The notes under the pieces are model-generated. The model worked only from the letters and a program-made list of their open reading frames with translations. It was not told where the DNA came from and did not search any database. From assembly GCA_965645245.1 (NCBI GenBank), contig OZ287074.1, positions 1,550,001 through 1,614,000 of the forward strand: a stretch of 64,000 bases of DNA, written 5' to 3'. Origin of the DNA: Massalongia carnosa. Its lineage: Eukaryota. Position numbers and translations under genes: made by a program. Shown here one piece after another: positions 1 to 64,000 of this stretch (within the stretch, counting starts at the first letter, position 1; every line of letters begins with the position of its first letter).

Positions 1-398
1 CCTGATACAGACATCTTTAAGGGTGTTCAAAGTGCTACGCGTCTTCTTCGGTGCCTCAGGCGCGAGGGGTGTTTGGTCTTATATAGAGCGGTCTGTAGTG
101 TTCGTCAGGTGCAACGGGAATAGCTTCACATAGATGGGAACAATCGTCAATGCAGTAGATTGTAACTATGAAGTTAAGATGGTAGGGAAGGTTGAACACG
201 AAGTTTCCATAAGGGAATCTTCGCTACCTATATAGTCCTTGCTCACTCTGCTCGCCCCGCTCGCCCGTGAGCTCGGTGAACTCTCCAGCTCGCCCTGCTC
301 ACAAGTGAGCCAGGTGAGCTTTCCGCTGGGTCTAAACCTAGAACGGTTTAACTGTTCGATCCATAGTAGGATGTCCTATCCCTACTAGGGTCGTAACA
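1..398 (-). mobile_element. Probable LTR (partial, runs off window) abutting a LINE RT fragment
   Basis: On the minus strand the LINE RT reading frame stops at GIPQG and is followed directly by TGTTAC..., a typical LTR terminus. The other end is not visible. Confidence 0.4.
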
Positions 399-1393
399 CC
401 CTGTGGTATGCCAGTTCTCACCGCGAATCGTCCGGTCGCTTTTCGATTTATAGCTAGAGTTGTGCTACGATCATTTAAAAAGCTGTTTAACCAATCAGTA
501 ATCCATTTCGGGATTTTTCTTTTACGTAGATTATGCGTTAGTCTTTGATGTAAAACTGTATCAAACGCGCCGGCGACGTCTATGCTTAAAAGTGTGGCTA
601 CTTTATCTTTTCCTTGTCCCCAAATCGTGTGAACATGTTCGGTTAGTAACTCAAGAGCTGATTCTGTAGATCTGCCCTTTCTCGCTCCCATCTGTGTGTC
701 GGGTAGGAGCCGATGTGTTTCCGCTAAATAGGTTATTTTTGATCCTATGATAGATTCCATTACTTTGCTGAGCGTGTTGAGTAATGTAACTGGTCGGTAA
801 GCCTTCGGCGTGGTGTAATTTCCTTTGTCTATTTTTCTTAATGCTATAGTGTTTGCCATTTTGAAGGCTCGGGGATGGTACGAAAGTGTAACGCACGACT
901 GAAACAGAGGTGTTAATAATTCAACAAGCTATTCCGCGCATGCTTTAAGTACTATATTAGATATACCGTCAGGACGCGGTGCTTTATCGGGTTTGAGCCG
1001 ATGCAGGGCCTTCGACACTTCTGACTTGTTGATGATTATTAGATAATGCGGCGATGCTGGATAGAAGGATCCTTCTATATCGCTTAAGTCGGCCGGTGGT
1101 GATGCGGGAAAGAAAATGCTTTTCAGCATTTCGGCTTTCTCATCGAACGTGTCTGCTGTTTGATTATTGAACTTTAAAGTCGGCATTTTGGGTACTTCTC
1201 TAGCTGAGGCGTTTCGGTAGACTTACTGATCTCTTGACGAAAATTTGTCCTCTTTGCTTTTTGGATAATTTTCTGTTTCTTGTCATTAGATTTCATGTAG
1301 TTGGACCAGTCCGCTGGATCTCGTGTGTCAGACTATATGCGGCGTAATTTTTGTATGGCTTTAGTGGTAATATTGCATTCTTCTGTCCAGAAA
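399..1393 (-). pseudogene. LINE family 2 (Tad1/CgT1-like) ORF2 reverse transcriptase fragment
   Basis: ORFs 338-859 and 929-1186 carry KAPRPDGI, YRPVTLLNTLSK, QMGARKGRST, SIDVAGAFD and GIPQG motifs. Homologous to 60060-60428 and to the 3' end of 20251-23080. Confidence 0.9.
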
Positions 1394-1512
1394 TACGCCA
1401 CGCAACGTTGGGTCGGGTTTTGACCAGTCGAACCCGACCCGGAAACCCGACCCGAACCCGCTTGGCAAAAACCCGACGGGTTGGGGAACCGATCTCGGGT
1501 TAACCCGCTTAA
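1394..1512. mobile_element. One end of a hAT-type TIR element (same family as 5615-6060)
   Basis: TACGCCACGCAACGTTGGGTCGGG terminus plus ACCCG/CGGGT subterminal repeats matching the MITE at 5615-6060. Confidence 0.65.
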
Positions 1513-1839
1513 CCCTTATATTTTAGTATTTAGAATTAAATTTTATAAGTCGAATTTTAATAACCGTAAACTAAAATACAATTTTGGGGAAATAAAATTT
1601 CTAATAGTCTTTATAATAGTCTTTGTCGTGAAATAAACACGAAATGTAATGATTCGATTTAAAAGTTCCGTAATTAGACTAGAGCAGATTATTGTCCTAC
1701 ATCGGTAATTATTATGCATTTTATGCACTTCCCCCGTATGCTCCTCCCCCGTGTCCTCCTTCTAGGTTTATATTTTTACATCAATTCGTAGCCCGCGAGT
1801 AGGTAAATTGGTTAGTATATAATTGTGATTATTTCCTAT

Positions 1840-2010
1840 TGTGACGAAGCGAGATAGTGAATAGATTTCTACCATTGCGCCACCTGTACTTCCCGACCAA
1901 AAGGCACAATACTTAGTCCGCAGACCAAGTTCTATTCTACTATAACTGGGACTCCTGCTATGTTCGCTGTAGGTCCTGCCGTCCGCACTACGCTTGGTCG
2001 AACTGTTACA
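1840..2010. mobile_element. Solo LTR (171 bp) with 5-bp TSD
   Basis: TGTGAC...GTTACA termini; CCTAT direct repeat at 1835-1839 and 2011-2015. Further copies in opposite orientation at 12940-13162 and 59931-60059. Confidence 0.9.
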
Positions 2011-2299
2011 CCTATCAAGCATTATACATAATACTACCGCTTCCTCTATCTTTTCTTACATTGATTTCCACCTATATATAAATTAAACTGCTCTCCTAGC
2101 TGCTGGTTCTGCGGTGAGCATATATCAGTTTCTAAACCTGAAGGATTTGGATTTAACAGCCAGCACCACCTACAGGTTTCTGCTCGTCGCTGGTCTCCGA
2201 GATGCTTAGGGACAGTACCCCTCCGACCGTCCCCCCCCCCCTGTGTAAATCTTTACTAGTAAATAGCTATTTTACAACTCATCCAGGGTGCGTATAAGT

Positions 2300-4208
2300 T
2301 AATCGTGCCACGCCTCACCCCCTAGTGGGGGTGCTGGCTACCCAAATGACGTATACTACCCATATGACGTTTTTTCGATTTTTGACTTCAACTATTCAAC
2401 GATCACCATTCAACAACACAATGCCTACCAATTATGAAGAATTGGAGCATCATATTCAGGATGCCCTGGATGCTATTGGCGATGGCGAATACCGTTTTAC
2501 AACCGATGCTGCCGTCGCATTCAACGTCAAAGTCAGAACTCTTCAGAGACGCATTGCTGGAACCCAAACTTCCTTCTTTGAACGTGAGCCTCATGTTTAT
2601 GCTCTAACTGACGATCAAAGAGGTACAATAATTATATATTTGACAGGACTGGATAAACTATCGATTTCTGCGCGCATCAGGCATCTGCGGGGTGCAGCAA
2701 ATTACCTTCTTGCTCAGGCGAATCCCGTCGATCCTCCCCCGAGTCGGACAGCACTGGCCAGCACGATTTCTAGCTCAGCACCCTCAATTTCATAGGAGTA
2801 AGCAGACACCTCTTGCAGTCAAAAGGAAGACTTCCCTTACAAACGATGTTGCAAAGGCTTACTTCCATGAATTTCGTCAAATTTGTCACGAGAAGGGGAT
2901 CGGACCCGAAGATATTTGAAACATGGACGAGTCAGGCTTTCGGATAGGCGTTGGCAGGGGTCATACTGTCATCACATTGCTTGCCAAAGGTCCTGTTCGT
3001 GTTACTGATCGGGTGTACGTGATCTGATCAGTGACGTTGAAAGTATTAGTGGTGGAGGAGCGACGATCCCTCCGATGCTCATCGTGCCCGGAGTTTATAT
3101 TCTAAATAAATGGGTGCAAGAAAATGACCTCGACGATGATATACTGCTTGCTACTACTTCCTCTAGGTATTCCGATGATGTTAAGGCTTATGAGTAGATA
3201 CAGCACTTTGAAAAACATAGTCGGAAGACTCAGGTAGGTGGCTGGAGACTCCTCATCATAGAAAATTATAGATCTCATCTTACATACGAATTTATTGAGT
3301 ACTGCAATCACAAGAATATCATCCTGTTCGGTCTTCCCCCGCATTCTACACATGTTACTCAGCCATTGGATGTGGGAATATTTCAGCCCATGAAGCATTA
3401 TCATTCAGATGTAATTGACGATGCTGTTCGACTCGGGAGCGATAATTTCAACAAACAAGACTTTTTTGCCGCTTTCACAGACATGCGAGCAAAGGCCTTT
3501 ACTAGATCAACTATTCTATCGGCCTTCGAACACACTGGTCAAATTCCTTACTCACCCAAGATAGTACTAGATAAAATAAGTGGCTGGCAACCCCCTTCAA
3601 AGGAGCCAACTCCGGACCCTTTCGGCTCGTCACAATCCTTTTAGGGCACTCCACATGGTCCTAAGCAGTTGTTTAGACGCGGAAAGGAGTAACAAAGAGG
3701 TCTAGAAGACTTTTATCTGCCCGAGGATCGTCGTAAAATGATGGATCAATATTTGAAGGGGTCGCTCGAAGCTGCGAATTCGCTAGCGTTGGCGGAGCGA
3801 GACATTGCAGCCACTCAAAATCATCACAATCAACGCTCAAAAAGAGAAGCACTAGATAGATCGCTTGCTCAAAAGGGCGGTGTTATAACTGTGGGTGACG
3901 CAAGAGGAAAAATTAAGGCATGGAGGATAGAGAAAGTGGCTAAGCATAATGAGCAAAGGAGCGGCAAGAGAGGATCGATGCAAATGCACGAAATAAGTGG
4001 AATAAACAGTGCGCCAAAGGCTTCAAATTGATAGGTAAGAAAGCTGATCAGTGGATCAACACCTGGATAGAGTTATTAGACATAGAATATGAGGATGGGG
4101 CTACCTTTGAGGAGGTAATAGAACTTTTTAATTAAAAACGTCATATGGGTTGTGTACGTCATTTGGGTGGCCAGCACCCCCGCTAGGGGGTGAGGCGTGG
4201 CACGATTA
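2300..4208 (+). mobile_element. Fot1/pogo-type (Tc1/mariner superfamily) DNA transposon, ~1.9 kb
   Basis: ~74-bp terminal inverted repeats (TAATCGTGCCACGCCTCACCCCCTAG... at 2300-2373, inverse at 4135-4208) enclosing a decayed DDE transposase. Confidence 0.9.
2421..4090 (+). pseudogene. Fot1/pogo-like DDE transposase, disrupted
   Basis: N-terminal HTH (AAVAFNVKVRTLQRR), CENP-B-like HTH (VGQHWPARFLAQHP), DI*NMDESGFRIG and PPHSTHVTQPLDVGIFQPMK motifs. Several stops and frameshifts; 3' end approximate. Confidence 0.85.
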
Positions 4209-4710
4209 GCAGTTACACTACGTATTAATAATGTTTCTCTTACTGACTAGGTGTATTCAACGTCTATAAATCTACCTATTGCGATGACTTCAACTCCAAA
4301 AACTCGTCAGTCACTTGCGATACATCATCTTTTCTAGGCTTCATAATTTTAATCACCTTTCTCATCGCCGTCTCCTTTCTCGCTTAAGCCCTAGCCTGTT
4401 TGACTGATTTCTCGACTCTTTGCTGAGATTCCAACTCTAACTGAGCCTTTGATTTCTTCGCTACAACCCGAGACCTTCGTATTGTTGCAGAGGAAGTAGG
4501 GAGAATTTGACTGGCGCGCACGTTTTGACTAAGTGTCAGGGCATAGAAGGAATAAGGGCTAAGCTAACTAAGCGGGGCTTTGTTCTACGGCTAGGCTTAG
4601 TCATATGGAAAGCAGTTGGTCTGCGTTACGCGGCTGGTATCTACTGCCGAGAGTATAGTACGAGCGATCGAGATATGCGAGGATGCTCGTACGATTAGTG
4701 AGCGGATGGT

Positions 4711-4795
4711 ACGATACAGTCAGCACAGTGTCCACGATACTGTCAGCACAGTGTCTACGATACAGTCAGCACAGTGTCCACGATGCAGTCAGCAG
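4711..4795 (+). repeat. 23-bp tandem repeat (ACGATACAGTCAGCACAGTGTCC) x ~3.6, in an LTR-like context (~4534-5002)
   Basis: Repeat read directly. Nearby TGTCAG, TATATAA and TGTCACA suggest an LTR, but no TSD was found. Confidence 0.6.
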
Positions 4796-5614
4796 AGTAT
4801 TTAGCCGGCTTATCCGGTAGGAGTAATGGGCGGTCAAGATAGTTACAGTATCAAGGGCCCAGAGGGTCAAGGGCTTCGGTCCGGGTATATAATGAGGCTG
4901 CTCGAGGGAGATGCAATCTTCAACGATTAGTCTTCCGCTTTACCTACATACTTCTTTTAGTATATTAGTATAGCAAATCATTAGTGTCTTTACATTGTCA
5001 CATATCCCTAGGCCTGGTGTCTGATAATCGCCAGGTCTGACTCTTCCACTAAGACTATAAAGAGATGAAGGCGGCGCTGCCTAAGGTAGGGCTTTTTCAC
5101 TATGTTTGACAAGCACATCGTCAATATCTTCGAGCGAATCCGACGAGGCTTTAATAATCGCTCCTCGACAGACGAAGTCCTTGAATTCCTAATATTCTCG
5201 CTGCTTAGCCATACCGGGTTGACGATACACGGAGACTCTTTCCTTGATCTAGGGCATCTGTTCAATCAGGGTCCCTACTATAATGTTCTCTAAATGCAGA
5301 GGTATCAGTGGCTATCTCATGATTATGCTCGGAGTTAGTAATTATTAGTCTCCATGCAATGTCTTTGTTTTTTTTGAGACGGAGGCGAAAAGGGCACTTA
5401 TTGAACGAAACTTTGGTATTGGCTCGCACCCGGTATTCCTCCTCTACTTTTCTAGTGTTTCTAATTCTTTTGTGGTTGCGTGTGCAGTCTAATACGATTA
5501 AATAGTTTTTTTTATCGTGAGTTTCTGAAACGGAGAGACCTTCTCCCAGCAGGCATTCACTACTAGAAGACGGGATCCACAGGGGCTACACAACGCGATA
5601 GTCATAATAGAGGT

Positions 5615-6060
5615 TACGCCGCGCAACGGGTTGGGTTAAACCCGTCGGGTTTGGGTCGGGTTTTCGGGTCGGGTTGGACTCCATCGAACCTGACCCAACG
5701 GGTTTGGGGTTTTTATGCGGGTTTCCGGGTTAAACCGTTCAACCCGGTCAGTTTTTTTAGCAAATTAAATATGAAAATTCGATCGAAATATGACGTTTAA
5801 AACGATAAAAACTTTGCTTACTAATCATCATTTCTCGATGACTAATTTTCAGAATTTTCAGAATTTTTAAATATGTTTAAAACGTCTAAAAAACACGTGT
5901 AAAATTGACATAAAAAATCCACCGGGTCGAGCGGGTCAAACGGGTAAACTCGGGAACGGTTCCCCAACCCATCGGGTTGAGCCCTACAGGTTCCCCCACC
6001 CGTAGCGGGTCAGGTTCGACTAGTCATAACCCGACCCAACCCGACCCGTTGTGCGGCGTA
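5615..6060. mobile_element. hAT-type MITE (446 bp)
   Basis: TIR TACGCCGCGCAACGGGT / ACCCGTTGTGCGGCGTA; many ACCCG subterminal repeats; 8-bp TSD ATAGAGGT at 5607-5614 and 7903-7910, displaced by the nested pogo element. Confidence 0.85.
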
Positions 6061-7900
6061 ACGTAATTTACTGCTATTCGGAACACCCGCTTATTCGGAA
6101 CTAACAAATTTGATACCAACCTTCGTAATTTTTTATCACCGCCGCATCCGCAAAATTTCTAGCACATGTGCTCGGGAATTGATGAATAGGTTCTAGTAAA
6201 TATATATAGCTAGGCATAAGCTTATAGAGCTATATTTTACGAGTGTTACAGATGACACGACCGCGCGAGCTAAGCCGAACCTCTAAAACTGTCATGAAAT
6301 CGAACCAACCCGATCCAGAATCAATCCCGCAGATGAATCTGACTAAGCTCCCGTTCCTCTATTCAGCTTAGTCAGAATCTCATTAACTAAATCGAGTTTA
6401 GACCCCTCTTAACGGCTTCAGGTCAAAGCTGTACCATCACCATCAAAGCGTACCAACGACAGGAGAACCTCATCTCCACCTTTTATCGTCAAACACCTCG
6501 TCAAACCTTCGTGCCGTACGTCTCCTAATAGGGGGAGATAAACACTGATCGAATCTTCATGCAAAGGGGTTCGAGACAAATATAAAAGGAAGGACAAGTT
6601 AATTAGATAGTTGACTCCTTGTCCGACGTCTTGTATAGCAATCCATCACCTAGCTATAGCCTTATTAATATAGACATCTTGATCACCCAATCCAATTCCT
6701 AGGAACATTAGTTTAATCCCCTGCCCAGTCCTTGACAAAAACTTCCTACTTCTCCCCTTTTCCTACTATTTCCACATCACCTTGTACCAACCTAGTGATA
6801 TTTTTCTTTCTTGGTATACCTTTTCCTTTATTTCGAGCAGTTTCTTTAAACCCTAGGTCACCATCAACTGTCTCCTTAAAAATATGAGGTGTAATCTGAA
6901 TAAGGTCGCGAAAAGCGTTTTGAAAGATAGAATAGTCTCGTTTCTTATTTTTAAGTAAAGATCAAGATGTTACAAGATCAGGCACGTATATTAGGTCGGG
7001 TTCATCGCGTTACGTCTTTAGATACCTGAAAAAATAGTCGATCGTTCTGTTTTTCTTTCCTTACCTGCGATCTAGCCTTTTTCTCCTTTTTCTTATTTTT
7101 AGCTAGTTGTCTTCTTTTCTCCACATCTTCTAAACTCAATTCGCGATCCCCTTAAACATCATATTGAGTGCTCGTACGTTGAGCTCGTTATTTTTTTCGT
7201 GTATTGGCTGCTAAAAGCTCCGTATTAGTACGATTCAAGACAATACGATCAGTCATAGCAAGCCTAGCTGCTTTAAGGGTTTTTTATAGAAGAGTAAGCT
7301 TAGAGGAATCAAGAGTCTGAGGGCGAAATAATATATAAACTCCTCAACCTTTGAGACTTGTTTTACGTTTCCTGATATTGGTGATATTTGGCCTGAAAGA
7401 TAACGCGTTTGAATAAAAGTACTAGCGCTAGGTAGAGTGTCATCGTCCGTATAAGGCTTAGCTGATATTTTGTCAAGGCGGAGTCTAGTAGCTCTAGTTA
7501 TCCTAGCTCTGCTTTGAAGTAACGTACGATACCTGGTCCTGGCGACCGTTTATCCTGTGATACAATGTTGTTTTCGGTACCGCATGAAGTCAAGTAGCTT
7601 GCGTAATAGACAACGACCCTTCTCATAGACCTTAACTGCCTATTTTAAACGTTCTCTAACCTCGTCTTTCAAGGTAGTACGCAATCTCGATTTTGTAACT
7701 CGAAAATGCCGGGAAAAAGCCATTTCAGCGGTGTAATTTATCGATAATCAGCTATTATGTTAATTATAATACCCTTTACCTTATTAAATTAGTTCTAGGG
7801 TTTTCTTCAATAAGTTGTAGAAGAGATAATGGTTGAAAGTAAGTTTCGTGGTTTTGTTAGTTCCGAATAAGCGGGTATTCCGAATACAGGTGAATTACGA
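6061..7900 (-). mobile_element. Second pogo/Fot1-type element, decayed, with TA TSD
   Basis: TIR ACGTAATT...TTCGGAACACCCGCTTATTCGGAACTAACAAA, inverse at ~7853-7900. TA on both sides. Minus-strand remnant HAVPKTTLYHRINGRQ (HTH of Fot1-like transposases) at ~7540-7590. Confidence 0.8.
6244..6737. mobile_element. LTR-like insertion inside the pogo element
   Basis: TGTTACA...TTGACA ends and an internal TATAAAA. No matching TSD. Confidence 0.4.
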
Positions 7901-8439
7901 TAATAGAGGTACAAATAGGTTGGGTCGGGTAAAGGGTAGACTAAATACTACCCTTTTGAAGTGCTTAATCATTGATCTATATAGGATAGGATAATCTATA
8001 ACCTAAGCTTTTCTTCCATACCTTGCCCATATTACCTGGTATTTTAGGACTCCGAAATACTTCGGTCACCGAAACACTCGGGTAGATGAGACCTGGCAGG
8101 CGAGCTAGGGGACGTGAGGCGAGGCGAGGGGATACTTCGTGTACTACGAAAACACCTCCATAATAAGTTAAGTCCCTATACTAGGCCTAACTGGGTTCGG
8201 CGGGACCTTATTGTCTTTGGTGGTTGTTTTAACTGTACGAAGTACGTATCCCATATAGCCACATAGGCTAGTCTTATGTTCAACGAACGCATACTCGGCC
8301 TACCCTATTACAGTTTCCGTGACCAACGCGAAGCCTTGAGTAAAGGTATAGTCTTGAAGACCAGTCTTTGCCTCCTCTTAAGACGAAAATAACTCATTTT
8401 CTTGCGGAGGAAGGAGGTGAGGTGGGGATAGAAGAGCAA

Positions 8440-11400
8440 TGGCATGTTGCTTCCGTGCAACCAAAGAAGTGGGATCGAACTCCATCGCGATAAGGAGTAG
8501 TAAAATATATAATATGAGGTATAGCATAAGTGGAAGGAGAGATTTAGAGAGGGCAATGGGTTAGGACAAGGGCAAGGGCAAATGATAAGTGAGGGTGAGG
8601 GTACAGACGAGGAAAAGGATTTGTATGAAAAGCAGGACAAAGCATTGACCAGGGTGCATACCTTTATTCTGGAGTCAGTTTCAGCACGGATGGTGAATCA
8701 TACGGCCTATACGGAACAGGACCCATACGACACCCTCATAGCTCTGAAACAACGGCTTAAACCTTCTAGCGCAAGCCTTTCTCTCGAAGTGGAAAGGAAG
8801 TTCCATCGTCTGGCCAAAGGACCTGGAAATCTGAACATAGAAGCTTGGCTAGATGAGTGGATAGATATGTATCATGAGGCCTAAAGGCGAAAGATTTTAG
8901 AGATCACTGGCGAAAGGGCCATCCGCGATTTTTTGCTAGCTGTCAAGACCTTCAACCCTTATTATACTAGCAATCGACGGGGATTTCGTAAGAACATCGA
9001 GATACAGAACCAAGGCATGGCCGAGAACCCAGTTCTAGGCCTAGGCCGTCAACAACAACAATTCACCATGGAACAGGAGATAGAGAGCCTGCGAGAGGAT
9101 TATCGCGAAAATCAGACCTTAGCATTAAATAACCCGGCCGCCCTAGTAACTCAGGCAAAACCTACCCTCAAAAGCAGAGATCAGGAAGGGGAGGACAAGG
9201 ATAATAAATGCAGGGAAGGGAGGGGGCCCATGTGTCTCTGTGGTGATAATATGTTTTATTCCAATTGTCCCTACCTCGTTCCTAGCAAACCACCACTAGG
9301 ATAGAAGGAGGACCCAGAGATAAGGAAAAAGATCGATGAGGCATTAAAAAATAAAGAAACGAAAGAAAGGGTCGAGGGCTTTCTGAAACGTCAGGCCGAA
9401 AAGTCAAATGCTTCTTCATCGTCTAAAACAGCCAACACTCCTACAAATGCATCAAGGACTGAAGGTGGTGGTGCATTCGTCACGACTGATAATTCTGCAT
9501 TTGCCACAGAAGTTTCTGGCATGGAGTCTCTGCTAATTCATGACGCGGCCTCATCAGTGCACATTTGCAATAGGTTGTCGGCCTACCTCTATAAGAAAAT
9601 CAGGGACTCATATAGCGATGAGTATCTGCAATCAGGAACTGACAAGGTCAGAATCGAAAGCTGGGGGGTGATACACACCGCTTTTAAGACACCTAACGGA
9701 CTCTATGGATCATCTCTTCAAAACGTGGCCTATGCAGCAAATTTTATGACGAGTATTGTTTCAGGTGCTCTTTTAGAAAGCAAGAACGTAAGCCTGAATT
9801 CCAGAGGACCTCATTTGTTCACCGGCGACGACCCTACTAAAGTCGGATTTTGCCTCTATCGCAATGGATCATACCTTACCTTCTCGGCCACAGGACTCCC
9901 ACATCCATTTCCAGAGGGGGTTGCGAAAATTGAGCCGGAACTTGATTCAACAGCAACTAATCCTTCGGCCTACGCGACTGAGGCTATACGGAGCAAGGCT
10001 GCAGAGGAATGGCATAGGATAATGAGTCACCCATCTGGTGATACAATCAGCCACTTGGAGAAATCAACAGAGGGAATAAAAGTCCTGGAGTCGGAAGTCC
10101 CTAAAACAAATCAATGCGAGACGTGTGCGTTGACCAAAAGTCAACGAATAATCTCTCGATCCACCAACAAATCAGAAGATAAACCGGAGCCTTTTCATCT
10201 TATATCCATAGACCTGATGCCTTTCGAGACGTCATTAAATGGGCACGAATGGGCGACCCACATAGCCTGTATAGCTACTGACTTCAACATTTTAGAGACT
10301 CATCGCAGCAAGTCTGACTGCAGAGAGTTCATTTTGAACACGATGGCTAGGATAAAATAGAGGTTTAAACGCGACGTCGTGTTCATACGTTCTGACAACG
10401 AGGGATCTTTTAACACCGCTTTCAGAGATGAAATCAAAGGCCTAGGAATTACCTTGGAACCTAGTAGTCCTGATACGCCGGAACAGAACGGGCATGCGGA
10501 ACGCAAAGGCAAGGGCATTGCGGATAGAGGCCGAGTTGCCTCATAACCTGTGGGTTGAGGCTATTCACACTGCTTGCTATTTAGCAAATCGCACACCTAT
10601 GGCGAAACATAACTGGAAGACGCCTTACGAACTAGTCACCTGCCAAAGCCTATTTTATCACATTTGAAGGTCTACGGATATAAGGCCTACCCGTTGAAAC
10701 ATCACATACCAAGGAAGCAAAACTGGAACCTAGGGCGCATATAGGATATTTGGTAGGCTATGATTCAACAAACATCTTCAGAATTTGGATACCATCAAGG
10801 CGCAAAATCATACGATCAAGGGACGTCCTTTTCGATGAGGACGAGGTCCACAGCCTTGTTGACCCACCAGACCTGTTGCATTTCCTCTCTACCACCGGAG
10901 ATAATGCACCCTACATCATTACTGATCGCATGCGAAATGCACTAGCTGAGTTAGATGCTGAGGACGAAAAACATCGTAGCACCTTTGACGAATTATTTGC
11001 AAATTCACCTACTATCGCGGAAAATCCTTTTATAACAGAAAAGCCTAGTATAGGACTTGATTGGCCATCTAGAAAAAGGCCTCATGACACAGCACCAAAC
11101 ATCCTTCCTACACCTACACCGTCCCTTAGTCCCTCACCAAGCACACTCATCGATTGAAAGATTATAATTCGTCAAAATGCTCAAATCGATGCAATCAACG
11201 ACAAACGCCAGAACACTTGTTATTGAATTGCATTCACTATTTCGATGAAATTCAAAACATGAAACAAACCATCGATACTACGATCAACTTGAATATGTTG
11301 TTTAATACAAAAATCGGAAATGACATTTTGATTAAATTCATTGTCAATAACAAAATCGCGACTAGAAAATAGATACTAGGTCAGCTTGATGACGATATTT

Positions 11401-12366
11401 TCGAAACTGGAGGTTGGGGAGAGATCGAACAGTAAAATCAGAAACGATTTATGCTGAAACAGTTACGAACTTACAAAGATAAATTGTGAAATCGATAATT
11501 TTCGATTACTATAGGTTGTTACTAACACGGAGTAAAAATGGGGTAAAATTGACGATACATAGATGGGTTATAAAGGGTTGATTTATTTGTAATATAGAAA
11601 CATATCCTAAAATAGTTTAGTGTCATAACCTTAGGTTGAATACACTTAATGAATAAATAAAATAAAAAACCAAGCATACTGGGGTGTGATAGTGATGATG
11701 CTATAGGTCTCCCACCGATAATGAGGCGTGCGCGTGCTATGAGGCCATTGACGTCAAGGAACATAGCACCACAGGCTCAAACGATTTTAGCAGACCTAGA
11801 CGACGACCACATCTTACCTGAAGGGTCAAAACGGCAAAGAACCACGCGTCATAATGTGTACGCAACACAGTTGGAGGAAGTTGGTCAAGGATCAACAGAC
11901 CCTTTTCACGCCTATTTTGCAGCCCTGACCATAGGTTCGGCCTATCGTCCAGCTTTAGCATTTACGACCAGGATAGCCTCATCCTCGGAGCGACCTCATA
12001 CGCGTCCACATCGAGACAATATGCCAGCCGCGCCGAAAGGGTTCAAGGAACTAGCTAGGCACCCATACTGCGAGGCGTTCAAAGAGGCAATGCGGGTGGA
12101 GATAAAGGAATTACAATACAAAGGCACGTAGGAAGAGGTGGTTAAGGATGAGGCCATACACAAGCAATCAGTTCCTACCATGTGGGTCTACAAGTATAAA
12201 TTTGATGAGGACGGCTGGCTTGTTAAACATAAGGCGCGTTTGGTGGCTAGAGGGGACCTTCAACATACGAATTTCGATACGTATGTAGCCACATTAGCTG
12301 CACGCCTATTTCGACTCCTGATGGCCCTCGTCGCATCATTTGACCTAAATACGAGACAGTACGATA
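8440..12366 (+). mobile_element. Ty1/copia LTR retrotransposon internal region (gag-PR-IN-RT), decayed and 3'-truncated
   Basis: Copia domain order: gag with Zn knuckle (CLCGDNMFYSNC), protease (LIHDAASSVHICN), pre-integrase WHRIMSHPS...CETC, integrase (IRSDNE, PEQNGHAER), RT (WVYKYKFDEDGWLVKHKARLVARGD). In-frame stops; 5' boundary approximate. Confidence 0.9.
11148..11668 (+). mobile_element. LINE family 1, 5'-truncated 3' end, inserted in copia
   Basis: Matches the 3' end of 50622-57559; A-rich tail; 12-bp TSD ACCAAGCA(C/T)ACT at 11136-11147 and 11669-11680. Confidence 0.95.
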
Positions 12367-12827
12367 GTAATTCTATGGCCATCTGACGTAGCTGAGCTAT
12401 TTTAGCGGGCCAGCCCCAGGCGTACAGTTGTAAAACCAAGTTCTTCAAAGCTTCTTCCTCCTCGGGGGTCAGCAGTTGTTTACTTTGATCAGACGTAAAT
12501 CGTGATTGACGACCCTGAATGCGGGCATGAAGGGTAAACTTTAAAACATCATATAGAAAAGCTGCCTTCGTAATGGAAAGAGCTCCATCGGCCTGTTTCC
12601 AGGCTAAAAAGGCTGACTATAATCGTTGTTGATAGGTGGAGGTGGGGTGAAAACATGAAGGAATGGAGGTCTTGCAGGAGGTGGTTTTTTTACCTATCCT
12701 ATGATTATAAAGTTTCAAAATGATGAATATAATCTACTGTGTTGTCTGAAGCTGAATTTGTAAAATGTATGTAATAAAGCCTTCATCATCTAGAGTGGTC
12801 AAAAAGTGATGATTTCGGAATTACTTA

Positions 12828-12938
12828 GTCCCGTTGCCTAGTTTGTCCCGTTGCCCAGTTTGTCCCGTTGCCCAGTTTGTCCCGTTGCCCAGTTTGTCCC
12901 GTTGCCCAGTTTGTCCCGTTACCCAGTGAGTTACGTTA
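12828..12938. repeat. 17-bp tandem repeat (TGTCCCGTTGCCCAGTT) x ~5.8 ending in a pogo-like ...TTACGT|TA terminus
   Basis: Repeat read directly. The ACGT+TA end resembles the TIR end at 6061. Confidence 0.7.
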
Positions 12939-12939
12939 G

Positions 12940-13162
12940 TGTAACGGTTCGACCAAGCTTGGTGCGGACGGCAGGACCTACAGCGAACATAGCAGGAGTC
13001 CCAGTTATAGTAGAATAGAGCTTGGTCTGCGGACTAAGTATTGTGCCTTTTGGTCGGGAAGGACAGGTAGCGCAACGGTAGAAATCTATTCATTGTGCCT
13101 TTTGGTCGGGAAGGACAGGTGGCGCAATGGTAGAAATCTATTCACTATCTCGCTTCGTTACA
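12940..13162. mobile_element. LTR, same family as 1840-2010, with an internal ~50-bp duplication
   Basis: TGTAAC...GTTACA; reverse complement of 1840-2010; ATTGTGCCTTTTGGTCGGG...GAAATCTATTC occurs twice; no TSD. Confidence 0.85.
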
Positions 13163-13301
13163 GGGTTGGGGTTTCGCCACAAAATTGCTTTTTCACCACC
13201 GGGTTTTTCTTTCAAAACTCAACCCGGACACCAAAAACCATACGGTTCGCCACAAACGGTTTGGGTTTTCATAAGAGAAACCCGACCCGTTGCGCTGCGT
13301 A
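13163..13301. mobile_element. hAT-type TIR end related to 5615-6060
   Basis: Ends in ACCCGACCCGTTGCGCTGCGTA. Confidence 0.6.
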
Positions 13302-13839
13302 TACGTTAAAAAGGGAGTTTAGGAATGACGGTCTTAACAATTTATTGAAACCTTTGAATCTCTCGCAATGCCCTAGCTTGTAGTTCTTCGAGTGAGAAGG
13401 TTCGCCTGCCGCGCCGTTCTTGGCGTATACTGAGATGACATTTCTAAATGACTGTTAAAATTTAATCAATTTAATTATTTTCCTTTGTTATATAAACATC
13501 AATTAAATTGCTCACAAAAAATGTATTTTACTCCAAATACAGCTCTTATTACTATTGTCATAACATGAATAAATTCAATAATTCTCGTTCTTCCTCTTCT
13601 AATAAGCGTAAAGCGCCTGAAGAATTCTCTACTAATTCAAGCACTATTAAAAGGGCAAGCGCATAGAACGCATGAACGATATTGACAGGAAACTTTAAAA
13701 TGCTCAAAGAGCCGATTACGAAAACTTGCGTTATTATCAAAAGGTTTTAAAGAAGTCCGCTGAATAGATAGCCGCGTCTTCGAATGAACAGGCTAAGATG
13801 GAGGTCAAGTTGAAGAATTCTCTTATTCATAAGAGGTAA

Positions 13840-14538
13840 TTTTTTATTTTATTTATTTATTCATTAAGTGTATTCAACCTAAGGTTATGACACTAAACTA
13901 TTTTAGGATATGTTTCTATATTACAAATAAATCAACCCTTTATAACCCATCTATGTATCGTCAATTTTTCCCCATTTTTACTCCGTGTTAGTAACAACCT
14001 ATAGTAATCGAAAATTATCGATTTTACAATTTATCTTTGTAAGTTCGTAACTGTTTCAGCATAAATCGTTTCTGATTTTACTGTTCGATCTCTCCCCAAC
14101 CTCCAGTTTCGAAAATATCGTCATCAAGCTGACCTAGTATCCATTTTCTAGTCGCGATTTTGTTATTGACAATGAATTTAATCAAAATGTCATTTCCGAT
14201 TTTTGTATTAAACAACATATTCAAGTTGATCGTAGTATCGATGGTTTGTTTCATGTTTTGAATTTCATCGAAATAGTGAATGCAATTCAATAACAAATGT
14301 TCTGGCGTTTGTCGTTGATTGCATCGATTTGAGCATTTTGACGAATTATAATCTTTCAATCGATGTAAATATGATCGAAAATAGCCGTGTCCGAATTTTA
14401 ATTGCATAATAGTAGCAAATATCAATTTGGAACAGTTGTTTGATAAATAATAAAATCTCGATATGCCAGGTTTCATTTCGAATTTCTCGTAGTATTTGCC
14501 TTTTGATTTGCATTGTTGCCATTGATTCGTCCATGTGG
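13840..14538 (-). mobile_element. LINE family 1, 5'-truncated 3' end
   Basis: ORF2 C-terminus (14078-14476), 3' UTR and tail; TSD TTCATAAGAGGTAA at 13826-13839 and 14539-14552. Confidence 0.95.
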
Positions 14539-15272
14539 TTCATAAGAGGTAAGATTCAGCTAATAAAGTTAAGGTAACATAATAACATATCGTTTTAGAA
14601 AACAAAAAGGAATGAATCATAGCATACTTATAGCGAAACTCGGTCAAGATTCTTACGAGGCCGAATTTGACGATAGTGACTCGGATTTTAAAGATTTAGA
14701 GCATGACCCGTAAGACCCAATAATTATTGCTCGACTTCGTTATGACAATTTAGAGAATAATGAGCATGTTTTTTCCTATACATAGGCTTACTCAGAAGCT
14801 AGATATATCGAAAAAGACGGCTATATTGAGAAAAGGAAAAGGCAACATGGAATCTATTAGCTTTAAAACTTACACAAAAGCTTGACAGGATGTCATCTGT
14901 ACTTATAAGAAAAAGATAAGTAATTTAAACAGATGTTCATTATCCTGTAAGAGGATATGCGGACAAGGATCCGCAAGCTTTGCGCGATTTTCTGTAAGAA
15001 TCAAGCTACCAAAATCAGTATAAGCTCTTTTGTAACCCAGATTAAAGAATCGCGTTAAGCAAACTATCACGCCTCTATCTTATGTTTACTTTTACGAGGA
15101 CAGAACGCGCTCTATAGCGAAATTTTAATCATAAAAAATCGATCAACTTAAATAATTTAAACGAGATATTTCGAAATCGATATTTAACATATCGAAACGA
15201 ATCTGATTTATGACTCGACTCGATATCTGATTGAGTAAAGATATCTTTCATATAATCAAATAGAAACGTAAG

Positions 15273-17138
15273 ATCGGTCCTCCTCCTTCTACACCATCGG
15301 TCCTCCTCCTTCTACACCATTGGTCCTCCTCCTTCTACACCATCGGTCCTCCTCCTTCTACACCATCGGTCCTCCTCCTTCTACACAATCGGACTATCGG
15401 TCCTCACCACGGAGACGCCAAAGGCCTCACCGTGGGGCGACCGCCAAACATATAGATTTGCTACTATCTCTTCGCATCAAAACCATGCTAATTTAACGCG
15501 TTCACACGCGTCGCAGACGTACGTACGGAAGAGGATAAGAAGGCCAACCGCCGAAGGTAGAATGCGCGCGTCCCTGCACCATACTTCTAAGGGTACAAGT
15601 CCCTTCATGCAGTCATCAGCTGGAAGAAGATGTGGACCAAAGGAGCCGCATCATCCCCCACCCGGGCAAAGTAAACACGCGTTCTAGCTCCTGAGAGTTC
15701 AAGTCTCCCCATGCAGTCATCAGCTGGGATCAACAGAACGCGTAAAGGCACCGGGGCGAATGCTGTCATCTCAAGAAAACTCCATCTCGGAGCAGAATAA
15801 CAATATCCCATTTAATAGGCCCGGCCTGTTAAATAAAATTGAAGAAAACAGAGAATTATAAAACACATAGTCATCAATCACACGTTGTACAAAGTACACA
15901 GCCATAAAGCACACAGTCAAAAAGTACACAGTCACAAATATACAGTCACAAATATACAGTCACAAAACACACAGTCACAAAAAACACAGTCAAAAATCAA
16001 TAACACGTCCCTGTGAAGGGGGTTCTGCGGGGGCTCGTTAAGACAGATCTGCACCCCGTTAATATCGGATTACATATTTTTAGAGGTTCAAGGCCTTTCT
16101 AGCAGTCATCAGCTGAAAATAATGTATTTTGACACGGGCATAGTGTGGATTTGACACGGGTAGACCTCGATGGATCACAAAACGAATGAAAAGAGTTCAG
16201 CGGAACTTCGTTAATATGTTCTCGAAGACCTCGTTAATAAGATTTTCATAGACCTCGTTAACAACGTTCGGTCATAATCTTAAATGTTTAAGTCCTTTCA
16301 TGCAGTCATCGGCTGAGAGCTAAAGACGTACGACACGGGTCAGCTATGTCTATCACATGGGTCTCCTTCGCCTACAACACGGAGCCCTCCGGCTGAAAGA
16401 AATAAAACATATAGATACATAGTGTAGGGTCACACCCTACACGATACAAGGGATTTGGGTTATGAAAACCATCCGATTGATAGCTACCGTGAGCAACACG
16501 GCCCGAACCGGAGTCGTACCGGGGATGGTAGAGGCAACCTAGTCATCAAATAGGACACCCTTGGGACAAGAAGAGGGCAATATACGAGGACCCCGTTAAT
16601 TTATAACTGTCTAGGCCCTGAGCTAATAGACGACTTTCAAACGAGCACCCCTCCGAGTTGTCCTCGACTCGTTTTGGTTAGTAGGGACAGAAAATCGATA
16701 CTATACTGCCTGTTCAGGAGCATTGTGGTCGAAATCCCTGCGAGACATGGTCGGTTCATAAACGGGAGACCTTTATGAATAACGCGAAGTGGGCGTAAAA
16801 AACCCGTGAAGCGTGGTATGCAATGGCGGCCACCGTACGGAGACCGTCTGCATAGCCCGAGAGGACAGTATGCGCATGTCGGTGTATATAGAGCGGGGAA
16901 TGTCTATCTCGCTCGTAACGAGACCCCGTTGGTTCGCCGGCGCATGGGCTACGGCTAGACTCGCCCTTGATATATGCTTAAGGAGTAAACTTGGTTTGAC
17001 CTGGGCGAAAGGGACGTCGTTTACCCCAATCGTAGAATTCATCAATAGTCTTGGGCCGTAAAACGCACTAGTAAGATGAACGAAAACTGGGATAGAGACT
17101 TCACGAAGGAGATGTCAACTCTATTTTATCATTCTTAG
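15273..17138 (+). other. Unclassified ~1.87-kb structured non-coding repeat, copy 1 (putative retrocopied RNA)
   Basis: Colinear with three other copies. Five 23-nt repeats at the 5' end, four internal stem-loop modules, fixed 3' end TATCATTCTTAG. No TIR, LTR, poly(A) or long ORF. Confidence 0.85.
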
Positions 17139-19638
17139 CCCGAAACAAAAACGTTTTATCAAGTCTATTACTCGATGTCGAAGGAGCATTTGACTTTGTT
17201 TCGATTAATCAATTGCTAAATGTCATGAAAAAGCTGCATTTATCTCGCATAGTTATTCAATGGGTCAAGCATTTTATGACAAAACGATCGATCAATTTGA
17301 TATTCGATGAACACAAAAGCAAAACGTACTATATCGAATCTGGAATTCCACAAGGTTCACCTATTTCGCCAATTCTATTTCTGATTTATATTCGTTACTT
17401 ATTTCCGAAAATACGAATGAAATTCAATGCTCATTCACCTAGCTTTATAGACGATTTTGCAATATATGTCGAAAATAAAACTGCTAAACAGAATTGCAAA
17501 GAAATCGAAATTATCGTCAAAACAGCTTTTGATTGGGCCGCAACGAATAATGTCAAATTTGATGACGACAAATCTGAGTTGATTCACTTCGAAAAGTCAA
17601 GAAATGCATCAAAAGACAAAGTGCAATTACCAAACGGGACAATACTAGAACGGAAAAATTCTGTCAAATTGTTAGGGGTCTGGTTAGACCGAAAACTAAA
17701 TTACAAAAAACACGTCGAAACGCGAATTGCTTCTGCGAATCGATCGTTTTTCGCAATTCAAATTTGATGAAGTCTGAATGGGGACTAAAGCCAACTGCAT
17801 GCAGACAGCTCTATTTGTCATGCATTATTCCTATTTCGAACTATGGCTCAGAAATCTGGTATAATTGTCAAAAGAAATATGAAAAGCTATTTCGAATCTG
17901 CAAAATCGAATGATTCGAAAGATTTTAGGCACATTCAAAACCACGCCTGTTCAGGCGATGGAAATTGAATCGCATATTTTACCAGCCAAGCTACGATTGT
18001 TGATAAAAAATCAAAAATACGCAATTCGATTATTGAAGATTGCCGGAAATAATCCTATTTGTCAAAGAATTCACAGTACCTATTCGGTAAAATTCGAAAA
18101 CATCGGTTTTGACACTAGTTTATGGAACAACAGATATGCTGAATGGAGCGAAGACGAGAAAAAATCGAGTAAACCTCATCCTAGTCAGCTTATCCGTATT
18201 CTTTATTCCGTTTCGGATATAGTTCACAAAACTGATGATTTCGAATCAGTAAATAATTTCATCAAACCATGGAAGCCGTCTTGTAAAATCAAGTTCCAAA
18301 TCGAAAGATCCAAAGAAACAGCAAAGTCAAGTTATTATTTGACTTTATCAAAACTTCAATCAATAAACGCCGCTAAATCGCGAGTGTTACTCTATGCCGA
18401 TGAATCAAAAACGGAGTTTTCAACTTCCGCTGTCACATTTGCACCAATTATGCGAAATTGGAACAATTTCACCGATAACTTCAATCGTTTTATCGAAAAA
18501 GATTGTCTCCTCAAACATCATACGATTTCGAAAAGCGGGAAATTAAACAAACAGTCAAGCGTTAAAAACGCTGAACTGTATGCGATACTACAAGCAATAA
18601 AATGGGCATACAAATTGACAAGTGCGAATATTCTCTCCTATTTAGAAAAAACGATTTTGATTTTTTCCGATAGCATAAACGCGATAAACGAAATTTAGAA
18701 CTTGACAAATCATACTTACGCAAAACAAATTCGAAAATTCTCGAAATGCTTATTCGGAAACAATTATCAGGTGGTTCTACAATGGATTCCTAGTCATTCG
18801 AAAATCGTCGAAAATGAAATTGCAGATAAAGCAGCAAAAGTGGGACATAGTCGAATCCTTGTCGAGTCTTCGATAATAACATTTGATTATGTAAAGGGTC
18901 AAATAAATCGAAATATGTTAGCCACATGGGCGAATCAACGGCAACAATGCAAGTCAAAAGGCAAATACTATGAGAAATTCGAAATGCAGCCGGGCAAATC
19001 GAGTTTTTATTATCTGTCGAATAATTGTTCGAAATTGATATTTGCGACTATTATGCAAATGAAATTCGGACACGGTTATTTTCGATCATATCTGCACCGA
19101 TTGAAAGATTATAATTCGTCAAAATACACAGGGCGCTGCAAAGAACGTCAAACGCCTAAACACTTATTGATGAATTGCATACATTATTCCAATGGAATCC
19201 TAAACATGAAACAAAATATCGATACCACAATTACTTTAAAAATGTTGTTTAATACTAGGATCGGAAATAATATTTTGATTAAATTTATTGTTGATAACAA
19301 AATCGCGACTAGAAAATAGATGCTAGGTCATCTCGATAACGAAAATATCGATACGGGAGGTTTGGGAGAGATCGAGAAGTGAAATTAGAAATGATTTATG
19401 CTGGAATATTCACGAGCTTTACAAAAAGAAAATGTAGAATCGATATTTCGATTACTAAAGGTTATTACTAACACGGAGTAAAAACGGGACAATATTGACA
19501 ATACATAGTTGGGTTATAAAGGGTTGATTTATTTTGTAAAATAAAAACATATCTTAAAATAGTTTAGTGTCATAACCTTAGGTTGAATACACTTAATGAA
19601 TAAATAAAATAAAATAAAATAAAAAAAATATAAAAAAA
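17139..19638 (+). mobile_element. LINE family 1 subfamily A, 5'-truncated (RT-RNase H-3' end), frameshifted
   Basis: GIPQGSPISP, FIDD, LQWIPSHS...NEIADKAAK motifs; 3' UTR and (TAAAA)n tail. Confidence 0.95.
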
Positions 19639-20028
19639 TCTATTTCGAACAATTGTTTGACAAACGACAAAAGCTCGATTTGCCAGGTTTCATTTCGAAT
19701 TTCTCGTAATATTTGCCTTTTGACCTGCATCGTTGCCATTGATTGATTCATCCATTTATTTAGCGTATTTTGATAAATTTGACTTTTCAAAGAGTCGAAT
19801 GTGATCGCCGAGAACTCTGAAAGGATTTGACTGTGTCCCGCTTTCGCCGTTTTATCTGAAATTTCGTTTTCGATAATTTTCCAATGACTAGGAATCCATT
19901 GCAGAATTATCTGATACTTGTTTTCGACAAAACATTTAGCAATCTTTCGAATTTGCTTCGCGTAAATATGATTTGTCAAATGTTGATTTTTGTTTATCGC
20001 GTTTAAACTATCGGAAAAAATCATATTC
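19639..20028 (-). pseudogene. Diverged LINE family 1 RNase H fragment (third variant)
   Basis: IFSDSLNAIN...ILQWIPSHWKIIENEISDKTAK in ORF 19593-20111. Confidence 0.8.
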
Positions 20029-20250
20029 ATGAAGCATCTCGAAAAATGACTACACTCGAATAAACAAACGCGCTCTCGAGAGCGCACAGCGAAAGGAGGG
20101 AATATTTGCACGTAAAGATCAAGGAGTATCTTGATCGAGTGGGTACCGTTGGTGACCCGGAGGTGTTGCAGTTGCTGAGAAACTCAGCGGAAATTTTGCA
20201 AGCCCAAAATCTAGTCGATGACAAAGTTGCAGAAACTCCCAACAACATAG

Positions 20251-23080
20251 TGAAGAAGGGTAGTCGTGCGTGCTAATAGAAGGTCGTGGTACTTGATGAT
20301 AGATGGCGAATTAAGCAGTGAACATATACACATACACAAACGTCTGAATGGACCTAAGACTGCACAGACATGAAAAGAACTCGACGACTGAACGACTGAA
20401 CGACTGAACGACTGAACGACTGAACGACTGAACGACTGAACGACTGAACGACTGAACGACTGAACGACTGAACGACTGAACGACTGAACGACTGAACGAC
20501 TGAACGACTGAACGACTGAACGACTGAACGACTAGTTGATGCACGAAATGATCGTGTGTCGATGTCTACGTGACACGACGATGATAATGATAGCGTAGGT
20601 AATAGAAGATGATATCCGGAGATGATGAAGAAAACGCCAGCAAAATACCCGTTTTATCCCCACACAGGCCTGCCATGTCACCTGACCATAGATGACACAT
20701 GTCGCCCCACCACAATAGGTGACACATTACAGGCAATCCAACAATTATTGACACGTATAGAACGCAATGAGACCACTCCTCGCAGCTATGCCGCTGCTGC
20801 CACAGGGCAAGGCCGAGATGAGCCCGCACCCCTAAAGAACTAAAACGTCAAGCCTCAATAGGCCCGTAAAGACAAAGCACCTACATTAAGAGAAGCGCGA
20901 AGTGCCCGGGAAATCACCGTTCACATCACGGAGGATGCGGACAAGGAAAAAATAAAGCTAATGCCAACCAAGGAGTTGGTAGAAACACTACAAAATAGAG
21001 CTGAAGGAATAAGGGGAGTGTCGCGTTTGTTAAACGGCGACATCAGGATTCACGTAGAGTCATTGGAAGCAAAGAAGACCCTGCAGGAGAAGACCGATTG
21101 GACCCGCAAGGTGGCCGCCTCAGCTGCGGTGCACACCCGCACCTTCACCGTATGAGAGATTATAATCAGGGTGGAAAACATCAAAGTGGCCAATCAATCA
21201 ACAGCTATTACCTACCTTCAGGCCGATAACGCACGCCTGCATCCTAACCTGAAGATCGTCAAAGTAGCCTGGTCAATCAAGGCCATCAGAGAGAAAAAAG
21301 CGTACTCGACGCTTCATATAGAGGTCGCCACCGCCGAGATGGCTAACCGGCTCATCACCGAGGGCCTAATGGAAAGCTACGAAATAAAGGACTGCAAGCG
21401 CTTCACACGTGGTACACCATGACTCAATGCTTCAACTGCCAAAAATACGGAAACAACGGTAGAGCATGCCGCAATCCCGCCGCCTGTGGTCACTGCGCCG
21501 GTGGACATCAAAGCAAAGATTGCAATCTGGAGACAACGGGGTAATACCGCCGTTGCGCCGTATGCGGAGAGAAGGGACACGAAGCATGGTCTACAGAATG
21601 CAAAGTCAGATTAGCTGAAAAGCGAAAAACTGAAATATCAATGCAAAACCGCGGCCCCCTCTATGCAATCGAATCTCAGCCGCCCTCATTTCAATTTCAA
21701 CTTCAACGAGAGTCGACACCCACAGTCACACAAACGGACGAAATTCCGTCAACGTGGAAGATAGTAAACGGCAAGAAAAGAAAAATACACAACGCTACGC
21801 CCTCATCCGGCACACCCCCGGGCCCTCATCGGGGAGACGACGCACCTACCTGGGCTAATATAGGCATCATGAATCCTGAAAATATGGTAAAGGCCTTAGC
21901 AAAACCAGTGCTGGGTAGGCCTCGTGCAGATTCCGTAGCATTAACGGCAGGAACTCAGGTCACATCGAACACAGCGGCCGAAACGATAGAAATCCTATGA
22001 GGGACACAAAATCCCTCTCTATATTGCAGTATAATATCAGAAATGACAGAGTGAGTACTATGATACCCCTCTTAGCAGACATAAACACCCAGGACTATGA
22101 TATTATTGCAATACAGGAACCGTAGCGCAATCCATCCGCCCCCACATCGCTTAGTTCTCATCAAAGCGGCTTTCACCTCCAATACCGCCCAGGAGGTGAC
22201 ACCAGAGTATGCTTTTATGTCAACGACCTAATAGATACTGACAGCTGGGAGGTAAAATTCACCTCGGCCGACATATGCAGTTTGAAAATAAAGACCTACA
22301 CCGAAGGCGTTATGGAAACAATTCACGTCCATAATGTGTATAACCCCTCTCCCGCCTCCAATTCATCCACTGACAGTCCCACGACCTTACCGGCGGCTCG
22401 GAGCATGCTTATCGCCGATGCGCATCACATACTACTTGGAGATTTCAACCTACATCATCCCTTTTGGAATGGTCCCTCAAGACCCATACAACACGCTGCT
22501 GCTAATCAATTACTAGAAATAATCGATGATTATAATCTTTCATTGATACTGCCGAAATGCACATTAATATAGGAAGCAAGAAACACGTCTAGCATGATAG
22601 ATTTGGTTTTCATGTCAGAATATCTAGTCGTAAGACTCGAACATTGCATGTCCAGACTAGAATTGAATCAATCGTCCAATCACGTGCCGATACCAACCCG
22701 CATCCTACTCGGAAGCGAGCCGCAACCGAAAATCAAACGCAGAGCATGGAAACTTCTAAACCTGGAAAAAGCAAGGGAGGCCGAACAACTCGCCCCTATA
22801 CCGGAGTCTCCCCGTACCACTGCCGAGATTGATACGTACAAGGAATAGATTCAAAAATTTCTACAAAATGTCATCAACGAAGCAGTTCCATGTGCAAAAT
22901 CTAGCGAATATGCTAAGCCATTCTAGACAGAAGAATGCAGCATTGCCACCAAAGCCACACGAAAACTACGCCGCGTATGGTCCAGCACGTTCGACCTAAC
23001 GGACTATTCTAACTATATGAAATCCAATGATAAAAGACAGAAATTCATTGAAAAGGCAAAGAGAACAAACTTTCGTCAAA
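20251..23080 (+). mobile_element. LINE family 2, 5' half (5' UTR, ORF1 with CCHC knuckles, ORF2 APE endonuclease), decayed
   Basis: 5' end shared with 63779 and 60776(-). ORF1 ~20622-22000 with QCFNCQKYG...CGHCAGGH...CAVCGEKGH. ORF2 from ATG 21997 with LQYN, IQEP, LGDFNLHHPFW. Confidence 0.9.
20384..20533 (+). repeat. 8-bp microsatellite (GAACGACT)n in the LINE family 2 5' UTR
   Basis: About 18-19 perfect units here; about 4 units at ~63916-63945 and about 2 at ~60620-60640. Confidence 0.95.
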
Positions 23081-23124
23081 TAAATCTTCTTGATTTAATC
23101 TCGTTGAAATCTTCTGAACAACAA

Positions 23125-26100
23125 GAAACACAAGTACCGTAACTTTTGATACACTATAACTTTAACAGTCAATTGAGCCTCTATTTCTCAGTCATTTGAG
23201 CTTCTCCAGAGCAAAAACGCTCTCAGATTGAGTATAGGAGAGCTCTAGCAAAGCTCCAGCAGAGTTTTTCTGCTGGTCGCACGCGACCGACGTGATAAAG
23301 CGCGCTCTAGAAGTTAGAAAAAACAACAAATACCAACAACCTCACCAAAAATCGCTCTTTTTTCTTGTTTTCTTCTGTTCTGTTGTCGCATGACCTTCAA
23401 TTATTACTATAAAAATTATCTACCAAAAATATCTACTCTCGCGGGACTGTACAACAACTGTCGCGACGTCAAAGTCTTCTAAAGTTCATTCCTCATTTAA
23501 GGTTACGGGAATTTCCGCCAGCACAAATTTTCATAGCATATTTCACGTCTAATTTTTGCACATTCCATTTTCGGCTTTATAGATCTTCGTTGAACGGCCG
23601 GACAACAGAACACTGAAAAGAAGGGGAAAAACGTCTGGAATAGGATTATACCAAAGGTCCTGTTTCAGATTAATCAGAATAGGAAGTCTCCTATTATCTT
23701 ACATTGCATTAAAATCTATCTTTATTGAAAAAAGGAAAAAAAACTTTCATTATTTTCACCTATTGTAGTGTCTGGTAAAGGGTCAAATAAGACTTACTGC
23801 CTTAGCCAGGAACGGTCTATTTTAACCCGATTAGGATTTATTTGACGCGTTATAGTCAAATAAATAGGGATAGGAAAGAAAGAGTCATTTGACCAGTAAA
23901 CAGGTGTAAATTCTATTCTGACTAGTACGTCCGGGGAAAGTCAGAATAAATTATTTGGTGGCGATAAAAGGGATATTGCAAAGGCAAAAACACTATGCTC
24001 AATCGAAGATTTAACCCGATAGGTCATAGACCAAATCGATTGATATCAACAACTCCTCCTCCATGCCATCATTGATTTCTGATATTCGACTGAGTCTACC
24101 AATTAAACGCAACAAAAGACGAACATTTGACGAACATTCGATTGAAAGTCAAGAAGTCATCAATCGATCAAAATCGATTCAACTATTGAATACGGCAAAA
24201 AATGCATTATTGGAGTAATTCGTAATAGATCAAAACCCCGAAACGGCTATGGTCATCGATCACATCAATTCTCTACTGGCAAAGAAATCGATCAAGCCAA
24301 AAGCAACGTTAGAAATGATTGATTGGAAATTGAATAGGGTGCTAGAACAAACTAGCCAAATTCAAGAAACAAAGAGACAATCGGTGAATCCTGTACAGAC
24401 AAAATCGAAAGGAAATTCAAATGGAAATTCGAATTTGACTAAAAACGTTAACCCAGAAATTCGGAGCGAAACCGCCGGAGTCCAGGGCCGCAGGTAAACG
24501 ACACAGTTAGAACATGGAGCCAAATGCACGGAAAAGCGACTGTCAATTCCGAAAATTGGACTACCGTTCCTCGATCCAAAAAAACAAACAAGAACAACAA
24601 CAATAATTCGAATGCGAACAAATTCGATAATACTGACGATTTCAAGGTGATCAAATCTCGACGATTGATAATCACACCGAAAGCTCAAATCGGCGATATC
24701 GATTCACTGTTGCTTCGAAACCAAATCAATTCGCTTTTTAAAAACGCGAAATTGACTATCGTTCTTAACACGGTCGAAAAGTCCAAAACAGGTCAAAACA
24801 TCGTTCTGACTACTAGTCCTGATAACACTGTTGAAGATTTATTGAACAATAAATCAATATGGGAGCATTTATTCGACCCACGAACAGTTCGAAAGGACGA
24901 ATCGTGGTTCAAAGTCGTCGCACACGGTGTAAATATTGCAATATTTGATGAAAACATGCAATATTTGCAAGACGATATTCAAAAGTTCAATTCGAACATG
25001 CAATTATGCGATATTCCCAGATGGCTAGCACGTGATCGTCATAACAAGATAAAATCATCCGTTGTTTTGACATTCAATAATCGAAATATGGCCTTGAACG
25101 CGTTAAAAGGAGTCAATATCGCGGGCCGACATTTTGGCACGGAAATATTTACCTCCGTTCGTCCAAACACACAATGCATTAATTGTCAAAAATTTGGACA
25201 AAAGCATTATCAATTCAAAAGTCAAGCGAAATGCAGCATATGTGCGCAAAACCATGAAACAAACAATCATGAATGAACAATATGCAAGTCAAATATTGCT
25301 TGTACACACGTAGTCGTCAAATGCGCGAATTGCAACAAGAATCATCAATCCAATGATGAAAATTGTGAAATGGTTATATCGTTAAATGTTCGAAAATCGA
25401 CTGACGAATTAGCCGCTTTGTAATGGCAGGAAAGCATTCGTTGACAAACTTCGAAAGTACACAAAATGTTAAATTTATTTCACATAATTGTGCAAAGTCA
25501 ACGAATGCAATGATAACGTGTTTGGAATATGCTTTATCAAACCAAATTGATATTGTTTTGTTTCAGGAATCATGGACACGAGATCAAAAAATAATATCAC
25601 ATCCGTCATTTACATGTATTATGCCAAAAATAGCGACTTATCGCTAGAGAGTAGCTATATTTTTCACAAAAGGCAATCCTAAACTGCAATACACGCTTGG
25701 AACTGATCTTATTGACGAATCCGATATGCAAATTATTGAAATGACAATTGATGAAGTTCGAAAAGTACAGATTTTCAATATTTATAAAGAAAAAAGTCAA
25801 CGCGATCGAGAAAAATACACGATCGATCGACTTTAAATCCAATTACAACCTAAATCAACTGATCAATTCGTCATCTGTGGAGATTTAAATGCACATCATA
25901 ACTGGTCGAATTCAAAAATTCAACAAGCAATTCGATCAGAAAATCTAGTCAAATGGTTGAAATTAAAAATGTGTAGTTTGATAAACACACCTGACTTATG
26001 TACATACTACGCCCATTCTGGAAGATCTTCATCTGTTATTGATTTGACATTTGCAAATTCTAAAATCGAAAATGCAATTACAAATTGGTCAATCGATGAA

Positions 26101-27900
26101 AACGCAGTCACAGGTTCTGATCATGAAGTCATTCGAGTTGAACTAATCGCATCTTTCAAAAATTTGACGTCACATGCAACCGCATTATCGAATAAATACA
26201 ATTGCAATAAAGCCGATTGGAATAAATTCGCGAAGTATCTAGACGAAAATTCAACCATCTACGAATCACAAGTTCAAAGTTTATTGAATAATCATCAATT
26301 CGACGAATCAGCGATATATTTGCAAAACATTATCAAAAACGCGGCTGAAATGTTTATTCCGAAAACAAAAAAATGTGCAAAATCGAAAAATTGGTGGTCG
26401 CAAGATTTAACTGAACTTCGAAAAACGATGTGCAGACATCGTCGAGAATGGAAGAATTATCCGTCCGATTTTAGTCATCGGACGTTTAAACATAGTCGAA
26501 TCGAGTATTTTCATGCAATTCGAAAAGCAAAACAACAAACATGGTTGACTTTTCTAGAAAATGTAGCAAATAAAGATGTATTTACCGCGTATAAATACAC
26601 TAAACCGCGCATATTCGAAAAAATACCCCCGATTCTACATGAAAACAAGCTAAATTTTCAGTTTGATGACAAATGCGATGCATTTGTGTCAGCAATGTAC
26701 ACAAAAAACCCATATATTGACGATAATGTGGAAGATTTATCAAATCAAGACAGCGAAAATGATGATAACTGGCCAGATTTGACCGAAAACGAGTTGAAAA
26801 ATGCGATTAGTTTATTTAATCCGAAGAAAGCATGTGGACCTGATGCAATCAATTTTACAATTGTTCAAAAATCGTTTCAATCGTTGAAAAACGTGTTTTT
26901 CATGATTTATTCAAAATTCATTCGAATCAGTTATCACCCGTTATGCTGGCGGACAGGACTCGGTGCAGTTCTGAAAAAACCTAATAAATCAGACTATTCG
27001 TGTCCAAAATCATATCGAATTATCACATTACAAAATTGTGTTGGTAAAATTGCCGAAAAAATCGTTGCAAATCGACCAGCCTACTTCGGCGAAAATTCGA
27101 ATTTATTCGATATCGAACAGATGGGCGGACGCCAAAATTATTCTGCAATTGACGCAGTCATGAAGGTTGTTCATTATCTCGAAATTGCAAATAGAAATAA
27201 AAACGTCTTATCATGTTTATTACACGATTTCAAAGGCGCATTTGACTTTGTCTCGATTAATCAACTGCTAAATGTGATGAAAAAGCTGAAATTATCTCGC
27301 ATAATAATTCAATGGGTCAAGCATTTCATGATAAAACGAACGATCAATTTGATATTTGATTAAAATAAAAGCAAAACATATTATGTCGAATCAGGAATTC
27401 CACAAGGCTCACCTATCTCGCCTATTCTATTTCTGATTTACATTCGTCACTTGTTTCTGAAAATACGAATGAAATTCAATGCACATTCTCCCAGTTTTAT
27501 TGTCGATGTTGCAATATATGTCGAAAATAAAACTGCAAAACAGAATTGCAAAAATCGAAACCATAGTCAAAACGGCCATTAATTGGGCCGCATCGAATAA
27601 TGTCAAATTTGATGACGATAAATCCGAGCTGATTCACTTCGAAAAGACAAGAAATGTATCGAAAGACACATTGGAATTACCAAACGGGACAGTACTAGAA
27701 CCGAAAAATGTAGTCAAATGGTTGGGCGTCTGGTTAGACCGAAAACTAAATTTCGAAAAACACGTCGAAACGCGGATCTCTTCTGCGAATCGATCGTTTT
27801 TTGCAATTAAGAATTTGATGAAATCCGAATGGGGTCTGAAACCGACCGCAAGCAGACAGCTCTATTTGTCATGCATTATTCCTATTTCGGACTACGGCTC
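23125..27900 (+). mobile_element. LINE family 1, 5' UTR through RT, 3'-truncated, decayed
   Basis: 5' UTR homologous to 50625 onward; ORF1 remnants 24249-25423; TAATG junction at 25421; APE and RT (25957-27363); multiple stops. Confidence 0.93.
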
Positions 27901-30900
27901 TTTATTTTTATTCATTAAGTGTATTCAACCTAAGGTTATACTAAACTATTTTAGGATATGTTTCTAAATTACAAATAAATCAACCCTTTATAACCCTTCT
28001 ATGTATCGTTAATTTTTCCCCATTTTTACTCCGTGTTAGTAACGACCTATAGTAATCGAAGAATATCGATTTTACAATTTGTCTTTTTAAGTTCGTGAAT
28101 CTTTCAGCATAAATCGTTTCTGATTTTACTGTTCGATCTCTCCCCAACCTCCAGTTTCGAAAATCTCGTCATCAAGCTGACCTAGTATCCATTTTCTAGT
28201 CGCGATGTTGTTATTGATAATGAATTTAACAAAAATATCATTTCCGATTTTTTGTATTAAATAACATTCAAGTTGATCGTAGTATCGATATTTTGTTTCA
28301 TATTTTAAATTTCATCGAAATAGTGAATGCAATTCAATAACAAGTGTTCTGGCGTTTGTCGTTGATTGCATTGATTTGTGCATTTTGACGTTATAATCTT
28401 TCAACCGTTGTAAATATGATCGAAAATAGAGGTGTCCGAATTTTAATTGCATAATAGTAGCAAATACCAATTTGGAACAGTTGTTTGATAAATAATGAAA
28501 TCTCGATATGCCAGGTTTCATTTCGAATTTCTCGTAGTATTTGCCTTTTGATTTGCATCGTTGTCATTGATTCGTCCATATGGTTAGCTTATATTGATTT
28601 ATTTGATCTTTTATATAATCAAATGTTATCGCCGAGGACACGACTAGGATTTGATTATGGCCCGTCTTTGCTATTTTGTCTGCAATTTCGTTTTCGGTAA
28701 TATTTGAATGACTCGGAACCCATTGCAAAATCACCTGAAAATTTCTTTCAAATAAATAAGAGTTTTGCGAGCTTTCGAATTTGTCTGGCGCAAATATGAT
28801 TTCTCAAGTTCTGAATTTCTTATATCGCGTTTATACTATCAGAAAAAATCCAAATCGTTTTTTCTAAGTTCGATAAAATATTAGTATTCAACAATTTATA
28901 GACCCATTTCATTGCTTGTAAAATCGCCTGCAGTTAGTTTAGCGTTTTAAATGCTTGACTGTTTGCTTTATTTCCAGCATTTCGAAATCGTATGATACTT
29001 GATCAGACAATGTTTTTCGATAAATCGATCAAAATTATTGATATTATTACTCCAATTCCTCATAATTGGCGCAAATGTGACTGCAGATGTTGCAAATTCG
29101 ATTTTCGATCCATCTATATAAAGTAAAAGTCGGGATTTATCGGAGTTCATTGATTTAATTGTGGATAAGGTTGAATAATAAGTAGATTTAGCAGATTCCT
29201 TTGTATTTTCGATTTGAAATTCGATTGTGCACGGCGATTTCCAAGGTTTAATAAAATGATTTGATTGTTCAAATTCATCAGTTTTGTGAACTATGTCGGA
29301 AACGGAATGAAGAACGGGAATAAGCTGACTATGATGTCGTTTATTTGTTTTTTTTTCGTCTTCGTTCCATTCGGCATATTTGTTGTTCCATAAACTAGTG
29401 TCAAAACCGATATCTTTGAATTTTATCGAATATGTTTTTGGAATTCTTTGACAAATAGAGTTATTTTCGGCAATCTTCAATAATCGAATTGCGTATTTTT
29501 GATTTTTCATTAATAATCGAAGTTTAACTGGTAAACAATGTGATTCAATTTCCATCGCCTGAATAGGTGTGGTTTTGAAAGTTCCGAAAATCTTTCGAAT
29601 CATTTGATTTTGTAGGTTCTGAAATAGTTTTTCATATTTCTTTTGACCATTATACCAAATTTCTGTGCCGTAGTCCGAAATAGGAATAATGCATGACAAA
29701 TAGAGCTGTCTGCATGCGGTCGGTTTCAGACCCCATTCGGATTTCATCAAATTCTGAATTGCAAAAAACGATCGATTCGCAGAAGAGATCCGCGTTTCGA
29801 CGTGTTTTTTGAAATTTAGTTTTCGGTCTAACCAGACGCCCAACCATTTGACTACATTTTTCGGTTCTAGTACTGTCACGTTTGGTAATTCCAATGTGTC
29901 TTTGGATACATTTCTTGTCTTTTCGAAGTGAATCAGCTCGGATTTATCGTCATCAAATTTGACATTATTCGATGCGGCCCAATCAAAGGCCGTTTTGACT
30001 ATGATTTCGATTTTTGCAATTCTGTTTTGCAGTTTTATTTTCGACATATATTGCAACATCGTCAATAAAACTGGGAAAATGTGCATTGAATTTCATTAAT
30101 ATTTTCGGAAACAAGTGACGAATGTAAATCAGAAATAGAATAGGCGAGATAGGTGAGCCTTGTGGAAGTCCTGATTCGACATAAAATGTTTTGCTTTATT
30201 TTAATTAAATATCAAATTGATCGTTCGTTTTGTCATGAAATGCTTGACCCATTGAATTTTTATGCGAGATAATTTCAGCTTTTTCATATATTTAGCAGTT
30301 GATTAATCGAGACAAAGTCAAATGCGCCTTTGACATTGAGTAATAAAAATGATAAGACGTTTTTATTTCTATTTGCAATTTCAATAACATGAACAACGTT
30401 CATTACTGCGTCAATTGCAGAATGGTTTTTGAGTCCGCCCATCTGTTCGATATCGAGTAAATTCGAATTTTCGCCGAAGTAGGCTAGTCGATTTGCAACG
30501 ATTTTCTCAGCAATTTTACCAAGACAATTTAGTAATGTGATAATTCGATATGATTTTGGAAGAGAATAGTCTGATTTATTGGGTTTTTTAAGAGCTGCAC
30601 CGAGTCCTGTCCGCCAGCATAACGGGTGATAACCGATTCGAATGAATTTCGAATAAATCATGAAAAACACGTTTTTCAACGATTGAAACGATTTTTGAAC
30701 GATTGTAAAATTGATTGCATCAGGTCCACATGCTTTCTTCGGATTAAATAAACTAATCGCATTTTTCAACTCGTTTTCCGTCAAATCTGGCCAATTATTA
30801 TCATTTTCGCTGCCTTGATTTGATAAATCTTCCACATTATCGTCAATATATGGGTTTTTTGTGTATATTGCTGACACAAATGCATCGCATTTGTCATCAA

Positions 30901-31430
30901 ACTGAACATTTAGCTTGTTTTCATGTAGAATCGGGGGTATTTTTTCGAATATGCGCGGTTTAGTGTATTTATACGCGATAAATACATCTTTATTTGCTGC
31001 ATTTTCTAGAAAAGTCAACCATGTTTGTTGTTTTGCTTTTCGAATTGCATGAAAATACTCGATTCGACTATGTTTAAACGTCCGATGACTAAAATCGGAC
31101 GGATAATTCTTCTATTCTCGACGATATCTGCACATGGTTTTTCGAAGTTCAGTTAAATCTTGCGACCACCAATTTTTCGATTTTGCACAAATTCTCGTTT
31201 TCGTAATAAACATTTCAGCCGCGTTTTTGATAATATTTTGCAAATATATGGCTGATTCGTCGAATTGATGATTATTCAATAAACTTTGAACTTGTGTTCG
31301 TAGATGGTTGAATTTTCGTTTAGATACTTCGCAAATTTATTCCAATCGGCTTTATTGCAATTCTATTTATTCGATAATGCGGTTGCATGTGACGTCAAAT
31401 TTTTGAAAGATGCGATTAGTTCAAATCGGA
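27901..31430 (-). mobile_element. LINE family 1 subfamily B, 5'-truncated
   Basis: RT/RNase H ORF pieces 30284-31018 and 28968-30086; 3' UTR and tail at 27901. Confidence 0.93.
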
Positions 31431-31880
31431 GCCCTGGATAGTTTTGTCATTTTTTCCTGGATTTTCCTTTTGTGAGCACCCCACTTCAATTTTGAATCGA
31501 TTTGAAGTCCTAGAATTCTGATTTCTGTCTTTGGTTTTATGATGTTATTTCTTATTTGAATAACAGTGAACATGTTGAATTTCTTCGGATTTCTTGACAG
31601 ATTTATCAATTCGTATTTCTTCGGAGCGAAGACTGAACCATGTCGACTTGCCCATTTTTCACATTTTTTGTGAATTACCTCTAGCGTCCTGCAATTTTCT
31701 TCGGTGCTTTTTCCGTATGCTAGCAAATTCATGTCATCTACGAAGCCTAGAGCACTCGTGTTACTGCCTGGTCTTTCACATGTGTCTAGTAGGTCTGCAT
31801 TTTAGAACAGATAAAGAATAGGAGAAATGGGGGAGCTTTCTGGGATTCCGGTTTTTACATCGAATATGACCGTGAATCGG
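31431..31880 (-). pseudogene. RT fragment of a different LINE (family 2-like)
   Basis: SPISPILYLF...GFVDDMNLLAYGKS...IRILGLQIDSKLKW. Confidence 0.85.
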
Positions 31881-33653
31881 ATCGGTCCTCCTCCTTCTAC
31901 ACCATCGGTCCTCCTCCTTCTACACCATCGGTCCTTACCACGGAGACGCCAAAGGCCTCACAGTGGGGCAACCGTCAAATATATAGATTTGCTCCTATCT
32001 CTTCGCATCAAAACAATGCTAATTTAACGCGTTCACACGCGTCGCAGACGTACGTACGGAAGAGGATACGAAGGCCAACCGCCGAGGGTAGAATGCGCGC
32101 GTCCCTGCACCATGCTTTTAAGGGTTCAAGTCCCTTCATGCAGTCATCAGCTGGAAGAAGATGTGGACCAAAGGAGCCGCATCATTCCCCACCCGGTCAC
32201 AGTCGACACGCGTTCTAGCTCCTGAGAGTTCAAGTCTCCCCATGTATTCATCAGCTGGGATCAACAGAACGCGTAAAGGCACCGGATCGAATGCTTTCAC
32301 CTCAAGAAAACTCCATCTCGGAGCAGACTAACAATATCCCATTTAATAGGCCCGGCCTATTAAATAAAATCGAGGAAAACACAGAGTCACAAAACACATA
32401 GTCATCAAGCAAACGTTATAAAGTACACAGTCACAAAGCATACAGTCACAAACATACAGTCACAAACACACAGTCACAAAATACACAGTCACAAAAAACA
32501 CAGTCACAAATCAATAACACGTCCCTGTGAAGGGGGTTCTGCGGGGGCTCGTTAAGACAGATCTGCACCCCGTTAATATCGGATTACATATTTTTAGAGG
32601 TTCAAGGCCTTTCTAGCAGTCATCAGCTGAAAATAATGTATTTTGACACGGGCATGGTGTGGATTTGACACGGGTAGACCTCGATGGATCACAAAACAAA
32701 TGAAAAGAGTTTAGCGAAACTTCGTTAATATTGTTCTCGAAGATCTCGTTAATAAGATTTTCATAGACCTCGTTAACAACGATCGGTTATACTCTTAAAG
32801 GTTCAAGTCCTTTCATGCAGTCATCGGCTGAGAGCTAAAGACGTACGACACGGGTCAGCTATGTCTATCACACGGGCCTCCTTCGTCTACAACACGGAGC
32901 CCTCCGGCTGAAAGAAATAAAACATATAGACACATAGTGTAGGGTCACACCCTACACGATACAAGGGATTTGGGTTATGAAAACAATCCAATTGATTGCT
33001 ACCGTGAGCAACACGGCCCGAACCGGAGACGTAACGGGAATGGTGGAGGCAACCTAGTCAACAAATAGGACACCCTTGGGACAAGAAGAGGGCAATATAC
33101 GAGGAACCCGTTAATTGATAACAGTCTAGGCCCTGAGCTAAAAGACGAATTTCAAACGAGCACCCCTCCGAGTTGTCCTCGACTCGTTTTGGTTAGTAGG
33201 GACGGAAAATCGATACTATACTGCCTGTTCAGGAGCATAGTGCTCGAAATCCCTGCGAGACATAGTCGGTTCATAAACGGGAGACCTTTATGAGTAACGC
33301 GAAGTAGGCGTATAAAACCCGTGAGGCGTGGTATGCAATGGCAGCCACCGTACTGAGACCGTCTGCATAGCCCGAGAGGACAGTATGCGCATGTCGGTGT
33401 ATATAGAGCAGGGAATGTCTATCTCGCTCGTAACGAGACCCCGTTGGTTCGCCGGCGCATGGGCTACGGCTAGACTCGCCCTTGATATATGCTTAAGGAG
33501 TAAACTGGGTTTGACCTGTGCGAAAGGGACGTCGTTCATCCCAATCGTAGAATTCATCAATAATCTTGGGCCGTAAAACGCAAAAGTGAGATAAACGAAA
33601 ACTGGGATAGAGATTTTACGAAGGAGATGTCAACTCTATTTTATCATTCTTAG
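31881..33653 (+). other. Unclassified structured non-coding repeat, copy 2
   Basis: Colinear with copy 1; two 23-nt repeats; same 3' end CATTCTTAG. Confidence 0.85.
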
Positions 33654-34688
33654 TTCGACAAAACCGACGAATTAAATGCAATCAAACTCAGACGACTGAT
33701 AATTACACCAAAAATTCAAATTGGCGATATCAACTCATTGAAACTTCAAGATCAAATCAACGCGCAATTCAGCAACGCGAAGTTAGATATCGTAATCAAC
33801 ACGGTCGAAAAATCGAAAACCGGTCAGAATATCGTTCTCACTACTAGTTCGAAAAACACTGCTGCAGAATTGTTGGAAAACAAATCTATATGGGAACATA
33901 TGTTCGATGCACAAAGAATTCGAAAAGAGGAATCCTGGTTTAAAGTTATCGCACATGGAGTAAATATTGCAACGTTTGATCAAAATATGCAATATTTGCA
34001 AAATGAAATCCAGAAATTCAACCTTAACATGGAATTATGCGATTTACCCACATGGCTAGCGCGAGACCGCGGAAATAAAGTCAATTCTTAGGTCGTTTTG
34101 ACTTTTAACGATCGAAATCAGGCCTTAAACGCGTTAAAAGGCGTAAATATCGCGGGAAAACACTGTGACACGGAAATATTTTCTTTCGTTCGTCCGAATA
34201 CACAATGTATTAATTGTCAAAAATTCGGACAAAAGCATTATCAGTGTCGAAAAAAATCAAAATGCAATATTTGTGCACAAAATCATGAAACACGTAATCA
34301 TGAATGCATAACATGCAAATCGAAAACTGCGTGTGCAAACGTTGTTGTGAAATGTGTTAACTGAAATAAAAATCATCAATCAAACGATGAACATTTTGAA
34401 ATGTTTACTGCATTAAATCCACGAAAATCGGCTGACGAATTATCCGCCTTATAATGGCAGGACAGCATTCGTTGGCAAATATAGAAAATACTCACAATGT
34501 CAAATTTATTCAACACAACTGTGGAAGGTCAACGAATGCAATGACTTCGTGTTAGGAATATGCTTTATCAAATCAAACTGATATTGTTTTGTTTCAGGAA
34601 CCATGGACACGAGATCAAAAAACTATATCACATCCGTCATTTACATGTATTTTGCCGAAAATAGCTACTTATCGCTCGAGAGTAGCTA
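33654..34688 (+). mobile_element. LINE family 1 fragment (ORF1 3' half, ORF2 start)
   Basis: ORFs 33738-34364 with CINCQKFGQKH/CNICAQNH; TAATG junction at ~34452. Confidence 0.9.
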
Positions 34689-37488
34689 TTTTTTTATTTT
34701 TTATTTATTCATTAAGTGTATTCAACCTAAGGTTATGACACTAAACTATTTTAGGATATGTTTCTATATTACAAATAAATCAACCCTTTATAACCCATCT
34801 ATGTATTGTCAATTTTTCCCCATTTTTACTCCGTGTTAGTAACAACCTATAGTAATCGAAGAATATCGATTTTAAAATTTGTCTTTGTAAGTTCGTGAAT
34901 TTTTCAGCATAAATCGTTTCTGATTTTACTGTTCGATCTCTCCCCAACCTCCAGTTTCGAAAATCTCGTCATCAAGCTGACCTAGTATCAATTTTTTGGT
35001 CGCGATTTTGTTATTGACAATGAATTTAATAAAAATGTCATTTCCGATTTTTTGTATTAAAAAACATATTCAAGTTGATCGTAGTATCGATATTTTGTTT
35101 CATGTTTTGAATTTCATTGAAATAGTGAATGCAATTCAATAACAAGTATTCTGGCGTTTGTCGTTGATTGCATCGATTTGAGCATTTTGACGAATTTAAT
35201 CTTTCAATCGCTGTAAATATGATCGAAAATAGCCGTGTCCGAATTTTAATTGCATAACAGTACCAAATATCAATTTGGAACAGTTGTTTGATAAATAATA
35301 AAATCTCGATATGCCAGGTTTCATTTCGAATTTCTCGTAGTATTTGCCTTTTGATTTGCATTTTTGCCATTGATTCGTCCATGTGGTAAGCATATTTTGA
35401 TTTTTTTATTTTTATTTATTTATTCATTAAGTTTATTCAACCTAAGGTTATGACACTAAACTATTTTAAGATATGGTTTTATTTTATAAATAAATCAACC
35501 CTTTATAACCCAACTATGTATCGTCAATATTGCCCCGTTTTTACTCCGTGTTAGTAACAACCTTTAGTAATCGAAATATCGATTTTAAAATTTGTTTTTG
35601 TAAAGCTCGTAAATATTCCAGCATAAATCATTTCTAATTTTACTGTTCGATCTCTCCCCAACCTCCCGTTTGGATATTTTCGTCATCGAGCTGACCAAGC
35701 ATCCATTTTCTAGTCGCGATTTTGTTATCAATAATAAATTTAATCAAAATATTATTTCCGATCCGAGTATTAAACAACATTTTTAAAGTAATTGTGGTAT
35801 CGATATTTTGTTTCATGTTTAGGATTTCATTTGAATAATGTATGCAATTCATCAATAAGTGTTCTGGCGTTTGACGTTTGTTGCAGCGCCCTGTGCATTT
35901 TGACGAATTATAATCTTTCAATCGGTGCAGATATGATCGAAAATAACCGTGTCCGAATTTCATTTGCATAATAGTTGCAAATATTAATTTAGAACAATTA
36001 TTCGACAGATAATAAAAACTCGATTTGCCCGGCTGCATTTCGAATTTCTCATAGTATTTGCATTTTGACTTGCATTGTTGCCATTTATTCGCCCATGTGG
36101 CTAACATATTTCGATTTATTTGACCCTTCACATAATCAAATGTTATTATTGAAGACTCGACTAGGATTCCACTATGTCCCGCTTTTGCTGCTTTATCTGC
36201 AATTTCATTTTCGACGATTTTCGAATGACTAGGAATCCATTGTAGAACCACCTGATAATTGTTTCCGAATAAGCATTTCGAGAATTTTCGAATTTGTTTT
36301 GAATAAGTATGATTTGTCAAGTTCTGAATTTCGTTTATTGCGTTTATGCTATCGGAAAAAATCCAAATCGTTTTTTCCAAATTGAAGAGAATATTCGCAA
36401 TTGTCAATTTGTAGGGCCATTTTATATATTTTGATTTATTTGATCTTTTTCATAATCAAATGTTATCGCCGAGGACTCGACTAGGATTTGATTATGGCCC
36501 GTCTTTGCTATTTTGTCTGCAATTTCGTTTTCGGTAATATTTGAATGACTCGGAACCCATTGCAAAATCACCTGAAAATTGCTTTCAAATAAGAGTTTTG
36601 CGAGCTTTCGAATTTGTCTGGCGAAAATATGATTTGTCAAGTTCTGAATTTCGTTTACCGCGTTTATACTATCAGAAAAAATCCAAATCGTTTTTTCTAA
36701 GTTCGATAAAATATTAGTATTCGACAATTTATAGACCCATTTCACTGCTTGTAAAATCGCATGCAGTTCAGCATTTTTAATGCTTGACTGTTTGCTTAAT
36801 TTCCAGCTTTTCGAAATCGTATGATACTTGATCTGACAATCTTTCTCGATAAATCGATTAAAATTATTGATAATATTACTCCAATTCCTTATAATAGGCG
36901 CAAATGTGACTACAGACGTTGCAAATTCGATTTTCGATCCATCTGTATAAAGTAAAACTCGGGATTTATCGGTGTTCATTCATTTAATTTTGGATAAGGT
37001 CGAATAATAACTTGATTTAGCAGATTCCTTTGTATTTTCGATTTGAAATTTGATTTTGCAAGGCGATTTCCAAGGTTTAATAAAATGATTTGATTGTTCA
37101 AATTCATCAGTTTTGTGAACTATGTCGGAAACGGAATGAAGAACGCGAATAAGCTGACTAGGAAGTCGTTTATTTGTTTGTTTTCCGTCTTCGTTCCATT
37201 CGGCATATTTGTTGTTCCATAAACTTGTGTCAAAACCGATATTTTCGAATTTTATCAAATATGTGTTTGGAATTCTTTGACAAATAGGGTTATTTTCGGC
37301 AATCTTCAATAATCGAATTGCGTATTTTTTATTTTTCATTATTAATCGAAGTTTAACTGGTAAAACATGTGATTCAATTTCCATCGCCTGAACAGGTGTG
37401 GTTTTGAAAGTTCCTAAAATCTTTCGAATCATTCGATTTTGCAGATTCTGAAATAGCTTTTCATATTTCTTTTGACCGTTATACCAGA
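34689..37488 (-). mobile_element. LINE family 1 subfamily B 3' part, interrupted by a subfamily A insertion
   Basis: ORFs 36980-37432, 36422-36979 and 35196-35393; tail at 34689. Confidence 0.92.
35404..36425 (-). mobile_element. LINE family 1 subfamily A, 5'-truncated, nested in subfamily B
   Basis: ORF 35640-36407; own tail; TSD ATATTTTGATTT at 35392-35403 and 36426-36437. Confidence 0.92.
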
Positions 37489-39310
37489 CTAAGAATGATA
37501 AAATAGAGTTGACATCTCCTTCGTGAAGTCTCTATCCCAGTTTTCGTTTATCTCACTGGTGCGTTTTACGGCCCAATATTATTGATGAATTCTATGATTG
37601 GGGTGAACGACGTCCCTTTCGCCCAGGTCAAACCCAGTTTACTCCTTAAGCATATATCAAGGGCGACCGTAGCCCATGCGCCGGCGAACCGACGGGGTCT
37701 CGTTACGAGCGAGATAGACATTCCCTGCTCTATATATAACGACATGCGAATACTGTCCTCTCGGGCTATGCAGACGGTCTCCGTACGGTGGCCGCCATTG
37801 CATACCACGCCTCACGGGTTTTTTACGCCCACTTCGCGTTATTCATAAAGGTCTCCCGTTTATGAACCGACCATGTCTCGCAGGGATTTCGACCACTATG
37901 CTCCTGACCAGGCAGTATAGTATCGATTTTCCGTCCTTACTAACCAAAACGAGTCGAGGACAACTCGGAGGGGTGCTCGTTTGAAATTCGTTTATTAGCT
38001 CAGGGCCTAGACTGTTATCAATTAACGGGTTCCTCGTATATTGCCCTCTTCTTGTCCCAAGGGTGTCCTATTTGATGACTAGGTTGCCTCTACCATCCCC
38101 GGTACTACTCCGGTTCGGGCCATGTTGCTCACGGTAGCCATCAATCGGATGGTTTTCACAACCCAAATCCCTTGTATCGTGTAGGGTGTGACCCTACACT
38201 ATGTGTATATATGTTTTATTTCTTTCAGCCGGAGGGCTCCGTGTTGTAGACGAAGGAGACCCGTGTGACAGACATAGCTGACCCGTGTCGTACGTCTTTA
38301 GCTCTCAGCCGATGACTGCATAAAAGGACTTGAACTTTTAAGAGTATGACTGAACGTTGTTAACGAGGTCTATGAAAATCTTATTAACGAGGTCTTCGAG
38401 AACAATATTAACGAAGTTCCGCTGAACTCTTTTCATTCGTTTTGTGATCCATCGAGGTCTACCCGTGTCAAATCCACACCATGCCCGTGTCAAAATGCAT
38501 CATTTTCAGCTGATGACTGCTAGAAAGGACTTGAACCTCTAAAAATATATACGCCGAAATTAACGGGGTGCAGATCTGTCTTAACGAGCCCCCGCAGAAC
38601 CCCCTTCACAGGGACGTGTTATTGGTTTGTTACTGTGTTTTTTGTGACTGTGTGTTTTTTGACTATGTGTTTGTGACTGTATGTTTGTGACTGTGTGCTT
38701 TGTACAACGTATGATTGATGACTATGTGTTTTGTGACTCTGTGTTTTCCTCGATTTTATTTAACAGGCCGGGCCTATTAAATGGGATATTGATATTCTGC
38801 TCCGAGATGGAATTTACTTGAGGTGACAGCATTCGCCCCGGTGCCTTTACGCGTTCTGTTGATCCCAGCTGATGACTGCATGGGGAGACTTGAACTCTCA
38901 GGAGCTAGAACGGGTGTCGATTGTGCCTGGGTGGGGGATGATGCGGCTCCTTTGGTCCACATCTTCTTCCAGCTGATGACTGCATAAAGGGACTTGAACC
39001 CTTAGAAGCATGGTGCAGGGACGCGCGCATTCTACCCCCCGGTGGTTGGCCTTCGTAACTTCTTCCGTACGTACGTCTGCGACGCGTGTGAACGCGTTAA
39101 ATTAGCATTGTTCTGATGCGAAAAGATAGGAGCAAATCTATGTTTGTCGGTCGCTCCACGGTGAGGCCTTTGGCGTCTCCGTGGTGAGGACCGATGGTGT
39201 AGAAGGAGGAGGACCGATGGTGTAGAAGAAGGAGGACCGATGGTGTAGAAGGAGGAGGACCGATGGTGTAGAAGGAGGAGGACCGATGGTGTAGAAGGAG
39301 GAGGACCGAT
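37489..39310 (-). other. Unclassified structured non-coding repeat, copy 3
   Basis: Reverse complement of copy 1; five 23-nt repeats; same 3' end. Confidence 0.85.
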
Positions 39311-39373
39311 ATATAATAATTTGATAGTAAATGTGATAGTAATTTAAATGATGCGGTGGTGCTTTAGTGATAT

Positions 39374-40468
39374 TCCCGTTTGGTAATTCCAATGTGTCTT
39401 TCGATACATTTCTTGTCTTTTCGAAGTGAATCAGCTCGGATTTATCGTCATCAAATTTGACATTATTCGATGCGGCCCAATCAAAGGCCGTTTTGACTAT
39501 GATTTCGATTTCTTTGTAATTCTGTTTTGCAGTTTTATTTTCGACATATATTGCAACATCGTCAATAAAACTGTGAGAATGTGCATTGAATTTCATTCGT
39601 ATTTTTGGAAATAAGTGACGAATGTAAATCAGAAATAGAATAAGCGAGATAGGTGAGCCTTGTGGAAATCCTGATTCGACATAATATGTTTTGCTTAAAT
39701 TTTCATCAAATATCAAATTGATCGATCGTTTTGTCATGAAATGCTTGACCCATTGAATTATTATGCGAGATAATTTCAGCTTTTTCATAACATTTAGCAG
39801 TTGATTAATCGATACAAAGTCAAATGCGCCTTTGAAATCGAGTAATAAACATGATAGGACGTTTTTATTTCTATTTGCAATTTCAATATCATGAACAACG
39901 ATCATTACTGCGTCAATTGCAGAATGATTTTTGCGTCCGCCCATCTGTTCGATATCGAGTAAATTCAAATTTTCGCAGAAGTAGACTAGTCGATTTGAAA
40001 CGATTTTCTCAGCAATTTTACCAAGACAATTTAGTAATGTGATAATTCGATATGATTTTGGAAAAGAATAGTCCGATTTATTAGGTTTTTTCAGAACTGC
40101 ACCGAGTCCTGTCCGCCAGCATAACGGGTGATAACCGATTCGAATGAATTTCGAATAAATCATGAAAAACACGTTTTTCAACGATTGAAACGATTTTTGA
40201 ACAATTGTAAAATTGATTGCATCAGGTCCACATGCTTTCTTCGGATTAAATAAACTAATCGCATTTTTCAACTCGTTTTCCGTCAAATCTGGCCAATTAT
40301 CATCATTTACGCTGTCTTGATTTGATAAATCTTCCTCATTATCGTCAATAAATGGGTTTTTTGTATACATTGCTGACACAAATGCATCGCATTTGTCATC
40401 AAACTGAATATTTAGTTTGTTTTCATGTAGAATCGGGGGTATTTTTTCGAATATGCGCGGTTTAGTGT
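39374..40468 (-). mobile_element. LINE family 1 subfamily B RT segment (continues upstream at 45788-47055)
   Basis: ORF 39138-40379 RT motifs up to ELPNG; joins 45788 across a 12-bp TSD. Confidence 0.9.
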
Positions 40469-43400
40469 TTTTTATTTATTCATTAAGTGTATTCAACCTA
40501 AGGTTATGACACTAAACTATTTTAAGATATGGTTTTAATTTACAAATAAATCAACCCTTTATAACCCAACTATCTATCGTCAATATTGCCCTGTTTTTAC
40601 TCCGTGTTAGTAACAACCTTTAGTAATCGAAATATCGATTTTACAATTTGTTTTTGTAAAGCTCGTAAATATTCCAGCATAAATCATTTCTAATTTTACT
40701 GTTCGATCTCTCCCCAACCTCCCGTTTCGATATTTTCGTCATCGAGCTGACCTAGCATCCATTTTCTAGTCGCGATTTTGTTATCAACAATAAATTTTAT
40801 CAAAATATTATTTCCGATCCTAGTATTAAACAACATTTTTAAAGTAATTGTGGTATCGATATTTTGTTTCATGTTTAGGATTTCATTTGAATAATGTATG
40901 CAATTCATCAATAAGTGTTCTGGCGTTTGACGTTCGTTGCAGCACCCTGTGCATTTTGACGAATTATAATCTTTCAATCGGTGCAGATATGATCGAAAAT
41001 AACCGTGTCCGAATTTCATTTGCATAATAGTCGCAAGTATCAATTTCGAACAATTATTCGACAGATAATAAAAACTCGATTTGCCCGGCTGCATTTCGAA
41101 TTTCTCATAGTATTTGCCTTTTGACTTGCATTGTTGCCATTGATTCGCCCATGTGGCTAACATATTTCGATTTATTTGACCCTTTACATAAAGAAATGTT
41201 ATTATCGAAGACTCGACTAGGATTCGACTATGTCCCGCTTTTGCTGCTTTATCTGCAATTTCATTTTCGACGATTTTCGAATGACTAGGAATCCATTGTA
41301 GAACCATCTGATAATTGTTTCCGAATAAGCATTTCGAGAGTTTTCGAATTTGTTTTGCGTAAGTATGATTTGTCAAGTTCTGAATTTCGTTTATCGCGTT
41401 TATGCTATCGGAAAAAATCCAAATCGTTTTTTCCAAATTGAAGAGAATATTCGCAATTGTCAATTTGTATGCCCATTTTATTGCTTGTAGTATCGCATAC
41501 AGTTCAGCGTTTTTAACTCTTGACTGTTTGTTTAATTTCCAGCTTTTCGAAATCGTATGATGTTTGAGGAGACAATCTTTTTCGATAAAACGATTGAAGT
41601 TATCGGTGAAATTGTTCCAATTTCGCATAATTGGTGCAAATGTGACAGCGGAAGTTGAAAACTCGGTTTTTGATCCATCGGTATAGAGTAACACCCGCGA
41701 TTTATCGGCGTTTATTGATTGGATTTTTGATAAAGTCGAATAATAATAACTTGACTTTGCTGTTTCTTTGGATCTTTCGATTTGGAACTTGATTTTACAA
41801 GACGGCTTCCATGGTTTGATGAAATTATTTACTGATTCGAATTCATCAGTTTTGTGAACTATATCCGAAACGGAATGAAGAATACGGATAAGCTGACTAG
41901 GATGAGGTTTACTCGATTTTTTCTCGTCTTCGTTTTATTCAGAATATCTGTTGTTCCATAAACTAGTGTCAAAACCGATGTTTTCGAATTTCACAGAATA
42001 GGTACTGGGAATTCTTTGACAAATAGAATTATTTTCGGCAATCTTCAATAATCGAATTGCCGAATTTTGATTTTTCATCAACAATCGTAGCTTGGCTGGT
42101 TAAATATGCGATTCAATTTCCATCGCCTGAACAGGCGTGGTTTTGAATGTGCCTAAAATCTTTCGAATCATTCGATTTTGCAGATTCTGAAATAGCTTTT
42201 CATATGTCTTTTGACCGTTATACCAGATTTCTGAGCCATAGTCCGAAATAGGAATAATACATGACAGATAGAGCTGTCTGCATGCAGTTGGCTTTAGTCC
42301 CCATTCAGACTTCATCAAACTTTGAATTGCGAAAAACGATCGATTTGCAGAAGCAATTGGCGTTTCGACGTGTTTTTTGTAATTTAGTTTTCGGTCTAAC
42401 CAGACTCCTAACCATTTGACAGAATTTTTCGGTTCTAGTATTGTCCCGTTTGGTAATTGCACTTTGTCTTTTGATGCATTTCTTGACTTTTCGAAGTGAA
42501 TCAACTCAGATTTGTCGTCATCAAATTTGACATTATTTGTTGCGGCCCAATCAAAAGCTGTTTTGACGATAATTTCGATTTCTTTGCAATTCTGTGTGGC
42601 AGTTTTATTTTCGACATATATAGAAACATCGTCTATAAAGCTAGGTGAATGAGCATTGAATTTCATTCGTATTTTCGGAAATAAGTAACGAATATAAATC
42701 AGAAATAGAATTGGCGAAATAGGTGTACCTTGTGGAATTCCAGATTCGATATAGTACGTTTTGCTTTTGTGATCATAGAATATCAAATTGATCGATCGTT
42801 TTGTCATAAAATGCTTGACCCATTGAATAACTATGCGAGATAAATGCAGCTTTTTCATAACATTTAGCAATTGATTAATCGAAACAAAGTCAAATGCTCC
42901 TTTGACATCGAGTAATAGACATGATAAAACGTTTTTGTTTCGGTTTGCGATTTCGATATCATGAACGACGTTCATTACCGCATCGATTGCAGAATGATTT
43001 TTCCGTCCGCCCATTTGTTCAGTATCTAACAAGCTCGAATTTTGGCCGAGGTAGGCTAGTCGATTAGCAACTATTTTCTCCGCAATTTTACCAAGATAAT
43101 TCAGTAAGGTAATAATTCGATATGATTTTGGCAGCGAGTAGTCTGGTTTATTAGGTTTTTTTAAAACAGCACCGAGTCCTGTTCGCCAACATAACGGGTG
43201 ATAACCGATTTGTATAAATTTAGAATAAATAGTAAAAAACACGTTTTTCAATGGTTGAAACGATTTTTGAATTATTGTGAAATTGATTGCATCAGGTCCA
43301 CATGATTTCTTTGGATTAAACAAACTAATCGCATTTTGCAATTCATTTTCGGTTATATTCGGCCAATTGTTGTCATTTTCGCTTTCTTGATTCGTTAAAT

Positions 43401-43530
43401 CTTCAATATTATCATCCGTGAACGGGTTTTTTGTGTACATTGCTGACACAAACGCATCGCATTTGTGATCGAATTGAACATTTAACTTATTTTCATATTG
43501 AATAGGTGGTATTTTTTCGAACATGCGCGG
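40469..43530 (-). mobile_element. LINE family 1 subfamily A, 5'-truncated
   Basis: ORFs 42100-43524 (RT) and 40696-41694 (RNase H: YTDGSK, NAELYAI, FSDS, WIPSH); tail at 40469. Confidence 0.95.
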
Positions 43531-45264
43531 CTAAGAATGATAAAATAGAGTTGACATCTCCTTCGTGAAATCTCTATCCCAGTTTTCGTTCATCTCACTG
43601 GTGCGTTTTACGGCCCAAGACTATTGATGAATTCTACGATTGGGGTGAACGACGTCCCTTTCGCCCAGGTCAAACCCAGTTTACTCCTTAAGCATATATC
43701 AAGGGCGAGTCTAGCCGTAGCCCATGCGCCGGCGAACCAACGGGGTCTCGTTACGAGCTAGATAGACATTCCCTGCTCTATATACACCGACATGCGCATA
43801 CTGTCCTCTCGGGCTATGCAGACGGTCTCCGTACGGTAGCCGCCATTGCATACCACGCCTCACGGGTTTTTTACGCCCACTTCGCGTTATTCATAAAGGT
43901 CTCCCGTTTATGAACCGACCATGTCTCGCAGGGATTTCGACAGCTATGCTCCTGACCAGGCAGTATAGTATCGATTTTCCGTCCCTACTAACCAAAACAA
44001 GTCGAGGACAACTCGGAGGGGTTCTCGTTTGAAATTCGTCTATTAGCTCAGGGCCTAGACTGTTATCAATTAACGGGTTCCTCGTATATTGCCCTCTTCT
44101 TGTCCCAAGGGTGTCTTATTTGATGACTAGGTTGCCTCTACCATCCCCGGTACGACTCCGGTTCGGGCCGTGTTGCTCACGGTAGCCATCAATCGGATGG
44201 TTTTCATAACCCAAATCCCTTGTATCGTGTAGGGTGTGACCCTACACTATGTGTCTATATGTTTTATTTCTTTCAGCCGGAGGGCTCCGTGTTGTAGACG
44301 AAGGAGACCCGTGTGATAGACATAGCTGACCCGTGTCGTACGTCATTAGCTCTCAGCCGATGACTGCATGAAAGGACTTGAACCTTTAAGAGTATGACCG
44401 AACGTTGTTAACGAGGTCTATGAAAATCTTATTAACGAGGTCTTCGAGAACAATATTAACGAAGTTCCGCTGAACTCTTTTCATTCGTTTTGTGATCCAT
44501 CGAGGTCTACCCGTGTCAAAATACATTATTTTCAGCTGATGACTACTAGAAAGGACTTGAACCTCTAAAAATATGTACTCCGATATTAACGGGGTGCAGA
44601 TCTGTCTTAACGAGCCCCCGCAGAACCCCCTTCACAGGGACGTGTTATTGGTTTGTGACTGTGTTTTTTGTGACTGTGTGTTTTGTGACTGTGTGTTTGT
44701 GACTGTATGTTTGTGACTGTGTGCTTTGTGACTGTGTGCTTTGTACAACGTGTGATTGATGACTATGTGTTTTGTGACTTTGTTTTCCTCGATTTTATTT
44801 AACAGGCCGGGCCTATTAAATGGGATATTGTTATTCTGCTCCGAGATGGAGTTTTCTTGAGGTGACAGCATTCGCCCCGGTGCCTTTACGCGTTCTGTTG
44901 ATCCCAGCTGATGACTGCATGGGGAGACTTGAACTCTCAGGAGCTAGAACGCGTGTCGACTGTGCCCGGGTGGGGGATGATGCGGCTCCTTTGGTCCACA
45001 TCTTCTTCCAGCTGATGACTGCATGAAGGGACTTGAACCCTTAGAAGCATGGTGCAGGGACGCGCGCATTCTACCCCCCGGCGGTTAGCCTTCGTATCCT
45101 CTTCCGTACGTACGTCTGCGACGCGTGTGAACGCGTTAAATTAGCATTGTTTTGATGCGAAGAGATAGGAGCAAACCTATGTTTGACGGTCGCCCCACGG
45201 TGAGGCCTTTGGCGTCTCCGTGGTGAGGACCGATGGTGTAGAAGGAGGAGGACCGATGGTGTAG
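43531..45264 (-). other. Unclassified structured non-coding repeat, copy 4
   Basis: Reverse complement of copy 1; about 1.3 23-nt repeats; same 3' end. Confidence 0.85.
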
Positions 45265-45787
45265 GCTCGTCCGTCTCGAGTCTTATCTGTATCGAGTTCT
45301 GATATTCAGCGGTGAAAAGAGCTCAGAATATCAGGAGCACTGTTTAGGAAATGATATTTAACTGCATGGCTCTCGAGTGCAAGATCGTTTACTATCAAGC
45401 TTTTCTTTCCATTGTATCATAAGAGTAGAGAAGGTGGCAAGCTGATCGTTGGATCCTGTAGACCTGAAGCCTGCTTAATCACGAGGGAAGGCATATTATA
45501 AACTCAGAAAGACACCATAGTCGGTCGATGCAAGCCTTGAATACTCTCAATGAAACCCTATTCTGAAACCACATTCGAAAAATCAAAGGACGGAATGGAG
45601 TAGTAGTGAACAACAGTTTCCGAGGGTTTTCAATAGGTTTGAGAATCTTCTCGAAGATCACCATGACCTTACCTATGTTCCGTCAAGGTAAAGCGGTAGG
45701 ATGCCGACTGCACTTTTCAGCTACATCTCAAGCAGTCTCATGCTGAAACACAAATCGCGGAGAAAGCGTTGAATTTACTCGTTCAGT

Positions 45788-47055
45788 GCGGTTTAGTGTA
45801 TTTATACGCGGTAAATGCATCTTCATTTGCTGCATTTTCTAGAAAAGTCAACCATGTTTGTTGTTTTGCTTTTCGAATTGGATGAAAATACTCGATTCGA
45901 CTATGTTTAAACGTCCGATGACTAAAATCGGACGGATAATTCTTCCATTCTCGACGATGTCTGCACATGGTTTTTCGAAGTTCAGTTAAATCTTGCGACC
46001 ACCAATTTTTCGATTTTGCACAAATTTTCGTTTTCGGAATAAACATTTCAGCCGCGTTTTTGATAACGTTTTGCAAATATATCGCTGATTCTTCGAATTG
46101 TGATTATTCAATAAACTTTGAACTTGTGATTCGTAGATGGTTGAATTTTCGTCTAGATACTTCGCGAATTTATTCCAATCGGCTTTATTGCAATTGTATT
46201 TATTCGATAATGCGGTTGCATGTGACGTCAAGTTTTTGAAAGATGCGATTAGTTCAAATCGGATGACTTCATGATCAGAACCTGTGACTGCGTTTTCATC
46301 AATTGACCAATTTGTAATTGCATTTTCGATTTTAGAATTTGCAAAAGTTAAATCACTAACGGATGAAGAACTTCCAGAATGGGCGTAGTATGTACATAAG
46401 TCAGGTGTGTTTATCAAGCTACACCTGTTTAATTTCAACCATTTGACAAGATTCTCTGATCGAATTGCTTGTTGAATTTTCGAATTCCACCAGTTATGAT
46501 GTGCATTGAAATCTCCACAGATGACGAATTGATCAGTTGATTTAGGTTGTAATTGGATTAAAAGTCGATCGATCGTGTATGTTTCTCGATCACTTTGACT
46601 TTTTTCGTTATAAATATTGAAAATCTGCACTTTTCGAACTTCATCAATTGTAATTTCAATAATTTGCATATCGGAATCGTTAATAAGATCCGTTCTAGGC
46701 GTGCATTGCAGTTTGGAATTGCCATTTGTGACAAATATAGCTACTCTCGAGCGATAAGTCGCTATTTTTTGCATAATACATGTAAATTACGGATGTGATA
46801 TTGTTTTTTGATCTCGTGTCCATGGTTCCTGAAACAAAACAATATCAACTTGATTTGATAATGCATATTCCAAACACGATATCATTGCATTCGTTGACTT
46901 TGCACAATTATGTTGAATAAATTTAACATTTTGTGTATTTTCGATGTTTGTCAACGATTGCTGTCCTGCCATTACAAAGCGGCTAATTCGTCAGTCGATT
47001 TTCGAACATTTAACGATATAACTATTTCACAATTTTCATCATTGGATTGATGATT
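45788..47055 (-). mobile_element. LINE family 1 segment (ORF1 end, APE endonuclease)
   Basis: ORFs 46787-46972 and 45986-46774 (FIQHNC, FQEPW, GDFNAHH, GSDH). Confidence 0.9.
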
Positions 47056-50000
47056 TTTATTTTATTTATTCATTAAGTGTATTCAACCTAAGGTTAAGAC
47101 ACTAAACTATTTTAAGATATGGTTTTATTTTACAAATAAATCAACCCTTTATAACCCAACTATGTATCGTCAATATTGCCCCGTTTTTACTCCGTGTTAG
47201 TAACAACCTTTAGTAATCGAAATATCGATTTTAAAATTTGTTTTTGTAAAGCTCGTAAATATTCCAGCATAAATCATTTCTAATTTTACTGTTCGATCTC
47301 TCCCCAACCTCCCGTTCGATTTTTTCGTTATCGAGCTGACCTAGCATCCATTTTCTAGTCGCGATTTTGTTATCAACAATAAATTTAATCAAAATATTAT
47401 TTCCGATCCGAGTATTAAACAACATTTTTAAAGTAATTGTGGTATCGATATTTTGTTTCATGTTTAAGATTTCATTTGAATAATGTATGCAATTCATCAA
47501 TAAGTGTTCTGGCGTTTGACGTTCGTTGCAGCGCCCTGTGCATTTTGACGAATTATAATCTTTCAATCGGTGCAGATATGATCGAAAATAACCGTGTCCG
47601 AATTTCATTTGCATAATAGTTGCAAATATTAATTTAGAACAATTATTCGACAGATAATAAAAACTCGATTTGCCCGGCTGCATTTCGAATTTCTCATAGT
47701 ATTTGCCTTTTGACTTGCATTGTTGCCATTGATTCGCCCATGTGGCTAACATAATTCGATTTATTTGACCCTTTACATAATCAAATGTTATTATCGAAGA
47801 CTCGACTAGGATTCGACTATGTCCCGCTTTTGCTGCTTTATCTGCAATTTCATTTTCGACGATTTTCGAATGACCAGGAATCCATTGTAGAACCACCTGA
47901 TAATTGTTTCCGAATAAGCATTTCGAGAATTTTCGAATTTTTTTTGCGTAAGTATGATTTGTCAAGTTCTGAATTACGTTTATCGCGTTTATGCTATCGG
48001 AAAAAATCCAAATCGTTTTTTCCAAATTGAAGAGAATATTCGCAATTGTCAATTTGTATGCCCATTTTATTGCTTGTAGTATCGCATACAGTTCAGCGTT
48101 TTTAACGCTTGACTGTTTGTTTAATTTCCAGCTTTTTGAAATCGTATGATGTTTGAGGAGACAATCTTTTTCGATAAAACGATTGAAGTTATCGGTGAAA
48201 TTGTTCCAATTTCGCGTAATCGGTGCAAATGTGACAGCGGAAGTTGAAAACTCGGTTTTTGATCCATCGGTATAGAGTAAAATTTGCGATTTATCGGCGT
48301 TTATTGATTGAATTTTTGATAAAGTCGAATAATAACTTGACTTTGCTGTTTCTTTTGATCTTTCGATTTGGAACTTGATTTTACAAGACGGCTTCCATGG
48401 TTTGATGAAATTATTTACTGATTCGAATTCATCAGTGTTATGAACTATATCCGAAACGGAATGAAGAATACGGATAAGCTGACTAGGATGAGGTTTACTC
48501 GATTTTTTCTCGTCTTCGTTCCATTCAGCATATCTGTTGTTCCATAAACTAGTGTCAAAACCGATGTTTTCAAATTTCACCGTATAGGTACTGGGAATTC
48601 TTTGACAAATAGGATTATTTTCGGCAATCTTCAATAATCGAATTGCGTATTTTTTATTTTTCATCAACAATCGTAGCTTGGCTGGTAAAATATGCGATTC
48701 AATTTCCATCGCCTGAACAGGCGTGGTTTTAAATGTGCCTAAAATCTTTCGAATCATTCGATTTTGCAGATTCTGAAATAGCTTTTCATATTTATTTTGA
48801 CAGTTATACCAGATTTCTGAGCCATAGTCCGAAATAGGAATAATGCATGACAAATAGAGCTGTCTCCATGCAGTTGGCTTTAGTCCCCATTCAGACTTCA
48901 TCAAATTTTGAATTGCGAAAAACGATCGATTTGCAGAAGCAATTCGCGTTTCGACGTGTTTTTTGTAATTTAGTTTTCGGTCTAACCAGACTCCTAACCA
49001 TTTGACAGAATTTTTCGGTTCTAGTATTGTCCCGTTTGGTAATTGCACTTTGTCTTTTGATGCATTTCTTGACTTTTCGAAGTGAATCAACTCAGATTTG
49101 TCGTCATCAAATTTGACATTATTCGTTGCGGCCCAATCAAAAGCTTTTTTGACGATAATTTCGATTTCTTTGCAATTCTGTGTGGCAGTTTTATTTTCGA
49201 CATATATTGCAACATCGTCTATAAAGCTAGGTGAATGAGCATTGAATTTCATTCGTATTTTCGGAAATAAGTAACGAATATAAATCAGAAATAAAACTGG
49301 CGAAATTGGTGAACCTTGTGGAATTCCAGATTCGATATAGTACGTTTTGCTTTTGTGTTCATCGAATATCAAATTGATCGATCGTTTTGTCATAAAATGC
49401 TTGACCCATTGAATAACTATGCGAGATAAATGCAGCTTTTTCATGACATTTATCAATTGATTAATCGAAACAAAGTCAAATGCTCCTTTGACATCGAGTA
49501 ATAGACATGATAAAACGTTTTTGTTTCCTTTTGCGATTTCGATATCATGAACGACGTTCATTACCGCATCGATTGCAGAATGATTTTTCCGTCCGCCCAT
49601 TTGTTCGGTATCTAACAAGCTCGAATTTTCGCCGAGGTAGGCTAGTCGATTAGCAACTATTTTCTCCGCAATTTTACCAAGAGAATTCAGTAGTGTAATA
49701 ATTCGATCTGATTTTGGCAGCGAGTAGTCTGGTTTATTATGTTTTTTTAAAACTGCCCTGAGTCCTGTTCGCCAGCATAACGGGTGATAACAGATTTGTA
49801 TAAATTTAGAATAAATAGTAAAAAACACGTTTTTCAATGGTTGAAACGATCTTGAACTATTGTGAAATTGATTGCATCAGGTCCACATGATTTCTTTGGA
49901 TTAAACAAACTAATCGCATTTTGCAATTCATTTTCGGTTAAATACGGCCAATTGTTGTCATTTTCGCTGTCTTGATTCGTTAGATTTTCAATATTATCGT

Positions 50001-50601
50001 CCGTGAACGGGTTTTTTGTATACATTGCTGACACAAACGCATCGCATTTGTGATCGAATTGAACATTTAACTTGTTTTCATATTGAATAGGTGGTATTTT
50101 TTCAAACATGCGCGGTTTAGTGTATTTATAAGCTGTAAATACGTCTTTATTCGCTGCCTTTTCGAAGAAAGCCAACCAAGTTTGCTGTTTCGCTTTTCGA
50201 ATTGCATGAAAGTACTCGATTCGACTATGTCTAAATGTTTGACGACTAAAATAGGACGGATTATTCTTCCATTCTCGACGATGTCACCACATGATTTTTC
50301 GAAGTCCGGTTAAATCTTGCGACCACTAATTTTTCGATTTTGCGCATATTTTTGATTTCGGAATAAACATTTCATCCGCGTTTTTGATAATGTTTTGCAA
50401 ATATAACGCTGATTCGTCAAATTGATAATTGTTCAATAGACTTTGTATGTGGGACTCGTAGTTTATTGCATTTTCGTCTAGAAACTTCGAGAATTTATCC
50501 CAATCGGCTTTATTGCAGTTGTATTTATTCGATAATGCGGTTGCGTGTGACGTCAAGTTCTTGAAAGAACCGATAAGTTCAAATCGAATAACTTCATGAT
50601 C
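47056..50601 (-). mobile_element. LINE family 1 subfamily A, 5'-truncated
   Basis: 868-aa open RT-RNase H-Zn knuckle frame; 3' UTR and tail. Confidence 0.95.
47231..49837 (-). CDS. LINE ORF2 fragment: reverse transcriptase + RNase H + C-terminal CCHC (longest open frame in window)
   Basis: LLDVKGAFD, GIPQGSPISP, FIDD, YTDGSK, WIPGHS, CTGRC...HLLMNC. Lacks the endonuclease; frameshifted upstream. Confidence 0.85.
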   Translation of the reverse strand: MKNVFFTIYSKFIQICYHPLCWRTGLRAVLKKHNKPDYSLPKSDRIITLLNSLGKIAEKIVANRLAYLGENSSLLDTEQMGGRKNHSAIDAVMNVVHDIEIAKGNKNVLSCLLLDVKGAFDFVSINQLINVMKKLHLSRIVIQWVKHFMTKRSINLIFDEHKSKTYYIESGIPQGSPISPVLFLIYIRYLFPKIRMKFNAHSPSFIDDVAIYVENKTATQNCKEIEIIVKKAFDWAATNNVKFDDDKSELIHFEKSRNASKDKVQLPNGTILEPKNSVKWLGVWLDRKLNYKKHVETRIASANRSFFAIQNLMKSEWGLKPTAWRQLYLSCIIPISDYGSEIWYNCQNKYEKLFQNLQNRMIRKILGTFKTTPVQAMEIESHILPAKLRLLMKNKKYAIRLLKIAENNPICQRIPSTYTVKFENIGFDTSLWNNRYAEWNEDEKKSSKPHPSQLIRILHSVSDIVHNTDEFESVNNFIKPWKPSCKIKFQIERSKETAKSSYYSTLSKIQSINADKSQILLYTDGSKTEFSTSAVTFAPITRNWNNFTDNFNRFIEKDCLLKHHTISKSWKLNKQSSVKNAELYAILQAIKWAYKLTIANILFNLEKTIWIFSDSINAINVIQNLTNHTYAKKIRKFSKCLFGNNYQVVLQWIPGHSKIVENEIADKAAKAGHSRILVESSIITFDYVKGQINRIMLATWANQWQQCKSKGKYYEKFEMQPGKSSFYYLSNNCSKLIFATIMQMKFGHGYFRSYLHRLKDYNSSKCTGRCNERQTPEHLLMNCIHYSNEILNMKQNIDTTITLKMLFNTRIGNNILIKFIVDNKIATRKWMLGQLDNEKIEREVGERSNSKIRNDLCWNIYELYKNKF

Positions 50602-51511
50602 GGGCACACCAACGACCACCTATCGAAACACAAGTACCGCAACTTTTGATACTCTAAAACTTTCACAGTCAATTGAACATCTCTTTCTCAGTCATTTGAG
50701 CTCCTCCAGAGCAAAAACGGACTCAGATTGAGTGTAGGAGAGCTTTAGCAAAGCTCCAGCAGAGATTTTCTGCTGGTCGCACGCGACAGACGTGATAAAG
50801 CGCGCTCAAGAAGTTATAAAAAACAACAAATACCAACAATATCACCAAAAATCGCTCTTTTTTCTCACTTTCTTCTGTTCTGTTGTCGCATTACCCTCAA
50901 ATATTACTACATGAATTATCTACAAAAAATATCTACTGTCGCGGTACTGTACAACAACTGTCGCGACGACCAACTTTTTTGAAGTTCATTTCTCATTTAA
51001 GGTTACGGGAACTTCCGCAAGCTCAAATATTCACAGTATATTTCACGTATAATTTCTGCATATACCATTTTAGGCTTTATCGATCTCCATTGAACGGCCG
51101 GTCAACAGATCACTGAAAAGAAGGGGAAAAACGTCTGGAATAGGATTATACCAAAGATCCTATTTCAGATTAATCAGAATAGGAAGTCTCTTATTATCTT
51201 ACCTTGCCTTAGATCTATTTTTATCGCAAAAAAGCAAAAAAAAAACCTTTCATTATTTTCAACTATTGTAGTGTCTGGTAAAGGGTTAAATAAGATTTAC
51301 TGCCTAAGCGAGGAACGGTCTATTTTAACCCGATTAGGATTTATTTGACGAGCTATTGTCATATAAATAGGGATAGGAAAGCAAGAGTCGTTAGACCTGT
51401 AAATTGGTGTAAATTTCTATTCTGATTAGTACGTCCGGGGAACATCAGAATAAATTATTTGGTGGTGATAAAAGGGATATTGAAAAGGCATATCGATTTA
51501 TTTATTAAATC

Positions 51512-53086
51512 ATGTTCAATCCGGTACTCCCTAGGACTCGACGAATTATATCGAGAGCCTCCCCGGGAACACCCCTGAGCACTCCTCAAAACCCTCCCCA
51601 AATGGAATCTCCGGGGCTCTCGTCAGTAGGACTTATAGAAAAATCGCCTGTACTTGACGAGCCTATGGATCAATCACATGAATAATCGTCCGCCCCGACT
51701 ACGCCGACCCCAAAAGCAACCAAATTCCCATCTGGATAATTTACTACCAATCTACCCATGCCATCGTTAAATTCTAATATAGAATTAAGCCCGCCTATCA
51801 AACGTAACAAACGAAAAACATTCGACGAACGAGTAGAGGAAAGCCAAGAAGCAATCAGTCGAGCACAATCGATTGGATTACTCAAAACGGCTAAAGCCGC
51901 GTTATTGAAGTCATTTGTCTTAGATCAAAATCCAGAAACAGCAATAGTCATTGATAATGTCAATTCCTTATTGACAAAAAAATCAATTAATATCAAAACA
52001 ACACTAGACATGATGAATTGGAAATTGGACAAGGTAATTGATCAGACTAGTAATCGAACCTCAGAAACAACGCGAAAATCGACTCGGGTTCAACAAGTCA
52101 ATATGACTGAAAATCCAAATAAAGTCGTCAACACGAACGCACGAAAGGAAACCGCCGGGGTTACGAGTACAAAGGTCAATAACACGCCTCCATCCTGGAG
52201 TCAAATGCTTGGAAAAGCAACTGCGAATTCCGAAAAGTGGACCACTGTTTCCAGATCGAAAAATTCGAGTCAAACCTCGAACAAACTCGACAAAACCGAC
52301 GAATAAATTTCAATCAAACTCAGACGACTGATAATTACACCAAAAATTCAAATCGGCGATATCGACTCATTGAAACTTCGAGATCAAATCAACGCGCAAT
52401 TCAGCAACGCGAAGTTAGATAGCTTAATCAACACGGTCGAAAAATCGAAAACCGGTCAGAATATCGTTCTCACTACTAGTTCGAAAAACACTGCTGCAGA
52501 ATTGTTGGAAAACAAATCTATATGGGAACATATGTTCGATGCACAAAGAATTCGAAAAGACGAATCCTGGTTTAAAGTGATCGCACATGGAGTAAATATT
52601 GCAACGTTTGATCAAAATATGCAATTTTTGCAAAACGAAATCCAGAAATTCAACCTTAACATAGAATTGTGCGATTTACCCAGATGGCTAGCGCGAGATC
52701 GCGAAAATAAAGTCAATTCTTCGGTCGTTTTGACTTTTAACAATCGAAATCAGGCCTTAAACGCGTTAAAAGGCGTAAATATCGCGGGAAAACACTGTGA
52801 CACGGAAATATTTACTTCCGTTCGTCCGAATACACAATGTATTAATTGTCAAAAATTCGGACACAAGCATTATCAGTGTCGAAACAAATCAAAATGCAAT
52901 ATTTGTGCACAAAATCATGAAACACGTAATCATGAATGCATAACATGCAAATCGAAAACTGCGTGTGCACACGTTGTTGTGAAATGTGCAAACTGCAATA
53001 AAAATCATCAATCAAATGATGAACATTGTGAAATGTTTACTGCATTAAATCCACGAAAATCGGCTGACGAATTATCCGCCTTATAA
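51512..53086 (+). pseudogene. LINE ORF1 (gag-like, Pro-rich N-terminus, three Cys/His knuckles) with in-frame stops
   Basis: ATG 51512 is in frame with ORFs 51758-52306 and 52370-53086; CINCQKFGHKHYQC, CNICAQNHETRNHEC, CANCNKNHQSNDEHC. Confidence 0.88.
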
Positions 53087-56000
53087 TGGCAGGACAGCAT
53101 TCGTTGGCAAATATAGAAAATACTCACAATGTCAAATTTATTCAACACAACTGTGGAAGGTCAACGAATGCAATGATTTCGTGTTTGGAATATTCTTTAT
53201 CAAATCAAATTGATATTGTTTTGTTTCAGGAACCATGGACACGAGATCAAAATACAATATCACATCCGTCATTTCCATGCATTATGCCGAAAATAGCAAC
53301 TTATCGCTCGAGAGTAGCTATATTTTTCACAAAATGCAATCCCAAACTGCAATGCACGCCTAGAACGGATCTTATTGACGATTCCGATATGCAAATTATT
53401 GAAATTACAATTGATGAAGTTCGAAAAGTGCAGATTTTCAATATTTATAACGAAAAAAGTCAAAATAATCGAGAAACATACACGATCGATCGACTTTTAA
53501 TCAAATATCAACCTACATCAACTAATCAATTCATCATATGTGGAGATTTCAATGCACATCATAACTGGTGGAATTCGAAAATTCAACATGCAATTCGATC
53601 AGAAAATTTAGTCAAATGGTTGAAAATAAACAAATGTAGTTTGATAAACACACCTGGTTTATGCACATTCTACGCCATTCTGGAAGCTCATCATCTGTTA
53701 TTGATTTAACATTTGCAAATTCAAAAATCGAAAATGCAATTACAAACTGGGCAATCGATGAAAACGCAGTCACAGGTTCAGATCATGAAGTCATCCGATT
53801 TGAACTAATCGCATCTTTCAATAATTTGACTTCACATGCACCCGCATTAGCGAATAAATATAATTGCAATAAAGCCGATTGGAATAAATTCGCGAAGTTT
53901 CTAGACGAAAATTCAATCAACTACGAATTAAAAGTTCAAAGTTTATTGAATAATCATCAATTCGAAGAATCAGCGATACATTTGCAAAAAATTGTCACAG
54001 GTTCAGATTATGAAGTCATCCGATTTGAACTAATCGCATCTTTCAAGAATTTGACGTCACATGCAACCGCATTATCGAATAAATACAATTGTAATAAAGC
54101 CGATTCGAATAAATTCGCGAAGTTTCTAGACGAAAATTCAATCAACTACGAATCAAAAGTTCAAAGTTTATTCAATAATCATCAATTCGACGAATCAGCG
54201 ATACATTTGTAAAAAATTATCAAAAACGCGGCTGAAATGTTTATTCCGAAAACAAAAATATGTGCAAAATCGAAAAATTGGTGGTCGCAAGATTTAACCG
54301 AACTTCGAAAAATCATTTGCAGGCATCGTCGAGAATGGAAGAATTATCCGTCCGATTTTAGTCATCGGACGTTTAAACATAGTCGAATTGAGTATTTTCA
54401 TGCAATTCGAAAAGCAAAACAACAAACCTGGTTGACTTTTCTAGAAAATGCAGCGAATAAAGACGTGTTTACCGCGTATAAATATACTAAACCGCGCATA
54501 TTCGAAAAAATACCGCAGATTCTACATGAAAATAACTTAATGTTCAGTTTGATGACAAATGCGATGCGTTTGTGTCTGCAATGTACACAAAAAACCCATT
54601 TATAGACGATAATGTCGAAGATTTACCAAATCAAGACAGCGAAAGTGATGATAATTGGCCAGATTTGACCGAAAACGAGCTGCAAAATGCGATTAATTTA
54701 TTTAATCCGAAGAAAGCATGTGGACCTGATGCAATCAATTTTACAATTGTTCAAAAATCGTTTCAATCGTTGAAAAACGTGTTTTTCATGATTTATTCGA
54801 AATTCATTCGAATCGGTTATCACCCGTTATGCTGGCGGACAGGACTCGGTGCAGTTCTGAAAAAACCTAATAAATCAGACTATTCGCTACCAAAATCATA
54901 TCGAATTATCACATTACTAAATTGTCTTTGTAAAATTGCTGAGAAAATCGTTGCAAATCGACTAGCCTACTTCGGCGAAAATTCGAATTTACTAGATATC
55001 GAACAGATGGGTAGACGCAAAAATCATTCTGCAATTGACGCAGTAATGAACGTCGTTCATGATATCGAAATTGCGAATCGAAATAAAAGCGTTTTATCCT
55101 GTTTATTACTCGATGTCAAAGGCGCATTTGACTTTGTCTCGATTAATCAACTGCTAAATGTCATGAAAAAGCTGAAATTATCTCGCATAATAATTCAATG
55201 GGTCAAGCATTTCATGACAAAACGATCGATCAATTTGATATTCGATGAAAACAAAAGCAAAACATATAATGTCGAATCAGGAATTCCACAAGGTTCACCA
55301 ATCTCGCCTATTCTATTTCTGATTTACATTCGTCAATTGTTTCCGAAAATACGAATGAAATTTAATGCACATTCTCCCAGTTTTATTGACGATGTTGCAA
55401 TATATGTCGAAAATAAAACTGCAAAACAAAATTGCAAAGAAATCGAAATCATAGTCAAAAAAGCTTTTGATTGGGCCGCATTGAATAATGTCAAATTTGA
55501 TGACGATAAATCCGAGCTGATTCACTTCGAAAAGACAAGAAATGTATCGAAAGACACATTGGAATTTTTAAACGGGACAGTACTAGAACCGAAAAATGTA
55601 GTCAAATGGTTGGGCGTCTGGTTAGACCGGAAACTGAATTTCAAAAAACACGTCGAAACGCGAATCTCTTCTGCGAATCGATCGTTTTTTGCAATTCAGA
55701 ATTTAATGAAATCCGAATGGGGTCTGAAACCGACCGCATGCAGACAGCTCTATTTGTCATGCATTATTCCTATTTCGGACTATGGCTCAGAAATTTGGTA
55801 TAATGGTCAAAAGAAATATGAAAAACTATTTCAGAACCTACAAAATCGAATGATTCGAAAGTTTTTAGGAACTTTCAAAACCACACCTATTCAGGCGATG
55901 GAAATTGAATCACATGTTTTACCAGTTAAACTTCGATTATTAATGGAAAATCAAAAATACGCAATTCGATTATTGAAGATTGCCGAAAATAACCCTATTT

Positions 56001-57322
56001 GTCAAAGAATTCCAAATACATATTCGATAAAATTCGAAAACATCGGTTTTGACACTAGTTTATGGAACAACAAATATGCCGAATGGAACGAAGACGAAAA
56101 ACAAACAAATAAACGACATCCTAGTCAGCTCATTCGCGTTCTTCATTCCGTTTCCGACATAGTTCACAAAACTGATGAGTTTGAACAATCAAATCATTTT
56201 ATTAAACCTTGGAAATCGCCGTGCAAAATCGAATTTCAAATCGAAAATACAAAGGAATCTGCTAAATCAAGTTATTATTCGACCTTATCCAAAATTCATA
56301 CAATGAACTTCGATAAATCCCGAGTTTTACTTTATACGGATGGATCAAAAATCTAATTTGCAACGTCTGCAGTCACATTTGCGCCAATTATGAGGAATTG
56401 GAGTAGTATTATCAATAATTTTGATCTATTTATCGAAAAAGATTGTCTGATCAAGTATCATACGATTTCGAAAAGCTGGAAATTAAGCAAACAGTCAAGC
56501 ATTAAAAATGCTGAACTGCATGCAATTTTACAAGCAATGAAATGGGTCTATAAATTGTCTAATACTAATATTTTATCGAACTTGGAAAAAACGATTTGGA
56601 TTTTTTCTGATAGTATAAACGCGATAAACGAAATTCAGAACTTGAAAAATCATAATTTCGCAAGACAAATTCGAAAGCTCGCAAAACGCTTATTTGAAAG
56701 CAATTATCAGGTGATTTTGCAATGGGTTCCGAGTCATTCGAATATTACCGAAAACGAAATTGCAGACAAAATAGCAAAGACGGGACATAATCAAATCCTA
56801 GTCGAGTCCTCGGCTATAACATTTGATTATGTAAAAGATCAAATAAATCAAAATATGCTAACCACATGGACGAATCAATGGCAACAATGCAAATCAAAAG
56901 GCAAATACTACGAGAAATTCGAAATGAAACCTGGCATATCGAGATTTTATTATTTATCAAACAACTGTTCCAAATTGATATTTGCCACTATTATGCAATT
57001 AAAATTCGGACACGGCTATTTTCGATCATATTTACATCGATTGAAAGATTATAATTCGTCAAAATGCTCAAATCGATGCAATCAACGACAAACGCCAGAA
57101 CACTTGTTATTGAATTGCATTCACTATTTCGATGAAATTCAAAACATGAAACAAACCATCGATACTACGATCAACTTGAATATGTTGTTTAATACAAAAA
57201 TCGGAAATGATATTTTGATTAAATTCATTGTCAATAACAAAATCGCGACTAGAAAATGGATACTAGGTCAGCTTGATGACGAGATTTTCGAAACTGGAGG
57301 TTGGGGAGAGATCGAACAGTAA
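53086..57322 (+). pseudogene. LINE ORF2 (APE endonuclease-RT-RNase H-CCHC), disrupted
   Basis: Five consecutive ORF pieces with all domain motifs; frameshifts near 53675 and 54540; stops ending at 54212 and 56356. Confidence 0.92.
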
Positions 57323-57574
57323 AATCAGAAACGATTTATGCTGAAACAGTTACGAACTTACAAAGATAAATTGTAAAATCGATAATTTTCGATTACTATA
57401 GGTTGTTACTAACACGGAGTAAAAATGGGGAAAAATTGACGATACATAGATGGGTTATAAAGGGTTGATTTATTTGTAATATAGAAACATATCCTAAAAT
57501 AGTTTAGTGTCATAACCTTAGGTTGAATACACTTAATGAATAAAAAAAAAAAAAAAAAAGATTGTTCCGTTGTT

Positions 57575-59046
57575 TCTGGAAAGTTTGCTAGTTTGTTCTA
57601 GCACCCTATTCAATTTCCAATCAATCATTTCCAGCGTTGCTTTAGGCTTGATTGTTTTCTTTATCAGTAGAGAGTTGATGTTATCAATGACAATAGCCGT
57701 TTCGGGATTTTGATCTAATACGAATGACTCCAATAGTGCGTTTTTAGCTGTATTCAATAGTTGAATTGATTTCGTTCGATTGATGACTTCTTGACTTTGA
57801 ATCGAATACTCGTCAAATGTTCTTCTTTTATTGCGTTTGATTGGCGGGCTTAATCCAATATTCGAATTTAATGACGGCATAGGTAAATTAGTAGTAAATT
57901 CACCAGATGGAGCAATGAACGCCTTCGCTTTAGGGGTCGGTGTGGAGGGGGCGGACGAAAATTTCCCTGACTGGTCCATAGCTTCTATAAACTCGTCGGA
58001 TGGGGGTGAGCTCCCTATCATGGCTACTGAAGATGGCGCGGGAGAGTCGTTTCGGGGAGGACCCGGGGGAGTACTCGGGGGGGCCGATAAATTTCTAGGT
58101 GGGGGGCCTTGGGGGGTTGGTCTCGCCAAAAATCGCCTATTTCTAGGAAGTGCCGAGTTGGTTACCGGGTTGATTACCTGGTTGAACATGCCTTTTCTAT
58201 ATCCCTTTTATCACCACCAAATAGTTTATTCTGACGTTCCCCAGACGTACTAGTCAGAATAGAAATTACACCGATTTACTGGTCAAATAACTCTTTCTTT
58301 CCTATCCCTATTTAATTGACAATAACAAGTCAAATAAATCCTTATCGGGTTAAAGTAGACCGTTCCTCGCTTAGGCAGTAAATCTTATTTAACCCTTTAC
58401 CAGACACTACAATAGTTGAAAATAATGAAACTTTTTTTTTTCGATAAAAATAGATCTAAGGCAAGGTAAGATAATAAGAGACTTCCTATTCTGATTAATC
58501 TGAAACAGGACCTTTGGTATAATCCTATTCCAGACGTTTTTCCCCTTCTTTTCAGTGATCTGTTGACCGGCCGTTCAATGGAGATCGATAAAGCCTAAAA
58601 TGGTATATGCAGAAATTATACGTGAAATATACTGTGAAAATTTGTCCTAGCGGAAGTTCCCGTAACCTTAAATGAGAAATGAACTTCAAAAAAGTTTATC
58701 GTCGCGACAGTTGTTGTACAGTACCGCGACAGTAGATATTTTTTGTAGATAATTCTTGTAGTAATAATTGAGGAGAATGCGACAACAGAACAGAAGAAAG
58801 TGAGAAAAAAGAGCGATTTTTGGTTATGTTGTTGGTATTTGTTGTTTTTTATAACTTCTTGAGCGCGCTTTATTACGTCGGTCGCGTGCGACCAGCAGAA
58901 AATCTCTGCTGGAGCTTTGCCTGAGCTCTCCTACACTCAATGTGAGTCCGTTTTTGTTCTGGAGGAGCTCAAATGACTGAGAAATAGAGGCTAAATTGAC
59001 TGTAAAAGTTATAGATTATCAAAAGTTGCGGTACTTGTGTTTCGAT
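57575..59046 (-). mobile_element. LINE family 1 5' part (5' UTR + ORF1 N-terminus)
   Basis: 5' UTR homologous to 50622 onward; ORF 57533-58189 is a Pro-rich ORF1 start. Confidence 0.9.
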
Positions 59047-59109
59047 CTGCGGTGAGGTGATTTACTGGTCTGCCCGGTTGCGTGTGTCGTCAAGTTCTTG
59101 AAAGACGCG

Positions 59110-59930
59110 ATCCCTTACGAACTATTCGTGGGTCGAATAAATGCTCCTATATTGATTTATTGTTCAATAAATCTTCAGTAGTGTTATCAGGACTAGTAGT
59201 CAGAACGATATTTTGACCCATTTTGGACTTTTCGACCCTGTTAACAACGATAGTCAATTTCGCGTCTTTAAAAAGCATATTGATTTGGTTTCGAAGCAAA
59301 AGTGAATCGATATCGCCGATTTGAGCTTTCGGTGTGATTATTAACAGTCGAGATTTGATCGCCTTGAATTCGTCAGTATTATCGTTTTTGTTCGCATTCG
59401 AACTTTTGTTTTTGTTGTTATTATATTTTTTTGGATCGAGGAACGGTAGTCCAATTTTCGGAATTGACAATTGCTTTTCCGAATATTTGGCTCCATGTTC
59501 TAGCTGTATCGTTGACCTGCGGCCCTGGGACTCCGGCGGTTTTGCTACGAATTTCTAGGTTGACGTTTTTAGTCAAATTCGAATTTCCATTTGAATTCCC
59601 TTCGATTTTGTCTGTACAGGTCGCACCGATTGTCTCTTTGTTTCTGGAATTTAGCTAGTTTGTTCTAGCACTCACAGTATATTTCACGTATAATTTTTGC
59701 ACATTCCATTTTTGGCTTTATCGATCTTCGTTGAACGGCCGGTCAACATATCACTGAAAAGAAGGGGAAAAACGTCTGGAATAGGATTATACCAAAGGTC
59801 TTGTTTCAGATTAATCAGAATAGGAAGTCTCGTATTATCTTATATTGCATTAAATCTTTCTATATTGAAAAAAACAACAAAAAAAACTTTTATTATTTTC
59901 ACCTATTGTAGTCTATTGTAAAGGGTTAAA
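59110..59930. mobile_element. LINE family 1 fragments: ORF1 (-, ~59110-59672) and 5' UTR (+, ~59673-59930)
   Basis: Direct similarity to 24340-24900 and 23530-23785. Confidence 0.85.
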
Positions 59931-60059
59931 AGCGAACATAGCAGGAGTCCCAGTTATAGTAGAATAGAGCTTGGTCTGCGGGCTAAGTATTATGCCTTTC
60001 GGTCGGGAAGGACAGGTGGCGCAATGGTAGAAATCTATTCACTATCTCGCTTCGTCACA
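59931..60059. mobile_element. Truncated LTR, family of 1840-2010
   Basis: AGCGAACATAGCAGGAGTCC...CGCTTCGTCACA. Confidence 0.85.
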
Positions 60060-60776
60060 CCCTGTTCCCAAATCGTGTGAACCTGTTTAGTTAGCAGTTC
60101 CAGTATTGACTCTGTGGATCTGCCCTTCCTTGCTCCCATGTGTGTATCGGGTAGGAGCCGGTGTTTTTCCACCAGATAAGTTATTTTCGATCCAATGATG
60201 GATTCCATAACTTTACTTAACGTGTTGAGTAGTGCAATTGGTCTGTAGGCTTTCCGCGTAGTATAGTCTCCTTTGTCTATTTTTTTCAGCGCTATTGTGT
60301 TTGCCATTTTGAAGGCCCGCGGGTAGTACGAGTATGTGACGCATGCCTAAAACAGAGGTGTTAGTAGTTCGACAAGTATTTCGCTGCATGCTTTGAGTGT
60401 TCTGTTAGATATGCCGTCTGGGCCCGGTCATTTATAGTTTGGTAGGGCGACATGTGTCATCTATGGTCAGGTGACATGGCAGGCCTGTGTGGGGATAAAA
60501 CAGGTTTTTTGCTGGCGTTTTCTTTATCATTTCCGGATATTATCTTCTATCACCTACGCTAGCATCATCATCGTCGTGTCACGTAGTCATCGACACACGT
60601 TTATTTCGTGCATCAACTAGGCGTTCAGTCGTTTAGTCGTCGAGTTCGTTTCATGTCTATGAAGTCGTAGGTCAATTCCGACGTTTGAGTATGTGTGTGT
60701 ATATTTACTACTCGGTTCGCCATCTATCATCACGTACTACCACCTTCAATTAGCACGCACGATTACTCTACTTCAA
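60060..60776 (-). mobile_element. LINE family 2, internally deleted (5' UTR joined to RT fragment)
   Basis: 60429-60776 matches 20251-20710; 60060-60428 is RT (YRPIALLNTLSK). Confidence 0.85.
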
Positions 60777-60789
60777 TAGATTAGTTATA

Positions 60790-60883
60790 AAAAATTGATT
60801 TATTTGTATTATAGAAACATATCCTAAAATAGTTTAGTGTCATAACCTTAGGTTGAATACACTTAATGAATAAATTAAAAAAA
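60790..60883 (+). mobile_element. LINE family 1 extreme 3' end (~90 bp) with tail
   Basis: TTGATTTATTTG...CATAACCTTAGGTTGAATACACTTAATGAATAAA. Confidence 0.85.
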
Positions 60884-63778
60884 TGTATGTTTTGCCAGGA
60901 TTTTATGCATGTCTACTGACCACTAATGTTACAAAGACTACGTCTGGTCGTGTTTCTATTATAGCGAACATTATGGAGCCAACTATCACTTGATATTGTT
61001 TGATTTCTTTATCAGAGGTCTGAGAGTCATGTCACGATTCTACACGGCACGACCTCGGCACTCGGCACCGCCTAGGGTAATATTAGATGGAACATGCAGG
61101 CACTTTCGATTTCGTTCCCGCAGCTACTAGAAGATTCCATGACGACTATAGCATATGGGTACTAGCGCAGTAGAGCATATATAGGAGCAGGTTCTGGTTG
61201 TCGATAGTCTTTTTCCTTCTTCATCTTTATTGTATTCGTTTCTAGTGTCCCTATGACTAGTCTCTAGGTAGATCATAACAAGTCATTTCTGAAAAACTGC
61301 CTTCTTTCATTGGGGTAGTAGATATTTTTGCGTTCTGCATATGAAATTTCTCTAGGACCATTTCAATATAGGCAGGCTGAGAGAGTTTGATTGTTCTGTT
61401 AACGCGATTCCGTTCTATTTTTAGACCCAGATAATGACTGATAGGATCAATATCTACTATTTTAAATGCGATATTAAGTTGCTTTTTGACCTCTGAAATC
61501 ATAGGAGAGCCTTTCGGGCCGATTATGTTCAGATCGTCAACAAATGAGGTGACAATAGGCCCTTTAATGCCAGCAGAGGTGGAAAAGATACTATGATCTA
61601 CCTGAAGTTTGAACAGTCCTATTTTGCTCAGTAAGAATTCTGATAGACGTTCGTACCAGAGACGTGGAGACTGTTTCAAACAATATAGTAACTTATTAAG
61701 TTTGCAAATCATGCCTGGCGTTACATATCCTTTAGGAGTCTAGACGTAGATCAATTGATTAATTTTTCCATAAAGGAACGCTGTCACGACATCAAGCTAT
61801 TCGATGTCTAGGTCATAAAATGCAGCTATGGCAAATAGCAATCGAAAAGCCATCGGTTTCACGACGGAAGCATAGGTCTGTTCGAAATCTACTCTATACT
61901 GTTAGAGATAGCCTTTCACCACCCATCTGGTTTTGAATCGTGTGATCTTTCTATCTATGTCTCGTTTCAGTTTGTATACCTATCTTCCGCTAAGAACAAT
62001 ATAGCCAGGCTCTATTGAATCAGATGATACTAGGTCCTAGGTATTATTTTCTAAGAGACTGTTATATTCGTCATTCATTGATCGACTCTATTCTTCCGAA
62101 TATGCATAATTCATGGCCTGAGGATATGTTTGTAGTTCGGCAACGTCGAGTTGAGACAGTGCATCATAGTTTTCTAGGCCTGATAATCCTTCCTTTTCTA
62201 GTGTTCTGGCTAGAAGGAGTAGTAGATCTACTTCATCTCTGTCATCGGAATTATAGACGTGATTTGGCTCAGTTAATGCTTTATTTGATAGAAGAGATAA
62301 TATGTGAGCTATATGAACGTGCTTTCTGGGTCTGCCTCGTCCACGTTTAGGAGATGGAATGGGAAGTATAGTGGTGACTGATTCTGACGGAATGATTATG
62401 TCAGGGGCTATGATGGCATCATATGTAGGAACTTCGGTCTGGTCTTTGGAGATGGCATCTTCATAAATGCGTAAATCTTTGACCCTGATGACCCTGTAAT
62501 CCTTTTCAAGAAATACCCGATAAATAGTGCATCTATCGTAGCCGCACAGAATACCACGTTGAGCTCGAGTTGAAAATTAAGCCGATTTACTGTTGATGCC
62601 TTTCCGTTCTTCTTTATGAATAAGAACATAGCCAGTAGATCCCAAAACTCTTATATGGTTTAGAGATGGTGATTGTGATGCATAGAATTCGTATGGGCTT
62701 TTCCCTGATAAAGCATTGGTAGGTCTAATATTCTTGACATGAACCATTGCTAGCACTATCTCTGCCCATAGATAGTCTGGAATAGCTCCCTTGATAATAG
62801 TGCACCTGGTCATGTCCATGATAGTTCTGTCTGCTCGTTTAGAGACTCCGTTCTGTTCCTGAGAATACGCAGCGAAGAGTTCAAACGTTATCCCTTCTTT
62901 GAGGAACCATTCATCTGTTTTTTGACTTCGAAGTTCTGTACCAAAGTCGGTGCGAAAAATGCTGATTGGTTTGATTTTTCCAGACTTGTTTTGTACCAGA
63001 CTATAATAAGTCAATAGATGAGTAAACTATTCGCTTTTCTTGAGACCTGTGTAGACATGAGTGTATCGACTAGTATCACAGGTGAAGTTAAAGAAGTAGA
63101 GTTTATTAAGAAGTCCTAGGGACTTGATGGGTCCAACAAGATCAGAGTAAACCTTCTGGAATAATTCCTCTGCCTTCTTCTGAGTTGACCTATTATATTG
63201 CTTTTTTGCCTTTCCTAGTTCACAGAAGGAACATTACCAATCATCCTTGATGTAATCCAGAAACGATACGTCTAGACCTTTCAGATATTCCCGACAGCTT
63301 GAGATATTGAGGTGACCGAGACAGGCGTGCCATGTTGTCAATTTCACCTTGCTGGACGTTTGATAAATCGCCGTCTCAGGCCATTCAAAGATATCGGCTT
63401 CTATTCTTGTAAGATGAATAGCCAGGTCTGGGGTGTGCAAGGTCTTCAGCATGAAGTTGGTATTGACTCTTGGTGCATAGCCTATGATGTCTCTAGTAGA
63501 AAGAAGAAACAGATTCCAGTGCAGATTGTCAAAGTAGACCTTATGTTGATTGAGTAATCCAAGACTGACAAGATTTATTGGACATTGTTGAATGTAAAAA
63601 ACGTTATTAAGGACGAGTATTGACGAAGGTATGTCATCTTCTGATGCTAACGTTATACGAATCATTCCCCTTCCTGGTGAAGTATCATTAGAAGTAGAGC
63701 CTGCCAGGTCTGTAGGATAGACTATGTAGTCAGCGAAAGAAAATCCGTTGTTACATACGTGTATTTCTGCGGCACCAT
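60884..63778 (-). mobile_element. Second Ty1/copia internal region (PR-IN-RT), decayed
   Basis: NGAAEIHVCN (protease), WHACLGH, RTDFGTE / EQNGVSKR (integrase), CKLNKLLYCLKQSPRLWY and SFVDDL (RT). Confidence 0.9.
61030..61280. mobile_element. Solo LTR (251 bp) with 5-bp TSD, inserted in copia RT
   Basis: TGTCAC...ATAACA; AGTCA at 61025-61029 and 61281-61285. Confidence 0.9.
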
Positions 63779-64000
63779 TGAAGAAGGGTATTCGTGCGTG
63801 CTAATGGAAGGTAGTGGTACGTGATGATAGATGGCGAACTGAGCAGTGAACATATATACACACACACACAAACGTCTGAATAGACCTACGACTGCATAGA
63901 CATGAAAAGAACTCGACGACTGAACGACTGAACGACTGAACGACTAGTTGATGCACGAAATGAACGTGTGTCGTTGACTACGTGACACGACAATGATGAT
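63779..64000 (+). mobile_element. LINE family 2 5' end (runs off window)
   Basis: Matches 20251 onward, including the GAACGACT repeats. Confidence 0.88.

Follow-up and report, generated by a model that had tools for sequence, protein, structure and literature searches.

This locus raises the question of why a non-coding sequence of about 1.8 kb recurs immediately upstream of co-oriented, 5′-truncated LINE sequence, and how the two came to be joined. We refer to the non-coding sequence as P and to the whole 64,000-nucleotide stretch of DNA that was analyzed as the window. By self-BLAST and MAFFT, the window holds four copies of P, which are 1,734 to 1,866 bp long, are pairwise 92.7 to 94.7% alike, and lose similarity sharply at both ends (Table 1). 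A profile search recovered no fifth copy within the 64 kb. The initial annotation had claimed one exact common 3′ nucleotide for the four copies, and this claim holds: the 23-mer CAACTCTATTTTATCATTCTTAG matches the window four times with no mismatches, each match ending at the 3′ limit of a P copy, whereas it has 0 matches in 100 shuffles. The terminus is CTTAG without a tail, and the length of the LINE attached to it differs copy by copy. The 5′ end is defined by a 23-bp tandem repeat (ATCGGTCCTCCTCCTTCTACACC; 2.4 to 5.4 copies by TRF), such that three of the four copies start with an identical repeat unit (ATCGGTCC...) and P4 begins within the repeat. There is no ORF longer than 137 amino acids in P, and no in-frame ORF is common to all four copies.

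Table 1. Coordinates of P, its LINE partners, and associated features in the window.
Feature	Coordinates	Strand	Description	Basis
P1	15273..17138	+	Full copy, 1,866 bp, non-coding	23-mer, self-BLAST, MAFFT
P1 5′ tandem repeat	15273..15392	+	23 bp x 5.2	TRF
P1 module region	15556..16348	+	Four ~100-nt modules	
P1 module envelopes	15556-15654, 15655-15757, 16041-16147, 16240-16348		~100 nt each	
P1 3′ domain	16660..17138	+	Conserved, structured	Alignment A2, RNAalifold, pair counts with controls
LINE partner of P1	17139..19639	+	a-like; ~ref 55079 to A-rich tail	
P2	31881..33653	+	Full copy, 1,773 bp	23-mer, self-BLAST, MAFFT
P2 5′ tandem repeat	31881-31935		2.4 copies	
LINE partner of P2	33654..34688	+	ref-like; ref 52287-53327, ORF1-side region	
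LINE O	34689..47061	-	Old, ref-like	
LINE O pieces	b 47061-45788; e 40472-39374; g 37488-36426; i 35414-34689	-		
LINE O interruptions			X4+P4+d; 63 nt+P3; LINE h (36425-35401, TSD TCAAAATAT)	
P3	37489..39310	-	Full copy, 1,822 bp; inside old LINE O	23-mer, self-BLAST, MAFFT
P3 5′ tandem repeat	39186-39310		5.4 copies	
63-nt piece	39311..39373	-	Between LINE piece e and P3	
TSD, downstream copy	40457..40467	-	CACTAAACCGC; start of LINE piece e	
LINE d, partner of P4	40468..43530	-	a-like; ref 54488 to tail	
P4	43531..45264	-	Full copy, 1,734 bp; youngest P	23-mer, self-BLAST, MAFFT
P4 5′ tandem repeat	45225-45264		Partial	
X4	45265..45787	-	523 bp, low-copy, 5′ of P4, within TSD-flanked insertion	
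TSD, upstream copy	45788..45798	-	CACTAAACCGC; end of LINE piece b	

The LINE family carries APE, RT, and RNase H domains and is Tad1-like and fungal, its best named relatives being ascomycete elements from Lasallia and Sclerotinia. LINE positions are given here in the coordinates of a full-length reference copy at 50622-57559 (ref). As had been proposed, sequence of this one family follows each P closely and in the same orientation (4/4 junctions), with 0 to 2 nt separating CTTAG from LINE-derived sequence rather than the 0 to 1 nt noted earlier, and the point of 5′ truncation is different each time (ref ~55079, 52287, 55794, and 54488 for composites c1 to c4, respectively). The partners represent two LINE subfamilies, a-like and ref-like, that are about 86% alike. 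The P2 partner is without its 3′ part, being cut off at 34689 by a LINE tail on the opposite strand. On the LINE side, all four window junctions carry AAA (context AAA|Y; p about 3e-5), and the corresponding count for new junctions from public sequencing runs is 0/3.

In composite c4, an 11-bp direct repeat encloses X4, P4, LINE d, and the A-rich tail (40468-45787) inside an older ref-like LINE, of which the flanking pieces b and e are consecutive parts. The LINE part of this composite is 3.07 kb, and X4 is the third part of a tripartite chimera. Because piece b is ref-like (87% identity to LINE a) and d is a-like (97%), b and d are not one LINE. LINE d begins (CCGCGCATG...) within sequence that corresponds by homology to the target LINE's TSD, a coincidence with a chance of roughly 0.2 to 0.4% by position alone, which the simple template-jump model does not account for. 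TSDs also mark two further LINE insertions in the window (9 and 11 bp), and an A-rich context lies upstream of both LINE TSDs with known targets. It had also been stated that P lacks a poly(A), TIR, LTR, or TSD of its own; the absence of a tail after CTTAG agrees with this statement, but the 11-bp TSD does enclose one whole composite.

Of the four window chimeras, c4 alone is enclosed by a clear TSD. Composite c1 has a weak 9-mer candidate located 97 nt upstream of P1, c2 is without its 3′ part, and neither a TSD nor a separate LINE tail was found for c3. In c3, P3 and 63 nt stand in place of about 218 bp of LINE O. This copy had been viewed as P capping a LINE, and the P3-LINE junction is indeed present, but P3 is embedded in LINE O and does not sit atop a separate insertion. 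This arrangement needs either a double jump from LINE to P to LINE in one event or a separate P insertion into LINE DNA. The 63-nt piece may be a P leader, because ~30 nt at its end are similar to what precedes a P copy in run X6. The region as a whole consists almost entirely of nested repeats, with elements on both strands within the 64 kb.

Private substitution rates of P and its LINE partner match in all three informative pairs. These rates are 2.3% for P1 and 2.2 to 3.0% for its LINE, 2.2% for P3 and 1.6 to 2.3% for the pieces of LINE O, and 0.7% for P4 (12 substitutions in 1,672 columns) and 1.0 to 1.4% for LINE d, the last two being the youngest pair. The P copies are star-like, with 129 private differences versus nine shared two by two in 1,672 columns, a pattern that would fit copies taken from a homogeneous RNA source.

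We also compared Logan contigs with window positions 40480-47050; the joints described here are among 15 listed of 132. Run X1, which may be the window's own sample and hence not independent, has the P 3′ end joined to LINE at 43251 and 46820 with three extra nt each, as well as a c1-type joint at 42942. The depth of P in this run is about half of the LINE depth. In run X6, from another organism, the P 3′ end meets LINE at 43107, the two alignments abutting with 0 nt between them. In run X7, also from another organism, the P end is followed by 30 nt sharing a 12-mer with window position 51662, which lies in the LINE 5′ region. Across the window and the runs, extra nucleotides at junctions vary from zero to five. 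A LINE-tail-to-LINE junction (a to b) is present at 47054, and similar joints occur in run contigs.

Relatives of P were found in six of seven metagenome loci (L001-L007), the seventh, L002, carrying the motif only. Sequence continues past the P-like 3′ end in four loci, and in three of these (L001, L004, and L007) a co-oriented LINE RT follows, entered at three different points within about 120 nt of RT. The LINE beside these relatives has only 27 to 28% protein identity. In the fourth locus, L005, a co-oriented ORF with CCHC zinc knuckles comes next. Members of the P family have in common the 5′ tandem repeats, a repeated ~100-nt module (one to three times in each of L001-L007), and a ~480-nt 3′ domain. 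Every module contains a T-loop-like GGTTCAAGTCC hairpin and then GCAGTCATCAGCTG. For the 3′ domain of P1, RNAalifold predicts from family alignment A2 a total of 17 helices, a terminal hairpin, and a 15-nt single-stranded tail to CTTAG. Compensatory changes occur in 46 of the 114 predicted pairs, 96.9% of cells are paired versus 34.9 to 46.6% with slid partners, and the observed level of covariation was reached in 0/500 shuffles. The 3′ domain is a conserved structure with strong covariation.

An Rfam search had been suggested as a check, and Rfam 15 gave no match at the gathering score for the whole window. At E up to 5, P1 gave three matches at chance level, far below the gathering score and including no tRNA, 7SL, or 5S family, and six P relatives yielded none at E up to 0.1. 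The earlier view that P is not a described SINE is borne out by these searches and by other findings: ARAGORN detected 0 genes, there is no tRNA, 7SL, or 5S head but only the T-loop-like motifs, and P has neither its own poly(A) nor a constant 3′ tail common to the partner LINE. Two further candidates were rejected. A fungal telomerase RNA would carry a template for TTAGGG repeats, and CCCTAA, TAACCC, and AACCCT are absent from all four P copies. Were P the target repeat of a site-specific LINE (R1/R2/Tx1 type), the remainder of the target should resume beyond the LINE 3′ end, but the stretches past the LINE tails in c1 and c4 show no relationship, either mutually or with P.

A template jump by the LINE reverse transcriptase onto P RNA is, in our judgment, probably the best explanation of the P-LINE composites. 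This reading was put forward in the initial annotation, and it is supported by the c4 TSD, the matching ages of P and LINE, the variable junctions, and the junctions in run and metagenome contigs. P would have been copied into DNA from a discrete RNA of about 1.75 kb that is non-coding and highly structured. This RNA would include 5′ tandem repeats of 23 nt, four modules of ~100 nt, a conserved 3′ domain of ~480 nt, and a terminal hairpin with a tail ending in CUUAG. From the genomic copies we infer the jump event itself, a free P RNA ending in CUUAG, and the making of that 3′ end. In the proposed pathway, a Tad1-like LINE would begin target-primed reverse transcription at its own A-rich tail, the enzyme would abandon the LINE template internally, at a point that varies, and it would restart at the extreme 3′ end of P RNA and copy through to the P 5′ end. 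In some events a second jump would follow, either onto a further RNA (as for X4 in copy 4) or returning to the LINE RNA (copy 3), before integration of the composite is completed with formation of a TSD. In vitro, end-to-end jumping is known for non-LTR reverse transcriptases, among them that of R2: the enzyme lands on an acceptor RNA's 3′ end with no need for homology and frequently adds a few untemplated nucleotides. The P-LINE junctions resemble these products in having few extra nucleotides, R2 jumping being a biochemical property of another LINE clade. The composites would be MINE-type chimeric retroelements, with P in the role of the Magnaporthe WEIRD RNA. We lean slightly toward P being a LINE-dependent selfish element rather than a host RNA gene.

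Other origins for the junctions must be weighed against template jumping. P could be a non-autonomous retroelement reverse-transcribed at nicks in genomic LINE DNA, in which case the downstream LINE would be the target and not co-synthesized. In favor of this origin, P3 lies within the old LINE O, flanked by O sequence left and right and lacking a tail or TSD, and c4 is readable as an insertion of X4 and P4 that separates b from d, the repeat then being CCGC(A/G)C (4-6 bp). The AAA before the junction in 4/4 cases is also like the A-rich context upstream of the two known-target LINE TSDs. Nevertheless, we consider this origin unlikely because it leaves unexplained a sense-oriented LINE target every time, in the window, the run contigs, and the metagenome loci. 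It also conflicts with the different subfamilies of b and d, with the 11-bp TSD surrounding P4 plus d plus tail, with the shared youth of P4 and d, and with the 19 Magnaporthe MINEs that have TSDs around the whole chimera (PMC2104539).

It is quite improbable that P serves some LINE lineage as its 5′ UTR or as a promoter module, the junctions being internal deletions or recombinants of one ancestral P-LINE spread by retrotransposition or duplication. The three full-length LINE 5′ ends (50622, 23125, and 59046) carry a different region of about 1.1 kb with no similarity to P, deletions are not expected all to start at one P base, and extra nucleotides are present at junctions. The partners, moreover, belong to two subfamilies, and the LINE of the relatives has only 27% protein identity. 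Such a module would nonetheless agree with the tandem repeats at the P 5′ end, as in some LINE 5′ UTRs, with the run X7 12-mer, whose window match lies shortly before the first ORF of the LINE region (51740-52306), and with the clustering of the L001, L004, and L007 junctions. If the arrays grew by successive additions to an end, a process known from Drosophila telomeres and from break healing, each new complete 3′ end would be placed onto the eroded 5′ end of the previous element, yielding the very type of junction observed, including the one between LINE a and b. We find this very improbable here, given that pieces b, e, and g are without 3′ ends, that the 9- to 11-bp TSDs indicate ordinary insertions into existing LINE, that elements occupy both strands, and that P has no telomere-template motif. 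Mis-assembly would be a natural concern in a region so rich in repeats. However, one P base is used by four different junctions, c1-type and further joints recur in public-run contigs, other organisms included, and unrelated metagenome contigs have a like arrangement, making this explanation barely credible.

The MINE elements of Magnaporthe reportedly trace to Fudal in 2005. In a later report, a MINE of Magnaporthe grisea/oryzae is a full-length non-coding WEIRD RNA plus a 5′-truncated MGL LINE, for which template switching was proposed; it counts 33 chimeras, with no solo WEIRD copies found in Magnaporthe and no WEIRD homologues reported (Gogvadze et al. 2007, PMC2104539). P-LINE composites are not a new kind, MINE being an earlier case with an identical proposed mechanism, and given this published precedent, the original reading is right but less novel than first presented. 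Both systems have a non-coding RNA copy of ~1-2 kb at the 5′ side, directly joined and co-oriented with a truncated fungal LINE at many junction sites, and both have tripartite forms and no solo RNA copy seen. TSDs surround the composite in MINEs and, among the window copies, clearly in c4. Of the five hallmarks by which MINEs were defined, a full-length RNA copy is indicated for P by the shared 3′ base (4/4) and start unit (3/4), the run contigs add further truncation points, and flanking repeats are as described above. The systems differ in RNA length (1.73-1.87 kb for P, 1.1 kb for WEIRD), in host (a lichen-associated ascomycete, the rice blast fungus), in abundance (P at about half of LINE depth in run X1, 33 Magnaporthe chimeras), and in LINE context at the junction (AAA|Y in the window, GCC|A/T in MINE). 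Furthermore, P has detectable relatives and covarying structure, whereas no homologues of WEIRD were reported. Three published primers gave no match of at least 15/20 bases, a comparison of primers only that is uninformative on homology between P and WEIRD.

That report also describes mammalian U6 snRNA-L1 and other L1 chimeric retrogenes, in which a full-length small RNA is joined to a variably 5′-truncated LINE with flanking TSDs, and Mg-SINE, which imitates the 3′ end of its LINE, MGL (PMC2104539). U6, like the inferred P RNA, is an acceptor with a defined non-polyadenylated 3′ end, but U6 belongs to the known host snRNAs, measures about 100 nt, and has solo genes, whereas P is 1.8 kb with no solo copy seen. 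SINEs such as Mg-SINE are non-coding and depend on LINE enzymes, as is proposed for P, but P is without the tRNA, 7SL, or 5S head and the fixed LINE-derived tail. What appears to be new is the presence of P relatives in metagenome contigs, also fused to fragments of a distant LINE family, and the architecture shared by the P family with its covarying 3′ domain.

A broader reading, possible but rather doubtful as a whole, is that P-like RNAs are an old, structurally conserved, LINE-dependent ascomycete class that has no LINE tail and spreads only as template-jump acceptors. If so, the 3′ domain would set the exact RNA 3′ end whatever lies downstream and attract the LINE reverse transcriptase, the P 5′ repeat region would give a promoter to otherwise dead 5′-truncated LINEs, and Magnaporthe WEIRD would be one member of the class.

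Four copies of the non-coding element P, of about 1.75 kb, were delimited in the window by self-BLAST and by a four-way alignment including 100-bp flanks; they are 92.7–94.7% identical and lose similarity sharply at their 5′ and 3′ ends. As the initial annotation had proposed, all end at one same nucleotide: the 3′-terminal 23-mer of P occurs four times with no mismatches, and did not occur in 100 shuffles. A profile search within the window recovered no fifth copy. The 5′ end of P is a 23-bp tandem repeat, ATCGGTCCTCCTCCTTCTACACC, present in 2.4 to 5.4 copies, and P4 starts inside it. The absence of poly(A) from all four copies and the non-coding nature of P were likewise upheld, and a protein-coding P is ruled out because no in-frame ORF is kept across the copies. 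The copies are related in a star-like manner (129 private differences versus 9 shared two-by-two) and therefore derive from a nearly uniform source. About 30 nt directly 5′ of the P3 repeats (39311–39340, minus strand; …CTATCACATTTACTATCAAATTATTATAT) resemble the DNA 5′ of a P copy in sequencing run X6, a likeness suggesting that in some copies the P RNA may begin 5′ of the tandem repeat.

Copies of P with their LINE partners (chimeras c1–c4) and other LINE pieces in the window
Feature	Position	Strand	LINE start on full-length copy	LINE subfamily	Basis or remark
P1 (c1)	15273–17138	+	~55079	a-like	self-BLAST and four-way alignment
P2 (c2)	31881–33653	+	52287	ref-like	self-BLAST and four-way alignment
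P3 (c3)	39310–37489	-	55794	ref-like	self-BLAST and four-way alignment
P4 (c4)	45264–43531	-	54488	a-like	self-BLAST and four-way alignment
LINE b	47061–45788	-		ref-like	piece of LINE O
LINE e	40472–39374	-		ref-like	piece of LINE O
LINE g	37488–36426	-		ref-like	piece of LINE O
LINE i	35414–34689	-		ref-like	piece of LINE O
LINE h	36425–35401				TSD TCAAAATAT; inside LINE O

The repeats surrounding P belong to a single LINE family that carries endonuclease, RT and RNase H domains. Among named elements, its closest relatives come from the ascomycetes Lasallia and Sclerotinia. LINE coordinates are given on the full-length copy at 50622–57559 (ref). The window holds two subfamilies, ref-like and a-like, that are ~86% alike, and the LINE 3′ end reads ...CTTAATGAATAAA before an A-rich tail. 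A co-oriented LINE follows P in four of four cases and, as first described, is entered at a different position each time; the spacing between CTTAG and the LINE, previously put at 0–1 nt, was measured as 0–2 non-LINE bases. In intact LINE copies, AAA precedes all four window junction points (17139, 33654, 37488 and 43530) and C or T comes next (p ~3e-5 for AAA versus random positions), and this AAA context is absent at three further junctions in run contigs.

Among the 14 sequencing runs listed with P, none recorded as RNA, are a "lichen metagenome" and five coded organisms. Logan contigs from four runs (numbered independently of the flanks discussed below) were compared with window 40480–47050. 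In run X1, possibly the source sample of the window, summed word depths, which are not copy numbers, were 265,000–504,000 for P (43560–45319), 418,000–954,000 for the LINE and 2,800–13,100 for the DNA 5′ of P4 (45320–45759). The joint results rest on 15 of 132 joints listed; among these, in run X1 the P 3′ end meets the LINE at 42942 (the c1 type), 43251 and 46820, and in run X6 it does so at 43107; joints of LINE tail to LINE occur too. In an 8,164-nt contig of run X7, P is followed by 30 nt, a 12-mer of which also occurs at window 51662; that position is in the 5′ region of the LINE, ahead of the first LINE-region ORF (51740–52306).

Several explanations for these fusions were weighed. Splicing onto LINE acceptor sites is ruled out by the pre-junction LINE bases, which are AAA and not AG. 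The lack of any shared sequence after the LINE tails rules out a site-specific LINE that inserted into a target containing P. Segmental duplication is excluded by the differing junctions and by the flanks X1–X4 (100–730 bp 5′ of P1–P4), which are dissimilar to each other and to the rest of the window. Flank X2 (31472–31864, minus strand) is an opposite-strand piece of a second, distant LINE, 33.6% identical in protein to the main one; flanks X1 and X4 lack coding similarity to LINE proteins. A young 5′-truncated LINE at 13838–14539 (minus strand), 98.9% identical to the full-length copy, has a clean 11-bp TSD, ACCTCTTATGA, at 13827–13837 and 14540–14550, and flank X1 is therefore pre-existing DNA. 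Two other distant-LINE fragments, at 398–928 and 60071–60409 (both minus strand), show 30–31% protein identity to the main LINE.

The reading put forward initially, that P-LINE chimeras arise by template jumping, is the best supported, with evidence that includes a TSD and matched P and LINE divergence. In the minus-strand block 34689–50601, pieces b, e, g and i are successive in LINE coordinates, carry 1.6–2.3% private substitutions and form a single old LINE, O. It is interrupted three times: by LINE h, by a 5,320-bp block consisting of X4 (523 bp), P4, LINE d and a tail, and by 63 nt plus P3. An 11-bp direct repeat, CACTAAACCGC, at 45788–45798 and 40457–40467 brackets the X4-P4-d-tail block, the arrangement expected if one tripartite cDNA was inserted by target priming. 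The initial annotation gave P no TSD of its own; this larger unit has one. The 63 nt and P3 stand in for ~218 bp of O, with no TSD and no tail, and reflect either a double jump within O's creation (from LINE to P to the remaining LINE RNA) or a separate P insertion. Co-synthesis of P and LINE is favored because private substitution rates are alike in P3 (2.2%) and the O pieces, in P4 (0.7%) and its young partner d (1.0–1.4%), and in P1 (2.3%) and its LINE partner (2.2–3.0%).

One coincidence bears on template jumping. The 5′ end of LINE d (43530), CCGCGCATG, lies within the stretch homologous to the target LINE's 11-nt TSD. Three breakpoints, the end of b and the starts of d and e, fall within 13 nt of one LINE position. 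By position alone the chance that LINE d starts there is a few in a thousand, and the mechanism proposed does not account for the overlap. Because an A-rich run also precedes the d insertion site, as AAA does the junctions, a common sequence preference could lessen the coincidence without removing it. Elsewhere, LINEs of different subfamilies at 47054–50601 and 27901–31430 (both minus strand) have 5′ truncations ≤13 nt apart (ref 53781 and 53794), where a 225-bp segment begins that the full-length copy carries as a tandem duplication (53769–54222); the point may represent either a hot spot of truncation or an internal start.

The P-LINE finding is real, and chimeras of this kind are already published. 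In the account of MINE from Magnaporthe, a 1.1-kb non-coding WEIRD RNA, full-length, is joined to a 5′-truncated MGL LINE; it gives 31 copies, TSDs of 10–20 bp on 19, and 28 different junction sites, and one of the chimeras is tripartite. WEIRD had neither solo copies nor homologues in other genomes (PMC2104539). The same account ascribes the chimeras to RT template switching and, as of 2007, leaves open the origin and function of WEIRD, which had no solo gene, homologues or known role (PMC2104539). Against that account, P-LINE chimeras share the features numbered (i)–(iv), from a full-length RNA copy to co-oriented direct joining, and one clear case has (v), flanking direct repeats; the junction context is AAA then C/T in the window versus GCC then A/T in Magnaporthe (PMC2104539). 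P is likened to WEIRD by chimera anatomy, their sequences being compared through three primers only: those printed in PMC3978060 match neither P nor its relatives, which, for primers alone, says little. Searches of the literature library used returned no WEIRD-like or MINE-like elements outside Magnaporthe.

What appears new here is membership of the partner RNA in a family that is conserved, strongly structured and tied to distant LINEs. The metagenome contigs scanned gave no exact match to the 22-mer at the P 3′ end, and a degenerate motif of an internal P module gave seven loci (L001–L007), of which all except L002 match P beyond the motif at ~75–81% identity over 240–550 nt. These relatives total ~1.2–1.3 kb and have in common a hairpin, a ATATAGAG box, one to three modules, a 3′ domain and the end ...YTCTTRG; a separate 5′ tandem repeat, with units of 28–34 nt, is present in each of L001, L004, L005 and L007. 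Sequence past the 3′ end is present at these same four loci, and the L003 contig ends exactly at the element end. In L004, RT sequence is entered at the FMDD motif; the L007 junction lies ~35 codons past that of L004, and the L001 junction ~5 codons further (~40 past L004's). The ORFs behind L001, L004 and L007, taken as LINE on the evidence of tblastn against the window ORF2, are 27–28% identical to the window LINE, and the RT sequence of flank X2, GFVDDMNLL...RHGSVFAPKKYELINLSRNPKKFNM, resembles them. Past the L005 end lies a co-oriented ORF that has two CCHC knuckles, a putative LINE. Pfam gave no matches for the ORFs at these four loci. Two family motifs had no matches in prokaryote genome contigs or viral contigs, and a protein-collection search with a spurious ORF conserved in the 3′ domain had four.

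For the 3′ domain (~480 nt), RNAalifold applied to eight aligned sequences predicts a consensus with 17 helices and 114 pairs, 46 of which carry compensatory changes. Paired cells amount to 96.9%, versus 34.9–46.6% with partners slid by 1–3 columns. The former percentage is inflated, since the structure itself was derived from this alignment; double changes are many nonetheless (46 pairs versus 5–15 in slid controls), and none of 500 shuffles reached the observed covariation. Terminal hairpin variants are ATAGAG/CTCTAT, GTAGGG/CCCTAC, GAAAGG/CCTTTC and GTGGGG/CCCCAT. The ~100-nt module, four per P (15556–16348 in P1, with equivalents in P2–P4), has an outer stem with visible covariation around a T-loop-like hairpin, GGTTCAAGTCC, and a near-invariant GCAGTCATCAGCTG containing the palindrome CAGCTG. 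No tRNA was detected in P, and the telomerase RNA template motif is absent. Neither P nor its relatives matched an Rfam family, a check the initial annotation had suggested; this includes hammerheads, despite CUGAUGA on the module's reverse strand.

Base pairs kept by compensatory changes point to selection on the P-family RNA itself, rather than to accidental pseudogenes. Because this conserved, structured family is tied to distant LINEs, a dedicated hitch-hiker RNA that spreads by template jumping is a serious possibility. The family spans a lichen-associated fungus and several metagenome contigs, with linked LINEs only ~27% identical in protein; its 3′ domain, terminal hairpin and tail offer handles on whether some RNAs specialize as template-jump acceptors, and the route is a possible source of new 5′ ends for LINEs.

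The window also contains an ORF at 9305–10360 (plus strand) whose GAG-pre-integrase match (E 1.5e-5) falls under Pfam's cut-off and which is probably a Copia-type LTR element remnant, and a perfect microsatellite, (ACGACTGA) × 18.8, at 20384–20533.

Follow-up and report, generated by a model that had tools for sequence, protein, structure and literature searches.

A repeated three-way-junction RNA module with a tRNA T-arm-like hairpin in a non-coding element fused to 5'-truncated LINEs

The window analysed here, a stretch of 64,000 nucleotides of contig OZ287074.1 from Massalongia carnosa (assembly GCA_965645245.1, positions 1,550,001 to 1,614,000), contains four copies of a non-coding element, X, that are ~94% identical and ~1.75 kb in length, the element overall measuring ~1.5-1.8 kb. 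Each copy carries four modules of ~45 nt, M1 to M4, picked out in a preliminary description as a three-way-junction RNA motif with a tRNA T-loop-like hairpin, at positions that proved correct; a covariance model derived from them finds 16 in the window. Copy c1 (15275-17140, + strand) opens with tandem 23-mers, continues through M1-M4, a degenerate fifth unit and a 3' domain, and closes at a sharp end, ...CATTCTTAG(CC). Its M1 (15578-15630, +; 62.4 bits under the covariance model) has a T-loop mutated to UACAAGU, M2 (15682-15734, +; 64.5 bits) has the outer stem ACGCGUUCU/AGAACGCGU, M3 (16071-16123, +; 57.7 bits) is of class A with the flanks CGUUAAU ... GACACGGGCA, and M4 (16271-16323, +; 52.4 bits), also of class A, is decayed and has the variant CGGCUG in its P3 hairpin. 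The degenerate fifth unit (16594-16655, +) keeps the flanks CGUUAAU ... ACGAGCA around a plain hairpin in place of the three-way-junction top, and a complete module related to it is present at 1835-1887 of a metagenomic locus (L064). The conserved non-coding 3' domain occupies 16596-17139 (+) and measures about 520-545 nt in relatives. Copy c2 lies at 31883-33653 (+), with modules at 32109-32161, 32213-32265, 32585-32637 and 32786-32838 (+) by the covariance model, and copy c3 at 39308-37489 on the - strand, with modules at 38962-39014, 38858-38910, 38499-38551 and 38298-38350 (-), the pairs of its M4 being broken. The part of c4 common to all copies is at 45264-43531 (-), with modules at 45001-45053, 44897-44949, 44525-44577 and 44346-44398 (-), and is preceded by 523 nt of extra 5' sequence (45265-45787, -) that is particular to c4 and matches nothing else in the window.

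All four window copies of X run into a LINE in the same orientation, 5'-truncated at a different place each time: counted on the LINE reference, the junctions fall at 55079 (c1), 52287 (c2), 55796 (c3) and 54492 (c4). The LINE part fused to c1 (17141-19619, +) corresponds to reference 55079-57559 plus an A-rich tail, and that fused to c4 (40468-43530, -), from a LINE of a second subfamily, to 54492-57551, again with an A-rich tail. The c4 + LINE unit, including the extra 523 nt, stands between direct repeats of CACTAAACCGC, one before 45787 and the other after the LINE tail at 40467, which form a target-site duplication of 10-11 bp, and the whole sits inside another LINE copy (45788-47061 and 39374-40466); the duplication is read for c4, the surroundings of c1-c3 being obscured by nested insertions. 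The 'passenger element' of the preliminary description is a term to be refined, since X is not LINE cargo; it makes up the 5' part of chimeric retrocopies that have a 5'-truncated LINE as their 3' part. Two other arrangements were considered. A LINE inserting site-specifically beside X was rejected for c4, where the duplication encloses X and LINE as one unit, and a SINE with a LINE-like tail was likewise rejected, the LINE tail being A-rich, (TAAA)n, whereas X ends ...CUUAG(CC), is tailless and is unlike the LINE 3' end.

Outside the window, a loose pattern matched metagenome contigs 130 times, and in 25 of these the sequence continued with the rest of P3, against ~0.25 expected by chance. 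The covariance model returned 56 matches of at least 44.8 bits, the 16 window modules accounting for part of these and 40 matches, spread over 16 loci out of 99 searched, for the remainder. The next match reached 28.1 bits, and chance-matched loci at most 24.7 bits. Searches with the full motif through 596 Gb of prokaryote genomes and through viral contigs gave 0 matches in each, and the contigs that carry relatives of X are probably fungal. At L077, RT-like sequence lies directly downstream of X in the same orientation, and at L064 an endonuclease open reading frame is found downstream, again in the orientation of X. Contigs from three other sequencing runs diverge from the window at the 3' end of X, one of them running on into LINE sequence with a different start position. 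At L002, L003, L022, L011 and L068, X has no recognisable LINE downstream, so that either fusion is optional or its traces there have decayed beyond detection.

Within the window, GTTCAAGTC occurs 12 times against 0.71 expected (0 of 100 shuffles reach 12) and CAGTCATCRGCTG, with at most one mismatch, 15 times against 0.07 expected, every match to either lying inside the four copies of X. Since the copies are near-identical, the window holds only four independent modules, and statistical support comes from 31 modules outside it. Alignment A1 combines the four modules of c4 with these 31 from metagenome loci. Several of the loci are near-duplicates of one another (L011/L069, L059/L096 and L003/L022/L111), so the modules are only partly independent. 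The module comprises a variable closing stem, P1, whose 5' strand is joined by a single invariant U to a hairpin, P2, with a 5-bp stem and a 7-nt loop, UUCAAGU, that is invariant or nearly so, the geometry of a tRNA T-arm; 4-5 variable bases then lead to an almost invariant second hairpin, P3, of sequence CAGUCAUCRGCUG (CAGU-CAUCR-GCUG). The stems quoted in the preliminary description can be read directly, as can the outer stems in their extended form, ACGCGTTCT/AGAACGCGT and TACATATTTT/AAAATAATGTA, with the correction that the T-arm-like stem, there given 3-4 bp, has 5 bp, which is what leaves a single invariant U at the P1-P2 junction. In the 5' half of X the modules cap long, imperfectly paired hairpins, rod-like units of 110-140 nt, and the outer stem, P0, covaries as well.

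Both P1 and P2 covary in A1. Base pairing is found in 82.9% of cells compared with 73.0% after shuffling, and the covariation score is 0.465 compared with 0.259, with 0 of 500 shuffles reaching the observed value in either case; relatedness among the modules can inflate this control, and with slid partners, a control less sensitive to relatedness, pairing falls to 37.3-58.4%. P2 (columns 12-16/24-28) is paired in 94.9% of cells, with changes on both sides at all 5 pairs and a closing G-C pair in 33 of the 35 modules, and P1 has both-sided changes at 4 core pairs, each with 3-5 pair types and 1-5 unpaired cells out of 35. P3 shows no covariation, its pairing resting on conservation and on two one-sided changes: the variable pair is always kept, as U·G in 33 modules, C-G in one and U-A in one. 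Conservation in A1 is highest in the unpaired cores rather than in the stems. The folding energy of single modules (M1 and M4) is no better than that of shuffles (z = -0.41 and -0.63). The compensatory change that the preliminary description took as selection on RNA structure is present in the wider alignment, 31 of whose 35 modules come from other contigs; a larger alignment devoid of covariation, named there as grounds for abandoning the claim, is not what we found. Judged from these comparisons of sequence, the module looks like a real RNA fold, and apparently one that has not been described.

Downstream of the modules, the 3' domain (~520 nt) is conserved, non-coding and covarying, with compensatory change in 38 of 85 predicted pairs. 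Homology among the relatives of X begins at the first module and stops at a common 3' end, a sharp ...UUGGC(C) that is fixed whatever follows it, as seen in the window (4 copies), in at least 7 loci and in 3 further sequencing runs. The 3' domain is predicted to fold at -59.27 kcal/mol in sense (covariation term -8.92) versus -40.9 kcal/mol in antisense (-4.34), and non-Watson-Crick cells in P1 and P2 of A1 are more often G·U (28) than A·C (11), an excess that favours the module-sense strand as the RNA; both lines of evidence point to the same strand. Among the sequencing runs listed with X, none is recorded as RNA, which speaks neither for nor against expression. A protein-coding X was rejected: tblastx of c4 against related loci gives matches in all six frames equally, so that the conservation of X is not protein-coding, and Pfam searches of open reading frames at related loci returned neighbouring host genes and LINE domains only.

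Rfam 15 gave 0 matches at gathering score over the whole window and, at E up to 10, nothing relevant over 43400-45900, neither a tRNA nor a ribozyme family; below threshold, the highest-scoring match placed a bacterial sRNA model on one hairpin of the 3' domain with 26.3 bits, where the gathering score is 50. ARAGORN found 0 tRNA genes in the window. What the module shares with tRNA is the T-arm, with its 5-bp stem, 7-nt loop of the form U-U-C-R-A-N-N and closing G-C pair, UUCAAGU following the U54 U55 C56 R57 A58 pattern, and the M1 arm reads like the T-arms of real tRNAs. Unlike a tRNA or the head of a SINE, the module has no cloverleaf recognised by the tRNA finder or the Rfam tRNA model, its arm is separated by one U from the closing stem's 5' strand, and another small hairpin stands between the arm and the 3' strand of that stem. 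X departs further from a tRNA-derived SINE head in having several modules, and in T-runs, which speak against transcription of the whole element by Pol III.

Two other RNAs bear comparison in topology. Region CR4/5 of telomerase RNA (P5-P6-P6.1) is a three-way junction that binds the reverse transcriptase, and the SRP/Alu domain docks at the ribosome next to the nascent LINE protein; the module presumably shares with both a layout of closing stem and two hairpins, one of them short, with 4 bp and a conserved loop. Neither has a sequence or Rfam model match to the module, nor any counterpart to its repetition. A reading of X as telomerase RNA itself was dropped because X is multi-copy; no conserved telomere-template-like block was seen in it by eye. 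In the literature searched, the P3 13-mer was not found in DNA or RNA form, and a query for T-loop three-way junctions in a retrotransposon context led, as far as the accessible text of the papers goes, only to work on telomeres and ribosomes.

The joining of X to LINEs recalls MINE, chimeric retroelements of the rice blast fungus reportedly treated by Fudal et al. in 2005. In the accessible portion of a later account, MINE consist of a 1.1-kb non-coding RNA of unknown function, WEIRD, together with a 5'-truncated MGL LINE, with 10-20-bp duplications and hot spots of template switching, and WEIRD is proposed to be a housekeeping non-coding RNA (PMC2104539, Gogvadze et al. 2007). To the extent covered by that portion, X is similar in its non-coding 5' part of ~1-2 kb, joined directly to LINE 3' parts that share its orientation and vary in length, in the duplication around the whole unit (10-20 bp in MINE, 10-11 bp at c4) and in junctions at preferred sequence contexts. 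The contexts themselves differ, X fusions following AAA(C)(C) and those of MINE falling at GCC*A/U. The same pages describe neither a structure nor a repeated module for WEIRD, unlike X, and report neither solo copies nor relatives in other genomes, whereas relatives of X are found on many contigs, some without a recognisable LINE. Two published WEIRD primers gave only chance-level fuzzy matches, a result uninformative about homology, and no later study on the structure of WEIRD RNA was found in the literature searched. The U6 snRNA-L1 and other small-RNA-L1 chimeras of mammals, which the accessible text explains by template switching of reverse transcriptase (PMC2104539), share with X fusions a full-length structured RNA whose own 3' end is joined to a same-orientation, 5'-truncated LINE, flanked by duplications. 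In the same excerpts the partner in U6-L1 is a known cellular RNA of ~100 nt, unlike X, which is ~1.5 kb long and behaves as a repeat family.

By analogy with these systems, we infer that X, like the WEIRD of MINE, is a structured RNA dependent on LINEs, and that the fusions arise by template switching. The LINE reverse transcriptase would start on the A-rich tail of the LINE RNA, leave that RNA part-way and go on at the 3' end of the X RNA, and the fused X-LINE copy would then integrate. The modules may be repeated binding platforms or tRNA-elbow mimics that hold the X RNA near the LINE ribonucleoprotein, tRNA-binding host factors or the ribosome, or that stabilise the RNA; whichever binding partner is named is a guess. 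We favour, with some confidence, the joint account in which the modules form a folded domain, X hitch-hikes on LINEs as an RNA of the WEIRD kind, and the modules most likely serve as binding platforms or tRNA-elbow mimics.

It is also conceivable, though on balance we think it unlikely, that X is a cellular housekeeping non-coding RNA and its copies dead retro-pseudogenes left by LINE template switching, selection then acting on one master gene per genome. The U6-L1 and WEIRD-MGL chimeras, which have the same layout, carry cellular RNAs as their 5' parts according to the accessible text (PMC2104539), and both the decay of window copies (the T-loop of c1 M1, the pairs of c3 M4) and the retention of the fold between distant copies would suit such an origin. 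Several observations speak against this reading: thousands of contig pieces cover X in one sequencing run while the 523-nt extra of c4 is covered far more thinly (a hint, not a copy number), copies exist that have no detectable LINE partner, the number of 5' tandem repeats varies between copies, and an internally deleted copy has kept both ends (L093 compared with L064), as is typical of mobile elements. In addition, no known housekeeping RNA family matches X.

A role confined to DNA, in which the GGTTCAAGTCC cores are TFIIIC B-boxes, internal Pol III promoters or chromatin boundaries and the RNA fold has no part, seems to us very unlikely. The preliminary description was right to recognise a T-loop/B-box core, which agrees with the consensus, including the equivalent of G53-C61, in 33 of 35 modules and is present at least 4 times per element; the B-box core GGTTCRANNCC appears as exactly GTTCAAGTC in 12 of the 16 window modules and in 29 of the 31 A1 modules from other contigs, where L003c has GTTTAAGTC and L077a ATTCAAGTT. 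TFIIIC binding, however, would leave unexplained the compensatory change in P1, P0 and the far part of P2, as well as the invariant second hairpin and the fact that G·U outnumbers A·C, and the G/C positions that flank the core covary in A1 rather than being fixed. Pol III would moreover be stopped by runs of at least 4 T, of which the sense strand of X has 5, beginning with one inside M3; no A-box was seen by eye upstream in X, and the window yielded neither a tRNA gene nor a tRNA-like Rfam match. The T-arm core may nonetheless have an additional role in DNA alongside the fold.

The fixed 3' end of X raises the question of self-processing, with the module or the 3' domain as a new self-cleaving or self-ligating ribozyme that sets this end or joins X to LINE RNA, a scenario to which we attach little probability. 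Invariant single-stranded cores on variable stems are a feature of small ribozymes, and the LINE parts in the window always begin just after AAA, AAAC or AAACC of the LINE; the AAA context is weak in an A-rich LINE, however, and one more junction, from another sequencing run, follows ACA. Known ribozyme families have no match over 43400-45900 even at E up to 10. A hammerhead was rejected, since CUGAUGA is found nowhere but on the antisense strand of the P3 loop, in the wrong helix layout (read by eye), with no Rfam match, and at least four cleaving modules would cut the X RNA into fragments. Finally, it is most improbable that the 110-140-nt rod-like hairpins are Dicer-like substrates whose small RNAs silence X or the LINE, since such a substrate needs neither an invariant three-way-junction cap, nor a T-loop, nor conserved internal loops, and conservation peaks in unpaired cores instead of stems.

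If X is indeed a LINE-dependent hitch-hiker RNA, a bolder proposal can be made, one that we put forward tentatively and consider rather doubtful as a whole: X would represent a widespread fungal class of structured, ~1.5-kb hitch-hiker RNAs, with WEIRD as a possible member, spread by programmed template switching rather than by mimicry of the LINE 3' end. The T-arm junctions would then bind the LINE reverse transcriptase or ribonucleoprotein, as CR4/5 does in telomerase, or dock at the ribosome in the manner of a tRNA elbow. The fixed ...UUGGC(C) end, at which the switching enzyme would land, would be exposed and perhaps also produced by the 3' domain.

One fungus has been known since 2005-2007 to carry chimeras of a LINE with an RNA of unknown function. 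The comparable partner RNA described here has an architecture supported by covariation, T-arm junctions on long hairpins and a large structured 3' domain, and amounts to a sizeable structured RNA family that is absent from Rfam. It offers a testable handle on how a LINE enzyme copies a non-coding RNA that has no LINE-like tail, and a second on whether tRNA-like elbows serve that copying. Even if the copies of X were only decaying pseudogenes of one host RNA, they would still point to an undescribed, conserved fungal non-coding RNA.

The element X is non-coding and lies in the window in four copies, c1 (15275-17138, + strand), c2 (31883-33653, +), c3 (39308-37489, -) and c4 (45264-43531, -), with a pairwise identity of about 94%. 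Each copy carries four modules (M1-M4), three-way junctions of about 45 nt with a closing stem P1, a T-arm-like hairpin P2 and a third hairpin P3. The two strings that the preliminary description took to be invariant are strongly over-represented: GTTCAAGTC occurs 12 times in the window against 0.71 expected, and CAGTCATCRGCTG, allowing at most one mismatch, 15 times against 0.07 expected, all confined to the four copies of X. With a covariance model each copy yields exactly four modules, 16 for the whole window, in the same places as first described, and the stems quoted there, including their longer outer stems, can be read directly from the sequence. The repeated modules are thus real, and because the four copies are nearly identical the window supplies only four independent ones.

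In the window itself non-LTR retrotransposons are nested within one another; their domains are endonuclease, reverse transcriptase and RNase H. This LINE family (50622-57559, +, and other copies) has a common 5' end, GAAACACAAGTACCG..., and an A-rich (TAAA)n tail, and falls into two subfamilies that are ~86% identical; reading frames are broken in the copies seen. A probable LTR-retrotransposon fragment lies at 9305-10360 (+), an open reading frame whose GAG-pre-integrase match is weak (25.2 bits, with a family cut-off of 28.4). Each of the four copies of X runs at its 3' end straight into LINE sequence of the same orientation, and the point of entry into the LINE differs every time (LINE reference positions 55079, 52287, 55796 and 54492). 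In the intact LINE, the bases just before the start of these LINE parts (17141, 33654, 37488 (-) and 43530 (-)) read AAA, AAAC or AAACC in all four cases, and a fifth junction, in contigs of another sequencing run, is preceded by ACA; the LINE being A-rich, this context is a hint and not a rule.

The history of integration is most legible at c4. Here a subfamily-1 LINE is interrupted after ...CACTAAACCGC by an insert comprising, in order, 523 nt, X, and a subfamily-2 LINE from 54492 to its tail, after which CACTAAACCGC recurs and the interrupted LINE resumes. Because CACTAAACCGC stands on both sides of the insert, X and the truncated LINE were integrated as one unit, with a target-site duplication of 10-11 bp. 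The 523 nt between this duplication and the start of X (45265-45787, -) are unique within the window and unmatched in related loci, and contigs cover them far more thinly than X; a third RNA in a tripartite chimera, or 5' read-through from a source locus, could account for them. The LINE start at 54492 also falls inside the target-site duplication (54485-54495) of the recipient LINE copy, so that junction and target site coincide within a few bases (40455-40470 and 45788-45800, - strand), for which a shared preference for a TAAA-CCGC context is one possibility.

Similar arrangements occur among metagenome contig loci found by a pattern scan. RT-like sequence lies directly 3' of a truncated X in one (L077), and an endonuclease ORF ~600 bp 3' of X in another (L064), both in the same orientation as X. 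Contigs of three other runs diverge from the window at the same 3' end of X, one set continuing into LINE sequence at yet another position; in five further loci (L002, L003, L022, L011 and L068) no recognisable LINE was found within 600-1000 bases 3' of X.

This layout is that of the MINEs of the rice blast fungus, chimeras of WEIRD RNA and the MGL LINE, to which X is likened by its arrangement. The paper on MINEs describes flanking repeats of 10-20 bp, an origin by switching of the reverse transcriptase from LINE RNA to WEIRD RNA, and switches at hot spots bearing a sequence motif; it reports that neither solo copies of WEIRD nor relatives in other genomes were found, and proposes a housekeeping RNA (PMC2104539). 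A later paper reports stress-induced MINE transcripts (PMC3978060), and no description of WEIRD structure was found in the literature searched. The AAA(C)(C) starts of the LINE parts in the window recall the sequence-specific switch sites of MINEs, and we consider it likely that X is a MINE-like LINE partner. It is possible that X is instead a host housekeeping RNA represented here by dead retrocopies, a reading that fits the fold.

Beyond the window, the loose pattern GTTCAAGTC-N7-12-CAGTCATC returned at least 130 matches at 117 or more loci in public metagenome contigs, a collection large enough that chance matches to so short a pattern are expected. In 25 of the 130 matches listed the second hairpin is completed by its other five bases, against ~0.25 expected by chance. 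A looser script search gave 56 module-like sites, the window counted in; those in L050 and L097, in unrelated contexts, were set aside as chance matches. No copy of the full 22-base motif was found in prokaryote genomes (596 Gb) or in a viral contig set. Contigs carrying modules look fungal: a fungal-specific transcription factor domain adjoins a module in one (L049), and one run containing X is labelled a lichen metagenome.

Similarity of c4 to these loci extends from the first module to one common 3' end, at 60-70% identity over 400-870 bases. In tblastx comparisons each of the six frames gives matches, of similar strength, and the conserved sequence is therefore not protein-coding. The last module lies 518-545 nt from the 3' end in six of the seven loci measured and 1058 nt in the seventh, L049. 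An alignment of nine copies alternates between near-identical blocks and variable stretches, and homology ends at ...AUC.AUC.UUGGC in all of its loci except L049, the most divergent; the window copies end in ...CUUAG, followed by CC in c1 and c4. Comparison of L064 with L093 (an internally deleted copy that keeps both ends) and of L003 with L022 delimits whole elements of ~1.47 and 1.8 kb between differing flanks. The 5' end consists of a variable number of ~23-nt tandem repeats (CGGTCCTCCTCCTTCTACACCAT), in the window ~1.4-5 units of CGGUCCUCCUCCUUCUACACCAU (15275-15390, +; 31883-31930, +; 39308-39195, -; 45264-45225, -); the repeat of L064 is different but similar, C/T-rich, and these repeats may serve as a promoter or represent a variable 5' end. 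Between M2 and M3, at 15880-15995 and equivalents (44650-44790), are A-rich, microsatellite-like repeats (CACAGTCACAAA and similar) whose length differs between copies and between runs.

RNAalifold folds the 3' domain at -59.27 kcal/mol into 85 predicted pairs, of which 38 show compensatory change; for the reverse complement the energy is only -40.9 and the covariation term half as large. Rfam holds no family for the modules, the hairpins or the 3' domain, and the best sub-threshold match, to a bacterial sRNA model, was rejected as a chance hairpin match. An attractive alternative, given that the 3' end of X is fixed regardless of the downstream sequence, would be a ribozyme that determines this end; it has no positive support.

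Of the 35 modules aligned for comparison, four represent the window and were taken from c4, its cleanest copy; the remaining 31 are distinct modules of other loci. Exact duplicates between loci were left out, as were the window's 12 further modules, which are near-copies. Only one column of the alignment contains gaps. Over P1 (6 bp tested), P2 (5 bp) and P3 (5 bp tested), 82.9% of cells pair against 73.0% in shuffled alignments, and the covariation score is 0.465 against 0.259, neither value being reached in 500 shuffles. Several loci are close relatives, which can inflate the shuffle comparison; less affected is a control in which every 3' partner is slid by 1-3 columns, where 37.3-58.4% of cells pair. 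P2 is 94.9% paired with all five pairs changed on both sides, and its 7-nt loop, UUCAAGU, is closed by G-C in 33 of 35 modules, which is exactly the geometry of a T-arm. Its stem had been described as 3-4 bp; it has five, and a single invariant U then separates it from P1. The four inner pairs of P1 show three to five pair types each and are unpaired in one to five of 35 cells. The two outer pairs tested mostly fail (22/35 and 25/35 unpaired), because the stems run on with bulges at differing offsets. P3 shows no covariation in these modules: two pairs are invariant, one position is U·G in 33 of 35 and remains paired, as C-G or U-A, in the other two, and a fifth pair is restricted to eight modules with a CGGCUG variant. 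The compensatory change first noticed among the modules is borne out for P2 and the inner pairs of P1, and the module is very probably a selected RNA structure.

Non-Watson-Crick cells in P1 and P2, which are not independent of one another, comprise 28 G·U, 11 A·C and 9 others, and the conserved U·G of P3 would be a C·A mismatch on the opposite strand; for both reasons the sequences favour a module-sense RNA. If the module cores acted purely as B-boxes at the DNA level, the G·U bias, the invariant second hairpin and the covariation beyond the box would be left unexplained. Five T-runs in X also oppose its transcription by Pol III. Folded singly, M1 and M4 have unexceptional energies (z = -0.41 and -0.63), whereas those of M2 and M3, with their long outer stems, are better (z = -3.33 and -2.36).

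A further stem, P0, carries many of the modules, M3 and M4 of the window among them. It is flanked by conserved single-stranded stretches (CGUUAAU 5', RACACGGGCA 3'), outside which comes an additional stem, variable yet complementary; this loop pair is often present a second time. For 15 such class-A units RNAalifold recovers P2, P3 and P0, the last with 7/7 pairs changed on both sides; P1 is lost from this alignment because of indels. In a second class (window M2 and relatives) an ACGCGU-type outer stem replaces the P0 arrangement. In the window copies a degenerate fifth unit lies 3' of M4 (16594-16655); as read from the sequence, its flanks are kept but a plain hairpin replaces the junction. 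At the corresponding position L064 carries a complete module. Short repeated words around M3 and M4 (GACACGGG and AGACCTCGTTAA, 16140-16260) are extra copies of the conserved class-A loop sequences, which suggests nested or duplicated outer loops. One group of relatives, L003 (1303-1538), L022 and L111, has a tandem duplication of the class-A unit (period 183 bp); lineages thus differ in how many modules an element contains. A small-RNA precursor role for these hairpins does not explain where the conservation is located.

What emerges from sequence comparison is a predicted RNA whose covarying fold, on the module-sense strand, is repeated on long hairpins and accompanied by a second structured domain; the element has fixed ends and is fused to LINE 3' parts with which it integrated as a unit. 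We hypothesize that a LINE reverse transcriptase, having begun synthesis on a LINE tail, switches to the X RNA 3' end and copies X RNA from there. The T-arm junctions might act as multivalent binding sites or mimic a tRNA elbow, and in this way either keep X RNA close to the LINE ribonucleoprotein, to the ribosome or to tRNA-handling proteins, or protect it; any specific binding partner is at best doubtful. Taken as a whole, a structured X RNA that hitch-hikes on LINEs, with a binding or mimic role for its modules, is the best explanation, and we favour it with some reserve.

Fusions of a non-coding RNA to LINE parts are already known, as a kind of element, from one fungus. The RNA architecture of X, found neither in Rfam nor in the literature searched, consists of the repeated T-arm three-way junctions, the class-A hairpins with their conserved internal loop, and the large structured 3' domain with relatives on many contigs; X is of clear interest for research on retroelements and on RNA structure.

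Follow-up and report, generated by a model that had tools for sequence, protein, structure and literature searches.

A tripartite insert within one target-site duplication: a probable composite retrocopy formed by template switching during integration of a LINE into a related LINE

Chimeric retrocopies in which U6 or another snRNA is joined to L1 were reportedly described by Buzdin and colleagues in 2002-2003, and end-to-end template jumping of the R2 reverse transcriptase is said to have been described by Bibillo and Eickbush. Microhomology-mediated attachment of the L1 5′-end, and "chimeric L1" copies made by annealing of the nascent cDNA to a resident L1, were reportedly the subject of studies by Zingler in 2005 and by Gilbert and Symer in 2002. 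Fungal chimeras of the same general type are known from Magnaporthe grisea, where the element MINE consists of the non-coding RNA WEIRD fused to a 5′-truncated MGL LINE; its description includes a single tripartite WEIRD-MgSINE-MGL chimera with a 14-bp target-site duplication (TSD), transcription of some MINE chimeras, and a chimerisation site common to six pairs (PMC2104539). For mammals, chimeric retrocopies of the U6-L1 and other snRNA-L1 types are treated in PMC4476161, and R2 end-to-end template jumping, including the part it plays at the 5′ junction, in PMC6895275 and PMC11331408.

In the window, i.e. the whole 64,000-nucleotide stretch of DNA analysed here, three unrelated segments (a 523-bp piece, a repeat termed the passenger, and LINE-A sequence) were found fused directly within one TSD. 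The insert is probably a composite retrocopy that arose by template switching while LINE-A was integrating into a resident LINE-B.

The insert and its target LINE

The insert within the copy LINE-B2 comprised 5,319 bp, in the minus-strand order of the 523-bp piece (45265..45787), passenger copy 4 (43531..45264) and the 3′ part of LINE-A (40469..43530). The 12-bp TSD GCGGTTTAGTGT, to which no strand is assigned, was located at 40457..40468, as LINE-B2 sequence corresponding to reference 54484-54495, and again at 45788..45799. LINE-B2 itself lies on the minus strand, with the part 3′ of the insertion site at 39374..40468 (reference 54484-55577) and the part 5′ of it, which includes the endonuclease domain, at 45788..47061 (reference 52997-54495). 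Identity of the two halves was 96.2-96.6% with two LINE-B copies, 93.6-94.5% with reference copy B3 and 85-87% with LINE-A.

Elsewhere the 12-mer was present exactly in three other LINE copies and with a mismatch in one more (six matches in total versus 0.19 expected by chance); as a stretch of the LINE itself, the repeat is on its own little proof of a TSD. The decisive support is the alignment of the rejoined LINE-B halves. On the sense strand, intact LINE-B copies read ...GCGTATAAAT ACACTAAACCGC GCATATTCG...; the 5′ half of B2 has ...ACACTAAACCGC as its last letters before the unique 523-bp piece, and the 3′ half begins at the ACACTAACCGC equivalent, that is ACACTAAACCGC GCATATTCG, directly after the LINE-A tail ...GAATAAATAAAAA. 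The halves were rejoined to the base in this alignment, with 12 bp duplicated and no LINE-B letters lost. The B2 reading frame ends in ...AYKYTKPH at its entry into the insert, and the rejoined frame across the site gives Y-K-Y-T-K-P-R.

The original prediction had proposed one TSD bracketing a tripartite insert of unique piece, passenger and LINE-A to its tail, with LINE-B halves that rejoin at YKYTK|PR. Its structural claims were borne out: the 12-mer is present at both ends and the halves rejoin exactly with a 12-bp overlap, all three parts are present, and the peptide follows from the sequence across the site. Three other LINE inserts within the window had TSDs of 12, 12 and 14 bp, and the copy 4 chimera is thus bracketed by a TSD of the usual length of this LINE (12 bp). 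TSDs were also sought for the LINE at 27901-31430 and for the LINE-A at 47054-50601, and were not found. The single TSD, the normal tail junction and the exact rejoining of the target together support a joint entry of all three parts into LINE-B, as a unit and in a single event of the endonuclease type.

The LINE-A part (copy A2) covers the 3′ 3,062 nt of the element on the minus strand, from the tail ...GAATAAATAAAAA at 40469 to a 5′ truncation at CCGC, and was 96.8% identical over 3,061 bp to the LINE-A copy at 47060-50115. Its 3′ tail is the normal tail of the LINE, matching nine other LINE 3′-ends. By homology to the LINE copy that was tested for domains, A2 carries the coding sequence for reverse transcriptase and RNase H. 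The domain order was endonuclease, reverse transcriptase and RNase H (Exo_endo_phos_2 1e-19, RVT_1 6.7e-33, RNase_H 1.4e-10), which by sequence homology identifies the element as an APE-type LINE with RNase H, of I/Tad-like architecture. The neighbours of the LINE in the Atlas were mostly from Ascomycota and Arthropoda, and the host is probably an ascomycete. A metagenome scan with the LINE 3′-end as query returned no matches.

The passenger and its junctions with LINE sequence

Passenger copy 4 is a non-coding sequence of 1,734 bp, which was 93.9-94.7% identical to the three other copies in the window and ends in ...CATTCTTAG at 43531. The 5′-end of this copy has about 1.3 units of a 23-mer repeat. 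The copy also contains four tRNA-like T-arm/acceptor modules, and the motif matches for the modules of the passenger were all (15/15) on the LINE-sense strand. ARAGORN found no tRNA at default settings, and only at relaxed thresholds were three of the four modules weakly called as tRNA-like, on the minus strand. No passenger ORF exceeded 103 amino acids, and the last 120 nt folded no better than shuffled sequences (z = -0.06). Rfam searches returned no matches at gathering threshold for the whole window and, in E-value mode for 43400-45900, only a chance-level match to a bacterial sRNA; the plus-strand CTGATGA motifs are therefore unsupported as hammerhead ribozymes.

The same passenger end ...CATTCTTAG was fused to LINE sequence, in LINE orientation, in all four window copies, each time at a different LINE breakpoint. 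Copy 1 (15272..17138, plus strand), which contains 23-mer repeats, is joined to LINE-A-type sequence at reference 55079, copy 2 (31897..33653, plus strand) to LINE-B at reference 52287, and copy 4 at reference 54492. Copy 3 (37489..39310, minus strand), with about 5.5 units of the 23-mer, is located inside the same LINE-B2, has its LINE junction at reference 55796 and follows a 63-bp filler (39311-39373); it replaces 218 nt of LINE-B2 (reference 55578-55795) without a TSD. TSDs were searched for around copies 1-3 and none were found. In contigs of other runs, at least two further junctions were identified that lead to the same end of the passenger, with LINE positions corresponding to 43107 and 43196; one of these junctions was on a 3,220-nt contig from a run labelled as a different organism. 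A metagenome scan with the passenger 3′-end as query gave no matches.

The passenger 3′-end ...TATCATTCTTAG has neither (TAAA)n nor another LINE-like tail, and none of the four window copies was solo (0/4), every one having a LINE fused to its 3′-end. In these four copies, the tail-less end and the lack of solo copies speak against the passenger as a SINE or a tail-mimicking non-autonomous element. The constant presence of a LINE at the 3′-end (4/4) argues that the joint was made during reverse transcription and not by DNA insertion, and the recurrence of one passenger end at different LINE coordinates, in the window copies and the junctions from other runs, supports joining of the kind made by template switching of a reverse transcriptase. 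A dinucleotide CC was shared with the intact LINE at four of the six distinct junctions, the exceptions being copies 2 and 3; at the CC frequency of the LINE (0.020-0.025), four or more of six would be expected with P of about 1e-5. The context A|YC was common to all six passenger junctions. Twin-priming 5′ inversion was ruled out, because the 5′ segments contain no LINE sequence. At the five switch sites that could be mapped on LINE-A, folding of the upstream RNA revealed no consistent strong hairpin (quantiles for copy 4 of 0.50, 0.28 and 0.15 with 40-, 60- and 100-nt windows), and a structure-induced pause is therefore no explanation of the breakpoint.

Formation of the chimera and the breakpoint in the target homologue

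In the template-switching reading, the LINE ribonucleoprotein would have nicked the plus strand of the resident LINE-B after ...TTTAGTGT, and LINE-A RNA would have been reverse transcribed with priming at its (TAAA)n/A tail. Once 3,062 nt had been copied, the enzyme would have abandoned LINE-A at a CC dinucleotide and moved to a putative 1.7-kb non-coding passenger RNA, presumably read in the sense of the LINE, starting precisely at the 3′-end of that RNA, and would then have copied 523 nt more. Joining of the cDNA to the other side of the 12-bp staggered break would have left the composite retrocopy between one TSD. The switch from LINE to passenger may have been helped by 2-nt pairing of the cDNA end ...GG with the passenger RNA end ...CC.

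The 523-bp piece had no other copy in the window and was of low copy in other runs, and its assignment to the minus strand is taken from its neighbours only. It gave no Rfam match and had no ORF over 67 amino acids; the longest sense ORF (67 amino acids) had no homologue among proteins of 36-118 amino acids. Contigs covering the piece end at 45788 in two runs, and in a third run the contig goes on with 36 unlike letters; another contig passes unbroken out of the piece and covers 29 nt of the passenger, which is below the 31-letter bridging rule. These contigs hint at another upstream context for the piece with the same passenger junction. The piece may therefore be a 5′ extension of a passenger transcript; alternatively, the chimera as a whole may be the daughter of an older one. 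The original prediction of a single target-primed reverse transcription (TPRT) event with two template jumps is supported for the entry as one unit, whereas the two joins may or may not both have been made in that event.

A daughter copy is the most serious alternative, possible but considerably less probable than fresh template switching. A unit of the 523-bp piece, passenger and LINE-A from reference 54492 would have pre-existed, or the 523 bp would be the upstream part of a longer passenger transcript, and it would have been retrotransposed as one RNA with zero or one jump at this locus, the breakpoint match being due to chance. A second jump made afresh fits the contigs less well than does a parent copy or a pre-existing unit of 523 bp and passenger, and the Magnaporthe MINE chimeras are in part transcribed and include six pairs with a common chimerisation site (PMC2104539). 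Against this, LINE breakpoints differ among the four window copies and the at least two junctions from other runs, so new joins are common, and the 29 nt on the passenger side fall short of the bridging rule. None of the four junctions of the insert was bridged (31 letters on each side) by contigs of four runs, all of which were short. Such contigs cannot show absence of a sequence, nor reveal an empty site, because an empty site resembles any intact LINE-B. The daughter copy also leaves the coincidence of breakpoint and target unexplained.

This coincidence had been pointed out in the original prediction, in which the LINE-A truncation at 43530 was placed at the position homologous to the target site, and the alignment agrees: the LINE-A 5′ start CCGC constitutes the last 4 nt of the TSD-homologous 12-mer (LINE-A starts at reference 54492, the TSD being reference 54484-54495). 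The chance of a breakpoint inside the TSD homologue is about 0.2-0.5% for this single case (12/6,935 positions, about 0.2%, or about 1 in 170 CC sites). If the chimera arose by template switching, the breakpoint could lie there because single-stranded overhangs homologous to the RNA or cDNA would be present at that point. Either the plus-strand overhang would pair with the RNA, which RNase H would cut, or the minus-strand overhang ...CCGC-3′ would compete for the last 4 nt of the cDNA, and the template would be lost in both cases. Such pairing or RNase H action is a plausible determinant of the LINE-A breakpoint in this one case (n=1). The window contains just one more LINE-in-LINE insert of the same orientation that has a TSD, namely A1 in B2. 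The target of A1 is at reference 56845-56856 and its 5′-end at 56540, its cDNA having run about 305-316 nt beyond the homologous point.

Extended to same-orientation LINE-in-LINE integration in general, 12-nt overhangs would pair with the incoming RNA or cDNA, RNase H or strand competition would end the template, and the reverse transcriptase would jump end-to-end to bystander RNAs able to pair, through their own 3′-ends (here ...CC), with the end of the cDNA. This wider model is advanced tentatively and is rather doubtful. If it were true, target homology would be a direct cause of both 5′ truncation and chimera formation, and copy 3, with 218 nt skipped in the same LINE, would be another broken template repaired in this way, by a jump. 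Open-access full text yielded no published survey of whether LINE-in-LINE inserts are truncated at the homologous coordinate.

The remaining alternatives fare worse. Passenger RNA of the opposite strand, acquired by a twin-priming-like route with cap-derived Cs, is less likely, as the tRNA-like modules are on the LINE-sense strand and precedent also speaks against it. It is very improbable that no TSD is involved, LINE-B2 and its inclusions deriving from one reverse-transcription run that hopped from LINE-B RNA to LINE-A, passenger, 523 nt and back to LINE-B with 12 bp re-copied, or that the locus is an assembly artefact. Copy 3, which replaces its 218 nt in the same LINE-B2 without a TSD, does resemble a jump out and back, and the region is a dense repeat nest, but 12 bp is the length of ordinary TSDs here, the plus-strand nick context ...GTGT^ATTTAT resembles the ...GATTT^ATTTGA of A1, and the departure point T|AC is unlike the A|YC of all six passenger junctions. 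Misassembly joins repeats within sequence that they share, but none of the four junctions here is between homologous sequences, and the TSD makes the two outer junctions match. Equally improbable is a sequential origin, in which LINE-A entered LINE-B first and homology resolved its 5′-end at CCGC, as expected for same-orientation LINE-in-LINE insertion, and the 523 bp and passenger, which have the 4-bp CCGC on both sides, landed later exactly at that junction, for this demands a second insertion at the very same base, with 4 bp in place of the 12-14 bp TSD of this LINE, and of a passenger never found without a LINE at its 3′-end (4/4).

Comparison with described chimeras

The template-switch chimera proposed here has a counterpart in the mammalian U6-L1 retrocopies, in which a cellular RNA that is not polyadenylated is likewise reported to be placed, by its exact 3′-end, on variably 5′-truncated LINEs within one TSD, a structure explained by template switching in TPRT; the passenger, however, is long, the LINE has RNase H and the host is not a mammal. 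For R2, jumps are reported to go to the 3′-ends of acceptor molecules, as would apply here. As in the models of L1 5′ attachment, the LINE-A cDNA end GCGG (4 nt) can pair with the opposite overhang ...CCGC, which would be the predicted place of attachment, but no attachment took place at GCGG/CCGC and 2.26 kb of other sequence would have been copied first.

After Magnaporthe MINE, the locus would be the second case in fungi of a long non-coding RNA that spreads solely as a hitch-hiker on LINE reverse transcription, and it adds a further tripartite chimera within one TSD. Two features go beyond precedent: the 2-nt CC overlap at most passenger-LINE junctions, and the one LINE breakpoint inside sequence homologous to its own TSD. 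The latter, if recurrent genome-wide, would tie target homology to 5′ truncation, a poorly understood step of LINE integration.

The closest likeness is to MINE. Both systems have a full-length, kilobase-sized non-coding RNA (a putative one for the passenger), with a 3′-end devoid of poly(A), on 5′-truncated LINEs at many breakpoints, show no solo copies, and carry the whole chimera within a TSD of 10-20 bp; each has one tripartite case in one TSD (14 bp in Magnaporthe, 12 bp here), and the host, a fungus there, is probably a fungus here too. The passenger, at 1.73 kb with 5′ 23-mer repeats and tRNA-like modules, differs from the 1.1-kb WEIRD, the two being compared by description only. It also occupies the middle of the chimera with the 523 nt as the 5′ part, whereas in the Magnaporthe case the non-coding RNA is the 5′ part and the SINE the middle. 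At the switch, the context is A|YC and 4/6 junctions share a CC, in contrast to the GCC*A/U with no microhomology given for Magnaporthe (PMC2104539). A further difference from MINE is that the present chimera lies in a second copy of the same LINE and has a breakpoint that matches the target site. In overall anatomy, the locus corresponds to the Magnaporthe MINE (WEIRD-MGL) and its one tripartite chimera, and would accordingly belong to a known kind of template-switch chimera.

Repeat setting, insert and target site

The window is a nest of eukaryotic repeats, in which the main repeat is a LINE of ~6.9 kb coding for an APE-type endonuclease, a reverse transcriptase (RT) and an RNase H (Pfam). 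The Atlas neighbours of the LINE RT-RNase H protein are for the most part from Ascomycota and Arthropoda, and one run containing the sequence of the window is labelled as lichen metagenome; the host is presumably a fungus, most probably of the Ascomycota. Two subfamilies, about 85% identical, occur within the window: LINE-A (e.g. 47060-50601) and LINE-B, of which the near full-length copy at ~50625-57559 served as coordinate reference (ref) for all LINE breakpoints and targets. Where its endonuclease region ends, this reference copy carries an internal tandem duplication of 229 bp (53769-54222, 94% identity), and the same stretch is present as one or two units in other copies. A second RT fragment (338-928, minus strand) is unrelated to the main LINE, and the 2-13 kb region contains a DDE-transposase-like ORF set (2298-4031, plus strand) and a copia-like gag-integrase-RT element (8525-12131, plus strand) broken by a 522-bp LINE fragment.

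The insert under study interrupts a LINE-B copy, LINE-B2, and comprises 5,319 bp between the two copies of its target-site duplication (TSD). In minus-strand order, its parts are a 523-bp piece with no second copy within the window (45787-45265), copy 4 of a non-coding passenger repeat (45264-43531), and the 3′ part of a LINE-A from ref 54492 to the tail (A2, 43530-40469), which shares 96.8% identity with another LINE-A copy (47060-50115). The 12-mer GCGGTTTAGTGT is located at 40457-40468 and 45788-45799, and also in four other LINE copies, giving six matches in the window against 0.19 by chance; since it belongs to the LINE sequence, its repetition alone is weak evidence. Decisive was the alignment of A2, in which intact LINE-B reads, in LINE sense (minus strand of the window), ...GCGTATAAAT-ACACTAAACCGC-GCATATTCG... 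The 5′ half of LINE-B2 (45788-47061) has ACACTAAACCGC last and continues into foreign sequence, and the 3′ half (39374-40468) has ACACTAAACCGC first, immediately after the LINE tail ...GAATAAATAAAAA. Hence the LINE-B2 target is intact with 12 bp duplicated, and the original prediction of one 12-bp TSD around a tripartite insert is borne out, with all its coordinates. Both halves of LINE-B2 were 96.2–96.6% identical to two LINE-B copies and 93.6–94.5% to the reference copy, versus 85–87% to LINE-A, and are therefore LINE-B.

TSDs were found for three further LINE inserts in the window: 12 bp for another LINE insert inside LINE-B2 (A1), 12 bp with one mismatch for the fragment inside the copia-like element, and 14 bp for a fragment at 13840-14540. 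The plus-strand nick contexts are alike, ...AGTGT^ATTTAT for the insert and ...GATTT^ATTTGA for A1.

Other LINE copies adjoin each other in different ways. The tail of a further LINE-A (A3) adjoins the 5′ end of LINE-B2 (47054-47063) without TSD, an arrangement that could have arisen by insertion into a tail or by a template jump giving a tandem LINE-LINE join, and the 5′ end of A3 stands head to head with that of the reference copy (50601-50625). A plus-strand LINE-B in the 26107-31430 region breaks off at ref 55788 and lacks its remainder; it is followed directly by the tail of an inverted LINE-B (27901-31430). The break at ref 55788 is 8 nt away from the LINE start at passenger copy 3 (ref 55796).

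Passenger element and its LINE junctions

Four copies of the passenger were identified: copy 1 (15272-17138, plus strand), copy 2 (31897-33653, plus), copy 3 (37489-39310, minus) and copy 4 (43531-45264, minus), with copies 1–3 being 93.9–94.7% identical to copy 4. The longest stop-to-stop ORF of the passenger is 103 aa, and no match was obtained in Rfam. Every copy in the window (4/4) ends with ...TCTATTTTATCATTCTTAG, followed directly by LINE sequence in the same orientation, with a LINE start coordinate that differs each time (ref 55079, 52287, 55796 and 54492 for copies 1–4, respectively). At its other end the passenger carries a tandemly repeated 23-mer, CTACACCATCGGTCCTCCTCCTT, with ~5–6, 2, 5.5 and 1.3 units in copies 1–4 (15272-15390, 31880-31940, 39185-39310 and 45225-45264). 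Copies 1–3 begin at one common base, the A of ...CCA|TCGG, which may be a transcription start; copy 4 is out of phase.

Each passenger copy contains three or four modules resembling a tRNA T-arm and acceptor strand (AAGGGTTCAAGTCCCTT-CATGCAG...), with the pattern GGTTCAAGTCC...CATGCAGTCATC, at 44359-45039 in copy 4 and at equivalent places in the other three copies. All 15 matches (0 expected) fall within passenger copies and have LINE-sense orientation, and ARAGORN detected the modules at relaxed thresholds only. A 15-mer tandem array, TTTGTGACTGTGTGT, of ~9 copies (44651-44783) lies inside the passenger and varies in length between copies. Sequence without another copy in the window is also located 5′ of passenger copy 2 (31431-31879) and of copy 1 (14553-15271). 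The latter is probably plain flanking DNA, because it is continuous with 13163-13839 across the LINE fragment with the 14-bp TSD. In contigs of four public runs under three organism labels, LINE and passenger were of high copy number and the 523-bp piece of low copy number.

The passenger-LINE junctions in the window are at 17138/17139, 33653/33654, 37488/37489 and 43530/43531. Run contigs added joins of the same passenger end to the LINE at the equivalents of 43107 and 43196; one of these two junctions lies in a 3,220-nt contig from a run that bears another organism label. When six junctions (four from the window, two from the runs) were compared with intact LINE sequence, the uncopied base was A in five and C in one, and the first copied bases were CC in four and TC in two, i.e. 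a context A|YC. The probability of at least 4/6 junctions with CC is ~1e-5, from the CC frequency of 0.020–0.025 in the LINE. The LINE itself has CC at the four junctions (copy 1, copy 4 and both junctions from the runs, the latter with 2 letters compatible with either side), so the CC may there originate from either partner. The ...GG end of the cDNA would pair over 2 nt with a passenger RNA presumably ending in ...CUUAGCC. Upstream of the switch sites, the RNA folding predicted was not consistently strong, and was ordinary at copy 4. An extra C at the copy 1 junction and an extra T at the copy 2 junction are both lacking in the LINE reference.

Passenger copy 3 is situated inside LINE-B2 (36426-40468), between ref 55577 and ref 55796, as a stretch (37489-39373) in which the copy and a 63-bp A/T-rich filler replace 218 nt of LINE-B2 (ref 55578-55795) without TSD; its LINE junction context is of the usual type, GAAA|TCTGG. 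It has the look of a jump that left a broken LINE RNA for the passenger and then returned to the LINE RNA, while LINE-B2 or its ancestor was synthesized. This structure supports the view that jumping allows the reverse transcriptase to get across breaks in its template, collecting the passenger en route.

Single integration and the LINE-A breakpoint

It is well supported that the 523-bp piece, passenger and LINE-A entered LINE-B2 as one unit. One TSD of usual length, an exact target, and a passenger that is LINE-fused in all four copies agree with the originally proposed single TPRT event, as integration of a chimera built by template switching; one or both of the two template jumps proposed for this event may have preceded it. 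As to the 523-bp piece, contigs covering it stop exactly at 45788 in two runs, and in a third run one contig continues for 36 letters that do not match the window. The boundary 45264/45265 is crossed by a contig of 211 nt, from the 523-bp piece to the passenger, with 29 letters on the passenger side versus the 31-letter bridging rule. These short contigs are no proof, and suggest one common junction with the passenger and, upstream of 45788, more than one context. Such a pattern in the k-mer graph would fit a 523-bp piece that was already joined to the passenger, whether in a longer passenger transcript, at a master locus or in a parent chimera. That the whole LINE-B2 derives from one hopping reverse-transcription run, with 12 bp copied twice and no TSD, is unlikely, as repeat length and nick context match ordinary insertions and the departure point would be T|AC, versus A|YC at the passenger junctions. 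Later insertion of the 523-bp piece and passenger at an existing LINE-A/LINE-B junction is also unlikely, requiring a second hit at the identical base, leaving a repeat of 4 bp (CCGC) instead of 12–14 bp, and being contradicted by the passenger having LINE at its 3′ end in 4/4 copies, never without.

Within the chimera integrated as one unit, LINE-A starts with CCGC (ref 54492-54495). In the alignment these four bases end the TSD-homologous 12-mer (ref 54484-54495), so that LINE-A begins at the target-homologous position as had been predicted, in this one case (n = 1). A breakpoint inside the 12-mer has a chance of ~12/6,935 (0.2%), or about 1 in 170 counting CC sites only; because the window has two same-orientation LINE-in-LINE inserts with TSD, the corrected chance is below about 1%. 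The second of these, A1, differs and has no such effect (target ref 56845-56856, 5′ end ref 56540).

Two more concrete versions of the originally proposed pairing would explain the breakpoint. Once the staggered cuts were made, the 12-nt interval would be the only single-stranded target DNA, and the plus-strand overhang (the primer, GCGGTTTAGTGT-3′) would be perfectly complementary to LINE-A RNA at the homologous 12-mer. RNase H cutting this short overhang/RNA hybrid would leave an RNA 5′ end within the 12-mer, matching the observed breakpoint. Alternatively, the minus-strand overhang (...CCGC-3′) would pair with the final four cDNA bases (GCGG-3′), and microhomology models of 5′ attachment place the joining at such a pairing point of overhang and cDNA; the enzyme, having lost its template at CCGC, may then have moved on to a passenger RNA with a terminal CC rather than to the DNA end. 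No survey of LINE truncation at the homologous coordinate was found in open-access full text.

Relation to known chimeras

In the insert, three segments lie within one TSD of usual length; the LINE is truncated and keeps its tail, and the passenger has a constant end joined at breakpoints that vary across copies. By these testable features its anatomy, as read from the sequence, is that of a LINE-mediated template-switch chimera, with the passenger as a putative separate sense transcript. Mammalian U6-L1 chimeras are another known class of this type. The closest system is MINE of Magnaporthe grisea, in which the 1.1-kb non-coding RNA WEIRD is fused to the MGL LINE truncated at 28 different sites, TSDs are 10–20 bp, and one tripartite WEIRD-MgSINE-MGL chimera lies within a 14-bp TSD; WEIRD has no solo copies (PMC2104539). 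Two features of the present insert go beyond this precedent, namely the CC overlap at the junctions and a LINE-A breakpoint that falls within the TSD homologue.
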